In this document: one piece after another, positions 1 through 57,384 of the stretch | Position numbering within the stretch: position 1 is the first letter of the stretch | How the letters are laid out: every line of letters begins with the position of its first letter | Virus record (IMG/VR): IMGVR_UViG_3300033233_000011 | Source: an uncultured virus (IMG/VR IMGVR_UViG_3300033233_000011) | Taxonomy: Duplodnaviria; Heunggongvirae; Uroviricota; Caudoviricetes | Reading direction: 5' to 3' (one strand) | Length of the DNA stretch: 57,384 nucleotides | The notes under the pieces: generated by a model | What the model was told of the DNA's origin: nothing | Seen by the model: only the letters and a program-made list of their open reading frames with translations | Databases searched by the model: none | Program-made: the position numbers and the translations under genes

Positions 1-880
1 GCGCGAAGTCGTACGCGGACCCGGTGTTCGCCGTCGCGAGTACGCTCGCGCGGTGGTGATCGACGTACAAGACGCGAATGAACGCCGCGAAGCCGTCGGC
101 TGCGTTCGTGAACTTCATGAAGCAGGCGTTGTAAGGCGTGCCGTCGGCGTGGTGGTCGATGCACTCGAAGGATCCTGGGCCGCACGGTGGCCGACCCGAC
201 TGCATCGATCCGAAGTTGAACGAGCCGACACCGCCGCAGCAGAGATCCGGTCCGTATTTGGTGCAGGCGTGTTGCCAGTTACCATAACCGGACTCGCAGA
301 GCGCGATGCCCTGCGCGAACTGGGCCTCACGGAGAGTCGGCTCCTTGCCGAAGACCTGCCTGAAGCCGGCGACGACTCCGGCGCGAGCCGAGGCGTGCGT
401 GAGCGCTTCTTCCTCGCCCTGCCCCAGCCACTCGAAACCCGAGCTGAGCCCGCACACGTGCGCGCCCAGGGCCCCCGCCGCCCTTCGCCGCTCGTCCCGG
501 CGCTTCTCGACCGTCCCGAGCACGCGCCGGTGCTCCGCCGCGTCCCAGCCGAGCCCGACCCGCAGTCGCTCCGCCCAGCGGTCCGCGCCCGGCTCGTCCA
601 TGGGCTCGCGGCGCTCCCACTGCCGCGCGTGACCGACCTCGTGCCCAAGGGCCCACTCGTGGACGGCTCCGAGGGTGTGCGGGCCGCCCGACTCGTCCGC
701 GACCTCCACGAGGTCCTCGCCGTCCACGACGACGCGGCCCGGGGCGAAGTAGCTGGAGCGGTTCGGGGTCCGGTCCTGCCAGACGAGGCGCGGGTGGTTC
801 GTGGTGAGGGAGGCCGCGCAGATCTTCTGGAAGAGCCCACGCGCTTCAGGAGGCTCGTCGTGGAGCCAGGCGGCGAGCAC
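1..880 (-). CDS. Partial (runs off the left edge): HExxH zincin-like domain fused to a glucosaminidase/lysozyme-like muralytic domain; candidate virion-associated lysin
   Basis: Absent from the ORF track because there is no stop in the window. Manual translation from GTG 880 gives ...WALGHEVGHARQ...SGFEWLGQG...AQFAQGIALCESGYGNW...FNFGSMQ...FMKFTNAADGF, resembling GH73-type AQxxLESGxG/NxFG motifs. Confidence 0.6.
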   Translation of the reverse strand, partial: MLAAWLHDEPPEARGLFQKICAASLTTNHPRLVWQDRTPNRSSYFAPGRVVVDGEDLVEVADESGGPHTLGAVHEWALGHEVGHARQWERREPMDEPGADRWAERLRVGLGWDAAEHRRVLGTVEKRRDERRRAAGALGAHVCGLSSGFEWLGQGEEEALTHASARAGVVAGFRQVFGKEPTLREAQFAQGIALCESGYGNWQHACTKYGPDLCCGGVGSFNFGSMQSGRPPCGPGSFECIDHHADGTPYNACFMKFTNAADGFAAFIRVLYVDHHRASVLATANTGSAYDFA

Positions 881-883
881 GGG

Positions 884-1462
884 CTACGCCTCGATCCACT
901 CGATGACGCCCGGGACTCCGTGCAGCTTTCCGTACTGGTCGGCGGCGCTGGCCGACGTCTCCGCCGTCGCGCGCACGGACGCCGCGAAGGCCGCCGGCAT
1001 CTCGCCGGCCGGCAGCAGCAGCCGGTGCGCGAGCAGCACGGCCTGCCGGGCCGCCTGCGGGTAGAACTTCGACACGTTCTTCGCCCAGTCCGTGAGCGGC
1101 GAGGTGTCCTGCTTGGTCGCCTTCTTGATCCCGTCCTCGTACTGCTTCGCGACGTTCGGGGTCATCCCCTGCAACTCGCGCACGTAGTCGCCGAGCCCGA
1201 CCGCGTTCACGCCGGAGCCGTTGAGCTTCTCGATCACGTTGCCGAGGCGCGTGCGGTCCGTCGTGTGGAACGCGGCGAACTCCAGCATCACGATCTGGTC
1301 GTCGGTCAGGCGCGGCTGCTGCTGGTCCGTCGGCGGGAGAGTCTGCTCCGGTGCGGGCGCGGGCGCCTGATCCGTGGTGCTCTTCTTCCTCGACGCGACG
1401 AGGAGGCCGACGCCGACGCCCACGATGCCACCGATGACGAAGCTGATCGCGTCGGAGGCCAT
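884..1462 (-). CDS. Membrane-anchored protein (N-terminal TM helix), putative virion protein
   Basis: ISFVIGGIVGVGVGLLVAS followed by RKK; ends GVIEWIEA. Confidence 0.7.
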   Translation of the reverse strand: MASDAISFVIGGIVGVGVGLLVASRKKSTTDQAPAPAPEQTLPPTDQQQPRLTDDQIVMLEFAAFHTTDRTRLGNVIEKLNGSGVNAVGLGDYVRELQGMTPNVAKQYEDGIKKATKQDTSPLTDWAKNVSKFYPQAARQAVLLAHRLLLPAGEMPAAFAASVRATAETSASAADQYGKLHGVPGVIEWIEA

Positions 1463-2887
1463 CTACTTCAACGCGATCCACACGATGGTGCCGACCACGG
1501 CCGCCCCGACGACGTACAGGACCGCGTTCGACTTCGTGGGGGCGCCGCCGTCGCCCATCGGCAGGTCGGTGTCGCCGCTCGCGGCCGTGCTGCACGCGAC
1601 CGGCATGGAAGAATCGATCGACTTCACGGCAGCGGCCGTCACGTCGTTGTACTCGCCCGTCACGGACAAGCCGAACGCCTTCTGCACGCGGCTGACCATC
1701 GCTGGCGCGAGACCGCAGGCGCCCTTCGGCGTTTTCGAGACGAGCATCCAGGCGGTGTGAAGAGCCCGAACGGCAGAGCCGATTTCCTTCTGCGCGTCCG
1801 GTGGCAGGCTCTGGTACTGCTGCCGGTAGGTGTTCGGGTCCGTCTTCGATCCTGCGCCGCCCTGCCTCACCCCGGTGCCGGCGAGCTTCTTCAGCTCGTC
1901 CTTCACCCTCGACAACTTCGCGTCGAAGTCCTTGCGCCAGTCGAGGTAGACCTGCATGCCGGTGTCGTAGGCACCGATGTCGACCTGGGGATCGCCGCTG
2001 TTCGGGTCGATCTTCACGATCGTGCTCTGACAGATCGGCCGCGGGCGATACGGCCATGCGACAAGCCCCGCGGCCGAGCAGTCGTCCGGCAACCAGTCCA
2101 TGCAACATGGCGACTGCTGAACACTCGGGTCCATCGGTGGCGAGCCACAGTTCGGTGCCGGGTCTCCCGGGTTCGCCGTCCGCTTCTTGCACCACGGATC
2201 GTTCGCCGAAAGGGCAGTGAGTGGCGCACTGTGCGACTTGCCGGGCGGGTTCAGCCTCTTCAGGACGTCGAAGACCTGCGTGTGCGTCACGTTGTAGCTC
2301 GACGCAAGGCTGTCGATCTGGTGGTTCAGGTACTGCACGAGATCCGCGTACGCCGCCGCGATGGCGTTGTACTGCTCCTCACCGATCACGTTCTGCGGCG
2401 CGCCGATCCACTCGAAGCCTGAGAGCATGCTGCCTTGGGTGCCCGCTCCCGGCATCACGTACTCGTTGGCGCACAGCTTCCTCGACCACTTCTCGACCCA
2501 GCCCGCCGAGGACGTATGCACGAGCACGCGCGCGTGCGTGCAGTAGTCGGCCGGCAGAGGGAACGCGAGCCCGTGCGGCCACCAGGCGGGGACGGTCGGA
2601 GTGCGCCCCGGGTACGGGTTCCACCACTTCTTGAGTTGCTGCTCGGCGATCTGCGAAGCAGCTACCTCGGTCGTGTCTCCCTCCCAGACAGCCGCCTCGT
2701 AGCCCCAACTTGAACCACGCGGCATGAAGTGGAGCTGCACGCGGTAGCGGCCGAAGCCTGGCGTCGGACCGACGCGCGCCGGGGCGCCGTGCGCGGAAGC
2801 GGCGCTGGCCGAACGGAGCCGCATCGCTTCCATGTCGCCGACGCCAACCGTCCCAGGTTCGTCGATCCACTCGCAGATCGCGTTCAC
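1463..2887 (-). CDS. Cys-rich putative virion protein with peptidoglycan-binding-like domain and C-terminal TM anchor
   Basis: GTG 2887 overlaps the upstream stop; VSRVQKAFGLSVTGEYNDVTAAAVK resembles PG_binding_1; C-terminal AVLYVVGAAVVGTIVWIALK; two EW motifs. Confidence 0.65.
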   Translation of the reverse strand: MNAICEWIDEPGTVGVGDMEAMRLRSASAASAHGAPARVGPTPGFGRYRVQLHFMPRGSSWGYEAAVWEGDTTEVAASQIAEQQLKKWWNPYPGRTPTVPAWWPHGLAFPLPADYCTHARVLVHTSSAGWVEKWSRKLCANEYVMPGAGTQGSMLSGFEWIGAPQNVIGEEQYNAIAAAYADLVQYLNHQIDSLASSYNVTHTQVFDVLKRLNPPGKSHSAPLTALSANDPWCKKRTANPGDPAPNCGSPPMDPSVQQSPCCMDWLPDDCSAAGLVAWPYRPRPICQSTIVKIDPNSGDPQVDIGAYDTGMQVYLDWRKDFDAKLSRVKDELKKLAGTGVRQGGAGSKTDPNTYRQQYQSLPPDAQKEIGSAVRALHTAWMLVSKTPKGACGLAPAMVSRVQKAFGLSVTGEYNDVTAAAVKSIDSSMPVACSTAASGDTDLPMGDGGAPTKSNAVLYVVGAAVVGTIVWIALK

Positions 2888-3669
2888 GCGGCCCTCTTGT
2901 GCTTCTCTGCCGAGCCGACGGCCCCTCCGCCGCGAAAGGCGAACCACATCCCCGCGACCGCCGCGGCGCCGAGCAGGAGCAGGCCCCCCGCGCCCATGCC
3001 GGACTTGGTGGTGCCGGTGACGGGAGGGGGCTCCTGCTTCTTCACGCAGTTCGGGGGCGTGCCCTCCCAGCCTTCAGCACAAGTGGCCGGCGGCGTCGTG
3101 CCGCCCACGATCTTCGAGCAGTCCGGGATCTTCAGCGTGCAGCCGGGCGGCAGATCGGTGATGTCGGACTCGTCGAGGATCTTCTCCTGCGTCGGGTAGT
3201 CACCGAAGATGCGCTTCCACTCCTCGCAGTCCTTCTTGTTGAGCTTGTCGCCCGTCGATGGGGTCGAACCCTTCGACGTGAGGATCTCCTTGATGATCGA
3301 GGCGACGCCGATTTCCCCAGAGCAGAGCTTGTCGGTGATCTGCTTTCGCTTGCTCGTGCCGTAGCAGACCTGCCAGGCGTGGTAGCAGTCCACTTCGAGC
3401 GACCTGACGGCCGTCTCGATGTCGGACTTGCAGGTGGCATCGCAGGCGGCGTCGTTGTACTGCCTCTTGAGGTCGTCGTACCGGTCCCGAAGGATCTTCG
3501 CCCTCGACGCCAGCCCCGAGTCGAACGCGCACGCGGACTCGGCCATGTAGCAGCGGTTCGGGTAGCCCGGCAGTGCCCCGAGCATCCCCGGCTCCCCGAG
3601 CCACTCGAACCCCGGCGGCCCGCCGACCGTCCCCGGGCTCTCGTCGATCCACTCGCAGATGGCATTCAT
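2884..3669 (-). CDS. Cys-rich putative virion membrane protein, possible degenerate LysM
   Basis: Starts MNAICEWIDESPGTVGGPPGFEWLGEPGMLG; DLPPGCTLKIP resembles the end of a LysM; C-terminal hydrophobic GGLLLLGAAAVAGMWFAF. Confidence 0.65.
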   Translation of the reverse strand: MNAICEWIDESPGTVGGPPGFEWLGEPGMLGALPGYPNRCYMAESACAFDSGLASRAKILRDRYDDLKRQYNDAACDATCKSDIETAVRSLEVDCYHAWQVCYGTSKRKQITDKLCSGEIGVASIIKEILTSKGSTPSTGDKLNKKDCEEWKRIFGDYPTQEKILDESDITDLPPGCTLKIPDCSKIVGGTTPPATCAEGWEGTPPNCVKKQEPPPVTGTTKSGMGAGGLLLLGAAAVAGMWFAFRGGGAVGSAEKHKRAA

Positions 3670-4571
3670 GGCACGACCGGTCCTTCCATCGAGTCACACG
3701 GGAACGCCTCGAACAGCATCGCCCCGGCGACGCGCCCGTAGATCGCGTTCGGGAAGCTGGACAGGAACTGGTCTTCGGGTCGCATGCCGGGCAGGTTCGG
3801 GTAGGGCGGCCGGCTCGACGGGTTCGTCTGCCGCACCGAGGCGTAGAATGCCACGGCTCCGGGTCCGCGAACAACCTCCGAGAGCGCGTAGTCCGTGTTC
3901 CCCCACGGGAACCTGATGTCGCGGAACGTGCCGAGCGCCCCGAGCGCGTCGCCCGGCGGCTGGCCCGAGGCGGGCGGCACGTACACGGCCGCGATCGTCG
4001 GCACGTAGAGCAGCACGGACTCCAGGCTGCGCGTGTTCGGGCTCGTGCCGGGGAGCTGACTCGGGTCGACCCGGCGCGAGGAGAACCTGTTCTTCTGCCA
4101 CCGGAGGTGCCAGGAGATGTTGCCGTCGAGGAAGCTCCAGAGGGGCGAGACCACCTCGCGCTCCAGCGTCAGGAGGCAGTCCGGCGGAAAGTCCTGACTC
4201 GGCTGCGCGCCGTCGCCCGTGCAGCCCCGGATCGTCGCGAGCTGCCGCAGGCCCCGGATCACGATCGCGTAGCCGGCGGGGATCTCCACGCCGCACAGGC
4301 GGATCAGGTACCGCGTGTCCTGGCTCACCGTGAACGCCGCGGGGACCGTGACGCCCGTCCGGCCCATGTCGCCGAGGTACGGGGAGGATCCGACGCCGGT
4401 CAGGTCCGGGTCGAACGAGGCCGACGCGATCTCGCGCAGGTCCTGCCGCGCGCCGTCCTGGACGAGGCTCTCGCGGGTGGACGAGAAGCTCCGGCGCGGG
4501 CCGATCGACCGGACCGCTGCTCCGGTGCGCTGCCTCTGGTCCTGGTCTGCTACCGCAAGAGTCTTCGCCAA
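3666..4571 (-). CDS. Putative structural protein (beta-rich)
   Basis: Operon position downstream of the capsid candidates; alternating hydrophobic strands; no TM. Confidence 0.55.
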   Translation of the reverse strand: MAKTLAVADQDQRQRTGAAVRSIGPRRSFSSTRESLVQDGARQDLREIASASFDPDLTGVGSSPYLGDMGRTGVTVPAAFTVSQDTRYLIRLCGVEIPAGYAIVIRGLRQLATIRGCTGDGAQPSQDFPPDCLLTLEREVVSPLWSFLDGNISWHLRWQKNRFSSRRVDPSQLPGTSPNTRSLESVLLYVPTIAAVYVPPASGQPPGDALGALGTFRDIRFPWGNTDYALSEVVRGPGAVAFYASVRQTNPSSRPPYPNLPGMRPEDQFLSSFPNAIYGRVAGAMLFEAFPCDSMEGPVVP

Positions 4572-4581
4572 GGGACGCCCC

Positions 4582-5298
4582 CTAGGCGAGCTGCTTTGGC
4601 GTGGGGTTCAAGTAGCCGGCGGAGACCAGCGCCTTGACCGCCGTGTCCAGGGCACACGAGTCGTAGCGCGTCGGCAGCCGCACGCAGTGCATCGTGATGA
4701 CGGCGATGGTCGGGATTTCGCCTACGACCACCTGCCCCGACGTCCCGACGAACTCGCGCGTGTTGACGAACGTCGCGCGGATCTGCGCCGAGCAGCCGAG
4801 CACGAACCCGACCGGGCAGACGCACTCGAACGTGTTCTCGATGTTTTCGAGCGGCGTCGGGTCCGGGGAAATCAAGTACCGGCAGTGGCTCTTGATCGTG
4901 AGCGTGAAGTCGATGTTCGGGTTCTTCGCGTTGAAGAAGTCGCTCTGCGCCTTGAAGATCGAGTTCGCAAAAGCGTTCGGGCGCTTGACCGTGTAGACGA
5001 CTTTCCTGACCCACAGGTCCGCCTCGACGATCCCGTCGAGCTGCCCCTCGACCTCCGTGTTCGCGGCGCCGGTCTCGAACGTGCCCGTGAGTTTGAGGAT
5101 CTCCCAGCCCCAGCCGCACGTCGGGTCCCCCCAGCCGAGCAGGTCCGGCCGGATGAACTCGGCGTCCGCCGAGACGCCGCCCAGGAGCGCCACGGCCAGC
5201 CTCGGGTCGTGGCGCGCGACCTCGCCGAGCCACCCGGACCGGCTCATGTCCGGTCCGAGGAGCTTCGGGGTGCTGGGGTCGTTCGAGGAGCCGTCCAC
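4582..5298 (-). CDS. Candidate minor/second capsid protein (possible single jelly-roll)
   Basis: Strand-like segments LKLTGTF, ADLWVRKVVYTV, IDFTLTI, QIRATFVN, IAVITMHCVRL; fold is inferred only. Confidence 0.45.
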   Translation of the reverse strand: MDGSSNDPSTPKLLGPDMSRSGWLGEVARHDPRLAVALLGGVSADAEFIRPDLLGWGDPTCGWGWEILKLTGTFETGAANTEVEGQLDGIVEADLWVRKVVYTVKRPNAFANSIFKAQSDFFNAKNPNIDFTLTIKSHCRYLISPDPTPLENIENTFECVCPVGFVLGCSAQIRATFVNTREFVGTSGQVVVGEIPTIAVITMHCVRLPTRYDSCALDTAVKALVSAGYLNPTPKQLA

Positions 5299-5319
5299 GG
5301 GCTACGAGGGCCTTTCGGG

Positions 5320-6606
5320 CTACTCGCCGTCCGGGGTGAGCGGCATCACGATCGTCCGCGGCGTCGCGCCGAGCACGCCCTGCGCGTGCTTGACGGCCTC
5401 GGCGGCCGAGAGCTTGCCGATCGTGCCGCCCGCCGCGCCGACCTGCGAGAGCAGGCCCTGCAACCCGCGGACACTGCCGTACATCTGCCCCATCGCGCCG
5501 CCCGGGACGACGTACTCGTTGAGGAACTGCACCGCGGCCTGGGGCCACAACTCGATGCCCTTCATCACGACGCCGAGGCTGATGCAGCCGCCCGGGACCG
5601 TGGTGATGGCGCCGCAGTCCGCGCCGACGCCAGCGTCGTCGTTGAAGCTCCCGTCGGCGGTCGTCTCGTTGATCGTCGAGGTGTTCTGCAGCGCGCTCTC
5701 GCACGCGCCGCCGAGCCGGACGAAGTTCACGTCGAAGCGCATGCCCGGCGTGAAGAGGATCGGCTGGCACAGGGGGTAGATCCTGTTCGCGAGGCCGATG
5801 ATGCGCGGGTGGCCGTACGTGACGCCCGCGAGGGGCGGCGGCAGGCAGCACGAGTCGCTCGACCCGCAGCTCCCGGCGAGGATGCCCGTGTTCGCCGTGA
5901 CGAAGCGCTCGGCGATGATCGGGTCCTCCTTCGAGGCCAGGACGTCGTTGACGGCGCGGATGAACGGCATCGTCGGGATGCGCGAGTCCGAGGCGCCGAC
6001 GAACTCCGGCGGCAGCGGCGTCATGCCGATGTCGAGCAGGGACTCGTTGACGATCTCGAACCGGCGCTGCACGAGCACGCTCAGGCGGAACGCCTGGAAG
6101 AACTTCTCGATGAAGCGCCAGGTCGGGCCGCCCCACCAGAGCGTCGCCTTGTTGTTGATGACGTTGCCGCGCACGGCGCCGCAGTACTCGTCGCAGCCTT
6201 CGGTCATGCCGGGCACGATCGGCACCGCGCTGTCGTCGCCCGTCGGCACCATCGCGCCGTGGACCGAGAACGCCTCGCCTTCGCCGATCGCGACGATGCC
6301 GACCGCGCACGCGAGGAAGATCGTGTTGACGCCCGATCCGACCTCGGCGTTCGTCTGCTGGTTCGCGACCGGCTCGCCGTTGGCGAACACCTTGATGTTC
6401 GACATGAACCGCGCCTCGAACTCGGCCTGCGTGAACGGCAGCGAGTGCGTGGTGAAGTCGTAGTAGTACGTCGGGATCTTCGCCCAGCCGTACGACTTGA
6501 GCGCGTCCATGTCGCCGAGCCGGCCGAACTCGTGCGGGGAGCCGAGCTTGCCGAGGGGCTGCCGGACGATCGCGTGGGGGTTCTGGGTCTTCGCTGCGGT
6601 TGCCAT
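5320..6606 (-). CDS. Candidate major capsid protein (non-HK97, possibly vertical jelly-roll)
   Basis: 428 aa, strongly GC3-biased codons, purine-rich RBS region (AGAAAGAGAG), directly after the basic core-like gene; YYYD...F...TN...F pattern and beta-rich composition; fold unverified. Confidence 0.5.
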   Translation of the reverse strand: MATAAKTQNPHAIVRQPLGKLGSPHEFGRLGDMDALKSYGWAKIPTYYYDFTTHSLPFTQAEFEARFMSNIKVFANGEPVANQQTNAEVGSGVNTIFLACAVGIVAIGEGEAFSVHGAMVPTGDDSAVPIVPGMTEGCDEYCGAVRGNVINNKATLWWGGPTWRFIEKFFQAFRLSVLVQRRFEIVNESLLDIGMTPLPPEFVGASDSRIPTMPFIRAVNDVLASKEDPIIAERFVTANTGILAGSCGSSDSCCLPPPLAGVTYGHPRIIGLANRIYPLCQPILFTPGMRFDVNFVRLGGACESALQNTSTINETTADGSFNDDAGVGADCGAITTVPGGCISLGVVMKGIELWPQAAVQFLNEYVVPGGAMGQMYGSVRGLQGLLSQVGAAGGTIGKLSAAEAVKHAQGVLGATPRTIVMPLTPDGE

Positions 6607-6666
6607 CTTGGTGCTCTCTTTCTAGGCAAGGAGCGCCCGGGGTCCGGGTCGCCTCTTGCCGGTGGA

Positions 6667-8355
6667 TCAGTCGTCGAAGTTGAAGAGCGAGTGGACCTTC
6701 TGCTCGGGGCCCATCTCGCCGTTCGAAGGCGTGCCGCGCACGCCGCTGAACGAGGGGATGCTGACGGACGCGAAGTTCGCGGCGGCCTGCGAGACCGGAC
6801 CCGGGCACGGGACCGGCACCGCCGGCGGCGGGTTCGCCGAGAAGGTCGGCAGCGGGACGACGGCGCCGGGGATGCTGCCGTCAACGGCGGTCTGCGGCGC
6901 GTGCTGCCCGTAGACCGGAGGCACTTCCGGCGGGCGGATCCTCGTGCCGCGCGTGTCGGGTGCGCCGTCGCCTCCCGAAGCGGTCAGCTTCGAGAAGATC
7001 GGCCCGCACATGCTCTCCGGCAGGATCACCGACGATCCGACCGACGGGATGGTCCCGCCGTTCAGGGCCGCGATGGTCTCCATGTTGACGCCGGCAGCTC
7101 CCGCCATCGCGGCGAGGTCGTCGCCGGGCTGGATCATGTACTTGCACTTCCTGCCCGCCTGGTCGCAGTCCGGGCACTCCTTGTAGCCCGAGCAGTCCGA
7201 CCAGCACCCGCGGCTCCCGCCGCACCCGCCGCACTTTCCGAGGCGGCCGGTGTTCACGAAGTGCCGCGGCGAACCGGTCGTGCCCGATGCGCCGCTATGT
7301 GCTTTTCCCGAGGGGAGCCCCTGGAGCGCGCCGGAACTGACCGGAGCGATCGTCGGGTTGTCACCGGGCGCCTGCGCCGACATGAGCTGCGGGATGGTCG
7401 GCCAGGTCTCGAACGCCTTGTCGATGTCGTCCTGCACGAACCCCTGCTCGAACGAGTAGAGGCGGTTGCCGATCGTCATCTCGCTCGGCTTGGTCTTGTC
7501 GACCGACATGAGCATGGGGCCCGCGTACCAAGTCCACAACTTCTCGAAGAGCGCGGAGCCCGCGCCGACCGAGAGGCCGCCGAAGAACCACGAGAGCAGC
7601 GGCTTGTTGCGCGTGAAGTACCCGAGCGCGACGGCGCCGACCGCGAGCGCGGCCTGCGCGCCGAGGCGCCAGGCGTCCGGCCGGCGGCGGATCGCGGCGG
7701 CCGCGTCCTTGCCGTACCAGGGGCGCTGACCCTTGACCTGCGCCGAGCCGTTGCTCGCGGACGCGGGAGTCCGCGTCGCGACGAAGCGGTCGAGCACGTC
7801 CGCGACGATGAGGCCGACGCCGACGCCGCCGATCGCGATCCCGTACTTCTTGACGCCCTCGCCCGAGAACGGGCCGGCGTTCGAGAAGATCCCCTGCTCG
7901 CCGGGGTTCGTGTGGCGCAGGGAGAGATCGGAGATCTCGGCCGGGTTGTGCCGGCGCTTCTTGCGGCGGCCCTTCTTGCGCTTGCCGCCGGTCGAGCCGC
8001 GCAGGTGGACCTGGATCGCCTGCGTACCCTTCTTCGGCACGGTGATGACGCGCGTCTTCTCGGTGTGCACGACGCGGCTCGAAGAGCGGTGCGTCGAGCG
8101 CGAGCGGGAGTGCCCGCCGGCGCGCTTGCGGCCGCGCTTGTGGCCCTTCTTGCGCTTGTGGCTCTTCTTCCTGGCGTGCGCCTTGCGCTTCTTGTGGCGG
8201 CGCTTCTTCGGCTTGCTCTCGGCACGAGCGGCGGCGCGGGAGGCCTTCTGGGCCTTCTTGATGTTGCGGCGCGCGGCGGCCTTCTGCTTGGCGGACGTCT
8301 TGCGCTTCTTCTTGCCGCTCTTCTTGTGCTTCTTGCCGCTCTTGCGCTTGGCCAC
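6667..8355 (-). CDS. K/R-rich core-like protein with membrane helices, Cys cluster and LysM domain
   Basis: GTG 8355 after GAGG; about 130 aa K/R/H-rich N-terminus; hydrophobic helices (IAIGGVGVGLIVA, AALAVGAVALGYF, LLSWFFGGLSVGAG); KYMIQPGDDLAAMAGAAGVNMETIAALNGGTIPSVGSSVILP is LysM-like. Confidence 0.75.
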   Translation of the reverse strand: MAKRKSGKKHKKSGKKKRKTSAKQKAAARRNIKKAQKASRAAARAESKPKKRRHKKRKAHARKKSHKRKKGHKRGRKRAGGHSRSRSTHRSSSRVVHTEKTRVITVPKKGTQAIQVHLRGSTGGKRKKGRRKKRRHNPAEISDLSLRHTNPGEQGIFSNAGPFSGEGVKKYGIAIGGVGVGLIVADVLDRFVATRTPASASNGSAQVKGQRPWYGKDAAAAIRRRPDAWRLGAQAALAVGAVALGYFTRNKPLLSWFFGGLSVGAGSALFEKLWTWYAGPMLMSVDKTKPSEMTIGNRLYSFEQGFVQDDIDKAFETWPTIPQLMSAQAPGDNPTIAPVSSGALQGLPSGKAHSGASGTTGSPRHFVNTGRLGKCGGCGGSRGCWSDCSGYKECPDCDQAGRKCKYMIQPGDDLAAMAGAAGVNMETIAALNGGTIPSVGSSVILPESMCGPIFSKLTASGGDGAPDTRGTRIRPPEVPPVYGQHAPQTAVDGSIPGAVVPLPTFSANPPPAVPVPCPGPVSQAAANFASVSIPSFSGVRGTPSNGEMGPEQKVHSLFNFDD

Positions 8356-8470
8356 AGTTACCTCGTCCGGTTGGTGGGCTCTGACTGCGTTCGCGACGCG
8401 CGCTTCGAATGGGTTCGATTCGTACTCATCGATGTCGCGTCGAACACGTTCTGCAGCCCTCGTCGTTCGC

Positions 8471-8500
8471 ATGTTGAAACCCAGCCGGTAAATCTGTCAA
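8471..8500 (-). promoter_or_regulatory. Candidate sigma70-type promoter for the structural operon
   Basis: TTGACA (8500-8495), 18 nt spacer, CAACAT; weak -10. Confidence 0.35.
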
Positions 8501-8885
8501 CCGAACGGACTTGAAATGGAAGAGGCTTGATCCGGATCTCGATCGAGAAATCGATCTCGGGCGCGCTCGCGCGCGGGCGCGCGAAGTTGATCAAAGCGAC
8601 GCACAGTGGCCGTCGCTACGACGGCACGAGTACGTCGGGTTCAACGGCTTCGACGACGAGCGGCGCGGGGGCGCCTAGTCACGAAATTCGGGGCGCGCAA
8701 GGGCGAGAAAATATTTTTTCGGGGTGCTCGCGGAGGGGCGCCCGGAGGGCGAATTTCTCGCCGCGCGTCGGGCGAGGACGCTGCGCCCGCACAAGTGGTG
8801 GTGCGTGAGCGGGGCCGCACGAGCACGTTGTGCGAGCGCAGGTGTCAGAGCGCAGCGGCAGCGCGCGGCGGCGGCGCGCAGCGCA

Positions 8886-9464
8886 TCAAGGCGAGATGAA
8901 GCCGTGCGCCGTGATAACGCATGAATCGGGGAGCGACAACTTCCACGCGAGTGGGCGTTTGCAAACGTGCAGATCCACCGGAGGATCGTATCCGTGTTCG
9001 AATGGGATCTTGCCGCCCGACCGCATCACGATCTTCGTCTTGTCTTCCGGGTCCACCGCGACGCCGTAGCGCGTGTACCGGATGAACCTGACCTTGCAGA
9101 CCTTCTTCCACGGCCCGTCGGGGATCTCCACGCCGCCCGAGCGCGGGCGCTCTTTTCCGAAGTACTCCGTCACCGCGCTCGGCAGCGCGCCGGATGCGTC
9201 GCGCCGCGTCCCCCTCCACCGGAGCACGTACAGCTCGCACTTCGGCAGGATCGCGGCCTCGGTGTCGTGCACGAGGACGAAGTCCTTCGGGATCGTGTCG
9301 ATGTCGGACGGCATCGCCTCGTCGTCGCGGTGCAGGTCGCAGCTCGGCGAGTAGCAGCCGACTTCTTCGGCCTGCTCCAGCGAGACGAAGGAGACCTTGT
9401 CGCCGCGCACGAGCAACTCGGTGCACTGGGACTCGTCGCAGGCGGTGGCGACCTTGGCGGGCAT
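8886..9464 (-). CDS. Hypothetical protein
   Basis: ATG 9464 (MPAKVATAC...), normal composition, operon context. Confidence 0.65.
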   Translation of the reverse strand: MPAKVATACDESQCTELLVRGDKVSFVSLEQAEEVGCYSPSCDLHRDDEAMPSDIDTIPKDFVLVHDTEAAILPKCELYVLRWRGTRRDASGALPSAVTEYFGKERPRSGGVEIPDGPWKKVCKVRFIRYTRYGVAVDPEDKTKIVMRSGGKIPFEHGYDPPVDLHVCKRPLAWKLSLPDSCVITAHGFISP

Positions 9465-9469
9465 CGGCG

Positions 9470-9913
9470 CTACCGATGATGCAGAACGGGGAGCTTCTTG
9501 TTGATGAAGTCCATCTCGTACTCTGACAAGTCCATACCGTCCTCGCGCTCGATCCAGAGGCTGTACGAAGTATTCGCGCCGGTACGGTAGTTCTCTTCCC
9601 CTTCGCTGACGATCCAGTCGTGCCTGCCCCGCGGACGCGACGACGACCACTCCAGCCACGTGTGATCGCGCACGACGCGGATCAGATCTTCGAGCGTGCC
9701 GTACTGCTCGCTCTTCTTTTCAATCCAGCCGCGCTCATCGGCATCGCCCTGCTCGGCGCTCTCGGGCGTCACGATCTCGTACGCCATCTTGTACCGGTAG
9801 CCGCCGTAGTCGGTCCAAGCATTGCGTCGCTCCTCGGGCATGTCTTCGAGGTCGTCCTCGGTGAGGATGGCGAGGCGCGGAGAGTTCGGATTCGAGAAGC
9901 GCGCGTAGTTCAC
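9470..9913 (-). CDS. RFSNP-tagged acidic hypothetical protein
   Basis: GTG 9913 overlaps the upstream stop; starts MNYARFSNPNS. Confidence 0.7.
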   Translation of the reverse strand: MNYARFSNPNSPRLAILTEDDLEDMPEERRNAWTDYGGYRYKMAYEIVTPESAEQGDADERGWIEKKSEQYGTLEDLIRVVRDHTWLEWSSSRPRGRHDWIVSEGEENYRTGANTSYSLWIEREDGMDLSEYEMDFINKKLPVLHHR

Positions 9914-10401
9914 GCGGCCCTCCGGACGATCTGCTTCGAAGTGATCCGGATCGCGTTGAACCTCTGGTTCGCCCGATGCGGCCCGAGCGCCCGTTCCTGC
10001 TCGACGATCTTCCTGCGCTGCTGCGTCGTCGGAGCGAACGAGAGCACGTACTTGCCGAACCGGAACAGGTGCGCCTCGCGCCCGTCGAGCGTCACTCGCT
10101 CGATGCTCTCGGGTGCGTCGAGACGCACCTCGTACTGGACCTTCTCGCCGGGAATGAATCCGTGCCAGGGATTGGACTGCTTGGTCGCCTCGGCGCCGCT
10201 CGGGTTCTCGACCCGCAGGTCCTTCTTCTTGACGAACAGCTTCTCGCCGTCGTCGAGCTTCACCCACGCGCCGCCGTAGACGATCTGCTCGACGCACCCA
10301 TGAGCGTGGTGCTTCTCGTCCACCATGAACCGGACCTGCTTGCCGGGCGCCATCGGGTGCGCGTCGCAGGCGTGCGGGTTCGAGAAGCGGGCGAAGTCCA
10401 T
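9910..10401 (-). CDS. RFSNP-tagged protein with small beta-barrel-like segments separated by NP motifs
   Basis: Starts MDFARFSNPH; internal RVENPS and KQSNPW. Confidence 0.7.
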   Translation of the reverse strand: MDFARFSNPHACDAHPMAPGKQVRFMVDEKHHAHGCVEQIVYGGAWVKLDDGEKLFVKKKDLRVENPSGAEATKQSNPWHGFIPGEKVQYEVRLDAPESIERVTLDGREAHLFRFGKYVLSFAPTTQQRRKIVEQERALGPHRANQRFNAIRITSKQIVRRAA

Positions 10402-10811
10402 CAGTCCCACCACGCGCGGATCTTGCCGTTTCGAAAATCCAACTCGTCGGGCCCTCTACTCTTGAGGATCGCCATCAGCGCCGCCTTCTTGCCCTTCTTC
10501 GGCGTGACGAGCAGCGTCGCCGCGTAGGGGCCGCAGTCGCGGGCGATGCGCCTCGGCTCCTTGTAGATCCCCGAGATCGTGACCCTGCTCGCGCCGGCTT
10601 GGTACAGGTCTTCGACGTGGCGAGCGATCTCACTCTTCGAAAAGGCCTCGCCCGCGAACGGGTACTGGTTCTCGTTGTCCCGGAGCCACGCTCGCGCCTC
10701 GGTCGAGGCCGGCACGCGCGACGGCTTGCAGTCGGCTTCTTCTTTCTGCTGTGCGGGCCGCGCCGCGGCCGACGGCTTCAAGAAGCTGAAGAGCTGGTCG
10801 AGGAACGACAT
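10401..10811 (-). CDS. Hypothetical protein
   Basis: 136 aa, coupled to both neighbours. Confidence 0.65.
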   Translation of the reverse strand: MSFLDQLFSFLKPSAAARPAQQKEEADCKPSRVPASTEARAWLRDNENQYPFAGEAFSKSEIARHVEDLYQAGASRVTISGIYKEPRRIARDCGPYAATLLVTPKKGKKAALMAILKSRGPDELDFRNGKIRAWWD

Positions 10812-11035
10812 CAGACCCGATCCGAGAGCGTGCGCCGCAAGAGCCCCGTCTGGTACGGATCGCCCTCCAGCCGGTCGTACAAGTAGACGACCACCGCCAG
10901 CGCCCGCTTCTTCGGCAGGAGGTCGAGCTTCTGGATCGCGTACGAGCGGTTGCCGTTCCGCCAGTCCTCGGCCAACTCGTCGGCGAGACGCGAGGCGCTG
11001 AAACCGTGCGGGTTCGAGAAGCGCGCGTAGGTCAT
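10811..11035 (-). CDS. RFSNP-tagged small protein
   Basis: Starts MTYARFSNPH at ATG 11035. Confidence 0.65.
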   Translation of the reverse strand: MTYARFSNPHGFSASRLADELAEDWRNGNRSYAIQKLDLLPKKRALAVVVYLYDRLEGDPYQTGLLRRTLSDRV

Positions 11036-11045
11036 CGCTGGCATC

Positions 11046-11630
11046 CTACCCGATCCACTCAAAGACGCGAAGCCCGAGCCCGTGCACCGTCCCCGCGGGC
11101 GTCAGCCGGCGCCACGTCCCGTCCGGCCCGACCTGGAACGTGACCGGGCTGCCCGCGGCCTCGCCCGCGCCGGCCCACTCGATCCACGCGCCGCCGAGCA
11201 GGATCATCTTCACGTTCTTCCGGGCGAACGGGTTCGACGGGCTCGGGTCGCGCACGAACGCCGTGGAGCCCGCGAACACGTGCAGCGGGTACTCGCCGCC
11301 GAGCGGCGCGCCGGCACCGAGCAGGGCCGCCGCCTCCTCCTCCGTCTCGGGCGCGCGGTCCACGTAGAAGGGCCGGCCGCCCACCGAGGGGCCCTTCATC
11401 GGGTCCGGGAGCTGCGGCCCGGCGTCCACCATGAGGTGCTGCACGCCGGGGTAGCCGCCCACGGGGTTCAGGTCCGTGGGCTTCGCCTGGTACGGCGGCC
11501 GCTTCGGGGGCGGCTCGATGTGGTCCCCGTCGGAAGGCGCCGGAGCAGCGGAGGCCGGCTTCTTCCGACCGACCCACAGCGCCCCGAGAGCCGCTGCGGC
11601 GCCGGCCGCCGCGACCCACCAAGTCTTCAC
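11046..11630 (-). CDS. Membrane-anchored putative virion protein
   Basis: GTG 11630; N-terminal WWVAAAGAAAALGALWVG; ends GLGLRVFEWIG. Confidence 0.65.
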   Translation of the reverse strand: MKTWWVAAAGAAAALGALWVGRKKPASAAPAPSDGDHIEPPPKRPPYQAKPTDLNPVGGYPGVQHLMVDAGPQLPDPMKGPSVGGRPFYVDRAPETEEEAAALLGAGAPLGGEYPLHVFAGSTAFVRDPSPSNPFARKNVKMILLGGAWIEWAGAGEAAGSPVTFQVGPDGTWRRLTPAGTVHGLGLRVFEWIG

Positions 11631-12748
11631 GCAGCCGCCGCTGCCGTGCGCGTCCTGAGGAGTGGCGGGATCACCTGCGCGCCGACGTAGAGCGCCGCCG
11701 CAGCCGCGGCGACCCACAGGACGGTCTTCAGCACGCCGCCGACCTGCTGCGTGATGTCCTCGCCCAGGTTCGACTTCGTCGCGCGTTCGAGATCCGCCTG
11801 GCTCTGCCGGATCGCGCCCTGCATCGCGGCGATCTGCTCGGGCGTGCACGGCGGCTGGCCCGGCTTGTTGCAGCCGAGTTCCATCGCCTTCGCGACGGTC
11901 TGCTCGTGCATCCAGACCTTGATCGCGTCGTGCGCCGAGACGCAGAGGTAGACGGTGGCGAGGGCCACCGCGGTGACGGCGATGATGGCGACGATGGTGA
12001 CGGGCTCGCCGACGCCGGTGCCGTGGACGACCTGGTTGGTGGAAGCAGAGACCACCACCGGCTGCCCGCCGCGATCTTCGAGCCTGAACTCGTCGCCCGG
12101 CAGCGCCCCGATGACGAGCTGGCCGCCGGCGTCGTAGCCGACCTGGCGCTTGCCCGACAGGGCGTCGTCGAGGAAGCTCGTCGCGACTTTCGAGAGCTGC
12201 CGCACGTCGAAGACGCGCTGGTTCTCGTCGGGTGAGAAGCCCTTGCCGATCGCCGCGAGCGTCTGCGTGCTCTGCTCGTAGACGCGCTTCGTAGAGTCCC
12301 AACCCGAGACGAGGTTGTTTCGAAGGGACCCGAAGAGGTCCGTGATCGCCGCGGCCGCGGGGCTCGCCTGCTCCTCGCTCGGCGGCGGAGCCGTGGGGCC
12401 AGACGACGGAGCGCCGCGCGCCTGCACTTCTCCCTGCACGCCCGGCGCGGCTTTCTGGCCGAAGAGTTCCCAGTGCCAGCCGCCCGACCCGCCCTGCCCG
12501 ACGGCCTGCTTCCAGACGAAGATCCCAGCCCAGTCGTACGAGCCTCCCGGCTTGACGTTCGAGTAGAGGACGGACTGCTGGTCGGACAGTTCGTTCCGGT
12601 TGAGCTTGACCGGACCCCAGGCGTAGAGCCGGACCCAGGAGGAGCCCGTCCACTGCCAGCCCTCGAAGAAGTAGTACTTCTTCTCCCAGATGAAATCGCC
12701 GAGGGCGCCGGAGGGCGGGTCGATCCACTCGAAGACGTTGGCGGACAT
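11627..12748 (-). CDS. Putative virion membrane protein (two TM helices)
   Basis: Starts MSANVFEWIDPPSGALG; Trp-rich N-terminal domain; TM segments IVAIIAVTAVALATVYL and VLWVAAAAAALYVGA. Confidence 0.7.
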   Translation of the reverse strand: MSANVFEWIDPPSGALGDFIWEKKYYFFEGWQWTGSSWVRLYAWGPVKLNRNELSDQQSVLYSNVKPGGSYDWAGIFVWKQAVGQGGSGGWHWELFGQKAAPGVQGEVQARGAPSSGPTAPPPSEEQASPAAAAITDLFGSLRNNLVSGWDSTKRVYEQSTQTLAAIGKGFSPDENQRVFDVRQLSKVATSFLDDALSGKRQVGYDAGGQLVIGALPGDEFRLEDRGGQPVVVSASTNQVVHGTGVGEPVTIVAIIAVTAVALATVYLCVSAHDAIKVWMHEQTVAKAMELGCNKPGQPPCTPEQIAAMQGAIRQSQADLERATKSNLGEDITQQVGGVLKTVLWVAAAAAALYVGAQVIPPLLRTRTAAAAA

Positions 12749-12786
12749 CCGAGAGGACGATACACGAGGGGCCCGCCCTCGTCGAG

Positions 12787-13014
12787 TCAAACTGTTTTCG
12801 TCGCGCGCCAGACGTTCCACGCGAACGCGACCGCGTTCAGGACGAAGCCCGCGATCACGACCTTCTCGATGACGGACAGGGACTTCTTCGTGCCGTTGCC
12901 GTTCGGCGGCACGGCGGGCGGGGGCGCGTCGCCCGGGAGCTGGCCGAGCAGGCCCGCCTCGTCGATCCACTCGACGACCGGCTGCGCGGGGATCCACTCG
13001 ACGATGGCGCTCAC
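12787..13014 (-). CDS. Small membrane protein with doubled EW motif
   Basis: GTG 13014; MSAIVEWIPAQPVVEWIDEAGLLG...VVIAGFVLNAVAFAWNVW. Confidence 0.65.
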   Translation of the reverse strand: MSAIVEWIPAQPVVEWIDEAGLLGQLPGDAPPPAVPPNGNGTKKSLSVIEKVVIAGFVLNAVAFAWNVWRATKTV

Positions 13015-13439
13015 CTCGTCCTCCACCAGACGAAGCCGACGATCCCCACCGCGAAGATCCCGAGGGCCCACTCGAACCTGCGCTGGATCTTCTGCACCTC
13101 GGGCTGCACTTCGAGCACCAGGCGCGGGAGTTCTTCTTCGAGCTTCGTCTGCAAGATCGGCCACGCGGAGTCGACGAGGTCCCGGCCGACGACGGGGGCG
13201 TACTGCCGCGCCCTCGTCATCGCGTCGTCGACGAGCGTCGGGACCCAGTAGCGCGCGTACGCCAGCGCGTCGCCGACGAGCGCCTGCGTCGGGAGCGTGA
13301 TCGCCTGGTTCGGGCCGCCGTAGACCTCGACGCCGAGGACCTTCATCACCGGGATGTCCACGAAGTACGTGCGGATCTCGCCGGGACCCGCGCCAAGGCG
13401 GCCGGGCTCGTCGGGGAGCCACTCGACGATCGCGCCCAC
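13011..13439 (-). CDS. Small membrane protein with C-terminal anchor
   Basis: MGAIVEWLPDEPGRLG...FEWALGIFAVGIVGFVWWRTR. Confidence 0.7.
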   Translation of the reverse strand: MGAIVEWLPDEPGRLGAGPGEIRTYFVDIPVMKVLGVEVYGGPNQAITLPTQALVGDALAYARYWVPTLVDDAMTRARQYAPVVGRDLVDSAWPILQTKLEEELPRLVLEVQPEVQKIQRRFEWALGIFAVGIVGFVWWRTR

Positions 13440-13442
13440 AGT

Positions 13443-14954
13443 TCAGCGCCCCCACACGTAGTACGCGACGCCGCCGGCCACCGCGAGCGCGCCGATGACG
13501 AGCGGGGCCTTGGACTTCGAGGAACTGCCGGATCCGGCTTCCATCGACGCCTTCGCCTGAGCCTTCGCCTGAGCCTTCGCCGCCGCCGCGTCGGCCACCA
13601 GCACGACCGCCGCCTTCTTCTTCATGGCCTCCAGCGACACGAGCCAGGCGATCCCCTGCTGCATGACGTCGGCGAAAGGCTGGCGCTGCGCGCCGAACCA
13701 CCATTTGTAGAGCGGCGGCACTCCGAGGCAAGCATCACGCGCGGCTACGGCCCCGTCGCGCCCCGCCTGCACGGTACTGCACTGACCGACCGCGTACGTC
13801 TTCAGGCCAAGTTGCACGAGCAACGTCCGCATGTCGAGCACGTTCAGGCGCCCGGCGTTGAGCTTGCCGGCGAGCTTCAGGAGGTCGTGATCGATCTGGT
13901 CCGCTCGCTCGTAGAGAGTAGCTTCCAGCTTCCTCACGGCGGCGTTCTGCTCCCAGTACTGCGCCTCCTCCGCAGCCCGTCGCGCCCTCTCCTGCTCCGC
14001 GGAGTCGTCGCCGAACAAGCTGCTCCAGACATCCGCGAAAAAATCGAAGATCGGGCCGGCGAGGTTGGCCGCCGCGCTCGAACAGATGTCGACGGCGACC
14101 GGACCGCCCTCCGCGCAGAACGCGCCGGCGGCGGCCCCCGCCGCGGCTTGCGCGCAGGAGCGCAACTCGGCGCGGCTCGTGCCCTTGCAGTTCTGCGCCG
14201 CGTCGATGGCGGCGTTCGACGTCGCAACCCCGAGCCACTCGACCCTCGTGTCCTCGGGCCCCGCGAGCCACGTGAACACGGGCCGCTCGTCCTCGGGGAT
14301 CCCATTCACGCCGACGAACATGCCCTTGGTGACGAAGCCGGACTTGTCCGGGTCCCACTTCGTCGGGTCGTTCCGGAGGCACACGTCGTCGTCGCAGCGG
14401 ACCTTCATGTCGGGCAGCGAGATGATCCGCTCGCGGGTGAAGTCCACGCACTTGCTGAGAGGAAAGTCGGTGGAAGGATCCGCGTAGTGCCAGCGCTTGC
14501 CGACGCGGACCGCGCACAAGACGTGCTCGATGTTCTTCTTCTTGTCGTAGGCATGGCCGACCACGAGCGTGTAGAGACCGACGGACATGAAGCACGACGG
14601 CAGCAAAATGGTTACGTCGTCGCAGTCCCCGCCCAAGAAACAGATCTCGTCCTTCGTGCTCCGGTCGCACGCCATCAAGTGAGCACCCGTCATGAACTCG
14701 GTGCCGACCGGATCCGGCGTCCAGAGCTTCCTCTGCACCGCACGCAGAAGGATCTCGGCGCGCTCGCGCTCCGTGTTCGCCTTCCGGCCTTCCTCACGCC
14801 GCGCGCGCTCCAGGCACTCAATGGCCCACGCCCGGACCTTCGGGCTCTGGTAGCCCTCGACAACCTTCTTGGCCACCTCCTCCAAGCTGAGGCGCACCCC
14901 GGCCTCTCCCCAAGGATGCTCTCGCTTCTCGATCTTCAACTCCTGCCCGAGCAC
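13443..14954 (-). CDS. Transglutaminase-like Cys-His-Asp protein (candidate maturation protease) with C-terminal TM anchor
   Basis: GDCDD...EHVLCAV...WHYADPS triad pattern; C-terminal LVIGALAVAGGVAYYVW. Confidence 0.75.
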   Translation of the reverse strand: MLGQELKIEKREHPWGEAGVRLSLEEVAKKVVEGYQSPKVRAWAIECLERARREEGRKANTERERAEILLRAVQRKLWTPDPVGTEFMTGAHLMACDRSTKDEICFLGGDCDDVTILLPSCFMSVGLYTLVVGHAYDKKKNIEHVLCAVRVGKRWHYADPSTDFPLSKCVDFTRERIISLPDMKVRCDDDVCLRNDPTKWDPDKSGFVTKGMFVGVNGIPEDERPVFTWLAGPEDTRVEWLGVATSNAAIDAAQNCKGTSRAELRSCAQAAAGAAAGAFCAEGGPVAVDICSSAAANLAGPIFDFFADVWSSLFGDDSAEQERARRAAEEAQYWEQNAAVRKLEATLYERADQIDHDLLKLAGKLNAGRLNVLDMRTLLVQLGLKTYAVGQCSTVQAGRDGAVAARDACLGVPPLYKWWFGAQRQPFADVMQQGIAWLVSLEAMKKKAAVVLVADAAAAKAQAKAQAKASMEAGSGSSSKSKAPLVIGALAVAGGVAYYVWGR

Positions 14955-14999
14955 GACGGGCAGCTTACGTCAACGGGACGCTCAGCGGAAGCCGGGCTT

Positions 15000-15275
15000 T
15001 CAGCGCCGACCGCGAGGCGCATGTTCCTGCGGCCCGCCCGCCTCGACGTGCGGAGCCAACTGCGGCGCCTGCGAGCGCTTGACCAGCGCCACGCGCTGCT
15101 CGTCGAACCAGAGCGACTCGCGCACACCGCCCTCCTTCGTTGGGTGCTCCGGGCAGATCAGGATCTGCGAGCAGCCGTACAGGTAGGCCGCGTGCCCGGT
15201 CGCGATCCCCTCGTAGCCCGAGATCGCGTCGCGCACCCGGTCACCCAGCGTCACCACCTCGAATTTTTTCGTCAC
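15000..15275 (-). CDS. Small phage-type hypothetical protein
   Basis: GTG 15275; LGDRVRDAISGYEGIATG...YGC...WFDEQR pattern. Confidence 0.6.
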   Translation of the reverse strand: MTKKFEVVTLGDRVRDAISGYEGIATGHAAYLYGCSQILICPEHPTKEGGVRESLWFDEQRVALVKRSQAPQLAPHVEAGGPQEHAPRGRR

Positions 15276-15286
15276 GTCTTTTCCTT

Positions 15287-15505
15287 TCAGCGGAAGCCGG
15301 CCGCCGCCTTCTCGAAGATCTTCGGGTCGAAGCTCGGCGCCGACCGGATCCGGTCCCACAGCTCCGCGCTCTCCGCCGCCCAGGCCGCGTGTGCGGCCGC
15401 AACGGGACAAGCCTCCGCGTGGTCCCACGCCCACGGCCGCTTCGGGCACGTGCACGCCGCCCCGAGCCGCGCGGCGTACTCCTCGAAGCTCTCCGCGAAG
15501 CTCAC
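15287..15505 (-). CDS. Hypothetical protein
   Basis: GTG overlaps the upstream stop; CTC...H..ACP. Confidence 0.5.
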   Translation of the reverse strand: MSFAESFEEYAARLGAACTCPKRPWAWDHAEACPVAAAHAAWAAESAELWDRIRSAPSFDPKIFEKAAAGFR

Positions 15506-15732
15506 CGGCCAGCGTTCTCCCGAACGCAGCGCGCGCACGGCTTCCCCTCGCCCGGCGCCTCGGCCCCGCAGCCCTCGCACAGGCCCATCGCGCGGCGGAT
15601 CTTCTGCATCGCGCGCAGCTCGACGAGCCGGACGCCCTGCCTTGTGATCCCAACGCGGCGGGCGACGGCGCGCTGGCCCTGATCGCCGCCGCGACCAGCA
15701 TAGACGACGCGCGCGGCGTTCGAGGCGCTCAC
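15502..15732 (-). CDS. Sigma70 region-4-like HTH protein with C-terminal CxxC...CxxC
   Basis: QRAVARRVGITRQGVRLVELRAMQKIR. Confidence 0.55.
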   Translation of the reverse strand: MSASNAARVVYAGRGGDQGQRAVARRVGITRQGVRLVELRAMQKIRRAMGLCEGCGAEAPGEGKPCARCVRENAGR

Positions 15733-16088
15733 CGAGATCCCCGTAACCGGAAGCGGCGAGGCGCCGGGCTCGCGACGGTGGCCTTCGCCCACGCGACGAG
15801 GCCGCGGGCGCAGGCGTCAAGGGCACGCCCGTACTTCTTCCAGAGCGTGCGAGAGGCCCGAGTAGGTCCGTACCCGTACTTCGGGCGAGCGCTGACCCGT
15901 TCCCGCTTCTGGATCTCGTCGCGCGTCTCGGCGAGCGCAACGATCGACCGGGCAACGCCGACGAGCGCGCGGTCGGCCTCCCGCGACAGTTTCACCCTGC
16001 GCCCCCAGTCCCGCATCCGCTTCTTCTGCGCGGCCGAGAACGGACGCTTGCTGATGACGAGCCGCCGGTGCTTCGCGTGTCGCTTCAC
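15729..16088 (-). CDS. Basic hypothetical protein
   Basis: GTG 16088 overlaps the upstream stop. Confidence 0.5.
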   Translation of the reverse strand: MKRHAKHRRLVISKRPFSAAQKKRMRDWGRRVKLSREADRALVGVARSIVALAETRDEIQKRERVSARPKYGYGPTRASRTLWKKYGRALDACARGLVAWAKATVASPAPRRFRLRGSR

Positions 16089-17818
16089 TGCACGACCTCG
16101 ACCGGCGGCGCGGGCTCGGGCTCCGGCTCGACCTGCACCGACTCGAACACGATGTTGGTCGCGACCTGCAACGGCGGAGCGGGCGCGGGCGCGACGGGGG
16201 GCGGAGCGACGTACTGCTGCTGAGGCTGCTGCGGCTGCTGCGCCACGAACTGCTGCACGGGCGGCGGCTGAGCCGGGGACTGTGCCACCTTCAGGCGCTC
16301 GGTCGCGACGGCGGCCTCGGTCAGGGCCCTGGCCGCGCGCTCCGTGTCCACGATCTTCTGCTGCCGCGCCTGGGCCTGGTGGTCGGCCATCTTCTGCTGG
16401 TCCTCGCCCCGCTTGTCGAGGGCCTTGGTCACCTTCTCGAACATGTTCGAGACGAAGTCGGCGGCCTTGCCCGCGTTGAAGGCGGCGACCGTGTACGGGT
16501 CGCGCTGCCACTTGCCGTCGACGGCCACGAGGGTCAGGGGACCGGCCTCCCGGACCTGCACCGGGAAGTCGTCCTTCTCCTTGGGCGGTTCGGGGGCGGG
16601 TGGAGGATCGTCCTTCTCGGGCGGCGAGAACTCGCTCGCGACTTCTTTTCCCATCCGCATCATCTCGCGCACGACACCGAAGGACTCCCGGGCCTGGACG
16701 ACCGGATTCACGGGAGCGACGGGTGGCGCCGCAGGCTGCTGCGCCTGAGCAGGCGGCGGCGCCGCGAGCCAGTTCCACTGCCGGCCATCGAACTGGTGAC
16801 CGTTGACGATGTCGCCAGGTCGGTAGATCGGCTGAGGCTGAGGCTGGACGGGCTGCTGCACGGGAGCCGGCGCGGGCGCCGCGGGCGCGGGCTGCGCCGC
16901 CACTCCCGTCGCGCGCCGTTCGAGATCCGCCATGCGCTGGTCGAGGCTCCGGTTCACCTCCTCGGCCCGCGCGGCCCGGGCGTTCGCCGCAGACAGCTCG
17001 TTCACCAGGCGCATCGTCAGGTCGTTGTCCGGCGGGGGAGCCTGCGGCGGCGGGGGGGGCTGGTACGGCGCCGGAGCCGTGGGCTGCACGATCACCTGCG
17101 GCGGGGGCGGCTGCGGCTGCTGGTACTGCGGCTGCGGCTGCACCTGTGGCGGAGCCGCGGGCGGTTGTGGCTGCTGCGCGCCGAGCCAGTTCCACTGCCG
17201 GCCGTCGAACTGGTAGCCGTTGACGACGTCGCCCGGCCGGTAACCCGGCGGCTGGGGCTGCTGCTGGTAGCCGGGTCCGTAGCCGCCGCTCGGTGGTTGC
17301 ATCGGTCTCTCCTCGTCCGCGAGCGCGGATCCGTTCTTCCTCTCCGCCCACCGCGGGTCGGCGCGGAACTTGATCTGCCCGGTGGTCCAGCGCCGGCTCT
17401 CCTCGTAGATTTCCCACTTGTACGTCGCGTCCTCGCCGCGCCAGTGCACGTCGCGCACGTAGGCGATGATCTCGTCGTAGTCGCGGAAGCTCTGGAGCAG
17501 CCGAGCCGGGATGTTCTCGTCCTCGACGGGCAGGATCTGCGTGAAGCGCACGCGGCTGCTCGGGTAGAGCTGCTTGGCCTGCCGGAAGCGCGTCGGGTAG
17601 TCCGCGTTCAGGCGGACCTCCTTCTCGCCCGACAGGCGCCGCCCGACCTCCGACTCGGCCGAGTCGTTGATCCGCGCGCTCTCGTCGTCCAGGGCCTTGC
17701 CGCGCGCCTTGGAGATCGGCACGGGCCGGCCCGGATCCTCGCCGCCGCCCGCGGCGAGCGGGACGCTCGGGGCGGGCTCGCCGGCAGCGCCGTTCGGGTT
17801 GGTCTTGCGACGCGGCAT
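16085..17818 (-). CDS. Pro/Gln-rich coiled-coil protein with a duplicated 20-aa motif
   Basis: 577 aa; YRPGD[V/I]VNG[Y/H]QFDGRQWNWL occurs twice; starts MPRRKTNPNG. Confidence 0.75.
   Translation of the reverse strand: MPRRKTNPNGAAGEPAPSVPLAAGGGEDPGRPVPISKARGKALDDESARINDSAESEVGRRLSGEKEVRLNADYPTRFRQAKQLYPSSRVRFTQILPVEDENIPARLLQSFRDYDEIIAYVRDVHWRGEDATYKWEIYEESRRWTTGQIKFRADPRWAERKNGSALADEERPMQPPSGGYGPGYQQQPQPPGYRPGDVVNGYQFDGRQWNWLGAQQPQPPAAPPQVQPQPQYQQPQPPPPQVIVQPTAPAPYQPPPPPQAPPPDNDLTMRLVNELSAANARAARAEEVNRSLDQRMADLERRATGVAAQPAPAAPAPAPVQQPVQPQPQPIYRPGDIVNGHQFDGRQWNWLAAPPPAQAQQPAAPPVAPVNPVVQARESFGVVREMMRMGKEVASEFSPPEKDDPPPAPEPPKEKDDFPVQVREAGPLTLVAVDGKWQRDPYTVAAFNAGKAADFVSNMFEKVTKALDKRGEDQQKMADHQAQARQQKIVDTERAARALTEAAVATERLKVAQSPAQPPPVQQFVAQQPQQPQQQYVAPPPVAPAPAPPLQVATNIVFESVQVEPEPEPAPPVEVVQ
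16766..17243. repeat. Imperfect direct repeat of about 60 bp (16766-16826 and 17183-17243) within a CDS
   Basis: GAGCCAGTTCCACTGCCGGCCRTCGAACTGGT...GTTGACGAYGTCGCC present twice. Confidence 0.85.
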
Positions 17819-17820
17819 CG

Positions 17821-18135
17821 CTACGTGACGACCGGCTCGTCGGCCGCGATGAGCGCCGGGGTCCGGGCGCTGAGCGTCTGGCAGTAGATCCCCCGCGTCG
17901 CCGACTTCTTGTCGTCGGGGGTCGGGTAGAGCGACTCGCCGAACGGCAGGACCGTGAGCGCGATGGTCCGGACCGCCTCGTTCGTGCCCGCGACCGTCAC
18001 GTCGGTGGAGATGCTCATGCCGAGGATGTCGAGTTCGCCCTGGTCGAACGGGACGGCACCGAAGAGCGTCACGAACGCGGCGAGCGGGACGAGGCCGGGC
18101 TTGGCGCGGTAGACGAGGGTGACGGTGGCGGGCAT
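17821..18135 (-). CDS. Hypothetical protein
   Basis: 104 aa, operon context. Confidence 0.65.
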   Translation of the reverse strand: MPATVTLVYRAKPGLVPLAAFVTLFGAVPFDQGELDILGMSISTDVTVAGTNEAVRTIALTVLPFGESLYPTPDDKKSATRGIYCQTLSARTPALIAADEPVVT

Positions 18136-18137
18136 CT

Positions 18138-18290
18138 TCAGGCTCCCTTCCCGTTGCTCTTCCAGGCGAGCGGTTCGGAGTGGTACATCTTCGCCAGGGC
18201 CTGCGAGAGCACGGCGGTGAGGCTGACGTTAAGCACTTTGCAGAGCGCGTGCAACTGCTCGGCGGACTCCACGGGCAGCCGGATCGTCAT
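18138..18290 (-). CDS. Ribbon-helix-helix (CopG-like) DNA-binding protein
   Basis: MTIRLPVESAEQLHALCKVLNVSLTAVLSQAL. Confidence 0.55.
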   Translation of the reverse strand: MTIRLPVESAEQLHALCKVLNVSLTAVLSQALAKMYHSEPLAWKSNGKGA

Positions 18291-18340
18291 CTTGACGCCG
18301 CGGCGGCGCCCGCCGGGATTGATGGAGGAAGCGGCAGGGC

Positions 18341-18886
18341 TCAGGGGGAAGTCCCCGCCTGCGCACCGTTCTTCCTCGCGGCCTCGTCCGTCTCGTCCTT
18401 TTCCTCTTTTGCCATCTCGAAGATCTGGTCCGTGATCTTCCGGAACGCGCTCACCGGCTCCCACAGCTCCTCGGCGACCGAGACGGCGTGGGCGTAGACC
18501 CAGACGCAGCGGACCTCGCCACCGGCGATGGCGCGGCCGAGGGACTCCTGGTCGATCTCCTCGCGCTTGAGCAGGCGCTGCATGGCCGAGACGAAGCGCT
18601 TGGTCACGCACCAGATCTCGTAGTGCGCTGGGACCACCTCGTTGTCCCCGGCGAAGATCTGCTCGTAGATCGTCTCCCCGTCCTCGTCCTTCATGACCTT
18701 GCCGTCTTCGCCCCGCTGCGCGCGGCCGTCGATCGAGATGGCGTCCGTCGCCTGCGGCCGGAACCACATCGGCCCGACGGTGAGCTGGTCGTCTGGGTCC
18801 TGGACCTTCGGCGCGAGCGGCCAGGGCTTGTCGACCTCGTAGGTGAGGTTGCCCTTCGTGACGATGCGGTCCATCCGAAACGGCAT
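18341..18886 (-). CDS. Hypothetical protein
   Basis: ATG 18886 after GGGAG. Confidence 0.7.
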   Translation of the reverse strand: MPFRMDRIVTKGNLTYEVDKPWPLAPKVQDPDDQLTVGPMWFRPQATDAISIDGRAQRGEDGKVMKDEDGETIYEQIFAGDNEVVPAHYEIWCVTKRFVSAMQRLLKREEIDQESLGRAIAGGEVRCVWVYAHAVSVAEELWEPVSAFRKITDQIFEMAKEEKDETDEAARKNGAQAGTSP

Positions 18887-18990
18887 TGAGGCTCCCTTGT
18901 GAAGGAGGCGCGGGCGGCCCGGGATGGGGGTGGAGGGGCGCTCCGGAGGAAGCGCGTTTTCGACCGGACCGCCCGGCCTCACGAAGCGCG

Positions 18991-19019
18991 AAGGTAGATC
19001 GCCGGCAGGAGTACGTCAA
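18991..19019 (-). promoter_or_regulatory. Candidate sigma70 promoter
   Basis: TTGACG-N17-TACCTT in an intergenic gap. Confidence 0.55.
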
Positions 19020-19062
19020 GAGGACGTACGGAGGACGGCGGTCTTACTGGGACCCGCTGCGG

Positions 19063-19539
19063 TCAGGGCACGTATGCAACGCGCTGCATCGACATGGGTT
19101 GGTGGCTGCTAGAACTGTGGACGCGAGCGTGTTGCTCTTGATCAACCACGGGGCCGCAAACGCTGGTGAAGTGCCGCGCCTTCGTTGACTGGTTCCAGGT
19201 GATGATCTCGACGCTGAGTTGCCCGCCACTCTTCGGTACGAGGTAGCCCATTTTGACCATCCAGCAGAGCTGCGCCGAAATATCGAGCGCTCGCTCCATC
19301 GACAGAGAGCTGTTCCCATCGGCAAACTGCATCAAAATGTACGTCCGCATTTCCGATCCGTGAGGGACGTTCGTCTCGAACGTGAGGACGTTCCAGTCTG
19401 TACCGGGCACATCTTTCGGTAGCCGCTTGGATGGCGCCGCCACGACCGTCCGCGCGATGGCCGTTGCACCGAGTTCGCCCGGCTCCCGCTCCCGCAGGAA
19501 GTGGACCGGGATCAGGATGTCACCGAGGGGATCGCGCAT
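19063..19539 (-). CDS. Hypothetical protein, lower GC
   Basis: ATG 19539 after GGAGG. Confidence 0.5.
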   Translation of the reverse strand: MRDPLGDILIPVHFLREREPGELGATAIARTVVAAPSKRLPKDVPGTDWNVLTFETNVPHGSEMRTYILMQFADGNSSLSMERALDISAQLCWMVKMGYLVPKSGGQLSVEIITWNQSTKARHFTSVCGPVVDQEQHARVHSSSSHQPMSMQRVAYVP

Positions 19540-19628
19540 CGGGTAGCCTCCGCAGGGGAGCGTACGCGACCTGTTTTTTTTCAAGCCCCTTGGAGCCACC
19601 AAGCTGCGCCCGCACAACTGGCGGCTCT

Positions 19629-19919
19629 TCAGTCCTGCGCCTGCTTCGCCAACCAGATCGCCCGCTTCAGGTCCACCGGCCGCGCCTCCCGAAGCACGCG
19701 CACGACGGCCTCGGCGCACCCGAGGCAGGTCTTCTCGTCGTCGCTCGGGTCGGGGACGGTGGGGTCCACGAGCTTGCTCTTCTTGCCACACACGGTCACG
19801 GAACCGTTCGGGCGGATGGCGTGGAAGTACCCGGTCGACTCGTGGAGCTTCCAGACGACCTCGAAGCTGTTGCGGCCGATCTTGACGAAGAACTTCTTCG
19901 GGGGCGGGAGGCCCTTCAC
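19629..19919 (-). CDS. Hypothetical protein (His/Cys motif)
   Basis: FHA...VCG...CLGC; overlapping start/stop. Confidence 0.6.
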   Translation of the reverse strand: MKGLPPPKKFFVKIGRNSFEVVWKLHESTGYFHAIRPNGSVTVCGKKSKLVDPTVPDPSDDEKTCLGCAEAVVRVLREARPVDLKRAIWLAKQAQD

Positions 19920-20113
19920 CTGACGACCTCGTGCACGTTCCTGCTCCTGATCCGCCCCGCCGCGCGCAGGCGCACGAGCGCGTTGTGCACGCGCGTGCCG
20001 GCGACGCCGACGCCGACCTCCTCGACCTCCGCGAGCAGCGCGACGATCTTCTCCTGGTCGAGCTTCTTCAGGATCGCCTCGAAGACGAACTCGTCGTCGG
20101 AGTCGGCGGTCAC
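19916..20113 (-). CDS. Small hypothetical protein, possible wHTH
   Basis: GTG 20113 overlaps the upstream stop; VHNALVRLRAAGRI. Confidence 0.5.
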   Translation of the reverse strand: MTADSDDEFVFEAILKKLDQEKIVALLAEVEEVGVGVAGTRVHNALVRLRAAGRIRSRNVHEVVR

Positions 20114-20457
20114 GGGCACCCCGCGACCCCGAGCGCGCACGCCCGGTCGTCCAGCTCCGCGGGCGTCGCGTCCTCGTACTCCTCGAACGTGAGCCCGAGC
20201 GTCTTCGCGTTCTTCCTGTCCTCCTCGATGCCGAGCATCATCTCGATGACGCACTCGCGCGGCGTCTCCGGCACCACGAACTTCGGCGCCCACTCCTGGC
20301 AGAACTCGACGACGCCGGAGCACCCGACCTCGACCGCGCACTGGAGCGCCGCCTGCTCGGAGACGCCGTCGATCCACGACGATTCACGGAGCGGCCGCGC
20401 GGAGGCGACGACGGCCGCGAGCATGAGGGCGGCGAGGACGCGAGGAAGTAGTTTCAC
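20110..20457 (-). CDS. Secreted Cys-containing hypothetical protein
   Basis: Signal-like MKLLPRVLAALMLAAVVASA. Confidence 0.6.
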   Translation of the reverse strand: MKLLPRVLAALMLAAVVASARPLRESSWIDGVSEQAALQCAVEVGCSGVVEFCQEWAPKFVVPETPRECVIEMMLGIEEDRKNAKTLGLTFEEYEDATPAELDDRACALGVAGCP

Positions 20458-21464
20458 GGCCGCACCGGCTGTGGCGTGTCGCCCACGGCGCTACAAAGCA
20501 GCGTGAACGGATTCTCTCCCCTGAAGCCAGGAAGCTCGAACCCCGCCGCCCTCGTGTGCCCGCCGCCCCCGTGGGCTTTCGCCAAGGCCGCGCAGTCGTA
20601 CCGCTCGCTCGACCGCGCCGAGACGCGCAGGACCTGATCCTCGCCTCTTGCTTCGTACCGGAACGCGAGGATCAGGTCGACGCGCTGGTTTTCCCGGAGC
20701 CAGTCAGACACGTCGGACGCAAGCTCGTAGCCGACGTTGACGATGGCGAGCGCGATGCGGGCGACGTCGGTCTTGTTGTGCTCGTTCTTTCGCGTCACCG
20801 AGACCGGACCGATCCAGGCGTCGCGGGCGGTCTTCTCGACGTCGCGCTCGCGCTTCAGGAGCAGGGCTTCGCCGACTTTCAGCTCCTCGGACGTGAGCCA
20901 CGGGCGGCCGAGCGCCTTCCAGTGCTCCCAGTCGTGGAGCGTGAGCGCGTGGTACGCGACGAGCGCCTCGCGCCAGCGCGGGCTCGACTTCTGCCAGGTG
21001 TCGCGGATCCCGGCAAGCGTGGCGAAGTCTCGCACCCGATGCTCATCTTGATGATGCACCTTGCCGATGCTGATGCTCCCGGTCGCGATCGGAGGATTCA
21101 CCCTCGCCCACACCTCCCGGTACGCGAGCAGCGCCCCCGAGACGCCGGGGTCCCGCACCTCGTCCGCGAACACGCCTCTCTCCCCGAACAGCTTCACCAG
21201 ATCCTCGGCGCCTTTGTGATGATCCAACACGATCGCTCCCGCGTCGACGAACTCCTGTACGCGCGCCTCGGGCGGGACGATGTCGCAGAAGAGCATGCCG
21301 GGGGTGGGTTGGAGATCGAGCAGGCTCGACTTTCCGTGCTGGGCGAAGATCACCTCGGCGTCAGGCAGGGCGTCGTGAAGAATTGCGGCAGATGCCGCGC
21401 CATCAGCGCACGACTCGTGGGTGACGATTTTCTTGACCTGCTTCAGCAACTCGATCGGGATCAC
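20454..21464 (-). CDS. DHH/DHHA1-family phosphoesterase (NrnB-like)
   Basis: HESCADG, FCD, LDHH, VSARS, GGGGHTRAAGF. Confidence 0.9.
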   Translation of the reverse strand: MIPIELLKQVKKIVTHESCADGAASAAILHDALPDAEVIFAQHGKSSLLDLQPTPGMLFCDIVPPEARVQEFVDAGAIVLDHHKGAEDLVKLFGERGVFADEVRDPGVSGALLAYREVWARVNPPIATGSISIGKVHHQDEHRVRDFATLAGIRDTWQKSSPRWREALVAYHALTLHDWEHWKALGRPWLTSEELKVGEALLLKRERDVEKTARDAWIGPVSVTRKNEHNKTDVARIALAIVNVGYELASDVSDWLRENQRVDLILAFRYEARGEDQVLRVSARSSERYDCAALAKAHGGGGHTRAAGFELPGFRGENPFTLLCSAVGDTPQPVRP

Positions 21465-22228
21465 TTAGACGCTCCTTCGCTGAACAACTCCCACGTACGA
21501 GGGAAGCACGAGGCGACCATCTGCCCGACCGCGTTCGCGAACTGCCGGATCTCGGACTGTGCTGTAGGAGCCATGCGCAGCGTCAGGAACGCGAGCCAAC
21601 CGCGCAGGTTTCCGGTCGCGCGCATCCGCGAATAGCGGCCAACCGGAACCGGCAACCGAGCCAGTTCCTTCGGTACGCCGCGCCGCAGACCGCTCTGGTA
21701 CACGCGCTCGGCGCGCTCGTACACGTCGGTCAACTCCGCGAGCCACTCGGCTGTGGCCTGCTCGGTGAGCACCTCGGAACCCTTCATGGTGCCGGCTTGC
21801 CTGTTCGTCGTGCTCGCGACCATGCAGCGCTCGACGCTCGGGATGTAGTTCACGTCCGGCAGCGGCGTGTACCTGGCGCTCAACTCAGAATAACCAAATG
21901 GCACCCTGTGCCTGTGCCACTCCCGGAAAACCATGATCGGCGCCTGCACCTCAACGGTCAGGCCTGCCATCTCGAACGGTGTGCTGTGCCGATTTTCCCA
22001 GAGGTAGCGCAGCAGCTTCTCGTCGCCGGACACTGTCTTGCTGCCGCCGCAACCGATGTTCGGGCACTCGACCCCGTCACTTCCAGAAGATCCGCACCTG
22101 TCGCACTTAGGCCCCCACCCGAGGAAGCCCTTGTCGGTGGACATTCTTGCCGCCTCGATAATGGCGCGGTCCGAGCCCCAGGACTCGATCAGTTCGCAGT
22201 AGCCGTGATCTAGCAGATCGATCCTCAC
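21461..22228 (-). CDS. thyX: FAD-dependent thymidylate synthase
   Basis: HSTPFE, REWHRHR...SELSARY, ELARLPVP, NLR, AQSEIR; carries a CxxC...CxxxxC insertion. Confidence 0.92.
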   Translation of the reverse strand: MRIDLLDHGYCELIESWGSDRAIIEAARMSTDKGFLGWGPKCDRCGSSGSDGVECPNIGCGGSKTVSGDEKLLRYLWENRHSTPFEMAGLTVEVQAPIMVFREWHRHRVPFGYSELSARYTPLPDVNYIPSVERCMVASTTNRQAGTMKGSEVLTEQATAEWLAELTDVYERAERVYQSGLRRGVPKELARLPVPVGRYSRMRATGNLRGWLAFLTLRMAPTAQSEIRQFANAVGQMVASCFPRTWELFSEGASK

Positions 22229-22533
22229 TTACCCTCCAGGTTCTTGATCGTGCGCTCCAGGTACCATTTCGACTTCAGAAGATCCTGAAGCTCAGATCCC
22301 TTGTGCCCCGACCGAGCGATGTACTTCACGCAGTTCCCCAAACAAAAACCGAGCCCCCACGCCTCGATCGCGTCGATGGGCTCGATCTTGCTGAAGGTGT
22401 AGTGCGGCGGAGCACTCACCGGGTCAGCGATCCGACCGGAGTGCGGCCCCTCGTGCCCCTTCGGCAGCTTGCACCGCATGGTCCCGAGCTTGTACGGGGC
22501 GCGGCCGTTGCAGCGGTCGCTCACGGCCGCCAC
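22225..22533 (-). CDS. DUF3310-like phage protein
   Basis: PPHY...IEPIDAIEAWGLGFCLGNCVKYIARSGHKG..QDLLKSKWYL. Confidence 0.85.
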   Translation of the reverse strand: MAAVSDRCNGRAPYKLGTMRCKLPKGHEGPHSGRIADPVSAPPHYTFSKIEPIDAIEAWGLGFCLGNCVKYIARSGHKGSELQDLLKSKWYLERTIKNLEGK

Positions 22534-23102
22534 CCCTGCCGCCGAAGCTCCGCGGCCACGTCGAACGGCTCCCAGCCCGGCGGCTTCTGCACCTTGCCGT
22601 CCTCACGCTTGCTCGCCCCAGGACCGAACTTCTGACAATTTGCCCCGTGCACGCCGCGGAAGACCGCGTTCAGGTCGACGCCGAACTCCAGCGCCGCGCC
22701 TTCGATCACGTAGTCGAGGTCGGCGAGCGCGTCCGCCGCTTCCGGAAGATTGACGCCGATCGGTTCGTCTTCGATCGCGACGAGGATTCGACCGATGGCG
22801 TCGTCCCACTCTGAAGCCAGGTGCCCGTTCTTGAAGCACGCCGTGAGCAGCTCCGAGAACTCCTCGGTGATGAGCCGCAGGCGCAGTCGGACCCGCGCAT
22901 CTTCTGGCACCTGCGGCACATCCAGCACCGGCACGTCCCCGAGCCGGTGGAACTGCATGACCATCACGCGGCGGTCGACCGCGCGCTTCTCCTCGACCAG
23001 GCGCGTGTTCGACTCCTGCAGGTCGTCCACCTGCTTCTTCAGCCGCGCGCTCTCGCCCACGATCAAGGCGAGGTCAGCGGTGTCCACGGGCATGTGGCTC
23101 AT
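22521..23102 (-). CDS. MazG-like/PRA-PH-type NTP pyrophosphohydrolase
   Basis: LRLRLITEEFSEL, EAADALADLDYV, VHGAN, REDGKVQKPPGW. Confidence 0.85.
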   Translation of the reverse strand: MSHMPVDTADLALIVGESARLKKQVDDLQESNTRLVEEKRAVDRRVMVMQFHRLGDVPVLDVPQVPEDARVRLRLRLITEEFSELLTACFKNGHLASEWDDAIGRILVAIEDEPIGVNLPEAADALADLDYVIEGAALEFGVDLNAVFRGVHGANCQKFGPGASKREDGKVQKPPGWEPFDVAAELRRQGWRP

Positions 23103-23389
23103 TCCTGCCCCCTGCCGAGCAATTCCATAGCGTCAGCGGTGCGTCGCAACCCCACGACGAGGGCCCGCTGAGCGTCCACCATCCCCCGCGTGGAGGAGAG
23201 CATGTCCTCGGTGCCTTCCGGTAGATCCTCCCCGGCGTCCTTCACCATGCGCTTCAGTGAATCGATCTGCTTGTCCCCGAGGACCAGCATCCGCTCGCTC
23301 GCTGACGCCGCCTCGCGCAAGCCGGCCGCGGCGTCCAGGAACACGCCCATCTGATCCTTGGTCACGATCCGCCCCTGCACCGCGCGCAC
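23099..23389 (-). CDS. Hypothetical helical protein
   Basis: Operon context. Confidence 0.55.
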   Translation of the reverse strand: MRAVQGRIVTKDQMGVFLDAAAGLREAASASERMLVLGDKQIDSLKRMVKDAGEDLPEGTEDMLSSTRGMVDAQRALVVGLRRTADAMELLGRGQE

Positions 23390-23601
23390 TTCTCAAGAGC
23401 ATCGGCCGCGCGGACGAGGCCGGAGACGATCCCGCCCTGGGCCTCGACGCCCTCCTGGAACGCGGCGGGCACGTCCATGCCGTTGCTCGTGAACACGGAC
23501 ACCTGCTCGCCGGAGAGCGCCCGCAGCCGCTCGCACGCCGCGGCCGCGCCCCGCAGGGCATCCGCCGCGAGCAACATGGCCGCCGACTCGTCGGCGGTCA
23601 C
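23362..23601 (-). CDS. Hypothetical helical protein, weakly similar to its neighbour
   Basis: Shares A..LR.AA.A.ER...L...Q and GL.R.ADA.E patterns with 23099-23389. Confidence 0.55.
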   Translation of the reverse strand: MTADESAAMLLAADALRGAAAACERLRALSGEQVSVFTSNGMDVPAAFQEGVEAQGGIVSGLVRAADALEKCARCRGGS

Positions 23602-23816
23602 GGCTGCCCGAGCAGCTTGTCGGCGGCGGCGAAGGTGATGTCCTTGGCCGCGCTGATCTTCTCCGCGGCCGCGTCCGCGGCCTCGTGCAGGCGCTCGGTT
23701 GCCTCCTGATATCTTTTTTCAGCCGCGTCGGCCGCCTTCGAGGCGGCGTCGCGGGCGGCCTTGAGCTTCGCGAGGCGCTGGCGCTGGGACTTGATGAACT
23801 GGTCGATGTCTTTCAC
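23598..23816 (-). CDS. Small coiled-coil protein
   Basis: GTG 23816 overlaps the upstream stop; Ala/Lys-rich. Confidence 0.55.
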   Translation of the reverse strand: MKDIDQFIKSQRQRLAKLKAARDAASKAADAAEKRYQEATERLHEAADAAAEKISAAKDITFAAADKLLGQP

Positions 23817-25531
23817 CCGAACAACTCCTCGCTGGCCCGGAGTTCCTTCCGGCCCTCGATCAGCTCCAGTGAACGCAGCTTGGAACAATAAGTCGAGTAC
23901 GATCCCGACGCCGCCGAAAGGTTCGCCGCCTCGCCGACCTCTTCGTGCGTGAGCGCCTTCGGGTACGCCTCGGCGACCGCGCGCAGGATCCGGGAAGCGC
24001 CCGACTCGCCCAGCTCGCGCAGCCAGTGTTCGAGCAGGTCGCGGCCGGTCGGCAGCGGGTCGTACGAGCCGAGCGCGGCGAGACCGGCCTCCGTGATCAC
24101 GATCCTGTCCGAGTGCCCCGTGATCCACGCCGACGAGCGGGCCTTGCCCACGTACGTCGAGAAACTACCCGACTTCGACGACAGGCCGGCGCGCACGCCG
24201 ATCTGCCGGTGGGTCAGGCCGTCCGGGCGCTGCGCGAGCGCGACGAGAATCCGGCGCAGGCCGCCGCGACCGACCTCGGGGTCGGCGGAGCCGGCGCCGT
24301 TCGAACGAGACGCAGCAGCGCGTGCGGGCGCAGCTTGGGAAGCTGCGCCCGCACGCGCTGGCGTGCTCAGGCGCGACACGCCGCGCTCGCCCATCGCCTG
24401 CGCGGACCGCAGGCGCTTCTCCATCGCGGCGTTGTTGGCCCGGGCGCGCTGGTGAGCGACCGTGAGCACACCGATGAGTTCCCCCAGGTTCGAGAGATCG
24501 GCCCCGGCTTCTCGTAGGCCCTCGCGGTCCACGATCGGGACCTCGACGATCTTCTGCTCGACCTCGGCAGCGGGCTTCTTCTGGAGTTCCGCCTTCAGGC
24601 GCGCGACCTCGGCGCGCAGGAGCTTCGGGTCCTCGGCCTTGGCGCGCTCGCGCGTCGCGGCCATCTCCTTCTCGATGGCGCCGAGGTCGACGTCAGCGAG
24701 CGTCGCCGTGCGCTTGCCGGCGCCGGCCACCGGCGTCGCGCCCGAGTCGAACGTGTGCGACAGGCGAAATCGGAAACGCTTCGTCAGGTGCAGGAAGTTC
24801 GGCGACCAGACCCACGCCTCCCCGTCGGCAAGACCCGGCAGGCTCGCCAGGATCTCGTCGCTCTGCGCGTGGTACTTGAGCCAGCCCTCGATCGCCTTGC
24901 GGTCCTGCGGCCCCGTCGTCCGCAGCGCGATCAGGGTCTGCACCTGCGTCAGCACCGACTTGTTGATCGCGGCCGATCGCTGCGTGATCAACGTGACGCC
25001 GATCCCGCGACCGCGCCCCCGCCGAACCAAGTTCTCCCACGCGCGCAGGAGTTGACCGTCGATGCCCTTGAAGCTCCCGGACTGCGGGATGTAGTCGTCG
25101 GCCTCCTCGCAAAACACGTGCAGCGGCTGCTCGTTGCGGGCGTACAGCCGACGCGCGAAGTCGTGCAGAAACTGCTTGCGCGCCGCCTCGCTGTCGAAGT
25201 CGCTCACGTCGATCACGCACGACAGGCGCTTGTCAACCACGAGGTCGGCCAGAAGAGAGCCTGCCGTTCGTTCGAGCGGCATGTCGCCGAGTCGGCCGCC
25301 GAAGATCGGGATCGGCAGCCCCGGTCCCTTGCCGTCGCGACTCGACCGCAAGCCACTCCACGACCCGACCGGATCGACCACCACGAACGGCAACCCCGCG
25401 GCGAACATCTCCTCGGCGAGCGCGCGGGCGGCGTTGGTCTTGCCAGCGCCGCGCACTGCGAGCAAACCGAAGGTCTCGGTCACAGCACTCGCCGGCAGAG
25501 AGAGGTCGTCGGAGACGACGAGCTTCTTCAC
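23813..25531 (-). CDS. HerA/FtsK-superfamily ATPase with C-terminal winged-helix domains
   Basis: AVRGAGKT Walker A, VVVDPVG, FCEEAD Walker B, RRGRGRGIGVTLITQR; two wHTH-like repeats. Confidence 0.85.
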   Translation of the reverse strand: MKKLVVSDDLSLPASAVTETFGLLAVRGAGKTNAARALAEEMFAAGLPFVVVDPVGSWSGLRSSRDGKGPGLPIPIFGGRLGDMPLERTAGSLLADLVVDKRLSCVIDVSDFDSEAARKQFLHDFARRLYARNEQPLHVFCEEADDYIPQSGSFKGIDGQLLRAWENLVRRGRGRGIGVTLITQRSAAINKSVLTQVQTLIALRTTGPQDRKAIEGWLKYHAQSDEILASLPGLADGEAWVWSPNFLHLTKRFRFRLSHTFDSGATPVAGAGKRTATLADVDLGAIEKEMAATRERAKAEDPKLLRAEVARLKAELQKKPAAEVEQKIVEVPIVDREGLREAGADLSNLGELIGVLTVAHQRARANNAAMEKRLRSAQAMGERGVSRLSTPARAGAASQAAPARAAASRSNGAGSADPEVGRGGLRRILVALAQRPDGLTHRQIGVRAGLSSKSGSFSTYVGKARSSAWITGHSDRIVITEAGLAALGSYDPLPTGRDLLEHWLRELGESGASRILRAVAEAYPKALTHEEVGEAANLSAASGSYSTYCSKLRSLELIEGRKELRASEELFG

Positions 25532-25938
25532 AGAGGCTCCGGCTCGACGTCCGGGTCTTCCGGCAGGTGCTTGACGACCGCGTGCTCGTCGCAGCGCGCG
25601 ACGGTCCAGCGAGCGCAGCATTCCTCGCGGTCGCAGTGCATGTAGGCGCAGTCGACGCGGGATTCGCACTCCCGTTCGAGCGCGACGATACGGGAGGCCG
25701 CTTCCGTGTTCGCGGCCAGGGCAGCATCGCGCTCCTGCTCAGCCTTCTGGCGGTAGCCGCGCGTCTCGTCGTGATCGCGCTGCTCGACCACGAGCCGGTC
25801 GGCGTGCTGGGCGACGGCCTCGCGGAGCGCCGCGCACTCGCCCACGAGCGCGCGGACGTGGCGCGAACCGTAAAGAGTGTTGCCGGTCCCTGCCAACCAT
25901 TCCTGGGCTTCCAGCACGACGTCGGGCGAGCGGGTCAC
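25528..25938 (-). CDS. Hypothetical coiled-coil protein with Cys-rich tail
   Basis: GTG overlap; operon context. Confidence 0.55.
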   Translation of the reverse strand: MTRSPDVVLEAQEWLAGTGNTLYGSRHVRALVGECAALREAVAQHADRLVVEQRDHDETRGYRQKAEQERDAALAANTEAASRIVALERECESRVDCAYMHCDREECCARWTVARCDEHAVVKHLPEDPDVEPEPL

Positions 25939-26108
25939 GCCTCCGCCTCTCGGCACGCGCAATCGAACAGCGCGCTGCCCACGCTGAGCGTGTCTCTCAA
26001 CATCGCGATCAGCGCCTCGTCTTCGGCGCGGTCGATCTCCGCCTTCAAGATGGCCCTGACAGCGACGAACGTGGCAAGCAGCAACTCGTCCCTGGTCTGC
26101 TCGCTCAC
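25935..26108 (-). CDS. Small hypothetical protein
   Basis: GTG 26108 overlaps the upstream stop. Confidence 0.45.
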   Translation of the reverse strand: MSEQTRDELLLATFVAVRAILKAEIDRAEDEALIAMLRDTLSVGSALFDCACREAEA

Positions 26109-26728
26109 GGCGACTCCTCGTCCGGCACGATCGCCATGACCGCGAACAGCATGTCCCCCTCGACGTGGACGGTGTCGCTGTCGAACGACCAGTCCCGCCG
26201 CTCGGCGATCGTGGTCAGGAACGTGACCCGGACTCGCATCTCGCGGCCGGTCGCCTCGTTCTTCTCCTTCTCCCACTCCACGAGCCGCAGGAAGTCGCCG
26301 ACCAGGAAGCGCCTGGTGCCGTCGAGCTTCCTGATCTCGAACGTCTTCTTCCCGCCCTGCACCGCCTCGAAGAACCTGGGCCAGGTCTTCAGCCGGTGCT
26401 CGTCGCCGTACAGCTTCCGAACCCCCGAGCCCTTGACCGAGGCGGAGCCGTTGTCGTTCGGCCCGAGGATGCGCAGGCTCCGGACCAGATCGCGGTGCTT
26501 GTCGTCCGAGCACCGCTCGACGAGCGTCACGTCCGCGAGCTTCGCGCAGCCGTCGGGCCAGCCGACCCAGGAGATTTCGCCGCGCTCGTAGTCGGCCCAC
26601 GCGACCTGCCACGTCTCGCCGGAGGGGCCGTGCTTGACGGAGTCGCCGGTGCGGATCGGGGGACCGGCGACCGTCGCGTACGTAGTGTCGAGCGCAACCC
26701 CCAGCAGTACCTCTTCGCGGTCCGACAT
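26105..26728 (-). CDS. ASCH/PUA-like (DUF3850-type) domain protein
   Basis: HRLKTWPRFFEAVQGGKKTFEIRK...FLVGDFLRLVEW. Confidence 0.8.
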   Translation of the reverse strand: MSDREEVLLGVALDTTYATVAGPPIRTGDSVKHGPSGETWQVAWADYERGEISWVGWPDGCAKLADVTLVERCSDDKHRDLVRSLRILGPNDNGSASVKGSGVRKLYGDEHRLKTWPRFFEAVQGGKKTFEIRKLDGTRRFLVGDFLRLVEWEKEKNEATGREMRVRVTFLTTIAERRDWSFDSDTVHVEGDMLFAVMAIVPDEESP

Positions 26729-27276
26729 CACGCCACCTTCCGCAGCTTCTTCCACCGCCGCCGCGCCACGCAGCGACGACCGTACCGATCGATCTGCTCC
26801 TTGATCCACTTCCAGCACGGCTTGCAGAGCATCATGCCGCGCGGGCCCGGCTCGACGTAGTGCTCCCATTCCTTGTCGCTCACCCTGAACATCACCGGCC
26901 ACGGCTGCCCGCACTTGCCGCAGAGGTTCGGGTACTGGATCCACGGGACGCGGCCCTTCTTCGCGAGGACGCGCTCCCACTCGGCGCGCTGCTTCGGCGG
27001 CAGGCCGTGCTTGTAGACCTTCTCCGGCAGCCCGTGAAACTTCGTAACGAACTTCACCGTGCCAGGGCGATCTACGTCGTCTACACCATCGCGATCGAAC
27101 GTCGGGTAGAAATGCTTGAGCGAGCAGCCGCACGTGATGAGCTGGTTGCCGCAGAACGGGCAGCGCTCCATGTCGCAGCCGCGCACGTGCAGCTCACCTT
27201 CGAGCGCCGCGCAGTCGTGGCACGAGTGGCGCTCGTGCGGATCCCAGTCTCTCCAGTCGCCGGCCTTCGCCATCAC
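26728..27276 (-). CDS. Cys/His-rich zinc-binding hypothetical protein
   Basis: CHDC...H..GCDMERCPFCGNQLITCGC; CGKC; CKPC. Confidence 0.7.
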   Translation of the reverse strand: MMAKAGDWRDWDPHERHSCHDCAALEGELHVRGCDMERCPFCGNQLITCGCSLKHFYPTFDRDGVDDVDRPGTVKFVTKFHGLPEKVYKHGLPPKQRAEWERVLAKKGRVPWIQYPNLCGKCGQPWPVMFRVSDKEWEHYVEPGPRGMMLCKPCWKWIKEQIDRYGRRCVARRRWKKLRKVA

Positions 27277-27428
27277 GCCCTCCCTAGCCTCTCACGCTCG
27301 CGCTTCGCCCCGACGCCCGCGCCGAGCTTCTGGTCGAGCCGAGCGACCTGCTCCGCGGGCGAGCGCCTCGCGCGCTCCTCGGCGCGCTTCTCCGCCCTGT
27401 GGCGGTTCCTGGTGTTCGAGCACCTCAT
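27273..27428 (-). CDS. Small basic protein
   Basis: ATG overlap; RSPAEQVARLDQKLGAGVGAKRERERL. Confidence 0.5.
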   Translation of the reverse strand: MRCSNTRNRHRAEKRAEERARRSPAEQVARLDQKLGAGVGAKRERERLGRA

Positions 27429-27658
27429 GCCGGCACCTTCCCGGTCCCGCGGCACTGCGGGCACGCCTTCGTGTCTGTGAGCGACCAGCCGAAGCCCGAC
27501 TTCGAGTTGAAGCTGATGGTCTTCTGTCGCCGGAGACGCTGGAGCGCCTGATCGAGCTGCTTGTCGTAAGCGACGTGGTCGAGCCCGAACGAGACCCGCA
27601 GTTCGCGGTTGCTCTGCGGGCCGCGCTTCAGGACGGCAATGATCTCGTCGTCGGTCAT
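27425..27658 (-). CDS. Small wHTH-like protein with CxxCxGxG
   Basis: IIAVLKRGP...LDQALQRLRRQKTI...CPQCRGTG. Confidence 0.55.
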   Translation of the reverse strand: MTDDEIIAVLKRGPQSNRELRVSFGLDHVAYDKQLDQALQRLRRQKTISFNSKSGFGWSLTDTKACPQCRGTGKVPA

Positions 27659-28230
27659 GAGACCGCCGTCCAGTCCGTCGCCAGCATGTCCGTCTGCGAC
27701 GCGAGCCAGGGCACGAACGCGCCGTCTGCGGTCCGCATACCGATCCACGGCAGCTTCCGTAGCTCCCCGGCCGGCACAGCATCACGCCGACGCTGCGCCG
27801 TCAGCGCCCACCTGTCCTCTTCGACCAGGACGAGCCACATGCCCTTGCCGTTCCAACCCGGTCGCGCGACACGCTCGCCCTGGCGCAGCCTCGCCAGTGC
27901 CCAGCCGAAGTCGTTGACGCTCGGCATCAACTCCATGGGCGGATTGGAGTGGATCGTGCCCGCGGCCCACTGCGGGTTCTGGTCGTCGTAGATGCTCCAC
28001 CTGAAGGTCGCGTGCCTGGAATCCGGAGCGACACGCTGCTTGACCTGCGCCAGCGTCGGGAACGCACTGACGGGAGCGTCCAACCCGTCGTGCACGCCAT
28101 CAGCCTCCGGCACCACCATCTTCACACAGAGGTGTCCGTTCGGGTGGCGCCTCACGCACTCGGCGTAGCGCTCCGACGGATCCTCGATCGTCGACAACGG
28201 CTGCTCCTGTTCCACGGTCGCCTCCTTCAC
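27655..28230 (-). CDS. DUF2829-domain protein (Tad2-like signalling-nucleotide sponge family) with N-terminal extension
   Basis: FGWALARLRQGERVARPGWNGKGMW...VPWLASQTDMLATDW. Confidence 0.8.
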   Translation of the reverse strand: MKEATVEQEQPLSTIEDPSERYAECVRRHPNGHLCVKMVVPEADGVHDGLDAPVSAFPTLAQVKQRVAPDSRHATFRWSIYDDQNPQWAAGTIHSNPPMELMPSVNDFGWALARLRQGERVARPGWNGKGMWLVLVEEDRWALTAQRRRDAVPAGELRKLPWIGMRTADGAFVPWLASQTDMLATDWTAVS

Positions 28231-28601
28231 CTCGGGAAGTACCGGGTCGCGCGCTTCACGCCCTTGCTCCGGATCTTCTTGCCGGCGAGCAGCTTCTTCA
28301 CGGGCAGGGTCAGGTCCTTGGTCGGCAGCCCCAGACGAGCGGCGACCTGCTCGATGCGCTCTCCCGGGTGCGCGGCGATGTCGTCGTAGAGGTGCTGGAC
28401 CGTCGCAGCGAGCAGCTTCGGGTCTCGCTTCTCGCCCTTCCGCAGGACGCCGTTCGCCTTCGCGGGCGGGAGGCGCTTCGCGGGCGCCGACTCCCAGGCC
28501 GTGCCCTTCAGGCTCTGCTCGACCTCGGTGAGGACCTGCCGCTTCACGGCCTCGTACAGGCCGGAGAGGGCCGCCTCGATGGGACTCGCTTGCTGGTTCA
28601 T
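28227..28601 (-). CDS. Basic wHTH DNA-binding protein (nucleoid-associated-like)
   Basis: KGEKRDP...HPGERIEQVAARLG...LTLPVKKL...KGVKRATRYF. Confidence 0.7.
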   Translation of the reverse strand: MNQQASPIEAALSGLYEAVKRQVLTEVEQSLKGTAWESAPAKRLPPAKANGVLRKGEKRDPKLLAATVQHLYDDIAAHPGERIEQVAARLGLPTKDLTLPVKKLLAGKKIRSKGVKRATRYFPR

Positions 28602-28774
28602 GATCTTCCTTTCGGCTTCCCGAACTTGTCCGTGAATTTGTTCGCGTCGTCTTCCTTTTTCACGAGCATCCGGACAACGCCTGCAACAGAGAGGGCGTGG
28701 CGCTTGGCGACGCGAGCGAGACGCGCCCGCTCTTCGGGCGAAGTCCGGATCACGACGACCGAGGTGCGCTTCAT
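28598..28774 (-). CDS. Ribbon-helix-helix protein (58 aa, below the ORF-track cutoff)
   Basis: MKRTSVVVIRTSPEERARLARVAKRHALSVAGVVRMLV; ATGA overlaps at both ends. Confidence 0.6.
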   Translation of the reverse strand: MKRTSVVVIRTSPEERARLARVAKRHALSVAGVVRMLVKKEDDANKFTDKFGKPKGRS

Positions 28775-29019
28775 CGCGTCACCTTGATGCTCCTGGCTGC
28801 GACGCCCCGACGCAACGCTGCACTAAACGAAAACGAGATACTGGCCGCCGACTTGACGCCCAATGCAACCATGGCCTGGCGCGTTGTGACACGAGAGTTC
28901 ACCCACTCAACCGCTAGTTCCTGAATCTGATCTTCCGGGTACTTCTTTTTGCCGAGCAAGCTAGGCTTGACCGCTTTTGCAGCCGCCGCTAGCGTCAGCG
29001 GTTTCTTCCGATCGCTCAT
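28771..29019 (-). CDS. Small basic hypothetical protein
   Basis: 82 aa, lower GC; TTGACG-N17-TATAGC upstream (29056-29028). Confidence 0.55.
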   Translation of the reverse strand: MSDRKKPLTLAAAAKAVKPSLLGKKKYPEDQIQELAVEWVNSRVTTRQAMVALGVKSAASISFSFSAALRRGVAARSIKVTR

Positions 29020-29052
29020 CGTGTAGCGCTATACGTCGTGCATCCGCATCCG

Positions 29053-29478
29053 TCAAGCCGAAAGGATCGCGGCGAACGCCTCCTCGTCGCTCGCGTACTC
29101 GACGACGGCGGGCAAGAGCGCGAAAATGCACCGGTCCGAACAGGGCGGGCTCACGACGATCTTCTTTCGGCCAGGCCGCAAGTCCGGGAAGTCCCCGGCG
29201 CCGCGCAGGGCGTAGCCGAGTTCCACCCAGGCTCCCGTGGACGGGGCGGCCGGTACGAGGAGCCACAGGACGTCCGCCTCCTGGACACCGCGGAAGTCGG
29301 CCCGGGCGAAGGCGCGCTTCTCGTAGTCCTTGAGCGCCGGGCCGGAGGAGCCGAAACTCGTGACGGGGATCGTCCAGTCGTAGGTTATGGGGATGCCCTC
29401 CTGGCGGAGGGCTTGGATCCAGCGCTGGCAACGTTCAAGTTCCTTGCTGGCGCCGGCCAAATACACGGAGGGGATCAT
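29053..29478 (-). CDS. Nucleoside 2-deoxyribosyltransferase-like protein
   Basis: VYLAG...D..GVQEADVLWLL...STGAWVELGYA. Confidence 0.75.
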   Translation of the reverse strand: MIPSVYLAGASKELERCQRWIQALRQEGIPITYDWTIPVTSFGSSGPALKDYEKRAFARADFRGVQEADVLWLLVPAAPSTGAWVELGYALRGAGDFPDLRPGRKKIVVSPPCSDRCIFALLPAVVEYASDEEAFAAILSA

Positions 29479-29861
29479 TTCTGATCCGCGTAGTGCGCGA
29501 TGACGCCCCGGACGACCGCGCCGAAGATCGCGTCCTTGGCCCGCTGCCCGCCGGGGAGCATCTCGTACGGGACGAAGCAGGGATGCTCCTTCCGCTCCGC
29601 GTCCTTCACGGGCCCGTACTTCCAACCGTCGCGGGCCTTCTCCGCGAGCCAGCACTCGTGCTGGTCCGCCGGCGTCGCGTTCGGGTTCTCCAGGACGAAG
29701 AGCACGCCGAGCCGCGCGCTCGCGCGCTGCCACTCGGACGCCTCGTCCCACGGGACCTGCGAGTCGTCGCCGATGGCGGCGCAGTAGGCGCGGTTCGCCT
29801 CGTGCGCGGCGCGGGCGGCGAGCTGGATCTGGTCTTCGGTCATCTTCTTGATCTCGGACAT
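29475..29861 (-). CDS. RyR-domain phage protein
   Basis: HECWLAEKARDGWKYGPVKDAERKEHPCFVPYEMLP..QRAKD. Confidence 0.85.
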   Translation of the reverse strand: MSEIKKMTEDQIQLAARAAHEANRAYCAAIGDDSQVPWDEASEWQRASARLGVLFVLENPNATPADQHECWLAEKARDGWKYGPVKDAERKEHPCFVPYEMLPGGQRAKDAIFGAVVRGVIAHYADQK

Positions 29862-29864
29862 CGC

Positions 29865-30116
29865 TCACCTACCTTTGTCAAAAAACTTCTTCACCGATTG
29901 ATACTCCGTACCTCGCGTCAGGTGCCACTGCCGGCACTCGGGGCACTGGTACACCTTCGTGATCCCGAGCTTGTTACCGCGGCTCCGCCGGTGCGCGCTC
30001 GGCCGTTGGCGCATCGCCGCCTGGGGCGAGGGGAACGGGATCTTGCCGGAGGGGCAGGTCATGCGCGCCTCGTCGCGTGCCAGCCGCCGGGACTTCGAGG
30101 AGTGCTGAGGGATCAC
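29865..30116 (-). CDS. Small zinc-finger protein
   Basis: CPSGKIPF...VYQCPECRQWHLT. Confidence 0.6.
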   Translation of the reverse strand: MIPQHSSKSRRLARDEARMTCPSGKIPFPSPQAAMRQRPSAHRRSRGNKLGITKVYQCPECRQWHLTRGTEYQSVKKFFDKGR

Positions 30117-30682
30117 TGTTCCACCCAATCCTCTGGACAGTATCCCTCGTCTGGGTAGAGAAACCGTGCGAGGTATCGCCACATCTGCATGTACCTATCT
30201 GCGTTCCTCAAGAGCATGGCACAATCGGCGGGCGTTTTTCTCTTCAGCGCTGGCTCTAGTTTTCCGAGCAAACCGTTGCAACTGTCGCAAAGCAAACCTC
30301 GAACACGGAATGTGTCGTGACAGTGATCCACGACAAGCAACCCGGGTTCCCTACAGGCCCAGCACAGGCCATCGTACTCTCTAAGCATCTCGCCATAGCG
30401 ACTGAACGTAAGCCCATACACTGACTCATGGTGCATGCCAGAATACAATCGATCCATCGCCAGGACCGCGTGCTTAATACCAAGCATGGGTCGAACCGTC
30501 GCGACGTCGAAGCTGGTCACGGTAACAATCTTGTAGCCGAGACTTTCCGCTGCTTTCAGGAAAACTTTCTCGCTGACCGCGACGCCCATGCTACGCCGAA
30601 CAAGATCACGGTGAGCGGGAAAATAGAAATTCTCCCGCGACGGCGCACAGCACTTCCTGATCCACTCTTCACAGATGTTCAT
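30113..30682 (-). CDS. Endonuclease VII-like (His-Me finger) nuclease
   Basis: YGLT...CWAC...VDHCHDTFRVRGLLCDSCN; lower GC. Confidence 0.85.
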   Translation of the reverse strand: MNICEEWIRKCCAPSRENFYFPAHRDLVRRSMGVAVSEKVFLKAAESLGYKIVTVTSFDVATVRPMLGIKHAVLAMDRLYSGMHHESVYGLTFSRYGEMLREYDGLCWACREPGLLVVDHCHDTFRVRGLLCDSCNGLLGKLEPALKRKTPADCAMLLRNADRYMQMWRYLARFLYPDEGYCPEDWVEQ

Positions 30683-32124
30683 GCTGAAGTCCCCTCCGCT
30701 CCACCGTGACCGTTCGCGCACGCAGCTCCACCGGGTACGGACCTTTGCGGCTCGCCGCATATCACGCACCGTAGATCATTCAATGGCAGCGAAGCAAACG
30801 TCGGATTTACAGAGCTGTTCTTCTTCTTTCGAGACACACGCTTCTTCTTCGGCTTCTCTCCCTCCGGCAACTGCGCCGGCTCGGGCTGCTCCGCCGCAGC
30901 GACCAGTTCCACCTGCGCGCCCTTGACCGACTGCGAATCGAACCTGGCCTTGCCGGGTGTCTTCGTCGCGAGGGCCTCCAGGTGCGCCTCGATGAGGCGC
31001 GTCCTGGCGGTCTTCTTCCGCGCGAAGCCATCGGGCGGTGGGTCGATCTTCTCGACGAACTCCCTCATCGCCCCGCGGTCCACGACGAGGATCGCGTCGC
31101 GGACCTCCTCCGCCGGCTTGCCGCTCTCCTCGGCGAGCACCTCCAGCGTGCGGCGCACCGGGTACTCGATCGAGTAGATCGGAATGAGGCGATAGTTGCG
31201 CCCTGCCGCCGAAAAGGGTCCGCGCTCGTTGACGCGCGCGCGCAGGATCCGTTCGAGCGCGTCCTTGCGCGAGTAGGCGATCTTCGCGATGACGTGCATC
31301 CGCTCGCGCTCGGCGGCGACCTCCTCGATGCCGTCCGAGTCGGTCTTCGTGATGTCGAGGTTGCCGAGCAGCGCCTCATCGTACTCCGAGCAGTACCGCT
31401 TGTGATCGCAGTACGGGCAGTTCGGGTTGAGGACCGCCGGGTACACCTCGTCGGTGCGCTCGGTCCGCTTCCCGAGCGCCACGACGTAGTCCTCGACGAC
31501 GCTCAGTTGGTCGTCAGTGCGCTCGGCGTAGAGGCGCTGGCCGAAGCGCAGCATGTCGAAGGCAAACTTGAACTTCTTCGCCCACGGGTAGAGCCTGCGC
31601 GCGGCGATGAGGTACACGCTTGCCTGCAGGTCACTCTCGACTTCCGACTGCGTGTAGAGCATCCGTGACGACTTGTAGTCGAGCAGCAGCGCCGTCTCCT
31701 CGTCCTCGCGCTCGGTGCGGTCGATGTAGCCGGTCACGCCGAAGGGACCGATCTGGATCTCGAACTTCACCTCGGTGCCGAGGACCCGCGAGTGGTCGAC
31801 GTCCGGGTGCTGCGCGACGTAGCGCCTGACGAGTTCGAGCCCCTCCTGGTACAGGCCGAGCGAGGAGATGATCGGCGGAGCCGCCTCGAACTCGATCCCG
31901 AACGACTCGGTGACCACGGCGTCCGGGACGAGTCCCGAGTGCTCAACTGCGACCACCCACCCGTAGATGCGCTCCAGCACCGAGTGCAGTAGCGTGCCGA
32001 ACTCCCCAGGCTCGCCCGACGACTCGGCGGGCAACTGGTCTACATAACGCAATCTAAAGGCCTTGGGGCACTGCTCGAACTTCTTCAGCCTAGAGACAGA
32101 AAGACTTGTGTTCTTGAATGTCAT
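30679..32124 (-). CDS. PD-(D/E)XK RecB/AddB-like exonuclease
   Basis: LSVSRLKKFEQCP, GTLLH, GYIDR, DYKS, QASVY, CPYCDHKRYC. Confidence 0.85.
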   Translation of the reverse strand: MTFKNTSLSVSRLKKFEQCPKAFRLRYVDQLPAESSGEPGEFGTLLHSVLERIYGWVVAVEHSGLVPDAVVTESFGIEFEAAPPIISSLGLYQEGLELVRRYVAQHPDVDHSRVLGTEVKFEIQIGPFGVTGYIDRTEREDEETALLLDYKSSRMLYTQSEVESDLQASVYLIAARRLYPWAKKFKFAFDMLRFGQRLYAERTDDQLSVVEDYVVALGKRTERTDEVYPAVLNPNCPYCDHKRYCSEYDEALLGNLDITKTDSDGIEEVAAERERMHVIAKIAYSRKDALERILRARVNERGPFSAAGRNYRLIPIYSIEYPVRRTLEVLAEESGKPAEEVRDAILVVDRGAMREFVEKIDPPPDGFARKKTARTRLIEAHLEALATKTPGKARFDSQSVKGAQVELVAAAEQPEPAQLPEGEKPKKKRVSRKKKNSSVNPTFASLPLNDLRCVICGEPQRSVPGGAACANGHGGAEGTSA

Positions 32125-32594
32125 GCTACATGCCCCCAGGTTTTCTTGGTTGCTATCTCGTGAATCGTGCAAACGGAAACACCGAAGCGAGAAGCAATCA
32201 CAACAAGACGTTGACCTCTTTCTCGAAGGCGACGAATTTCTGTAACATTCGCCTCCGTAAGCTTTGCCATCGGGTGTGCTTCCCCGGCTTTTGGCGGCGG
32301 CATGATTCCTCTTTTTTTCTTGTCACGATCATTCGCGTTATCGGTTCTGGTCCCAAGAAACAGATGTGCCGGGTTCACACATACTCTGTTATCACACGAA
32401 TGAAGAACGCACAGTTCCGGAGCAGCCCCTGTAGCGATCTCCCACGCAATACGATGCGCCAGTCGTGATCCTTTGTGATTTACCAGACCATAGCCATACT
32501 GGTTTTTGCCGGCAAGCCAAACCCAACACTGATCCCATGTTGGGTTGCTTTCGACCTTCTCGGCAAAACGCTCCAGCAGGGGACGCCGCTTCAT
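32121..32594 (-). CDS. HNH homing-type endonuclease with C-terminal HTH
   Basis: CWVW...GYG...AHRIAW...VLHSCDNRVCVNPAHLFLGT..DN; AKLTE; lower GC. Confidence 0.9.
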   Translation of the reverse strand: MKRRPLLERFAEKVESNPTWDQCWVWLAGKNQYGYGLVNHKGSRLAHRIAWEIATGAAPELCVLHSCDNRVCVNPAHLFLGTRTDNANDRDKKKRGIMPPPKAGEAHPMAKLTEANVTEIRRLRERGQRLVVIASRFGVSVCTIHEIATKKTWGHVA

Positions 32595-32770
32595 TTTGTC
32601 TCCTCCGACTTCCACGCGGGATCACACGGCGGCGCCCACCCGGATCCTCCCGGCTGGCAACTGCGGATGAAGTCGCGCACGCAGTCCACGGGGCTCTTCT
32701 TCCGGAACTCTGCGAGCCTCAGCAGCCGCGCGTACTCGTCATCCGTGACGGTGACGGTGAGGTTCTTCAC
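32591..32770 (-). CDS. Small RHH-like protein
   Basis: MKNLTVTVTDDEYARLLRLAEFRKKSPVDCVRDFI. Confidence 0.55.
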   Translation of the reverse strand: MKNLTVTVTDDEYARLLRLAEFRKKSPVDCVRDFIRSCQPGGSGWAPPCDPAWKSEETK

Positions 32771-32985
32771 GCGGACCCCGCGTAGAAATTGTGCTCGCCA
32801 TCGGGGCACCCTCGCCTCATCCGGACCAGGCAGCGCGTGACGCTCGCCAGGCTGGTTCCAAAGGACTCGGTCTGGTGGCCGCAGCGCGAGCACGTGGCCC
32901 GCACGGCCGGCACCAGCCAACCCTCGTCGTTCTCGATCTCTACCTCTTCGACGGTGCACGCCACGGTCTTCATCAGGCTCTTCAC
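32767..32985 (-). CDS. Small Cys-containing hypothetical protein
   Basis: GTG overlap; CSRCGH. Confidence 0.55.
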   Translation of the reverse strand: MKSLMKTVACTVEEVEIENDEGWLVPAVRATCSRCGHQTESFGTSLASVTRCLVRMRRGCPDGEHNFYAGSA

Positions 32986-33551
32986 TTCGGCCCCCTGCGG
33001 ATCTGCGTGATGCGCGCCTCGGGCAGTGCCGAGAGCAGGAGGTACAGGCACCGCGCGTCCTCGAACGTCAGCTCAAAGGTGTCCGCCGGCGCCGGGTCCG
33101 AGTACGAAGGCACGAGGCGAACCGGCCCCGCGGGGCACTCCAGGTCGAAGCTGACGCCGAGCGCGGCGAGCGCGGCGGCCGACTGCTGGCTGAGCGCGGC
33201 GTCGTCGTCGACCAGGGTCTTGCCGACGCGGCTGCGCGGCACCGGCTGCGCGCCCGGCGCGCTCGACAGCAGGGGCGGCAGCCGCAGGTCGAGGCGCGGG
33301 GCAGGCGCCGTGGCAGCAGGCGGCGCCCTGGAGAGGTCCCGGGATGGGGATGGGGGCGTCGACATCTGGGCGATGAGCTGCTCGACGGACGGCGACCCGG
33401 GGGCCGCCTTGTCTGGGTTCACGCGCAGCCACTCGACGCAGATCAGGGCCTCGGGCAGGGAGCAGGAACCCTTGCCGGCGTAGTGCTGGCAGGTTTTCTC
33501 ACCCGGCAGCTTCGAGTACCTGGGGCAGATGGGTGCGTGCAGCAGTGGCAT
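32982..33551 (-). CDS. Hypothetical protein (Cys-rich N-terminus, Pro-rich linker)
   Basis: ATG after AAAGGA. Confidence 0.65.
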   Translation of the reverse strand: MPLLHAPICPRYSKLPGEKTCQHYAGKGSCSLPEALICVEWLRVNPDKAAPGSPSVEQLIAQMSTPPSPSRDLSRAPPAATAPAPRLDLRLPPLLSSAPGAQPVPRSRVGKTLVDDDAALSQQSAAALAALGVSFDLECPAGPVRLVPSYSDPAPADTFELTFEDARCLYLLLSALPEARITQIRRGPK

Positions 33552-33554
33552 CGA

Positions 33555-33913
33555 CGGTCCTTTGTGTGATCTTGTTCAAAACGTGTGATCTTGACAGTCA
33601 AGAGCACAAGCGCTCCGAACCGAGTTCACAACGTAAGCTAGCATTATAATTGATGAAAAGGTCAAGATACACAAGATCACACGGATCACCTGATACAGGC
33701 TACGTATGTATTGTCGACGCGCGCAGTGGAGATCGACTGGTTGACCACTTTTTTTCTGCGTGCGGACTTGTATAAAGCCAGCCCCAAATTTTGGTGTGCT
33801 CTTGTAGCTCTTGTAACATTCTTGAATCCTTCCGTAGTAGTAGTATGTGATCTTGATTGTGATCTTGCTTGTGATCTTGACGCTCTTGCCCAAAAAACCG
33901 AGGCGCACATTTT
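33555..33913. other. Candidate replication origin: AT-rich intergenic region with iteron-like repeats
   Basis: TGTGATCTTG at 33565, 33584, 33846, 33858 and 33870; inverted copy CAAGATCACA at 33672; palindrome TCTTGAC-A-GTCAAGA at 33589-33603; directly downstream of the primase-helicase. Confidence 0.65.
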
Positions 33914-36900
33914 TCAGTTATCCTGGTCGCCGTCAGGCCACCCGGTGCCTGGCCTGAATCCTCCCCATGTGCGAGTGATTCCCTTTGGAAATTCAGCACA
34001 TTCAAGAGCTTCCGGAAGCTGTTCAGGGTCTATTTCCAGGCACCGGCACCGGCGGCCGCTCAGCGAGACGACCTTGTCGATGTCGGTCACGTACCCGGAC
34101 CGTTCCAGAGACTCGCGGGCGATGCGCCGGATGGCCTTGATGCCAAAAGTCTCGTCGCGCTGGCCGGTCTTCTTTCGCTCGGCGAGGTAGACCTCGATGC
34201 AGCCGGGCAGGTACAGGCATAGCCGGTCGAGGCCGCTCGCGGTGCTTCCTTGCCTGATCCAGGCGAAGTGCTTGTTCTCGACCAGCTCGCCGGCGTGCGC
34301 GTAGACCGAGCATGAGGCGATGAAGTGGTCGAGGGCGTTGGTGGTGCTCGAATCACCGGCGGCGACGATGCTCTCGGCGATCTGGCCGATGGCGCGCCTG
34401 GCGTCGATCCCCTGCAGGTTCAGCCCGAGGCTCTCGGCCCATTTTTCGAACAGGTGCAACCCGAAGACCACGACGAGCGCGTTGTCGGCGACGCGACTGG
34501 GCAGGGTCTTCCCTGCCAGCATGCCGGCGGCGAGTTGGCGGCTCGCCATCAGCTCCCGAGAGAAGTCGAGCCCGAGGACGAACTGCGCGTAGGGGCCCGC
34601 CAGGGCGCCCAGGTCGAGCCTGGTGAGCTTTTCGAGCACCAGGGCTCGCTCCGGGGTCAGGGCGTTGCGGTTGAACAGGGCGACGACCAGGCGCTCCAGC
34701 ACGGCCTGCTCCTCCGGGGCGCTCTCGCCGGCGATCACGGTCGGCAGCGCGAGCTTGTACGAGTCGATCGTGAGGTTCGACCGGCCGCGCTGCTCGACCT
34801 CGCCGCCGTAGATCCGGCGCACCAGGCGCAGCATGCGCGTGATGTTCCGCTCGCCGTTGTCCTTGCGCCACTCGTCGAAGATCCCGGGGATGCTCTCGGA
34901 GCTGCTCATCGTGCGGATGAGCGCGTAGTCGGTGTCGGTCACCGAGAACGGGTCCTGGCCGCGCGAGACGCCGAGCAGCGGCCACATGACCTCGCGCAGC
35001 GTGGTCGTCTTTCCGCTGCCACTCGTCCCCCAGCTCCACAGGATCGGGAAGTGCCCGATCGCCGTCCTGATCCGCGGCGCGAGCGGCGTCGCGTAGAACC
35101 AGCCGATGAGCGCGAGCATGGTCTCGGGCTCGTTCAGGCGGAGCAGGTTCGGCAGCACGATCGAGGCGAGTTCCGCCGTCGCCTTCTTGTCCGACGGCTC
35201 GTGCCGCAGCCTGCCGGCGAAGGCGCCCGGGTTCACGACGACGACGGATTCTTGGATCTCCTGCGGGTCGACCCAACCTTCCGTCGAGAGCAGCCGGCTG
35301 TCCTCGCAGGCCCACAGCCACCTGCCGGGGGAAATCTCGATGCTGCCAGGACCAACGACGCGGCCGCGCCGGCTCGGCACCGGCACGTCGGCGACGAGTT
35401 TTTTGATCCCCTGCACGTTGTCGTCGCTGCCGGTGAACTGCAGGTCCGGCAGTACGAGCGCCCCCATGAAGTCGCGGCGGCTGCGCCAGGACGACGGCTC
35501 GATGACGTGGCCCGAGAAGATCTTCCCCGCCTTCGTCTGGAAGTCGACGCGGATCGCCTCGCCTTTTCCGTTCTCGTAGACGATGCGCTCGCGCGGCCGG
35601 ATCGAGAACGTCGAGATGATCTCGGGACCCGTCGCGCCGAGGACGAAGTAGTACCCGCTCTCGTCTTCGAGGACCTGGCCGCGCAGCGTGAGCGAGTCGG
35701 TCTCGGCCTTCGGTGAGGCGAGTTGCACCTTCTTCGCGAGCAGCCCGCGCGGGATCCCGATCTTCCTGGCGACGCGGGTGACCTCCCGCTCGCGGTTGAT
35801 CGGGTCGCGCCCGACGAGCATTTCGCTGATGCGGTCCACGCGCGCCGCCATCTCGCCCGCCGGCGTCCCCTCGCCGAGCCCCTCGATCTCGAAGTCGAGG
35901 AAGCCCCTGGAGGCTGCGACCACCTTGTCGAACTCATCGATCCCGTTCTGCTGCAGGAACTCGGCGAGGTCGATCTTGTCCTTGCCCTCGGGCCGTGGGA
36001 ACTCACCGATCCGCACGTCGTGCCCGGCGCGGTAGAGGCCCTCGGCCATGGCGCGCGCGCCCTCGATGCCGCTCTGGTTCTCGTCGTTGTCGTTCAGGAT
36101 CACGATGCGGGGCCGGCGAGTGCCGAGCAACGCGATGATTCGCTCGGACTGCACCGCCGAGAACCTCGTCGTCACCGGCGAGACGCAGGCGCGCTTCAAC
36201 TGGTGCGCGACGACGCAGTCCGCGACCCCCTCGGTGATGAGCAGCGTGTCGGTTTTTCGACGGCACCAGTCCTCCCCGTAGAGCCACTCGTTCGTGACGG
36301 ACTTCGAGACGTACGGGTGCTTCTCCCCGGCGACGAACTGTTTTTTGTACTTGCTCTGATCCCATTCGGTGTCGGGCGTGTGGCCGTCCAGGCGTCGGCC
36401 GATCATGTACCGCGTTCGTTCGCCGACGAGGTACGGGAACATGATCCGACCGTCGAAGATGTCGGACGGATCGCCAGAACGATCGAAGAACAGACCGCTC
36501 TTGAGCATCTGCTCCTTCTCGAACCCGATCGCGACGAGGTAGTGCGAGAGCATCCCGCCGACCGGTGCCCACCCGATCTTCGCCGCCTCGATCATCTCGT
36601 CAGAGAGTCCCCAGCGCTCGCGGCATTCCTTCCTGATCATTTCCCCCATGTTCTTCTGGTAGAACGCAGTCGCCTCCGAGAGCACCTCCTCGACGGCGAG
36701 CCGCTCGACGAGTTTTGTCAACTCCTCGACGACGATCGGCGCCGTGCCAGCGGTCGCGCTCTGCCACTTCATGCCGACGCGCTCGGCGAGCCAGTCGACG
36801 GCCGCCCTGAAGTCGACGCTGCGGCGCTGCATCACGTACGCGAAGACGTCGCCGTGATCGCGCGTGCCGTAGTCGTAGTAGTGGCCGTCCGGGTAGAGGA

Positions 36901-37069
36901 AGAAGCTCGGGTCCCAGTCGTTGCTGCGCAGCGGCGAGGAGCACTTCCACATCCCCTTGCCGGCGGGATCCAGCTTCGCGTCCATCCCCACGACGTCGGC
37001 GAGCGGGTTCTTCTGGCGGACCTCGGAGACGAAATCGCGGTACTCGTCGAGGCGGCTGCGGTCGGTCAC
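33914..37069 (-). CDS. DnaG-type (Toprim) primase fused to a P-loop helicase domain
   Basis: FDGRIMFP, IGRR, SKY, LYG, ITEGVAD, DNDENQSG, WGTSGSGKTT, IFDE. Confidence 0.9.
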   Translation of the reverse strand: MTDRSRLDEYRDFVSEVRQKNPLADVVGMDAKLDPAGKGMWKCSSPLRSNDWDPSFFLYPDGHYYDYGTRDHGDVFAYVMQRRSVDFRAAVDWLAERVGMKWQSATAGTAPIVVEELTKLVERLAVEEVLSEATAFYQKNMGEMIRKECRERWGLSDEMIEAAKIGWAPVGGMLSHYLVAIGFEKEQMLKSGLFFDRSGDPSDIFDGRIMFPYLVGERTRYMIGRRLDGHTPDTEWDQSKYKKQFVAGEKHPYVSKSVTNEWLYGEDWCRRKTDTLLITEGVADCVVAHQLKRACVSPVTTRFSAVQSERIIALLGTRRPRIVILNDNDENQSGIEGARAMAEGLYRAGHDVRIGEFPRPEGKDKIDLAEFLQQNGIDEFDKVVAASRGFLDFEIEGLGEGTPAGEMAARVDRISEMLVGRDPINREREVTRVARKIGIPRGLLAKKVQLASPKAETDSLTLRGQVLEDESGYYFVLGATGPEIISTFSIRPRERIVYENGKGEAIRVDFQTKAGKIFSGHVIEPSSWRSRRDFMGALVLPDLQFTGSDDNVQGIKKLVADVPVPSRRGRVVGPGSIEISPGRWLWACEDSRLLSTEGWVDPQEIQESVVVVNPGAFAGRLRHEPSDKKATAELASIVLPNLLRLNEPETMLALIGWFYATPLAPRIRTAIGHFPILWSWGTSGSGKTTTLREVMWPLLGVSRGQDPFSVTDTDYALIRTMSSSESIPGIFDEWRKDNGERNITRMLRLVRRIYGGEVEQRGRSNLTIDSYKLALPTVIAGESAPEEQAVLERLVVALFNRNALTPERALVLEKLTRLDLGALAGPYAQFVLGLDFSRELMASRQLAAGMLAGKTLPSRVADNALVVVFGLHLFEKWAESLGLNLQGIDARRAIGQIAESIVAAGDSSTTNALDHFIASCSVYAHAGELVENKHFAWIRQGSTASGLDRLCLYLPGCIEVYLAERKKTGQRDETFGIKAIRRIARESLERSGYVTDIDKVVSLSGRRCRCLEIDPEQLPEALECAEFPKGITRTWGGFRPGTGWPDGDQDN

Positions 37070-37087
37070 TGGATCGCACCCGAGGCG

Positions 37088-37318
37088 TCAGGCTTTTGCG
37101 GCGGGAACGATGGGAGACAGGCTCATCTCGTCGAGCAGCCCGCGGGCGTCGAGCGCACAGAGCGCCGCGAATGCCTCGTCCTCGCCGGCGGCAACCGCGT
37201 CGTCGAAGTCGTCCACGCACTGCCGGTCGTGACCCGCGTCGCGGGCAATCCTGACGACGGCCTCCCGGTAGCCCTCGTCCGGACCGCGCATGAACCCGAA
37301 GCCAACGGCGCCACTCAT
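37088..37318 (-). CDS. Small hypothetical protein
   Basis: ATGA overlap with the DinG-like gene. Confidence 0.5.
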   Translation of the reverse strand: MSGAVGFGFMRGPDEGYREAVVRIARDAGHDRQCVDDFDDAVAAGEDEAFAALCALDARGLLDEMSLSPIVPAAKA

Positions 37319-39213
37319 GGTCCTGTTCCGAGCACGTCGCGGATCGCATCCTCGGGCTTTCCGTACACGCGCATGCCGCTCGGCAGGCTGCGGATGAAGG
37401 TCTTGCCGTAACCCTTTCCGGCGAGGCGCGCGTCGAGCACGACGACGACGCCGAGGTCGGTCGTCGACCGGATGAGCCTCCCGAACCCCTGCTTGAACTG
37501 GATGACGGCGCGCGGGATCGAGTAGCGCTTGAACCAGTTCTTGTCGCTCGACGAGATGGCGTCGAGCACCGGGTCGTCCTTGTGCGGGAACGGGATCTTG
37601 TCGATGACGACGACCGAGCAGCTCTCCCCCGGAACATCCATGCCGGCCCAGAAGGACTCGGTCCCGAGCAGGCACGACGAAATGTCTTCACGAAACTGTC
37701 CAATGAGCCGCGTCCTCGGGGCCTCGTCCTGCCGCAGGATCTTGTACGGCAGCGAGCGGCCGCTGAGGTACTGGTGGGCCGCGTCGAGGTTCCTGCGGCT
37801 CGTGAACAGCGCGAGCGTGCGGCCGTGAGCGGCGAGGATGATTTTTTCGATCTCCTTCGCGCACCACAGCCCGAACCCCGGGTCGTTCGGGTCCGGCGCC
37901 GAGTCGTGCGCCACGAGCGCCGCCTGCCGCTGCCAGTCGAACGGGCTCGGGACTTCGAGCGTGTCGCAGTCCGGGACACCCGTCTCGCGGATGATGTGGT
38001 CGAACGATCCGCCCACGGATACCGTAGCGCTCGTCAGGATCGCGCTCCGGGTGTGGTCGAATAGCGAAGTCCTGATGAACGGCCCAACGTCGATCGGCTT
38101 CGAGCAGAGCGCGACCGACCGCCCCCCGTCGTCGACGAAGTAGACCGACCCGGTCTCCTCAGCGGCGGCGAGCGTCTTCACCGTGCTCGCCGCTACGGCG
38201 CATTTTTCGCGGTGGTGCTCGACGGCCTCGGCCTCCTCCTCGTTCGGCTGGCGGCGCGCGTCGTTGGCGTAGGCGCGCTCGACGGCGCCGAGGGCCGCCA
38301 CGAGCGTGTCCGCCGAGAACGGCAGCGGGCGCCTGTATCTCGGCTTGAGCGACTCCTTCACGCGCGCGAGCTGGTAGAAGAACTCGGTCGCCGCGGTCGC
38401 GATGATCGACCTCGCCGGGTCATTCTTCGGCAGGTGCCGCGCCAGGCGCCGCAGGCCGTACTCGGTGACGCGCATCCCGAAGAAGTCCTGGGCGATTCCA
38501 GAGGCCTTGTGCGCCTCGTCGAGCACGACGATGTCGAACTCCGGGAGCACCAGCGGCTGCCCCGTGTCGAGCAGCACGCGGCAGTGCGCCCAGAGCAGGT
38601 GGTAGTTCGAGACGACGACGTGCGAGTCAGCCAGCCTCTTCCTGGCCTGCTCCGCGAAGCACCGCTCGCGCTCGGGGCACTTTTTCCGCAGGCAGTCGTC
38701 GGACGTGACCGTCATGTGCTCGCGCAGGTTCGCCGCGGGCTCGAACGGCAACTCGGACACGTCGCCGCTCTTCGTCTGGTTCGCCCACTCCGTGATCCTG
38801 CTCCACGGATCTTTCTCGAACATATCGAGCTGCTGGTCCTCGTTGAACCGGTTGAACGTGTATCGACAGAGGTAGTTGTTGCGGCCCTTGGCGATGGCGA
38901 ACTCGAACGGGACTCCGAGGTGCTTTTGCAAAAAAGGCAAATCTTTGAAGATTAACTGCTCCTGAAGTGCGATGTTGGCCGTGGCGATGAGCACTCGCCT
39001 CTGCTTCTCGACCGCCCACCTGACCGTGGGCACGAGGTACGCGAGCGACTTGCCGGTCGCGACGGGGGCTTCGATCACGGCGTTGCGGCCGAGCAGGATC
39101 GCCTCGTCGATGGCGTGCGCCATCGTGATCTGCCCCGGCCGTGGTGCGTAGCCGCGCAGTTGCTGCGAGAGCGTGCCGCCCTCGCCAAAGAAGTCGTCGA
39201 TGGCGTCGGTCAC
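37315..39213 (-). CDS. DinG/YoaA-family Fe-S DNA helicase
   Basis: GTG 39213; RPGQ, EAPVATGKSLAYL, KGRNNYLC, C..KKCP...CF, DEAH, TSAT, LFTS, SFWAGMD, QGFGRLIR. Confidence 0.92.
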   Translation of the reverse strand: MTDAIDDFFGEGGTLSQQLRGYAPRPGQITMAHAIDEAILLGRNAVIEAPVATGKSLAYLVPTVRWAVEKQRRVLIATANIALQEQLIFKDLPFLQKHLGVPFEFAIAKGRNNYLCRYTFNRFNEDQQLDMFEKDPWSRITEWANQTKSGDVSELPFEPAANLREHMTVTSDDCLRKKCPERERCFAEQARKRLADSHVVVSNYHLLWAHCRVLLDTGQPLVLPEFDIVVLDEAHKASGIAQDFFGMRVTEYGLRRLARHLPKNDPARSIIATAATEFFYQLARVKESLKPRYRRPLPFSADTLVAALGAVERAYANDARRQPNEEEAEAVEHHREKCAVAASTVKTLAAAEETGSVYFVDDGGRSVALCSKPIDVGPFIRTSLFDHTRSAILTSATVSVGGSFDHIIRETGVPDCDTLEVPSPFDWQRQAALVAHDSAPDPNDPGFGLWCAKEIEKIILAAHGRTLALFTSRRNLDAAHQYLSGRSLPYKILRQDEAPRTRLIGQFREDISSCLLGTESFWAGMDVPGESCSVVVIDKIPFPHKDDPVLDAISSSDKNWFKRYSIPRAVIQFKQGFGRLIRSTTDLGVVVVLDARLAGKGYGKTFIRSLPSGMRVYGKPEDAIRDVLGTGP

Positions 39214-40589
39214 TGGCACGTCTCCCTCACTTCGATCCCGATCTTCTTGTACGTCGCGCGGCGGGCCTTCCAGCGCGAGTAGAGCGTCTCGTCGTCGTGG
39301 TCGACCACGTCGTAGAGCACTGGCTTCTTGCCGGGGAAGTTGCGCATGAGCCTGCCAGTCTTCTGGATCGTCCGACTCTTGGCGCGCTCCGGCAGCGCGA
39401 GCACGATGGCTCCGAGCCGGGGCACGTCCACGCCCTCGTGCGCGAGCTGGGTCGAGACCATGACCGGGAGCTTCCCCGACCTGAAGTCCTCGAAGGCGGT
39501 TCTGCGCTCCGCCCTCGGGGTCTTGCTGGTCACCGCCAGCGCCTCTCTGCCGATCTTCGCGGCTAGCAGGTTGCAGTGCTCGACGTGGTTCGAGAGAACC
39601 AGGGCGCTCTGTCCGATGGATTGGGTTTTGGCAACGAGTCGCACGATCAGCGTATTCCGCTCTTCGTCCCCGACGATCGCCTCGGTCAGCGCGGCGAGCC
39701 TGCGCTTGTCCGGCCCCTGCCAGTTGAACTTGAACCGGCTCTCGACCGCCTCGACCGTCGGCATCGTCAGCCAGCCGCGGTCGACGAGTTGCTGCGCGCT
39801 GCGCTCGGTCAGGCGCGGACCGAAGGACCAGTCGACCCAGGACCCGAGGCCGTCCTCGCGGTCTGGGGTCGCGGTCAGGCCGACGCGCCAGCGCCCCGGC
39901 AGCCGCGCGAGCGCGGACTGCAGCATCGCCGCGGGCACGCGGTGCGCCTCGTCGACGATGACCAGCCCCCAGGACCGGCCGACGGACGGCAGTTCGCTCA
40001 AGAGGGCGTTCAGCGTGTTGATGACGGCGACCGTGACGCCGCGCAGGTGTGTCTTTCCTCGGTGGATTACGCCCGCTTTGATCCCGAGCTTTTCGTCGAT
40101 CGTCTCGACCCACTGGTCGAGCAGGTCGCTCGTGTGCACGACGACCAGCGCCGTGCGCGACACCTCCGCGATGCAGGCCGCCCCGAGCATCGTCTTGCCG
40201 CCGCCGCAGGGCAGCACGACCAGGCCCTGGAGCGTCTTCACGAGGCCCTCGGACCCCTCCGCCTGGTAGTCGCGCAAGGCGTACTCGCGCTTCGGCACGA
40301 AGATCGGGTCACCCAGGGAGCGCTGGTCGGTGAGCCTGACCGAGTGCCCCTCCTCTTCGATCACCTTCCTCACGATCGCGACGGCGCCGCGGGGAACACG
40401 CAGCCCCGACGGTAACTCGACCGTCGCGTGCCGGCGTGGGTCGATGTCCGCCGTGGGCGCCTTGCGGATCACGGCGCGTGTGAACTCGGGGTTGGGGAGC
40501 GACAACTCGACGCGCAGCCGCTCGTGTACCTTCGGGTGCGGGCTCAGCAGTGTGATCGATCCGTCGACGACGCACTCGATTTCAGGCAA
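39210..40589 (-). CDS. SF2 DEAH helicase (UvsW/XPB-like)
   Basis: LRDYQ, PCGGGKT, DEAH, GLTATPDREDG, EGVDVP, QKTGRLMR. Confidence 0.92.
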   Translation of the reverse strand: MPEIECVVDGSITLLSPHPKVHERLRVELSLPNPEFTRAVIRKAPTADIDPRRHATVELPSGLRVPRGAVAIVRKVIEEEGHSVRLTDQRSLGDPIFVPKREYALRDYQAEGSEGLVKTLQGLVVLPCGGGKTMLGAACIAEVSRTALVVVHTSDLLDQWVETIDEKLGIKAGVIHRGKTHLRGVTVAVINTLNALLSELPSVGRSWGLVIVDEAHRVPAAMLQSALARLPGRWRVGLTATPDREDGLGSWVDWSFGPRLTERSAQQLVDRGWLTMPTVEAVESRFKFNWQGPDKRRLAALTEAIVGDEERNTLIVRLVAKTQSIGQSALVLSNHVEHCNLLAAKIGREALAVTSKTPRAERRTAFEDFRSGKLPVMVSTQLAHEGVDVPRLGAIVLALPERAKSRTIQKTGRLMRNFPGKKPVLYDVVDHDDETLYSRWKARRATYKKIGIEVRETCQ

Positions 40590-40827
40590 CTCGGCTCCTC
40601 TCGATCCGCTCCAGGATCTTCTGACACGTCACGAACGACGCCCGCGCCGCCTGGTGGTACATCTGCGGCGCGTCGTCGAAGTCGAACCAGTCGTCGGGGT
40701 CCTCGCCCGGGGCGCCGCTTGCTCCAGCGGTGGCCCAGCGGGCGAGTCGCCCGATCCGTTCAGCGCCGTAGCCGGCCGACCTCCGGAAGTCCCCTGCTTC
40801 CGGGAGGCCGACCAACTCGGCCCGCAG

Positions 40828-41538
40828 TCACGCGAAGGGGTCGACCTCCGCGGCGGGGGCCTTCGCGGCGCCGCCGGCGAGCTTCTCGACGAGCGCGACC
40901 GCCTCGGCCTGCCGACTCTTCGGCACGTCGCGGATCTTCTTCACGTTGAAGGTTGCCAGGAACTCCGAGATCGCGGACTGCGGCAACTCCTTCAGCTTCG
41001 CCACGATCTGGTTGCCGACCTCCTGGTCGAGCGTCGCGGAGCCGGCCGCGGCGGCGCCGTTCGATCCGGCCGCCTTGTCGTCGCCGGAATCCTCGGCGTC
41101 CTTCTTCAGGTCGTACAGTTCGAGCTTGCCGAGGTCCACCTTGTCCGCGTCCACGATCAGCACCTCGGGCAGGATCGAGTACGTGGTCTTCGGGCTCTTG
41201 GCGGCGCCGCTGCGCTTGATCTCGAAGTACCAGTTCGCGACGCCGTACTTCTCCTTCACGGCGAGCATGGTCTGGAAGACCATGACCGACATCTCGAAGA
41301 TCTGAACCTTCTTCGCCTCGCGGTTGAAGACGTTCATCGAGACGCGCAGGGAGGCCTTTTCGGCTCCCGCGGGCGCCGCATTGTACGTCTCCTCCTTCTC
41401 GTTCCAGACGACCTCGCGGGCGAACGGCTCGCCCACGAAGGCGACGACGATCTTGTCGCCGTCGTTCTGCAGGCGCAGGTACTTTCCCGCTCCCTGGTGC
41501 TTCTTCGCCAGTGCTTCTGCTTCTTCCCATGCTCCCAT
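40828..41538 (-). CDS. Putative single-stranded DNA-binding protein
   Basis: YLRLQNDGD, FEIKRSG...TTYSILP, acidic-aromatic tail EVDPFA; sits in the replication operon. Confidence 0.6.
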   Translation of the reverse strand: MGAWEEAEALAKKHQGAGKYLRLQNDGDKIVVAFVGEPFAREVVWNEKEETYNAAPAGAEKASLRVSMNVFNREAKKVQIFEMSVMVFQTMLAVKEKYGVANWYFEIKRSGAAKSPKTTYSILPEVLIVDADKVDLGKLELYDLKKDAEDSGDDKAAGSNGAAAAGSATLDQEVGNQIVAKLKELPQSAISEFLATFNVKKIRDVPKSRQAEAVALVEKLAGGAAKAPAAEVDPFA

Positions 41539-41712
41539 GACGAGACTCCTCTGCTGTCCGAGCTTGGCCCGGTGGTTGGTGTGGTCGTCGCCCGTGGGCG
41601 CGGCCGCGTTTTTCTGCTAGATTCAGTTCCCGCGGGCGCTCGCTCGCGGCGCCCCGGTCTTTGGTAGGTCCGGCAAGATCCCTCGGGGCGAGCGCCCGCT
41701 ACACCTCCCTCG

Positions 41713-41922
41713 TCATGATGCGGCCAGGCCCATCATCCGCAGCAGGCCCGGCCATCGTTTTTCGAGAGCGACGAGTTGGCCGACCCTCGGGTCGACGTCG
41801 CCGTTCTCCCAGTTGTAGACGGTCTGCCGGCTGACGGCGGCCGCGCTCGCCACGTCCTCGGGGCTGAGTTCGTTGCGCTCGCGCCACTTCTTGATCGCCT
41901 GCGCGGTCCTCGTCTCCGACAC
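41713..41922 (-). CDS. XRE/Cro-like HTH regulator
   Basis: IKKWRERNELSPEDVASAAAVSRQTVYNWENG..DP; GTG 41922. Confidence 0.85.
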   Translation of the reverse strand: MSETRTAQAIKKWRERNELSPEDVASAAAVSRQTVYNWENGDVDPRVGQLVALEKRWPGLLRMMGLAAS

Positions 41923-41929
41923 GGTCCGT

Positions 41930-41958
41930 AAGCTAGATCCTGTCCGTAATTTCGTCAA
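41930..41958 (-). promoter_or_regulatory. Leftward sigma70 promoter, probably giving a leaderless mRNA
   Basis: TTGACG-N17-TAGCTT ending 7 nt before GTG 41922. Confidence 0.65.
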
Positions 41959-42095
41959 GGAATTTAGACTAGAGGTGTGACAGATCTTGTCCGGTCTCGG
42001 CGACCGATCTAGAGTGCTTCGTGAATGACGACGCCGAACCTCGCGGAGATCATGGCGCGCACTCCGGGGCCACCGATCGCGTCTGTCGCATCTGC

Positions 42096-42125
42096 TTGAC
42101 AGCCGTGTCGCCCCTGGTTGACACT
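42096..42125 (+). promoter_or_regulatory. Rightward sigma70 promoter, probably giving a leaderless mRNA
   Basis: TTGACA-N18-GACACT ending 7 nt before GTG 42133. Confidence 0.5.
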
Positions 42126-42132
42126 GCTCCTC

Positions 42133-42348
42133 GTGCCCTCCGTCCCCGCCGCCCTCCGCTCCTGGCGCACCTCGCACCGCCTCTCCTGCGCCGCCGTCGG
42201 CCGGCTCGCGGGTGTGACCCGGCAAGCCGTCTGGAGCTGGGAGCGCGGCAGAGGCCACCCGAGCCCCGAGCAGCTCCTCTCGATGAACGACGCCCACCCG
42301 GGCCTCTGCGCGGCCCTGGGCCTGTGCGGGCCGAGGAGGGGCCGGTGA
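42133..42348 (+). CDS. XRE/Cro-like HTH regulator
   Basis: LRSWRTSHRLSCAAVGRLAGVTRQAVWSWERG..HP. Confidence 0.8.
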   Translation: MPSVPAALRSWRTSHRLSCAAVGRLAGVTRQAVWSWERGRGHPSPEQLLSMNDAHPGLCAALGLCGPRRGR

Positions 42349-42557
42349 GCCGGTCCAAGGTGCTGGTTCACCCGAAGGCGCTCGCCTGGGCGCGGGAGTG
42401 CCTCGCTCGCGCTCAGCGCGAGGGCCGCGGGGTTGAGACCGACCAGCAGCGCGCCGACGTCTTGCAGCGGGAGATCCTGGCTCGGCTCCGGCCTGGGCGG
42501 CATCCGCCCGAGGCGCTGGGCGAGGACTGGTCCCGTCGGCGCGGGAGGGGCCGGTGA
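42345..42557 (+). CDS. Small hypothetical protein
   Basis: GTGA overlaps at both ends. Confidence 0.5.
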   Translation: MSRSKVLVHPKALAWARECLARAQREGRGVETDQQRADVLQREILARLRPGRHPPEALGEDWSRRRGRGR

Positions 42558-42802
42558 CCCACGCCCACCCCGCCCCCGTCCCGCTCTCACCTGAGCAGCG
42601 CGAGAGGCTGCTCGGCTGGCTCGACGACGGCCTGACCTGGATGACCGCCGCGAAGCGCGCGGAGTTCCTCGCGCTGCTGCCGCCGGCCGTCGGCGCGCTC
42701 GCGGGCTTCCACGCCCTCGGGGTCCAGGACTATCCCGGCACGCAGGGCGAGGAGATCGTGCGGTTGACCGCTGACTGGATGCGCCGCAAGAGGGGATCAT
42801 GA
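42554..42802 (+). CDS. Small hypothetical protein
   Basis: Coupled ORF. Confidence 0.55.
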   Translation: MTHAHPAPVPLSPEQRERLLGWLDDGLTWMTAAKRAEFLALLPPAVGALAGFHALGVQDYPGTQGEEIVRLTADWMRRKRGS

Positions 42803-43056
42803 CCGAGCGCCCCGCAGAACTGGGTCACTGGGAGTTCTCCGGTTGTGAGATTATCCCGGTGTCCTCGTGCACCCCCAGCTACAACGAAGCCGGCTGCTTC
42901 TGCGACGGCAGCGGTGACGTGCGTTGCACCGTGTGTGGTGGCGCGGGTGAGGTTGGCGAGAGCGACGGGGACGGCACGGTCGACACTTGGGTGAGTGCCT
43001 GCCCGGAATGCCGCGGGCGCGGCTTCTTGGTGTGCCCAGCACACGAGGGCGACTGA
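42799..43056 (+). CDS. DnaJ-type CxxCxGxG zinc-finger small protein
   Basis: CFCDGSG, CTVCGGAG, CPECRGRG. Confidence 0.65.
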   Translation: MTERPAELGHWEFSGCEIIPVSSCTPSYNEAGCFCDGSGDVRCTVCGGAGEVGESDGDGTVDTWVSACPECRGRGFLVCPAHEGD

Positions 43057-43388
43057 TGAAGATCCTTCCCGACGAGTGCTTGAAGGCGATCCTCTGCGCC
43101 AAGGAGCGGGGCTGGGATCCGTGGCAGGTCGGGTTCGAGGACGTTCTCGGTCTCGTCGTGTGGAAGCCGCCGCACGAGGTGCTCCTGGCGGACACCGTCA
43201 GGAGCGTCGAGGAGATCGACGCGATTTCGGAAGGCTCCGGGTACCCGCTCTCAACAGAGATCCAGGCGGCGCTCAAGGATCTGCCGCGACGGCCGGGCGA
43301 GTTACGGGTCGTCGTCATCTGCCTCGGGCGCGAGCCGGCCGGCTACGTGACGGTGCTCACGAACCACGATGCTCCTGGTCAACAGTGA
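43056..43388 (+). CDS. Hypothetical protein
   Basis: ATG 43056 overlaps the upstream stop. Confidence 0.55.
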   Translation: MKILPDECLKAILCAKERGWDPWQVGFEDVLGLVVWKPPHEVLLADTVRSVEEIDAISEGSGYPLSTEIQAALKDLPRRPGELRVVVICLGREPAGYVTVLTNHDAPGQQ

Positions 43389-43618
43389 TGGCCGCCTGCT
43401 ACTACTGCCGGCGCGAGCTGCCGCGAACCCTGCTCACGAGGGAGCACCGCCGCCCGAGGAGCCGCCACGGCGGTGGGGGCAAGAACGTGGTGCTCGCGTG
43501 CGAGGCGTGCAACGCGAAGAAGGCGGACCGCACGGAGGCCGAGTTCCGCGCCGGCGTGATGAGCCCGCGGCAGGCGCGCGCCTCGCTGCGGCTCTGGTCG
43601 CGGGTGCGGGGCGCGTGA
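43388..43618 (+). CDS. Minimal HNH endonuclease (McrA-like)
   Basis: CYYC...TREHRRPRSRHGG...NVVLACEACNAKK. Confidence 0.8.
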   Translation: MAACYYCRRELPRTLLTREHRRPRSRHGGGGKNVVLACEACNAKKADRTEAEFRAGVMSPRQARASLRLWSRVRGA

Positions 43619-43977
43619 TGGCCCACCTCGTGATCCACACCCCCGAGGGCCGCGCGACGGTCCGTCTTCAGGACCTGAATACGCTCGGGCGGCACCCGTC
43701 GAACACGATCCAGTTGCTCGACAAGATCGTCTCGAAGCAGCACTGCGTCGTCGAGCGCCGCCGGGACGGGTACGTGCTGCGCGACCTCGGCAGCATGAAC
43801 GGTACGTGCGTCAACGGCCGGCGCCTGAGCGGCGAGCACCTGCTCAGGCACGCCGACGAGATCGTGATCGGCGGCTCGCGGGTCTTCTTCGAGGCGGAGC
43901 GGGTCGAGGCGGAGGAGGAACCGGACGAGCGCGTCGAGCTTGAAGACGGCTGCGTCGGGGCGGTGTCGCAGCGATGA
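43618..43977 (+). CDS. Stand-alone FHA-domain protein
   Basis: LGRHPSNTIQLLDKIVSKQHC...LRDLGSMNGTCVNG...LRHADEIVIG. Confidence 0.9.
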   Translation: MAHLVIHTPEGRATVRLQDLNTLGRHPSNTIQLLDKIVSKQHCVVERRRDGYVLRDLGSMNGTCVNGRRLSGEHLLRHADEIVIGGSRVFFEAERVEAEEEPDERVELEDGCVGAVSQR

Positions 43978-43993
43978 CACGGAGAACTGACCA

Positions 43994-44554
43994 ATGAGCA
44001 TGAACGTTTCCTGTGACGTCCCCGGCTGTGCGAGTCGTGCATCCGCCGAGATGGTGGCGTACGAGGGCGGGCAACTGCCCGAGGGCTGGCACTCGCTCGA
44101 CGAGGATCGGTGCGCCTGCCCGGACCACGACAGCGATCTCATCCAGGTCCTGGCGGGCTTGTCGTACCTGCAGCTCGGGTTGCAGGACATCGAGCAGGGT
44201 GACTTCAGTTACCAGCGGCTGCTCTGGTCGTACGAGCACCTGCGCGCCGGGCGCGTGATCGCCTGGGAGTGCGCGATCCCGGGGTGCGCAACGCGGATGC
44301 TCGGCAGGCCGCAGGAGCCGCCGGAGGGCTGGACGTTGCTCGGCTTGCGCTACGGCTGCGCCGAGCACGCGCGTCTCATCGAGCTGCTGAACGGGATCCG
44401 GGATCTTTCGAGCGCGTTGTGGGTCCTGTGCAACGAGCCGCTTCCGGTGAAGAAGTCTCGGCGCTGCTGTCAGCAGCGTGACGAGACCCGGAACGACGCG
44501 CTCAGTCACTGGTTGCCGCGGGCGACGGCGCACCTGCGGGCGGCGGCAGCGTGA
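43994..44554 (+). CDS. Protein with two CxxPGC...PEGW...CxxH modules
   Basis: Internal duplication visible in the translation. Confidence 0.65.
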   Translation: MSMNVSCDVPGCASRASAEMVAYEGGQLPEGWHSLDEDRCACPDHDSDLIQVLAGLSYLQLGLQDIEQGDFSYQRLLWSYEHLRAGRVIAWECAIPGCATRMLGRPQEPPEGWTLLGLRYGCAEHARLIELLNGIRDLSSALWVLCNEPLPVKKSRRCCQQRDETRNDALSHWLPRATAHLRAAAA

Positions 44555-44904
44555 CCGACCCCGTCGACGCCTTCGGCGCGGCCGCCGATCAGCTCGGCGA
44601 CGCGCTCGACCAAGCTGAGGTGTTGTTTGAGAAGCGGTTCCGGGTCTCGGCGTCGGTGCAGCTACAGTTCCTTCCTGGCGCCAGTTTGCACTATCGTAGG
44701 ACCGGCAGCGTTTGGGGGCTCTCCGTCGGGCCCGTCGAGTACACGGAGTTGCGCAAGGTTCCATTGATTACTCGGCAGATGGCCGCGCACAAGCTCGACG
44801 AGTTGTGGCAGGAGTGCGAGAGCATCGAGGCCGCGGTCTCGAAGGACGTGGTCGAGGCGCGGCAAGTGGTGCTCGCGTTCCTGGAGAGGCGAGGTTCGAA
44901 GTGA
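44551..44904 (+). CDS. Hypothetical protein
   Basis: Coupled ORF. Confidence 0.6.
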   Translation: MTDPVDAFGAAADQLGDALDQAEVLFEKRFRVSASVQLQFLPGASLHYRRTGSVWGLSVGPVEYTELRKVPLITRQMAAHKLDELWQECESIEAAVSKDVVEARQVVLAFLERRGSK

Positions 44905-45149
44905 AGCCCTGCCCCGCGACCGCGGCCCGCGTCGACGGCCCCGTGCCCGGCACCTGCCGCTGCACGCTCCCGAGGGCCCACGCCGGCCCGCACCTGTGCG
45001 AGCACGGCTTCCGGTTCACGGACGCGGAGCGCACCGACCGGCCGAAGCTGCCCGTTCGGGACGCGCGCCTGCGCGAGATGGCGGGCGTGCCGGTCCCGGG
45101 CGTGAGGATCGTGGGCGAGGTGCGGCCGCACCGGAAGACGGAGACCTGA
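44901..45149 (+). CDS. Small Cys/His protein
   Basis: CTLPRAHAGPH motif, similar to CKLPKGHEGPH in 22225-22533. Confidence 0.5.
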   Translation: MKPCPATAARVDGPVPGTCRCTLPRAHAGPHLCEHGFRFTDAERTDRPKLPVRDARLREMAGVPVPGVRIVGEVRPHRKTET

Positions 45150-45991
45150 TGGTCGCCGACTTCGCGCTCTCGATGCGGCTCTACAACAACCAGATCCGCA
45201 GTCGCCGGAACAAGATGAAGATCACTCAGGGCCAGCTAGCCGGCTTCGCTGACGTCAGCATCGGCACCGTGAACGGCTACGAGAGCCTGCGGGAGAGCCC
45301 CGTGACGCCGGACGGGCAGTGGCGAGAGCCGGCGAAGAAGCTCGCCGACTTCTTCGAGGTCGAGCCGGCGGTCCTGTGGCCCGAAGCCGTGCTTGCTGTG
45401 AAGAAGAGGCATGCCGAGTTCGAGATCACGGGCGAGCAGGCTCAGGCACTCGCGGGCCGGTCGTTCACGGCGCTGCCGGCGACGATTGACAGCCCCGAGG
45501 CCCTGCTGTCGGAGCGTCAGGGTCAGGAGTCGATCGATCGGGCTCTCTCGAAGCTGCCGAAGATGGAGCGGGACGTCATCGAGCGCGTGATCGGGTGGAA
45601 ACGCGAGGAGGAGACCCTGGAGCAGATCGGGGAGTCGTACGGCCGATCGCGCGAAGCGATGCGGCAGCACTACGTGAAGGGCATCAAGAAGCTGGGCCGC
45701 AACGGTGCCTTCCTGCGCCGGCTCGGCGTGAAGGAGCCGCCGCAGCTCGTGCTCAAGAGCCCGGAGGCGGTCGCGCAGCGCTGCGTCGCGGAGTTGCGCG
45801 GGCGGCCCGAGACTCAGTACGAGGTGTCGCCGCCGTTATGGTTCCAGTGGGCCTCGCGCTTCGGCTTCGACAACGGTGACGATCGGGACGCGAAGAGTTT
45901 CTACGCCGAGCTGAGCCGGATCGGCGCGGGACTGTTCGGCCCCACCGCCTCGGACAAGATCGAGGTCGCTGCGAGGCACGGGAGATGGTGA
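45149..45991 (+). CDS. XRE HTH plus sigma70 region-4 fusion regulator
   Basis: ITQGQLAGFADVSIGTVNGYE; ALSKLPKMERDVI...TLEQIGESYGRSREAMRQ. Confidence 0.8.
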   Translation: MVADFALSMRLYNNQIRSRRNKMKITQGQLAGFADVSIGTVNGYESLRESPVTPDGQWREPAKKLADFFEVEPAVLWPEAVLAVKKRHAEFEITGEQAQALAGRSFTALPATIDSPEALLSERQGQESIDRALSKLPKMERDVIERVIGWKREEETLEQIGESYGRSREAMRQHYVKGIKKLGRNGAFLRRLGVKEPPQLVLKSPEAVAQRCVAELRGRPETQYEVSPPLWFQWASRFGFDNGDDRDAKSFYAELSRIGAGLFGPTASDKIEVAARHGRW

Positions 45992-46338
45992 CCCTTACGA
46001 CCCGTCTCTTCCGCTGGTGCTGTCCGCAGTGCGACACGACGCTCGCGCTCACGACAGGCGAGGAGCGCGACGACCGCGTGCGCGGCGTCGACGCCGAGGG
46101 CTGGACCTCGTTCGAGCCCCGGTGCCCGTTCTGCCAGACCTTCATGGTCGATGAGGACACGATCGCTGCCTGGTACATGCACGCGCACGACGTTCCGGCT
46201 GGCAAGGGGTTCACGCTCGGGGTGGCCGACTTCGCGGAGTGGCGCGCGGCGCAGCCCAAGGTCGCGCACGCGGAGAACTGCGACGTCTACGACCGCGAGG
46301 AGAAGCCCTGCGGGTGCGGCGCGGACAGTCGGCGGTGA
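45985..46338 (+). CDS. Zinc-ribbon hypothetical protein
   Basis: CPQC, CPFC, H..NC...CGC. Confidence 0.6.
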   Translation: MVTLTTRLFRWCCPQCDTTLALTTGEERDDRVRGVDAEGWTSFEPRCPFCQTFMVDEDTIAAWYMHAHDVPAGKGFTLGVADFAEWRAAQPKVAHAENCDVYDREEKPCGCGADSRR

Positions 46339-46368
46339 TCGTCGCGGCGATCCCCGAAAAGAAGTAGG

Positions 46369-46695
46369 ATGGTCCTCGTGAACCGCTCCCCTCGCAAGAA
46401 GTGCCGCCAGCGCCGTCGGCGCCTCCCGCGCACCCACCGGCTCCCGCGCACTTTCACGTCCGCCGAGTTGCAGCGCGCCTACCGCGACGGCGTCGAGGAC
46501 GGCCTGCGGCAGGCCGGCGCCCGCGCGCTCCGCGTCGCGACCAGCGAGGAGGCCTGCCCGCACTCCCGGCACGAGCTGCTGGGCCTGTCGGTCGAGCTGG
46601 CCGAGAGGGGCGGCGACGTCGAGCTGGCGGCCGCGGCGCGGCGCATGGCGGAGCCTGGGCCGGTGGTGCTGATGTCGAAGGGGGGGACGGCGTGA
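46369..46695 (+). CDS. Hypothetical protein
   Basis: Stop overlaps the next start. Confidence 0.5.
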   Translation: MVLVNRSPRKKCRQRRRRLPRTHRLPRTFTSAELQRAYRDGVEDGLRQAGARALRVATSEEACPHSRHELLGLSVELAERGGDVELAAAARRMAEPGPVVLMSKGGTA

Positions 46696-47243
46696 CGGAC
46701 TGGGGGCGATTCTCGAATCCGATGCGCGCCGCGAACCCCGACGGCTCTCTAGGCCGCACGTGGCGCTCGCCCTCGGGCCTCCGCGAAGTCAAGCAGGAGG
46801 GCACGCGCGACGGCGTCCTACTCTACGCGGTGAGCACTGGCGGCTCTCGGCAGATGCAACTGATCCGCGCATCCGAACTTGAGGCCGAGATCCGTCGGGA
46901 CGAGCGGAACTACGAATCGCGGGCGGCCGGCGCTGCGAGCGCGCAAGTCGTTGCTACCGAAGCGCAGCAGCACAAGAGTTGGCTCGGCTTCACGGATGAT
47001 ATGAAGCCTACAGCAGCCGCGAGGGCAGACGAGGTTCTGTCTCGACAGGTGTACGTGCAGGGTCTGCCGGCGCAGCGCGGCGATCACATCATCCGGCTCG
47101 TGCGGGAGCACCGCATCGTGAAGATCCATCCACGGTACGGTCGCATCTTGGAGTCGCCGGACGGCTCGTTCTTGACCGAGAAGGACTTGACGAAGATCGG
47201 CTTGGACTTCGCGGGTTACTTGGCGAAGGGCGGGCAGGCGTGA
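46692..47243 (+). CDS. RFSNP-tagged hypothetical protein
   Basis: GTG 46692; starts MTDWGRFSNPMRAANPDG. Confidence 0.7.
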   Translation: MTDWGRFSNPMRAANPDGSLGRTWRSPSGLREVKQEGTRDGVLLYAVSTGGSRQMQLIRASELEAEIRRDERNYESRAAGAASAQVVATEAQQHKSWLGFTDDMKPTAAARADEVLSRQVYVQGLPAQRGDHIIRLVREHRIVKIHPRYGRILESPDGSFLTEKDLTKIGLDFAGYLAKGGQA

Positions 47244-48172
47244 CGGACTGGGGGAGGTTCTCGAATCCGTTGCGTGCCGCGAACCCGACCGACGGCCTCG
47301 GCGGCTCGCTCGACCGCGCGATGACCGACCTGCTCTCCTCCTGGAGCCCGGCGAAGGCTCAGCAGGTCGGGGCGTGGTTCGAAGAAAACTTCCGCGTGAG
47401 GTCCCCGAAGACGCCGCGCAGGATGAAGGGCCTCAAGGACCAGGCGGAGAAGCTCCGGTGGTGGCTCACGGCCGGTCCCAGCTCCTACGCGAACCAGCCC
47501 GAGACGGTCGAGCGCGAGGTCAGCCGGATCTGGTCGGAGATCCGGCCGAGGCTCGACGACCTCGTGGCCGGCTTCACCGACGAGGGTGGCGTCGTCGTGC
47601 CGAGAGAGGTCGTGGTCGGCGGGAACACGTACGTCAATGAGGTAGGCGCGAGCGAGGCCGCGCTCCGGAAGTACGTCGCGCGCCTCGAAGCCATCTTCGG
47701 CGACCTGCGCGGCTGGCACCGGCGGGCGCTGGTCGGCGGCGTGACCGTGGTGCTCGCGAGCCCGCGGAACTTCCGCGGGACTGCCGGCGGCGTCTACAAG
47801 AGGAGCGAGGGCGGCAAGCTCTACGTCCGGGCGACGCCCGACGTGCTCAACCGCACCGGCGGCGCCTACGGGAGCTTCGAGTACATCCTGACGCACGAGA
47901 TCGGACACCGCTACGAGGACAAGCACCGGCTGCCCGCGGACTTCGACAAGCCCGGGTGGTGGACGACGAAGTACAGCATGAACGAGGGCGAGAGCTTCGC
48001 CGAGCTGTTCGCGCTCAGCAACTTCGGGCTCCTGCCGCACCCGAGCCAGCGCCAGTGGGACCCGGCGGTCGTGGACCGGTTCGAGGCGCTGATGTCGAGG
48101 CAAGAAGGCGTCGCGAGGCCGGAGCTACCCGAGCACCTGCGACGGTTTCGCGAGGTAGTGAAGGGCGGGTAG
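47240..48172 (+). CDS. RFSNP-tagged zinc metallopeptidase (HExxH...E)
   Basis: Starts MTDWGRFSNPLRAANP; GGVY, LTHEIGHR, TKYS, ESFAELF. Confidence 0.8.
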   Translation: MTDWGRFSNPLRAANPTDGLGGSLDRAMTDLLSSWSPAKAQQVGAWFEENFRVRSPKTPRRMKGLKDQAEKLRWWLTAGPSSYANQPETVEREVSRIWSEIRPRLDDLVAGFTDEGGVVVPREVVVGGNTYVNEVGASEAALRKYVARLEAIFGDLRGWHRRALVGGVTVVLASPRNFRGTAGGVYKRSEGGKLYVRATPDVLNRTGGAYGSFEYILTHEIGHRYEDKHRLPADFDKPGWWTTKYSMNEGESFAELFALSNFGLLPHPSQRQWDPAVVDRFEALMSRQEGVARPELPEHLRRFREVVKGG

Positions 48173-48202
48173 GGCGCCGCCTTTTCGCCAGCAGTTCGGG
48201 GC

Positions 48203-48688
48203 TCACAAGCCCACCTCCCCGAACGGGATCCCAGGCAGCACCTTCCTCAGCGCTTCCCTGCACCGCTCGACGAGGTCCAGTTCCGCGCCCCAGCGCCGGC
48301 AGAGGCCCGAGGGGTGCGGCAGAAGCACGAGCGTGAGCGGCGCGTGCTTCATGCTCACGTACGGCGCGGGCGAGTGGTCGTGGATCTCGAAGGCGTCGGC
48401 TACCTTCCGGCCGAGCAGGATGATCGCCGGTCGCGTCTGGCGCAGAGGATCAGTGAGATCGCCCTCGTGCCTGAAGCGGATGGCGGCCGCTGCCTCGCGC
48501 GCCGCCGGCACCGACCACTTGCCGGCGAGCAGGTTCACGCGCTCGAAGCTCCCGAGGTACGTGACGTCGCGCAGCCCGAGCACCTCGTGGCAGAGGCGCC
48601 AGCCCGCGCAGCCGATCGGCGCCGGGTACAGGGCGTAGTGCGGGTCCGTGCCGTAAGGATTACTTTCACCGACGAGCAGGGGCTTCAC
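48203..48688 (-). CDS. Uracil-DNA glycosylase-like fold protein
   Basis: LLVGESNP, RVNL, IILLGRKVA, LPHPSG. Confidence 0.7.
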   Translation of the reverse strand: MKPLLVGESNPYGTDPHYALYPAPIGCAGWRLCHEVLGLRDVTYLGSFERVNLLAGKWSVPAAREAAAAIRFRHEGDLTDPLRQTRPAIILLGRKVADAFEIHDHSPAPYVSMKHAPLTLVLLPHPSGLCRRWGAELDLVERCREALRKVLPGIPFGEVGL

Positions 48689-49077
48689 TTGCCCCACTTC
48701 GACTTGCCGACGGGCAAGATCCAGTCGTTCGGCTTCTTCCTCAGCGCCCCGCACGTCACGCACCACTCGTGCTCGTCGCCCGCCGGGCCCGGCGATTCGT
48801 GTTCGCAGCGGTCGAGCGGGTGCTGCTGGTCGCGCTGGAACTTCGAAAAACTCGCCGTGAACCTGGCCTCTCCCGGGTGCCCGGCGACGTGCCACAGCCA
48901 GAGGCCCAGCCTCGCCGCGAGCAGGAGCGGCCACAGCGCCGCGAGGCCGACGAGCACCGCCGCGATGACGATCTTCATCATCCACGACGGCAGGGGCGTC
49001 CCCTCGACGTCGGGGTGCGACGTGACGATGAAGTACGTCGCCGCGCAGATCCAGCCGCTGAGGTAGATCCAGATCAC
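48685..49077 (-). CDS. Membrane protein (two TM) with Cys/His tail
   Basis: GTG 49077; two hydrophobic helices. Confidence 0.6.
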   Translation of the reverse strand: MIWIYLSGWICAATYFIVTSHPDVEGTPLPSWMMKIVIAAVLVGLAALWPLLLAARLGLWLWHVAGHPGEARFTASFSKFQRDQQHPLDRCEHESPGPAGDEHEWCVTCGALRKKPNDWILPVGKSKWGK

Positions 49078-49478
49078 AGGAGACCTCCGATCAGTTCCAG
49101 TTCCAGCTCGATCTCGTTCAGCGCCTTGCAGGTCTTGCGGTTCAGGCCCGGGATCAGCAGGACGTCCCGGCGAGGCCATTTCGCCATCGCGTGCCACTGA
49201 TTCTGATGCGTCACACCGGCCCGACGCAGCGCACCGGAAATCGCCAGCCCTGCGTGGTCGCTGTGCGTAATCTTCGGACCCTCGGGGCGAGGCAGCGTGG
49301 CGAGCTTCTGGCGCAATTCTTCCTCGCGGTCGGCTCGCGCAGCGGCCACCTTCAGATCCTTCACCCGTTGGCGCAGTGGCCGAGCACGGCGCAGGATCTC
49401 CTCAGACCTCGCGTCGAGGGCGGCAACGCGAGCTTGCAGGCGTTCGAGCCGCGCTCTCAGGTGCTCTGATCGGGTCAT
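49074..49478 (-). CDS. Coiled-coil protein with RNAP alpha-CTD-like C-terminus
   Basis: ALRRAGV...DVLLIPGLNRKT...EI. Confidence 0.45.
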   Translation of the reverse strand: MTRSEHLRARLERLQARVAALDARSEEILRRARPLRQRVKDLKVAAARADREEELRQKLATLPRPEGPKITHSDHAGLAISGALRRAGVTHQNQWHAMAKWPRRDVLLIPGLNRKTCKALNEIELELELIGGLL

Positions 49479-50236
49479 GGCTCGAACACGCTCAGCCACT
49501 CGACGCTGTCCTTGGTCATGCTCCGCCGCGTCTGGCCCTTGCGGAGCTTCGTGATGTCGCGCGTGGAGTCGGCGTCGCAGATGCCGAACGGTAGCGAGAC
49601 GACGACCCGGTGCCCGGCGGCGCGCCATCGCGTGGCGAGTGTCGTGGCGTCGTCGAGCACGTCACCGTAGCCGGTTCGATCTGGATACTGTGGGTCGCAG
49701 TACACGCGCGTGGGCGCGTACTTGCGCGGGTCCAGTGCATCTGCGTCTGCATGGAGCACCTCGACCTTGCCGGGCACGTCGAAGTTTCGAAGGCGCTCGG
49801 CGAGGCTCTTCCTGCTCGGGATGAAGCCGTCGACGCTCGGCCTGAGCTTGTGCCGGCCCTTGAAACCTCCGACTCCGCCCCGCGCGCCGGCGGTCCACAG
49901 GAACCATGCAGATGCCGAGGGCATCACACCGCGATATCGAGAAGCCTCCCACACTTTCTTGGCGTCGGGACGTTTGGCCGCATTTGAGATGTCGGCCGCC
50001 AGCATGCTGCGCCGGTCCCTGTTCAGCAGGGACTCCAGAGCGGCGCACAGGTGTCGGTCGCTGTCGACCATGAGCACGCGCTTCGTCGTCCCCGGCTCGA
50101 TTCCCAAGGCTTCGAGGATCGGCCCCACGTACCCGCGCTTGCTCCCGATCCTCGACACCGGAGGCGGGGGCGCGCCGACCGCGGCCCACGTGACGGCGCC
50201 GAGGCCGCAGCACAACTCGATCAGGTCGTACTTCAT
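49475..50236 (-). CDS. Dam/D12-like DNA amino-methyltransferase
   Basis: IELCCGLGAV, RIGSKR, VYCDPQY (DPPY variant). Confidence 0.7.
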   Translation of the reverse strand: MKYDLIELCCGLGAVTWAAVGAPPPPVSRIGSKRGYVGPILEALGIEPGTTKRVLMVDSDRHLCAALESLLNRDRRSMLAADISNAAKRPDAKKVWEASRYRGVMPSASAWFLWTAGARGGVGGFKGRHKLRPSVDGFIPSRKSLAERLRNFDVPGKVEVLHADADALDPRKYAPTRVYCDPQYPDRTGYGDVLDDATTLATRWRAAGHRVVVSLPFGICDADSTRDITKLRKGQTRRSMTKDSVEWLSVFEP

Positions 50237-50613
50237 TGCTTGGTGTTTTCTTCTATCAGATGCAGCAACGATCTTAGATCCTCGCCCACATCGATCCCGT
50301 GTTCTTCCAGGGCGACGACGCCGTTGTAGAATTTCATCACTAGGCTCTGATTATCTTTTTCCGACTCTTCGAGATTCAGCATCTTGATTGCGGCGGTCAG
50401 ATTTGTAGCGGTGTCTTTGAGAGCGTGCAGGAGCTTTACTTTTTTGCTGCGTTCGTCTCGGTACTTCTTGTGGTCCAACTGGTCTGCGTGGCTCATCCAG
50501 TTCTCGATCTCGCCTATCTCACGAGATGTTTCGATCCTGGCGGCGACGAGCCCCTGCATTCTTTCACCGAGCTTACTGAAGTGCGCCGCTCGCTTCGCTG
50601 CTCCTTGGCTCAT
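50233..50613 (-). CDS. Coiled-coil hypothetical protein, low GC
   Basis: ATG 50613 overlaps the upstream stop. Confidence 0.6.
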   Translation of the reverse strand: MSQGAAKRAAHFSKLGERMQGLVAARIETSREIGEIENWMSHADQLDHKKYRDERSKKVKLLHALKDTATNLTAAIKMLNLEESEKDNQSLVMKFYNGVVALEEHGIDVGEDLRSLLHLIEENTKQ

Positions 50614-51404
50614 CGCAGCACCTCCACTCTCGCCCCGCGCTTCTCCACGTACTCCACGAACGCGCGCACGTTCCTCCCCACCGCCCGCAGGATCGGCCGG
50701 GCGTACGGCGCGCACTCGACGATGACGCCGCCCTCGAAGGCGACCGCGTAGGCGGCGCTCGGGGAGACGACGCGCAGCCAGCCGGAGGCGGGTAGGTTCA
50801 TCGCTTCTCCAGGTACGCGGCGATCTGCTCCGCGTGTTCCTGCAGCACGTTCTCGACTTCCGCCGGCAGCTCGAACTCGCTGTCCCGGCCGATCGAGATC
50901 GTGAGCGAGACCTCTTCGTTGAGGGTCCAGTGTCGGCCCTGGACGGCGCGGACGATCGGCTCGCCTTTTTTCTTGGTCTTCTTGGTCACCAATCACCCGC
51001 CCTGTAGTGCTCTTGCGATGCGTACGCGATCCCGACGAAGCCGCAGCCCTTGGGGCACGCCCCGTTGAGCCGCGGCCAGCGCCGGCGGACCTCGCCGGCG
51101 GCAGGGTTTCCCACGATGAAGTCGACGTCGTCCCTCGGAACCCAGCCTGCGAGGATCTTCTCCGCCTCGACCGGGTCGAAGGCGACGCCGTGGTCGCAGG
51201 CCATCAGTCCTCCTCCTCCGGCTCGTAGAGCGTGACCACGACCTGCGTCAGGCCGCCCGCCCCGAACACCCACTCGACGCCGATCACGTCGTACGTCTGC
51301 CCGCCGATCGTGACGTCGTCGCTGACGCGGGGCACCATGGGCAGGTGCACCTCCAGGAGCAGCGTCGTCTCGCCCTCGTCGTCCTCGACCTCGAACCTGA
51401 TCAT
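50610..51404 (-). CDS. Run of four small coupled hypothetical ORFs (50610-50801, 50798-50992, 50986-51204, 51204-51404)
   Basis: Overlapping start/stop codons, plausible composition. Confidence 0.5.
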
Positions 51405-53335
51405 GTTTCCTCCACCTTGTGCGAGCGCAGCAGCATCTTCGCCTCCTCCGACCCGCGGAAGTACGGCTTGATCCAAGTCGGCCGCCTGAGCGAGTGCCTC
51501 GGCCCCCAGGGCTGGCTCTTCCAGTGCCCGCGCGTCAGGGACTGCACCTTCATCGGGCCGCCGCCCTTCCCGGTCCTCGCCTCCCTCACCCGATCGCGCA
51601 GGTCGATCGTCACCGGCGCCGAGAGCAGGTAGCGGACCTGATCCGGCTCGCCGCGCCGGCGCTTCGACCCGTTCGACCCGCTCGACCCATTCCGGCCGCC
51701 AGCGCCCTCCTTCTTGAACTCGTCGGGGTTCGAGAGCGCCAGGCAGCTCCCGAGTGCGAGTGAGACCAGCATGTCGCGGTCGGCGTCCGTGAGCTTCGCG
51801 CTCGCCCACAGCTCGACCTGCCCGCCGGCCCGCACGAGGAACGCGGGCTCCGTCCCGACGAGCCAAACCCGCGCCGCGTCGCCGAGCAGTCCGTCCGGCA
51901 CCACGAGCGACCACGCCTCCCACGGCGCGCGGACGTCGACGCCCTTCTCTTTCAGGTCGTGCACGTCGGTCAGGCACAGGGACGCGGCGAGCTTGTGGCC
52001 GACTTCGAGCCGCGCGAACGTGGAGCAGCGCCAGTGCCAGGTGAACTCGATGAAGCTGGTAGTAAATGCCCCTTCTTCTTTGGCGCGGGGTACGCCAGCG
52101 ATGAAAGTCATGATCCTTTGCATGACGTTCGGGCATCGTTCGATCAGTAGTTCACACTCATTTTCTTTGTAGCCAATACCCTCTGGCGTGTTTCTGAGCA
52201 GGCCCACAGCGATGATGAACTCTGCGCTGGACATCACCGCGACCTCGACGTTGCGGGCGCTCGTCAGGCTCGGGGGCCAGATCAACTCGCGCGCGAGTTT
52301 CGTCGCCGCGTCGAGGTCCACACCTTCCGGTTCAACAGCGATCAGCAGTTCGCGTACGTCGATCAGCTTCACGATGGGTCCGCCGGGGACGTCCCGGACG
52401 CCGTGTTGCACAAGAGCGCGTCGGAATGAGTCGGTCCACCCACTTCCAGGGCCGCCGAGGGGCGCCATGGTATCGGTGAGGCTCTTCTCAGCATCGAAGC
52501 CGTCGGGGTGTGTGTTGCGGAGACTGTCGACGGTCTCGGTCAGCATGTCGGTGAACTTCGATTGTTTCGTGTGGTCGAGCGTGTACGCGAACCTTCGCGC
52601 CTCCGCTGGTCGCGCGATCGACCATGAGACCAGAAATGCTGCCGAGACGAATCCGGCGAGGTCACCCACGTCCCAGATCGACTGCCAGCGAGCCGCGTGC
52701 TCGGGAGTGATACTTACGCCAATAATCTTTTTTCCGTCCACGACGATCGCGGATTTGGTCCCCTCGAAGAAGTCCCGCAGGGCGTCGCGGCGCCTTTCCA
52801 CGTCTGGGTCGTTGCACCTGACGTCCTTCGACGTGAACTTCTGCTGCACCTCGGCGAGTGCCTCCTCGAACGTGATGTCATTGCGCGACGGCGGGTCAAT
52901 GGACAAGCCGACGTGCCGCCCGAGGTCGAAGGGCCAGGTGTCAGTGTTCGGCTCTTGGTCGATTGATTTGGCAAGGTCGACGACGGGTCCGCCGGGCGCG
53001 TCGGCGGTTCCGGTCTCGGCCGCGACGCGGCGCAACTCCTCCAGGATCACCCGGCGCATTTCACCGTCGGCGAGATGCTCGGCCTTCGTCCATAAGCCAG
53101 TGAGGCTCGCTTCGAGGTCCACGCCGCTCGGGTGCTCCCGCTGCGCGGCGGCGAGCTTGGGCGCCATCTCCTCGCGCAGCTTTTGCCGGAGGGCCTCGCG
53201 CGACTCGCCGATCCGGCGCTCGGACTTCTTGAACTGCCTCTCGGCGTCTGTCACTTTCACGGCTGCTTCTTTCTCCCTCTCCTGCAACATCCGCAGCCGA
53301 GCCCGCGCTCGTCGCATTTGTTCGTCGGGTTTCAC
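51401..53335 (-). CDS. Large hypothetical protein with RGHW...WIxPY C-terminal motif and an internal repeat
   Basis: 644 aa; TRGHWKSQPWGP...WIKPYFRG. Confidence 0.7.
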   Translation of the reverse strand: MKPDEQMRRARARLRMLQEREKEAAVKVTDAERQFKKSERRIGESREALRQKLREEMAPKLAAAQREHPSGVDLEASLTGLWTKAEHLADGEMRRVILEELRRVAAETGTADAPGGPVVDLAKSIDQEPNTDTWPFDLGRHVGLSIDPPSRNDITFEEALAEVQQKFTSKDVRCNDPDVERRRDALRDFFEGTKSAIVVDGKKIIGVSITPEHAARWQSIWDVGDLAGFVSAAFLVSWSIARPAEARRFAYTLDHTKQSKFTDMLTETVDSLRNTHPDGFDAEKSLTDTMAPLGGPGSGWTDSFRRALVQHGVRDVPGGPIVKLIDVRELLIAVEPEGVDLDAATKLARELIWPPSLTSARNVEVAVMSSAEFIIAVGLLRNTPEGIGYKENECELLIERCPNVMQRIMTFIAGVPRAKEEGAFTTSFIEFTWHWRCSTFARLEVGHKLAASLCLTDVHDLKEKGVDVRAPWEAWSLVVPDGLLGDAARVWLVGTEPAFLVRAGGQVELWASAKLTDADRDMLVSLALGSCLALSNPDEFKKEGAGGRNGSSGSNGSKRRRGEPDQVRYLLSAPVTIDLRDRVREARTGKGGGPMKVQSLTRGHWKSQPWGPRHSLRRPTWIKPYFRGSEEAKMLLRSHKVEET

Positions 53336-53529
53336 AGCTTCTTGATCTCCGCGATCACGTTTCGGAGCTTCACCGTCGCCAGGTCCGTCGGGTGCGCCGC
53401 GGCCAGCAGTTCGAACACGCCGACGAGCCCCGCCACCCTCCGCGCCAGGGCCTCGACCACGAGCGGGTCCACGCCGCGCGCGGACTTGCGGACGAAGGTG
53501 ACGGCCCAGTCGGGGACGGTGGGCCTCAT
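53332..53529 (-). CDS. Small hypothetical protein
   Basis: ATG 53529 (MRPTVPDW...). Confidence 0.5.
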   Translation of the reverse strand: MRPTVPDWAVTFVRKSARGVDPLVVEALARRVAGLVGVFELLAAAHPTDLATVKLRNVIAEIKKL

Positions 53530-53594
53530 GAACGGTCTATGGCCGCCCGGATGAACGTCGCGGCGACTTGCGGGACGATGGCGTTGCCGTTCAC
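53526..53594 (-). pseudogene. Orphan duplicate of the C5-methyltransferase C-terminus (22-aa mini-ORF)
   Basis: Translates VNGNAIVPQVAATFIRAAIDRS*, versus the MTase end YGNAIVPHVAAVFVRAAMEAICAANS*. Confidence 0.8.
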
Positions 53595-54052
53595 GGAGAC
53601 ACCTTGAGCCACGCAGCAACTACCGACCGCAGGGTCGCCTCGCCCCAATCACCCATCGCGGCGTTCATCAGGTGGCACACGATCCGCACGTTGCCGACGA
53701 CGTAGCCGAGCTTCGGGTCGATCCGGTCAAGGCTAGGGCTGTTGAACTTCCGTCCGCCATCCAGGCCGAGCGCGATGCCGCTGACCGTGCATACGCCAGT
53801 ATTGATTTGGAATTGAAGAGCGGCGACGTCCGCCGCGCCAAGTAAAAACGGCAGCCCCCGGCGCTTGGCTCTGATCCGCGCCGCCGCAACGAGGCACATC
53901 GCCCGCTTGAGCTTGCGTCGATGCGTGCTCTTCTCTGTGAGGTAGTCGTGGTTCTCCGCACGCCACTCCGCCGCTTTGGCCCGGATGCGGTTGCCGTGTA
54001 ACGCCAACCGCTCTTTGGCGTAGCTTTTCTTTCGATCAACTGTTTGCGGCAC
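53591..54052 (-). CDS. HNH-like (His-Me finger) endonuclease
   Basis: CTVSG...SPSLDRIDPKLGYVVGNVRIVCHLMN. Confidence 0.8.
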   Translation of the reverse strand: MPQTVDRKKSYAKERLALHGNRIRAKAAEWRAENHDYLTEKSTHRRKLKRAMCLVAAARIRAKRRGLPFLLGAADVAALQFQINTGVCTVSGIALGLDGGRKFNSPSLDRIDPKLGYVVGNVRIVCHLMNAAMGDWGEATLRSVVAAWLKVSP

Positions 54053-55004
54053 AGATCGCCTCCATCGCCGCGCGCACAAACACAGCGGCTACGTGTGGCA
54101 CAATCGCGTTTCCGTAGGCTCTCAACATCCCGACCCGCGACGTTTCTTGACGGGTGCCGTCTGGTCCCACTCGGGCGGGAGCCCCATGAGCCAGCGGGAA
54201 TGTGCCGGGTTCAACTGGCCGGAGCTTTCCGTCGAGGCAGGGGAGCCAGTGGGCTCCGGCCCAGAAGCCACGTAGAGGGTCATCGCGTTTCCCAGCGTGA
54301 GGCCGAAGCCGTTGCCGTTCTTCGTTCGCTTCTTGCACTCGGCGCGGCGTTCCAGAAGTCGCTCGCGGTCGAGCGTTCGCATCTCTTGCGCGCTCGGGCT
54401 CGGCCAGTGCGCCAGCAGCACCGTGTCGTCGAGATTGCGCGGCGAACGTGGACGGAAGTGTCGCGCCGCTTGGCCGCCGCCCTCTCTCCCGTCGCGCCTC
54501 TGCGGTGTGGGCCACGAACCAGAGCCTTTGTCGGACATGCGGGGCACCGATGCCCGCAGCGCACAGATCCGCAGCCCCGAAAGCGTAGCCCTCTCCTTCC
54601 AAGTCAGCTTGAACAGCCCCGAGCCAAGCGAGGCCGTCGAAGCTCGCAACCTGCTCTCCAAAGACGATTGCAGGGCGGCACTCGCGGAGGAGCCGGAACC
54701 AGTCAGGCCAGAGGTGACGCTCGTCGCTGGCTCCGCGCTTTTGCCCTGCGTGCGAGAACGGCTGGCAGGGACAGGAGCCCGTCCAAACGGGAACGTCGTC
54801 TGGCCATCCGGCGAGCCGGAGCGCGTACGACCAGACCCCGACGCCGGCGAAGGCGTGGAACTGCGTAGCCCCGGCAACGTCGGCGGCTCGAAGCTCGCGG
54901 ATGCTGCGGTGTTCGACGGCGCCCGGAGCGATGTGACCGGCCGCGACGAGGTTGCCGAGCCAAGTTGCGGCGTATGGTTCAATCTCATTGTAAAGAGCCC
55001 TCAC
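54036..55004 (-). CDS. DNA cytosine-5 methyltransferase, large (alpha) polypeptide
   Basis: FAGVG (I), GSCPCQPFS (IV), GEQV (VI), RQRLWFV (VIII), YGNAIVP (X); no motif IX in this frame. Confidence 0.9.
   Translation of the reverse strand: MRALYNEIEPYAATWLGNLVAAGHIAPGAVEHRSIRELRAADVAGATQFHAFAGVGVWSYALRLAGWPDDVPVWTGSCPCQPFSHAGQKRGASDERHLWPDWFRLLRECRPAIVFGEQVASFDGLAWLGAVQADLEGEGYAFGAADLCAAGIGAPHVRQRLWFVAHTAEARRERGRRPSGATLPSTFAAQSRRHGAAGALAEPERARDANARPRATSGTPRRVQEANEERQRLRPHAGKRDDPLRGFWAGAHWLPCLDGKLRPVEPGTFPLAHGAPARVGPDGTRQETSRVGMLRAYGNAIVPHVAAVFVRAAMEAICAANS
54122..54988 (-). CDS. Nested alternate-frame small (beta) polypeptide of the C5-MTase; true start uncertain
   Basis: WPTP and WPSP repeats, plus motif-IX-like GQLNPAHSRWLMGLPPEW. 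Confidence 0.7.
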   Translation of the reverse strand: MRLNHTPQLGSATSSRPVTSLRAPSNTAASASFEPPTLPGLRSSTPSPASGSGRTRSGSPDGQTTFPFGRAPVPASRSRTQGKSAEPATSVTSGLTGSGSSASAALQSSLESRLRASTASLGSGLFKLTWKERATLSGLRICALRASVPRMSDKGSGSWPTPQRRDGREGGGQAARHFRPRSPRNLDDTVLLAHWPSPSAQEMRTLDRERLLERRAECKKRTKNGNGFGLTLGNAMTLYVASGPEPTGSPASTESSGQLNPAHSRWLMGLPPEWDQTAPVKKRRGSGC

Positions 55005-55321
55005 AATTTGATCTCGCGTGTTCCTGCCACTCGAACCCAACCAGCGGGGCCGGCTTCCCAGCGCCCCACGAGCTTCTTGCGGCGGACGCCGTAAGAGCCG
55101 GGACGGTCCGCAGTCCACACCTCGACCGCTTTCGTGCCGGGCTCCGACGTTGCCTTGGCGACGAGTTCTGCGGCCGACGGAAGATCGTGGACGGTAGTGA
55201 TGTTCGCGTCGCGTGATGGAGACACGCCAGAACGAAGTGCCTGATGCGTGTGCGGCCACGAGTACACCTCGAAGCTGCGGCCGCTGCCCATCGGATTCGA
55301 AAACATCTTCCAGTCGGTCAT
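55001..55321 (-). CDS. FSNP-tagged small protein
   Basis: ATG 55321 after GGAGG; starts MTDWKMFSNPMG. Confidence 0.65.
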   Translation of the reverse strand: MTDWKMFSNPMGSGRSFEVYSWPHTHQALRSGVSPSRDANITTVHDLPSAAELVAKATSEPGTKAVEVWTADRPGSYGVRRKKLVGRWEAGPAGWVRVAGTREIKL

Positions 55322-55458
55322 CGGGACCTCCGGCGCCAGTCTACACCCCTCGTCGACCGGCCCGGGGAGGCACTCGACCCGGACCGGTCCCGGGGCGGGA
55401 TTTCGCCCCGGCGCCGCGGGGGAGCGGCTGACGAAGTTCTTCATTGGCCCGCGGCGGT

Positions 55459-55695
55459 TCACTTCGCGACGCTCCGACCTTCCATCACGTCCCTGAGTGT
55501 TCTGATCCCGCACTGAACGGCCTTTCCGTGCGCGAAGCAGAGCCGGGCGCCGTGGATCTCGACGCAGCTCTCTCGGTTGCAGCGATTCCCGTTGACCCTG
55601 ATCTCCGCCTCGTTGATCGACCGCGCCTGGCAGCGCAGTTCGTCGCGCACGAGCCTGCCGGTGATCTTCTGGGATTTCAAGCGATCTGGTTTCAT
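55459..55695 (-). CDS. Small Cys/His protein
   Basis: CQA...RCNR...CFAH. Confidence 0.5.
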   Translation of the reverse strand: MKPDRLKSQKITGRLVRDELRCQARSINEAEIRVNGNRCNRESCVEIHGARLCFAHGKAVQCGIRTLRDVMEGRSVAK

Positions 55696-55756
55696 GTTGC
55701 ACCTGCACGTCTGGTCACTGAATAGCCGGACACCGATGAACGTGTGCGCAGGGTCG

Positions 55757-57260
55757 TCATGACCAGTCCTCCAGGAGCTTTAGGATCCGGCGAGCACACG
55801 ACTTAGACGTCTCGCGGTGTTCGTGGCTCGCGTTTGACCAGGCCATCTCGACGTCTTCCTGGGTCAGCCGGTGGAACGGGTGCCGCAGCGGGTTGTGGCA
55901 GAGCAAGATGCGAGCGAGCCGGGCGACGATCCGGCCGCGGCTCTGGGTGGTTCGTGCGGTCACTCGCCCGCCCCCCGCAGCCGCTCGCGCAGCCGCCCCA
56001 GCTCCGAGTCCGCGGCGACGTGCCGCAGCGCGCGGGCGGCCTCCGAGCAGAGGGTCTGGAGGGCCAGGAGCCGGTTCTCCGTGGGGCGCCCGGCCAGCCC
56101 CCGCGCGGCGAGCTTGCCCTCGGCCTCGCGCAGCTCCCGCCCGACGTCGGCGAGCATGACCGCCAGCCACACGACGGCGCAGGCGAGCAGGGACAGCTCC
56201 ACGGGCGCCAGCCAGTCCGGCCCGCGTGCGGCCAGTAGGACGCAGAGGGCGGAGAAGACCGCGGACGAGAGCAGGACGGTGACGCCGCGGCGCCAGGCGG
56301 GGGCTTGGGTCACTTGAGTACTTCCCGCGCCCGGCGCAGGTCCCCGACCGTGACGCCGCACTCGTCGAGGCCCATGGTCGCGAGGTCGGTCGCGTCGGGC
56401 TCCGGTGCGTCGGCGACCATCGGCGGCGGGTCCGTCCGCGGCTCGAAGCGGCGGGCCTGGGCAGCGAACGGACCGAGGGCCGCGCGCAGCTTCGCGATCT
56501 CGGCGCGCCCCGCCATCGCCTCCGGCGAGACGCCCATCGCCCCGGTCTCGACGGCGTCGGAGACCATGTCCACGATCGTCAGGCCCTCCGTCGGGTGCCC
56601 GACGAGCCGCGCGACGCCGTTCAGGTCGAGCGTCAGCTCGGCGAGCTGGGCTCGTGCTCGCGTGACTTCCACGCGGGCGTCGTCCCGCTCCTCTCGCATC
56701 GTGTCCCAGTGCCGGACCGACTCGGGGTCGAGCTGCTCGCGCCGGGAGCGGATCTCCGTGACCAACCCGAGCAGCGTCCCCGGCTCCACGAGCACGGCCT
56801 CCCCTTTGGCGAGGTGGTACCGGGCGTGGGCTTCGAGTTCGGCGAGGTTCATGGGCATGGCTCCCTTGCACGCTGTTCGAGGGCGTCAGCAATCCGGTCC
56901 TTTTCGTCGGCCAAGGCTTCGAGGTAGCGCGCGGATCGTTCGGCGTGATCACGCTCCTCGCGCGCCCTCTGACGGAGGAGCAGGGCTTGCTCACGATGTT
57001 GGTGCACCTGCTTTGCCTCAAATTTCATGTGAGGCTTCCTGCTTCTGCGACCCGTACGCCTCCGCGATCTTGACAGCGACCGCGTGCTCCAGCGCGGCGC
57101 GCGGACAGCCATCGCGCTTCGCCAGCTTGATCGCGGTCGCGATCAAGATACCCGTGACCTGACCGGAGAACTCCGAGCGCGGCAGCATCTTGTACTTCTC
57201 GCGCAGCTTCTCGACTACCTCGCCGAGCGCCGTGTCGATCTCGTCGTGCATGTTGATCAT
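55757..57260 (-). CDS. Run of small coupled hypothetical ORFs (about 55757-55963, 55960-56313 membrane protein, 56310-56858, 56849-57028, 57018-57260)
   Basis: Overlapping start/stop codons; 55960-56313 has two hydrophobic helices. Confidence 0.5.
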
Positions 57261-57384
57261 CGTGTCTCCCACTTCTTCAGCATTTCTACCTGACCTCCCG
57301 TGCATTGCGGCGAATGATCTGCGCTCGACGGCGCAGCGATGGCAGTACCTTGCAGAGCAGATGCACGCGCACCGGATCGACCGC

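Follow-up and report, generated by a model that had tools for sequence, protein, structure and literature searches.

A short tryptophan-centred peptide recurs on nine minus-strand genes at one end of the window (the whole stretch of 57,384 nucleotides of uncultured viral DNA that was analysed), and its core is conserved in related viruses as a protein-level motif on virion-type membrane proteins. In the reading that we favor, at a probability of about 0.5 and by analogy with vaccinia A17-D13 or the phage T4 targeting sequence, the Trp element attaches membrane proteins to the shell as it forms, and a transglutaminase-fold cysteine enzyme trims them at an adjacent Gly. Element A (hydrophobic-x-Trp-hydrophobic) would be an address that each membrane protein carries at its free end. 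Its docking site would be a common one present in many copies, most probably the capsid shell during assembly, and docking there would bring both the exchangeable cargo and the cysteine enzyme into the particle. The second element, B (Leu/Val-Gly, in many cases GxLG), sits between element A and the protein body, also appears to end the capsid-protein leaders, and is the likely trimming site of the enzyme at maturation. In this reading the carriers would be virion proteins, the putative receptor would lie on the shell, and the predicted scissile bond would be at the Gly. The nine carriers, with predicted anchors, are as follows.

2-880, open at the window edge, minus strand: ORF with an internal tag ending FEWLG (422..466), at the seam between an HExxH-bearing N-terminal part and a domain that is stand-alone in relatives
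884..1462, minus strand: 192-aa protein, N-terminal anchor, C-terminal tag IEWIEA (887-904) preceded by L-H-G
1463..2887, minus strand: 474-aa tail-anchored protein, N-terminal tag (2837-2875) and internal FEWIG (2402-2416)
2884..3669, minus strand: 261-aa Cys-rich tail-anchored protein, double tag (3571-3657) CEWID..GTVG..FEWLG..GMLG
11046..11630, minus strand: 194-aa protein, N-terminal anchor, C-terminal tag (11049-11093) after V-H-G-L-G
11627..12748, minus strand: 373-aa conserved two-segment membrane protein, N-terminal tag (12698-12733)
12787..13014, minus strand: 75-aa minimal tether with two Trp elements (tag 12943-13002), GLLG, a Pro linker, one anchor and no further domain
13011..13439, minus strand: 142-aa tail-anchored protein, N-terminal tag (13392-13427)
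13443..14954, minus strand: transglutaminase-fold cysteine enzyme, double tag (14229-14276) in a disordered linker, followed by a helical body and a tail anchor

The peptides quoted by the earlier note were all found at their minus-strand positions. EW[IL] appears 12 times on these nine genes within 1-14954 (4752 residues of called genes, 111 Trp) and five times in the remaining called genes of the window (11698 residues, 229 Trp). The difference per Trp is significant (Fisher p=0.0012), and within-protein shuffles of 1-14954 gave a mean of 0.70 and a maximum of 5 in 5000. The observation that nine proteins of this module share EW[I/L] is confirmed. GxLG is also enriched in the module (11 copies against a shuffle mean of 3.1, with 0/2000 shuffles reaching 11). 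The full EW[I/L]...GxLG pattern of that note is completed downstream in only four of the nine carriers (those starting at 3669, 12748, 13014, and 13439); the carrier starting at 2887 has GTVG instead, and in 11046..11630 and 2-880 a GLG or GALG is located upstream of the tag. The p-values for EW[IL] and GxLG are post hoc, since the pattern was taken from the same window, and the relatives provide the out-of-sample test. Pfam and PHROGs gave no above-cut-off name for any of the nine carriers.

All 12 EW[IL] copies use the codons GAG TGG, and the octamer GAGTGG[AC]T is present 12 times in 1-14954. Together with a purine-rich stretch ahead of the next start codon, which both C-terminal tags overlap, this uniformity might point to a nucleotide-level feature such as a ribosome-binding site or copied gene starts, or to chance. 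However, each of the 12 octamers is read in the frame of a called gene, synonymous differences separate the two near-identical leaders, the codon preceding the Trp varies freely among relatives, and the EW[IL] count was never reached by shuffles. Such an origin is contradicted by the in-frame and cross-genome tests and is extremely unlikely.

The internal copies, which had been placed at domain junctions, sit at gene-fusion seams. In ORF 2-880, residue 151 corresponds in the alignment to residue 5 of the stand-alone homologues from loci L008 and L030, which start L-L-W-L-G. The same reading of 2402-2416 is putative; BLAST of 1463..2887 among the analysed loci returned no match. The homologue search with 884..1462 found only itself. 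Three homologues were obtained for 11046..11630, of which one ends in FHWLS, one ends in VVG, and one has no tail, and the C-terminal tag is thus kept in one of three. At least 14 distinct homologues exist for 11627..12748, and most begin with the tag or with an LG leader. The start of the minimal tether overlaps the stop of the gene upstream, and Gly24, Glu50, and Lys51 are invariant in its seven-row alignment (A5). Two more tag-like copies, WNWLG (17180-17194) and WNWLA (16763-16777), are found in the minus-strand Pro/Gln-rich ORF 16085-17818; they are doubtful members, matched in only one of 14 homologues.

The expected conservation in homologues was found for the Trp element and not for the Glu. 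EW[IL] is present in 2 of 55 tail-anchored proteins of the relatives, and what the relatives conserve is hydrophobic-x-Trp-hydrophobic, in most cases with Leu/Val-Gly after it; judged from these comparisons, the Glu before the Trp is a dialect of the genome in the window. The pattern [VIFL]xW[LIV] was found within the first 30 residues of 24/66 tail-anchored proteins, representing 15 sequence families, and of 13/342 soluble proteins (p=1.4e-12), counts that are not fully independent because the proteins of the relatives share descent. In body windows of tail-anchored proteins it was found in 12/346. The Trp is residue 5 or 6 in 24 of 33 cases. Three weakly matching loci (L005-L007) and loci that duplicate another record were left out of these counts and of the dialect test. 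A short terminal sequence common to otherwise unrelated proteins, here of 15 families, is what characterizes docking and targeting peptides.

Tags on non-homologous proteins resemble each other more within a genome (mean BLOSUM score of 6.3) than between genomes (2.5), a difference reached in 0/2000 permutations of 45 tags. Such likeness within a genome is the expectation for a shared partner. In genomes G003 and G005 a second dialect, HP-x-D/N-aromatic, has the same polarity as the Trp tag; its seven C-terminal copies all follow [LI]xG, and its two N-terminal copies are followed by LG or VG. The Trp element was found in 0/17 tail-anchored proteins of the distant relatives G007 and G009, at none of the late-protein N-termini of the cultured phage SSIP-1, and, by inspection, not in G006 (54% GC), for which the longest ORFs only were used and which was excluded from the counts. 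These four viruses keep the enzyme triad, and the Trp element is therefore not obligatory for this type of virus.

The tag is located at the anchor-distal end of the carriers, as the earlier note described, and this polarity also holds in the relatives. The domains carried in the relatives include SLT, GDSL, M15, M23, and CAP (5 of 45 proteins above the Pfam cut-offs, the scan having covered 45 of the 55 listed proteins). Because this cargo has wall-degrading and Cys-rich domains and lacks a classical signal peptide, the tag might instead act on the membrane or on export, either as an interfacial Trp anchor or as an unconventional signal that moves cargo across the host inner membrane. The tails beyond the anchor are basic (K/R fraction of 0.26 vs 0.09), which under the positive-inside rule would place the tagged domain outside. 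Either role is nevertheless very improbable: an h-region-like stretch (Sec) was found in 1/31 cases, a twin-arginine (Tat) in 0/22, and a pilin-like (class III) hydrophobic stretch after the Gly in 1/29. In addition, the tag is also found at C-termini, lysines occur on the tag side of many anchors, and dialects are hard to reconcile with a lipid or host partner.

The catalytic residues of the enzyme encoded by 13443-14954 are invariant in 23/23 rows.

14622-14624, minus strand: Cys111 of the catalytic triad
14523-14525, minus strand: His144 of the catalytic triad
14478-14480, minus strand: Asp159 of the catalytic triad

The structure model of the enzyme matches transglutaminase 3 (8oxx_A) with a Z of 11.7 and an rmsd of 4.0 over 173 aligned residues, and 102 chains score at Z ≥8. 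The description of the protein as transglutaminase-like is thus borne out for the fold and the intact triad. True transglutaminases head the list of structural matches (transglutaminases 3 and 2 and factor XIII, Z 11-11.7), so that proteolysis by this enzyme is an assumption. The enzyme has no Pfam match. Foldseek searches with the enzyme and capsid models returned nothing at E 0.001 or better, and tblastn with the enzyme domain and with the capsid protein gave no match in 50,697 phage records, SSIP-1 among them. Intein-like insertions at the catalytic Cys, identified by pattern in 8/34 homologues, fit an essential active site. The word "transglutaminase" is absent from the 2018 double-jelly-roll survey (PMC5894146).

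With such structural neighbors, the enzyme could genuinely act as a transglutaminase or transpeptidase and join the tagged proteins covalently to the shell, for instance via the Gln after Leu-Gly. Gln is indeed the commonest residue after W[LIV]G (9/21), but 12 of the 21 compact tags have no Gln there and LGQ is present in the tag of only two of the nine window carriers. Moreover, PNGase and LapG have the same fold, and the fold therefore does not fix the chemistry. We regard cross-linking as quite improbable.

A pattern search found the Trp element after the enzyme domain in 30/33 rows; in the three negative rows the pattern was anchored at the wrong place. This placement also suits an unlikely alternative in which the whole motif is protease recognition, the Trp and the upstream hydrophobic residue binding the enzyme at subsites or an exosite. 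The cut would be at the Gly, docking on the capsid would play no part, and the copy on the enzyme itself would be a cis regulator like adenovirus pVIc. The compact x-W-L-G form, in which the Trp and Gly elements overlap (21 copies), resembles the P5-P1 residues of a substrate; dialects could follow the enzyme as well as the capsid, and the capsid leaders end in LG too. However, the enzyme's own tag is undocked in the monomer model (residues 208-245, pLDDT <50, from a shallow alignment), trimming six to eight residues off diverse cargo has no obvious purpose unless binding came first, and the minimal tether 12787-13014 would end up as a bare anchor. All nine rows of stand-alone enzymes (about six distinct viruses) end within 25 residues of the Trp element. 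Since these enzymes end in a Trp element and there is nothing to release beyond C-terminal tags, the tag is not only a cut site.

The same C-terminal copies would suit a tag that is an address only, which binds the capsid or a scaffold permanently, with Leu-Gly as part of the binding peptide or a hinge and with another target for the enzyme. The behavior of element B bears on this. Tags without an immediate Gly have [LVI]G within 25 residues downstream in 13/19 cases, compared with 143/393 body windows (p=0.007). Several genomes show little or no such enrichment: [LV]G[QAED] showed none in the modules of G001, G007, and G009, and in G003 W[LIV]G is enriched outside the module too (18 vs 6.6). 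By itself the Gly element is weak. Against an address alone, the Gly element lies downstream of N-terminal tags and upstream of C-terminal tags, with a register that differs by end (xLG at N-termini and LxG ahead of C-terminal tags), and the tag-less relatives and SSIP-1 still have a G-[LVM]-G seam after the enzyme domain. An address without trimming is rather unlikely. Docking and cleavage, posed earlier as alternatives, look like the functions of two adjacent elements, as in the docking-and-trimming reading.

The proposed receptor and its neighbors in the module are listed below.

3666..4571, minus strand: conserved 301-aa protein, possible minor capsid or vertex protein (12 homologues; alignment A3)
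4582..5298, minus strand: conserved 238-aa protein, possible second capsid protein, with a variable leader ending (W/T/G)LG(E/Q)
5320..6606, minus strand: candidate for the major capsid protein, modelled as a single jelly roll that has long insertions, with the arm GKLG...GRLGD (6508-6552) at the N-terminus
6667..8355, minus strand: basic core-protein candidate with membrane segments, Asn-Pro motifs, and a poorly conserved GRLG

The capsid candidate has 70 relatives, and its model (pLDDT 86.6) contains one jelly roll across residues 40-355. The best viral matches are HHIV-2 (Z 6.5), HCIV-1 (6.4), SPV1 (6.2), and P23-77 VP17 (5.5); cellular jelly rolls score alike, and none reaches Z ≥8. The virus is proposed to be tailless with a single-jelly-roll capsid, and the abundance of anchored proteins and the case of SSIP-1 make a virion membrane probable. 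[LIV]G[QDENT] is present in the first 75 residues of 22/32 close capsid homologues against a shuffle mean of 7.2. An arm of the form P-x-[DE]-aromatic-x-x-L-G is present in 12/32 close homologues; its spacing matches that of the HP dialect, which suggests mimicry of a binding arm and counts in favor of an address that is never cut.

GxLG had also been assigned to the capsid leader and the core protein; it is present in the former, and the core-protein GRLG is matched in only two of seven other family representatives. The capsid C-terminal LxG[LIV] (26/32 homologues) is within a modelled helix and may be structural, and YLGD of 3666-4571, which falls within conserved sequence, probably does not represent a leader. 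Gly25 of 4582..5298 is invariant in 10/10 aligned rows, and this protein gave no usable feature match in Atlas. A Walker A pattern scan for a packaging ATPase found none in the module and no plausible one in the complete genome G001; the window is part of a 119-kb contig, and a HerA-like gene is located at 23813-25531. Viruses of the SPV1 type are not known to have a packaging ATPase in the morphogenesis module.

The enzyme of 13443-14954 has a homologue in SSIP-1 gp34 (hhalign probability 95.2, E 2.5e-8), whose annotation is that of a structural protein and which has DCD, HV, and D motifs, a GMG seam, and a tail anchor. In the available text of PMC6356626, SSIP-1 is a membrane-containing phage with two capsid protein types. 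As a further likeness, its late proteins are enriched in [EQR]NP (6 vs 1.4). It differs in that only 2/8 tail-anchored proteins have G[LM]G among their first 45 residues, the module includes a P-loop protein, and the genome measures 44 kb. Alignment of the capsid family with SSIP-1 gp45 by hhalign was weak (probability 15.6), and with gp46 it was negative (1.1). The top viral Foldseek row is 211 aa in length, which agrees with gp46.

The vaccinia membrane protein A17 is cut at an Ala-Gly site by the I7 protease. A17 recruits the jelly-roll lattice (D13), and its proteolysis then frees the lattice, according to the accessible part of PMC8971458. That system relies on a single dedicated partner, its lattice protein is a double jelly roll, and its protease is of another kind, whereas here one tag is used at either end of at least nine unrelated proteins; no homology is claimed. 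The capsid targeting sequence of phage T4 is removed by gp21. The T4 internal proteins are diverse and have in common only a short encapsidation sequence (PMC3012670, in part). In T4 the tag is found on soluble cargo and solely at the N-terminus, and the shell belongs to the HK97 type, unlike the membrane-anchored cargo and transglutaminase-fold enzyme here. The adenain spacing is absent from the present tag. Adenovirus pVI and pVII compete for one hexon pocket and are matured by proteolysis (10.1101/857581, in part), and the protease AVP has a Gly-containing consensus site and binds its peptide cofactor pVIc as a strand (PMC4246237, in part). Adenovirus has no membrane, another protease fold, and a double jelly roll. 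The likeness to adenovirus that had been proposed is thus only an analogy; given the modelled single jelly roll, the nearer relatives appear to be SSIP-1, the sphaerolipoviruses, and SPV1. Portogloboviridae (SPV1) and HCIV-1/HHIV-2, with a vertical single jelly roll and an internal membrane, gave the best viral matches to the capsid model in the structural comparison, and membrane-proximal GPS proteins place the capsomers of HCIV-1 (PMC6414509, in part). They differ in having archaeal hosts and smaller genomes (~20 kb for SPV1 vs the 119-kb contig here), and a shared tag is not mentioned in the portions of the SPV1 and HCIV-1 (PMC6414509) texts that were available. The words "protease" and "proteolytic" are both absent from the review of membrane-containing phages (PMC6356626, word search), and no description of the tag or of the virus group was found in a literature search whose scope most subscription papers lay beyond.

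A wider and tentative extension, which we consider doubtful, is that a large group of bacterial viruses matures in a poxvirus-like manner. An address usable at either end and re-spelled in each genome would tether at least 10 exchangeable membrane proteins to a lattice of single jelly rolls. All tags and capsid arms would then be cut at Gly by a transglutaminase-fold protease, which would uncouple or shed the lattice and expose wall-degrading cargo, and a second, Asn-Pro code would mark the DNA-side proteins. If so, adenovirus- or poxvirus-style maturation would exist in the single-jelly-roll lineage with an unrelated enzyme, which would be testable in SSIP-1. If the docking-and-trimming reading is correct, a tailless virus would swap membrane cargo by adding six to eight residues, the conserved virion cysteine enzyme would have a function, and a loading tag for lipid-containing particles would be available. 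The homology to the cultured phage SSIP-1 makes the trimming half of the proposal testable.

The peptides quoted in the earlier note were all located on the minus strand. Region 1-14954 encodes 4752 residues, among which the tryptophan tag, spelled EW[IL] in the window, is found 12 times; the other 11698 residues have 5 copies (p = 0.0012 per Trp). Shuffles gave a mean of 0.70 and a maximum of 5 copies (n = 5000). Because the window counts are post hoc, the real test of the tag is in the relatives. With our own gene calls, every one of the 12 copies falls in the reading frame of a gene. Of these, six sit close to an N-terminus, on four tail-anchored proteins and the 75-aa tether (12787-13014), two are at the C-terminal end of N-anchored proteins, and the remaining copies are internal. 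The fuller motif claimed for nine proteins, EW[IL]...GxLG, was recovered in four of them, whereas the other carriers lack the downstream GxLG.

Relatives were taken as fetched loci or records sharing gene order, and their proteins were clustered at 55% identity. Within the close clade, [VIFL]xW[LIV] appears in the first 30 residues of 24/66 tail-anchored and 13/342 soluble proteins, and in 12/346 body windows of the same tail-anchored proteins. The corresponding values for [LVI]G[QAED] are 35/66 and 38/342 for tail-anchored and soluble proteins, respectively. In 24 of 33 cases, the Trp is the fifth or sixth residue. Conservation in homologues extends to the Trp pattern and not to the Glu. Tag similarity on non-homologous proteins averages 6.3 inside a genome and 2.5 across genomes, a gap reached by 0 of 2000 permutations. 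The tag is real, and its spelling is genome-specific, one per genome. Because the copy at 433 (in ORF 2-880) aligns to the start of stand-alone genes, and because the enzyme gene of several relatives is split at its tag, with the next gene starting with its own, the internal copies are read as marks of gene fusion. The tag as a classical export signal was excluded when such signals were looked for in the tagged proteins.

The window has phage-type replication genes in its right part and belongs to a contig of about 119 kb. One virus copy was placed in a Gemmatimonadaceae bin, a weak hint of the host. The major capsid candidate (5320-6606) has 70 relatives and is confidently predicted to form a single jelly roll with long insertions (pLDDT 86.6). 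Its best viral matches are the HHIV-2, HCIV-1, SPV1, and P23-77 capsid proteins (Z 5.5-6.5); membership in that lineage is likely but not proven, because some cellular jelly rolls match the model equally well. As the note had it, ORF 13443-14954 encodes a transglutaminase-like enzyme: its N-terminal domain has this fold (Z 11.7 by structural comparison), and all 23 of 23 aligned rows share the same Cys, His, and Asp. A homologue, gp34 of the cultured phage SSIP-1, is annotated as structural. Judged by pattern, 8/34 homologues carry intein-like insertions of ~30-340 residues that sit precisely at the catalytic Cys and have Gln or Asn as their last residue:

P0005, P0006, P0007, P0011, P0016, P0019, and P0020 (own numbering): intein-like insertion at the enzyme Cys
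G009 78839-80977 (own numbering): the same

Following Trp elements without an immediate Gly, [LVI]G occurs within 25 residues in 13/19 cases, against 143/393 body windows. Hydrophobic-x-Gly precedes the C-terminal tag in both window cases. It also precedes 7/7 C-terminal copies of a second dialect, HP-x-D/N-aromatic, in relatives G003 (near 54499-56842) and G005 (near 37320-39758, each in its own numbering), proteins that are related and not independent events; at two N-termini there, LG or VG follows the dialect. Because Gly follows N-terminal tags and precedes C-terminal ones, the Gly element tends, in these sequences, to separate the Trp element from the protein body, whichever end carries the tag. 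The form of the second dialect suggests mimicry of the capsid protein's N-terminal arm, P-x-D/E-aromatic-x-x-L-G; the spacing is the same. The Leu-Gly reported in the capsid leader was confirmed: it ends the variable leader of 5320-6606, and likewise that of the possible second capsid protein (4582-5298). Since 9/9 stand-alone enzyme rows end with the Trp element, and one small conserved protein is made up solely of tag, linker, and anchor, the Trp element cannot act solely as a cut site.

We give a probability of roughly one half to an address-and-trim code, in which Trp docking is combined with trimming by the enzyme at the Gly. The Trp element would dock on the shell as it forms, at a site present in many copies, and would load each membrane protein, the enzyme among them, into the particle; the enzyme would trim later, at the Gly. 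Because the enzyme most closely resembles true transglutaminases, it is possible that it cross-links as they do, although Gln follows the compact tag, W[LIV]G, in only 9/21. Membrane topology cues conflict, with basic tails after the anchor and lysines before it.

Several observations weigh against the code. The Trp element was found in 0/17 tail-anchored proteins of G007 and G009, though the enzyme triad is present, and in none of G006 or SSIP-1. Because the enzyme domain is still followed by a G-[LVM]-G seam in these tag-less relatives, the older age of the Gly element is a possibility. Across the late proteins of SSIP-1, G[LM]G shows no significant enrichment (6 versus 3.3), and [LV]G[QAED] is not enriched in the G001 module. 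W[LIV]G is also enriched outside the module of G003, a record that repeats some genes. The C-terminal Trp of the 194-aa N-anchored protein (11046-11630) is retained in only 1/3 homologues.

Four small or soluble proteins start with (Y/F/W)-(A/G)-R-F-S-N-P:

9470-9913, 9910-10401, and 10811-11035, minus strand
47240-48172, plus strand

Starts of F-W-Q-N-P are seen in relatives L009-L011. The x-N-P motif turns up again in SSIP-1, in core proteins, and in the basic tails that follow anchors. Asn-Pro starts may be a second code, one marking proteins on the DNA side; in the window's module, [EQDAR]NP is not above shuffles. Other features of the window and of relatives are as follows.

8886-9464, minus strand: conserved 192-aa Cys-containing protein, no family match
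16085-18135, minus strand: Pro/Gln-rich 577-aa protein and 104-aa protein ending AxEPVV
23813-25531, minus strand: HerA-like P-loop ATPase, located with accessory genes and not in the structural module
41922-42133 and 48172-48203: strand switches
G001 42030-51776 and G003 36619-45236, reverse (own numbering): glycosyltransferase-like and sugar-nucleotide-enzyme-like gene clusters, named by eye

At least 8 fetched loci have the 192-aa protein, which is flanked there by the membrane genes on one side and the core gene on the other. The 577-aa and 104-aa proteins are candidate scaffolds or tag receptors; most relatives conserve the pair directly upstream of the enzyme gene, and ORF33 of SSIP-1, at the same location, is also Gln-rich. 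Near 42 kb lies a divergent pair of small genes resembling helix-turn-helix regulators, and the plus-strand block ends at 48172. The sugar-gene clusters, downstream of the structural module, suggest virion glycosylation.

No published account of the tag was found in the literature searched, which most subscription papers lay outside. Publications on vaccinia A17-D13 (PMC8971458), the T4 targeting sequence (PMC3012670), and adenovirus VI/VII with AVP (10.1101/857581; PMC4246237) supply working analogues, with no homology claimed. The tag would be a new variant of the address-and-trim type, and the cargo domains SLT, GDSL, M15, M23, and CAP, present in 5/45 tagged relatives, fit a particle obliged to cross a cell wall.

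Follow-up and report, generated by a model that had tools for sequence, protein, structure and literature searches.

A short N-terminal peptide ending in F-S-N-P, common to six proteins, unrelated in other respects, of an uncultured virus from sediment, as a candidate address or processing tag

In phage T4, the first 10 residues of internal protein IPIII suffice for head targeting, and the capsid-targeting sequence (CTS) is all that its diverse internal proteins have in common (excerpts of PMC9026906 and PMC3012670). T-even internal proteins are described as basic, and the T4 prohead protease site is L/I-x-E (excerpts of PMC9026906). In phage P1, the 30 residues at DarB's N-terminus are sufficient, and residues 6-10 critical, for capsid entry of the protein and of a reporter; the Dar proteins have no consensus for this signal (excerpts of PMC9024508).

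The window analyzed here is a 57,384-nt stretch from an uncultured virus (IMGVR_UViG_3300033233_000011), 57 of ~119 kb, with about 62 kb beyond it. Six of its proteins share a nine- to ten-residue N-terminal peptide ending in F-S-N-P, with the pattern M-x-x-[Y/F/W]-x-[R/M]-F-S-N-P. The genes (T1 to T6; "T4" below means the gene unless the phage is named) are spread across three transcription blocks, with three at 9.5-11.0 kb, two at 46.7-48.2 kb and one at 55.0-55.3 kb. T1 (9470..9913, minus strand; 147 aa, acidic with a pI of 4.8, GTG start) has the tag MNYARFSNPN, encoded at 9884-9913, and its start codon shares the sequence GTGA with the T2 stop. T2 (9910..10401, minus strand; 163 aa) has MDFARFSNPH (10372-10401), and T3 (10811..11035, minus strand; 74 aa) has MTYARFSNPH (11006-11035); between them lies U (10401..10811, minus strand; 136 aa), which is untagged and has no family match in Pfam, PHROG or NCBIfam searches. 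T4 (46692..47243, plus strand; 183 aa, GTG start) and T5 (47240..48172, plus strand; 310 aa, an M34-like zinc metallopeptidase with its body from about residue 18) have the long tags MTDWGRFSNPMRAANP (46692-46739) and MTDWGRFSNPLRAANP (47240-47287), each with a second A-N-P six residues further on. T6 (55001..55321, minus strand; 106 aa) has MTDWKMFSNPMG (55286-55321); its coding signal is the weakest (GC3 0.72), and JGI, Logan and ENA all list the 106-aa form. Apart from T1, the tagged proteins are basic (five of six, pI 9.4-10.0). The tag is followed by a flexible stretch rich in Ser, Pro, Gly and Ala. T4, T5, and T6 are not within the putative virion region but amid regulatory and DNA-metabolism genes.

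An earlier sequence-only reading had placed an "RFSNP" tag within the first 10 residues of six proteins whose bodies share nothing, and all of this is borne out: the six tags are found at exactly those starts, the bodies are mutually unrelated (Smith-Waterman z ≤ 1.1 in all 15 pairs), and the sole similarity in an all-vs-all blastp search is in the first 21 residues of T4 and T5. Its view that several bodies are of lower GC holds for T1 (61.0%, 1st percentile) and T6 (63.2%, 8th), but not for T2-T5 (19th-65th percentile). For all eight proteins looked up (T1-T6, U, and the T2 relative P0092, discussed below), gene calls from JGI, Logan or ENA use the very same start codons.

Six-frame translation of the window gives seven occurrences of FSNP, six of them 5-6 residues past a start codon; the seventh (36516, plus strand) is in a frame antisense to a primase gene, with neither a start codon nor flank similarity. 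Composition alone predicts 0.044 occurrences over the 17,553 called residues as a whole. For residues 1-10 of the 91 genes the prediction is 0.0016, and six are observed. When residues were shuffled within proteins, the 4-mer common to the most proteins in residues 2-12 reached a maximum of three, and none of 2000 shuffles gave six. At the DNA level, the 12-mer TTCTCGAAYCCG has eight matches at ≤1 mismatch, where 100 shuffles gave 0.91 on average and never more than 3.

The six copies are not independent, because T4/T5 is a local copy and T1-T3 are clustered. An 88-nt direct repeat (46673..46760, plus strand, and 47221-47308; 80% identity) spans -19 to +69 relative to the T4 and T5 starts, including the Shine-Dalgarno region; over 17 codons pS is 0.32 and pN 0.08, and similarity stops sharply beyond. 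The T4 copy keeps a D-G-S-L-G matching the start of the T5-family body, and because of this remnant the T4 5′ end looks to have been copied from that of T5. When residues 1-40 of T4 were searched against 5.8 billion proteins (100-321 aa), the protein matched only itself.

Pairwise comparison of the core, R-F-S-N-P, gives pS 0.46 and pN 0.075, which is not the nucleotide-level conservation expected of an RNA or DNA element. Arg is encoded by CGC, CGA, or AGG and Asn by AAT (four) or AAC (two), with TCG and CCG invariant; the sequence-only reading was correct in saying that Arg and Asn codons vary and TCG does not. Third positions vary elsewhere in the tag as well (TTC/TTT, GCG/GCC). Because synonymous sites vary while amino acids barely do, selection on the tag is, judging from these comparisons, at the peptide level, in agreement with that reading. 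The codons are more uniform than free choice predicts (Ser TCG 6/6, genome 40%; Pro CCG 6/6, genome 64%; the rare Asn AAT 4/6, genome 9%), leaving room for shared descent or nucleotide constraint.

P0092, 69% identical to T2 over 67 residues, is the only relative found for T2. Its N-terminus (MNLFRRLSNPT) keeps F-x-R-[F/L]-S-N-P, although the next ~15 residues differ. The T5 body has 89 relatives, and none has SNP in its first 25 residues, where there are other N-terminal domains instead; since none of them carries the tag, it is portable, and with the bodies unrelated the earlier claim to this effect stands. No tagged relatives were found in IMG/VR, INPHARED, or 401 Planctomycetota genomes (a phylum that is a weak host guess). 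The pattern searched for in the latter (RTG-N9-MGN-TTYTCNAAYCC) gave 49 matches in 48 of the 401 genomes, and none of the 30 loci fetched had a credible gene start with x3-R/S-F-S-N-P.

The proposal that one tagged protein is a metallopeptidase is well supported in the case of T5. H219, E220, H223, E251, and E255 (HExxH plus a downstream Glu) are invariant in the 85 sequences of its alignment, and its model (pLDDT 92.4) aligns to the anthrax lethal factor catalytic domain (Z 11.0, rmsd 3.7 Å, 162 residues) and, with lower scores, to the M34 Pro-Pro endopeptidases (PPEPs) PPEP-1/Zmp1, PPEP-2 and PPEP-3 overall (Z 8.2-8.7, ~145 residues, 12-16% identity), including PPEP-1/Zmp1 (Z 8.7, 142 residues) and PPEP-3 (Z 8.6). 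From the model and motif, T5 can confidently be predicted to be a gluzincin of the M34 type, with HExxH plus Glu in a thermolysin-like fold. With Foldseek alone, nothing matched at E ≤ 0.001 (best E 0.02), and there is no Pfam family match; what this establishes is fold and motif rather than curated M34 membership. Residues 1-19 are modeled as coil, residues 1-7 fall below pLDDT 50, and the first helix begins at 20, so that the tag is predicted to be a disordered, free tail.

Our leading, though tentative, interpretation, held with somewhat less than even confidence, is that the tag is a portable, protein-level address or processing tag with a common reader, most likely one recruiting proteins to virus assembly; on this interpretation it is best read as analogous to the CTS of phage T4, while lying outside that family. 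The support comes from the position of the tag, the unrelated bodies, the constraint on the peptide, its retention in P0092, its absence from the 89 T5-body relatives, and the disordered T5 tail; a reader, the virion as destination, and any cleavage are inferred. Among the points against an address tag are the dependence among only six copies, the absence of the tag from the closest T5 orthologues (58-71% identical), and P0092 being the only tagged relative found anywhere.

Like the phage T4 CTS (on IPI-III and Alt, T-even relatives having CTS-like leaders), the tag is a leader of ~10 residues at the extreme N-terminus, and is the sole feature common to diverse, mostly basic accessory proteins from scattered loci (excerpts of PMC9026906 and PMC3012670). 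In these excerpted accounts the T4 leader is bipartite, residues 4 and 7 acting in targeting and 8 and 10 in processing; here a variable half precedes an invariant one. A possible processing enzyme itself bears a similar N-terminus in both cases (gp21 in the phage, T5 here). However, the sequences are unrelated, none of the six leaders has L/I-x-E in residues 1-16, there are only six carriers, and the window has no recognized gp21-type serine protease, scaffold core or HK97-type capsid. The resemblance to P1 DarB is in the use of an N-terminal stretch as a packaging signal, but where Dar proteins lack a shared consensus (excerpts of PMC9024508), here the consensus is the whole finding.

Among the window proteins searched (86 against Pfam, 54 against PHROG, 28 against NCBIfam) none was recognized as a capsid, portal, terminase, scaffold, or prohead protease, and for this reason 0-20 kb may be something other than a head module. 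The proposed capsid candidate, 5320-6606, drew no sequence match from Pfam, PHROG, NCBIfam, or PDB; its sole lead is a language-model one (0.77) to a PRD1-type capsid. The "related xxNP motifs" of the sequence-only reading do exist (KTQNP in this protein, RKTNP in g24, RRHNP/RHTNP in g9), but at chance level: apart from the six tags, Asn-Pro occurs twice in residues 1-20 versus ~3 expected. The g21 product (13443-14954) appears to be a transglutaminase-like cysteine protease carrying a membrane anchor at its C-terminus, rather than a portal or T4-type prohead protease.

One alternative, which we consider fairly unlikely, is that the tag is a cleavable propeptide, cut at or after Asn-Pro by T5 or another protease so as to activate or release the six proteins, or, in a variant, self-cleaved once docked. 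The M34 member PPEP-1 cuts after V-N-P, which makes T5 a candidate tag-clipping enzyme, as a lead only: PPEP-1 structures contain, by their titles, Ac-EVNPPVP as substrate and Ac-EVNP as product, and EVNP|PXPD served in assays (excerpts of PMC10413326), placing Asn-Pro at P2-P1. PPEP genes adjoin those of their substrates (same excerpts), as T5 adjoins T4, and T4 and T5 each have the second A-N-P. The transglutaminase-like g21 (with Cys-His-Asp) is 2.4 kb from T3. However, the PPEP consensus is XXPPXP, with Pro required at P1′ (excerpts of PMC10413326); none of the six tags (which have H, N, M, or L there) or the two second A-N-P motifs has it, and PPEPs are secreted bacterial enzymes. Z-scores of ~8.5 are common on the tool's own scale, so the fold gives no cleavage specificity; neither the lack of a Foldseek match at the threshold above nor the 89 untagged T5-body relatives favor this role. 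Asn|Pro autocleavage is documented for reovirus mu1/aquareovirus VP5 (N42|P43) and the anti-sigma factor RsgI, where an invariant Asn-Pro toward the N-terminus is cut to free a short N-terminal piece (excerpts of PMC10328401). There, though, one conserved fold supplies the catalytic carboxylate, a folded context unlikely to be common to six unrelated bodies, and the piece freed here would be only 8-9 residues.

It is also conceivable, but quite unlikely, that the tag is a historical by-product of the copying of working 5′ ends (ribosome-binding site plus first codons), with no common function. The T4 5′ end, with its remnant of the T5 body start, visibly illustrates such copying; the genes are clustered (T3-U-T2-T1 and T4-T5), and the lineage is very small, known from one genome present in two sediment metagenomes and from a single relative. 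On the other hand, values of pS of 0.32-0.46 against pN of ~0.08 indicate that enough time has passed for the copies to diverge, with the peptide nonetheless kept; F-S-N-P is exact in both of two tag subclasses differing by one residue in length, and P0092 retains the tag although adjacent residues have changed.

A third alternative, decidedly unlikely in our view, is that the tag docks proteins on a cellular or phage hub apart from the particle, for example as a degron by which a host AAA+ protease sets how long they last, or as a mimic of a host N-terminus. The location of T4, T5, and T6 away from the putative virion genes would suit such a role, and residues 2-6 (T/N/D-Y/F-A-R-F; D-W-G-R-F) loosely resemble ClpX N-motif-1, polar-T/hydrophobic-small-Lys-aliphatic (STAKL, TNTAKI, ATGKI, TIKV; PMC9775585 Table 2). 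That motif is E. coli-defined, and in the tags its Thr is replaced by an aromatic residue, its Lys by Arg, and its Ile/Leu/Val by Phe, while the invariant F-S-N-P has no counterpart in it. As for mimicry, the capsid and scaffold proteins of staphylococcal phage 80alpha have in common with ribosomal protein L27 a short N-terminal motif cut by the host cysteine protease Prp, which removes 13-14 residues, and other phages place it on non-homologous proteins (excerpts of PMC5744158). That motif copies a host protein; here the 30 fetched Planctomycetota loci offered no such model, this phylum being a weak host guess.

Finally, we consider it very improbable that the conserved unit is a nucleic acid (a translation-initiation cassette, translational-repressor operator, or recombination boundary at gene starts): the nearly invariant 12-mer, the over-uniform TCG, CCG and AAT, the T4/T5 repeat beginning 19 nt 5′ of the start codon, and the seventh exact 12-mer at 36516, away from any gene start, would fit, but pS is six times pN, the regions upstream of T1, T2, T3, and T6 have nothing in common, the 36516 copy lacks similar flanks, P0092 keeps S-N-P despite Leu for Phe and a one-codon shift, and the tags have 0 predicted consensus base pairs, no Rfam match, and no common hairpin.

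As an address tag, then, the motif would be aromatic-x-[R/M]-[F/L]-S-N-P, beginning 2-3 residues after Met and followed by the flexible stretch. Through it, accessory proteins that are mostly basic and otherwise unrelated would be connected to a single reader and, by analogy with the phage T4 CTS and P1 DarB signals, most likely recruited to viral assembly (particle or precursor), where they may be clipped at or after Asn-Pro. The tag would spread when the first ~20 codons and ribosome-binding site of one gene are copied onto another body. A more elaborate version, to which we give little credence, would be a new lineage with two orthogonal peptide codes: F-S-N-P on soluble basic cargo, clipped after Asn-Pro by the self-tagged T5, and E-W-[I/L] on four or more proteins with C-terminal membrane anchors, beside the transglutaminase-like enzyme. 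If true, this would be a metalloprotease-based analogue of the phage T4 CTS/gp21 system, and would point to a membrane-containing particle delivering a changeable set of effectors.

The peptide F-S-N-P occurs seven times in the six-frame translation of the window. In six cases it lies 5-6 residues past a start codon that has a Shine-Dalgarno-like sequence, and the coordinates are precisely those of the gene starts claimed in the sequence-only reading: T1 (9913-9470, minus strand), T2 (10401-9910, minus), T3 (11035-10811, minus), T4 (46692-47243, plus), T5 (47240-48172, plus), and T6 (55321-55001, minus). The N-terminal leaders ending in this tag fall into two sub-classes, M-x-[Y/F]-A-R-F-S-N-P-[H/N] in T1-T3 and M-T-D-W-[G/K]-[R/M]-F-S-N-P-[M/L] in T4-T6; in T4 and T5 the leader continues with R-A-A-N-P. 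Chance predicts 0.0016 tagged gene starts, against the six observed, and in 2000 within-protein shuffles at most three N-termini had a 4-mer in common, again against six. The JGI, Logan, and ENA gene calls gave identical proteins and starts in all eight cases looked up. That the remainders of these proteins (here called bodies) share nothing was borne out: leader-less bodies gave z ≤ 1.1 relative to shuffles for all 15 pairs, and blastp among the tagged proteins returned only the T4/T5 leader matches. The xxNP motifs proposed as an extension of the tag, on the other hand, occur at chance frequency. The seventh FSNP (36516, plus) is antisense to the primase gene, with neither a start codon nor flank similarity, and was rejected as a tag, as was a YESNPF in a longer form of gene g9 (the 562-aa g9 is on record, the 601-aa form is not).

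By analogy with known phages, the leader is tentatively read here as an address tag acting at the protein level. A single common partner would read it, the most likely purpose would be recruitment of the tagged proteins to the virus particle, and clipping of the leader close to Asn-Pro would be a plausible second step. The closest parallel is the capsid-targeting sequence (CTS) of phage T4: ten N-terminal residues suffice for targeting, the CTS is the sole sequence common to diverse, basic internal proteins, its targeting and processing halves can be distinguished, and the protease has a similar N-terminal sequence (PMC9026906, PMC3012670). The window tag would work like the CTS in logic, but the cleavage site that defines a CTS is absent from it, so that it is not classed as a member of that family.

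The metallopeptidase said to be among the tagged proteins is T5 (310 aa). Its residues H219, E220, H223, E251, and E255 do not vary among 85 sequences, and an AlphaFold model from the same alignment has a pLDDT of 92.4 and a pTM of 0.82; residues 1-19 are modeled as coil, with pLDDT <50 at residues 1-7. A Foldseek search with this model gave no match at E ≤ 0.001, though the top rows were all gluzincin peptidases. When re-aligned, model residues 118-291 matched the anthrax lethal factor catalytic domain at Z 11.0 (162 residues, rmsd 3.7 Å); for the Pro-Pro endopeptidases (PPEPs) PPEP-1/Zmp1 and PPEP-3, also of family M34, Z was 8.2-8.7. Since Z values of about 8 are commonly reached in structure alignment, the lethal-factor alignments exceed that level and the PPEP ones barely do. 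With 89 relatives (P0002-P0090) and no Pfam family, the T5 family can be read, from sequence and model, as M34-like zinc metallopeptidases that phages carry and whose N-terminal modules can be exchanged. SNP is found in the first 25 residues of none of the 89: 31 have an N-terminal domain of about 70 residues containing W-A-V-K-Q-Y, 20 more begin R-V-A-x-R-F, and the remainder include DUF5661 or LigT/Acb1-like N-terminal domains, the latter a 2H phosphoesterase in one (P0049). In the closest orthologues (P0002-P0009, 58-71% identical) the 70-residue domain takes the tag's place. At one locus (L048) a 2H-phosphoesterase-like gene lies directly downstream of the T5 relative; an apparent tag at 13443 of this locus is inside a 489-aa ATPase gene and was discarded.

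T5 is, by analogy, a candidate for the enzyme that clips the tag, because V-N-P occupies the non-prime side of PPEP-1, which cleaves behind the Pro (separating EVNP from PXPD), PPEP genes adjoin those of their substrates (PMC10413326), and T5 and the adjoining T4 each contain S-N-P and A-N-P. Titles of PPEP-1 entries among the structure matches name substrate and product peptides consistent with a cut after V-N-P. Against T5 as the clipping enzyme, PPEPs require Pro at P1′ (PMC10413326), whereas Pro follows none of the eight N-P motifs of the leaders. A first alternative, a pure processing tag cut by T5 or another protease, with no addressing role, is considered unlikely.

A second alternative makes the tag a historical by-product of the copying of gene 5′ ends. 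An 88-nt repeat shared by T4 and T5 spans −19 to +69, and because D-G-S-L-G, left over from the body start of the T5 family, survives in the T4 copy, the 5′ end of T4 was probably copied from T5. Over the 17 codons compared, the two differ at four synonymous and three non-synonymous positions (pS 0.32, pN 0.08; descriptive figures), and similarity ends there. As an account of all six leaders, copying is rated rather improbable. For T2 the one relative is P0092. It shares 69% identity with T2 in a core of about 45 residues at the center, and its N-terminus (M-N-L-F-R-R-L-S-N-P-T) retains the tag, with Phe replaced by Leu and one residue added, while the roughly 15 residues past the tag and the entire C-terminal half differ. 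Judging from these relatives (89 untagged for T5, one tagged for T2, and the T4/T5 repeat), the tag is portable and lineage-restricted.

T4 residues 1-40 searched against 5.8 billion proteins gave two candidates, of which the query itself was the only one to pass. A six-leader profile run against 1.84 billion representatives at E ≤ 0.001 is without power for a lone 9-residue tag, which is below its reach; its eight hits were the window's own T2 and T3 and six repeat-rich proteins matching by multiplicity. Among INPHARED phages, neither megablast of 9-20 kb nor tblastn of g8 (5320-6606) and T5 gave a match, and IMG/VR, searched by protein or alignment, had none for g8, T5, the close T5 group, or T2 with P0092. 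Four codon-degenerate tag patterns matched 55 IMG/VR loci, but those inspected were internal, short, or low-GC ORFs and were not accepted as tagged genes; about ten are one family with an internal ...ELARFSNP..., and one (L057, an ORF of 56-63 aa) is ambiguous. JGI metagenomes yielded three distant T5 loci, all untagged. Among the 185,579 species genomes of GTDB a single T5 relative turned up, located on a Planctomycetota MAG contig of 3.7 kb (L059/L060, G001). Of the Planctomycetota genomes sampled, g8 was found in 0 of 401, the T2 family in 0 of 391, and the T5 family in 1 of 401; given this last figure, the contig is probably virus DNA binned with the MAG and hints only weakly at a Planctomycetota host. 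A full-text literature search for the string RFSNP found no paper about a peptide motif. The window DNA is present in two sediment metagenome runs, each from a different study; one run may be its source, and the other contains low-depth pieces that are nearly identical, differing at one position (10529). No RNA sequencing run was listed as containing it.

A third alternative, in which the tag docks proteins to some other hub or has them degraded by it, is considered quite improbable. Finally, a nucleotide-level element is the most doubtful of the explanations weighed here: tag codons are more uniform than free choice predicts (AAT 4/6, TCG 6/6, and CCG 6/6, in a genome where AAC makes up 91% of Asn, TCG 40% of Ser, and CCG 64% of Pro codons), but Arg (CGC/CGA/AGG), Ala (GCG/GCC), and Phe (TTC/TTT) codons vary, pairwise pS in the R-F-S-N-P core is 0.46 vs. 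pN 0.075 (descriptive figures from non-independent pairs, with no hypothesis test), and the tags gave no consensus RNA structure (0 pairs), Rfam family, or common hairpin. The sequence-only reading's observations of synonymous Arg variation and invariant TCG hold, and its preference for peptide-level selection is supported. Upstream regions of the tagged genes are unrelated, T4/T5 excepted, and promoter and terminator scans found nothing exceeding shuffles. The constraint on the address tag is accordingly best read, on the codon evidence, as acting on the peptide, with the codon uniformity partly due to shared descent. GANTC methylation sites in the tag (119 across the window, hence not rare) were discarded as an idea, and AT-rich start regions (AT3 13.3% in the first 11 codons vs. 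10.6% elsewhere) as an explanation of AAT.

So far, the surroundings lend no support to a head module. The window (57,384 bases, G+C 67.5%) belongs to a contig of some 119 kb, on record as 119,293 and 119,384 bp. The 0-20 kb block, proposed to be a structural module, has no match in Pfam, PHROGs, or NCBIfam except for an unknown-function PHROG on g22 (15000-15701), and no capsid, portal, terminase, tail, or protease family was recognized in it; nor was any terminase, portal, or prohead protease family recognized in the 57-kb window, half of the contig. Language-model neighbors of g8 are unnamed viral proteins, and of the named Atlas clusters the PRD1 P3 double-jelly-roll capsid lies nearest to it (score 0.77, a lead only). 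An Atlas model of the N-terminal ~230 residues of g21 (13443-14954, minus) could be aligned with transglutaminase-like proteins of viruses (TM by row 0.78-0.88, which does not suffice for a family name), and the sequence has G-D-C-D-D ... E-H ... A-D-P-S, as in Cys-His-Asp enzymes; g21 is a candidate for a protease or cell-wall enzyme rather than a portal. Past this domain it has an E-W-L motif, an Ala-rich region, and, by eye, a hydrophobic extreme C-terminus (A-P-L-V-I-G-A-L-A-V-A-G-G-V-A-Y-Y-V-W), while a TM scan flagged residues 114-132 only. Given the lack of known families, the PRD1 P3 lead, many membrane-anchored proteins, and a HerA-like ATPase (23813-25531), a membrane-containing, non-HK97 virion is a possibility; equally possibly, the real head and tail genes are in the other half of the contig.

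By family search, the middle of the window is a block of replication and nucleotide genes ordinary for phages: ThyX, a DHH protein, MazG-like, DUF3310, a PD-(D/E)XK nuclease, a DnaG-type primase, two helicases, a Tad2-like domain, HNH, FHA, and a sigma-70 region 4 protein. The Tad2-like (Thoeris anti-defence 2) domain (27655-28230, minus; E 2.4e-23) marks a likely anti-defence gene. CTCGAG and GAATTC are absent from the 57 kb, where TCGA occurs 580 and GATC 525 times, and their absence may reflect restriction-site avoidance. A minus-strand ORF (48697-48203) considered as UDG-like had no family match.

A second motif, [V/F/C/I]-E-W-[I/L]-[D/P/G/E], occurs 11 times in the 4,913 residues of genes below 15 kb (2-14954, minus), where about 0.75 are expected, and five times in the other ~12,900; a repeat finder recovered it independently (families D1, D3, D15, and D17). 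It lies in the first 10 residues of the 474-aa form of g3 (start 2887), ORF 3669-2884, g18 (12748), and g20 (13439), occurs twice in g19, lies inside g1, g3, and g21 at what look like domain borders, and is C-terminal in g2. Hydrophobic C-terminal segments were scored by TM scan in g3, ORF 3669-2884, g18, and g19, and seen by eye in g20 and g21. In g1 (2-880, minus) an H-E-V-G-H (HExxH) precedes the E-W-L motif and the C-terminal half is Cys-rich, making it a possible second metallopeptidase. The N-terminal ~130 residues of g9 (6667-8355, minus) are extremely basic, repetitive, and Lys/Arg/His-rich (repeat family D2). After them come R-R-H-N-P, R-H-T-N-P, and a stretch weakly resembling LysM, and g9 may act as a core protein that condenses DNA. 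The Pro/Gln-rich g24 (577 aa) contains an 81-nt direct repeat (16752-16832 / 17169-17249, 84% identity).

To our knowledge, experiments have shown leader peptides that load arbitrary proteins into the particle in very few phages, T4 and P1, and short leaders of this kind are useful handles for protein delivery into bacteria. If the address-tag reading is true, a second, unrelated peptide with T4-type logic would show the strategy to be general, in a virus with virion genes unlike any known ones and in which a metalloprotease possibly replaces the serine prohead protease, and would make available a compact tag of nine residues. If the tag is instead a relic of 5′-end copying, it would still be a clear example of new phage genes made from an existing translation start.
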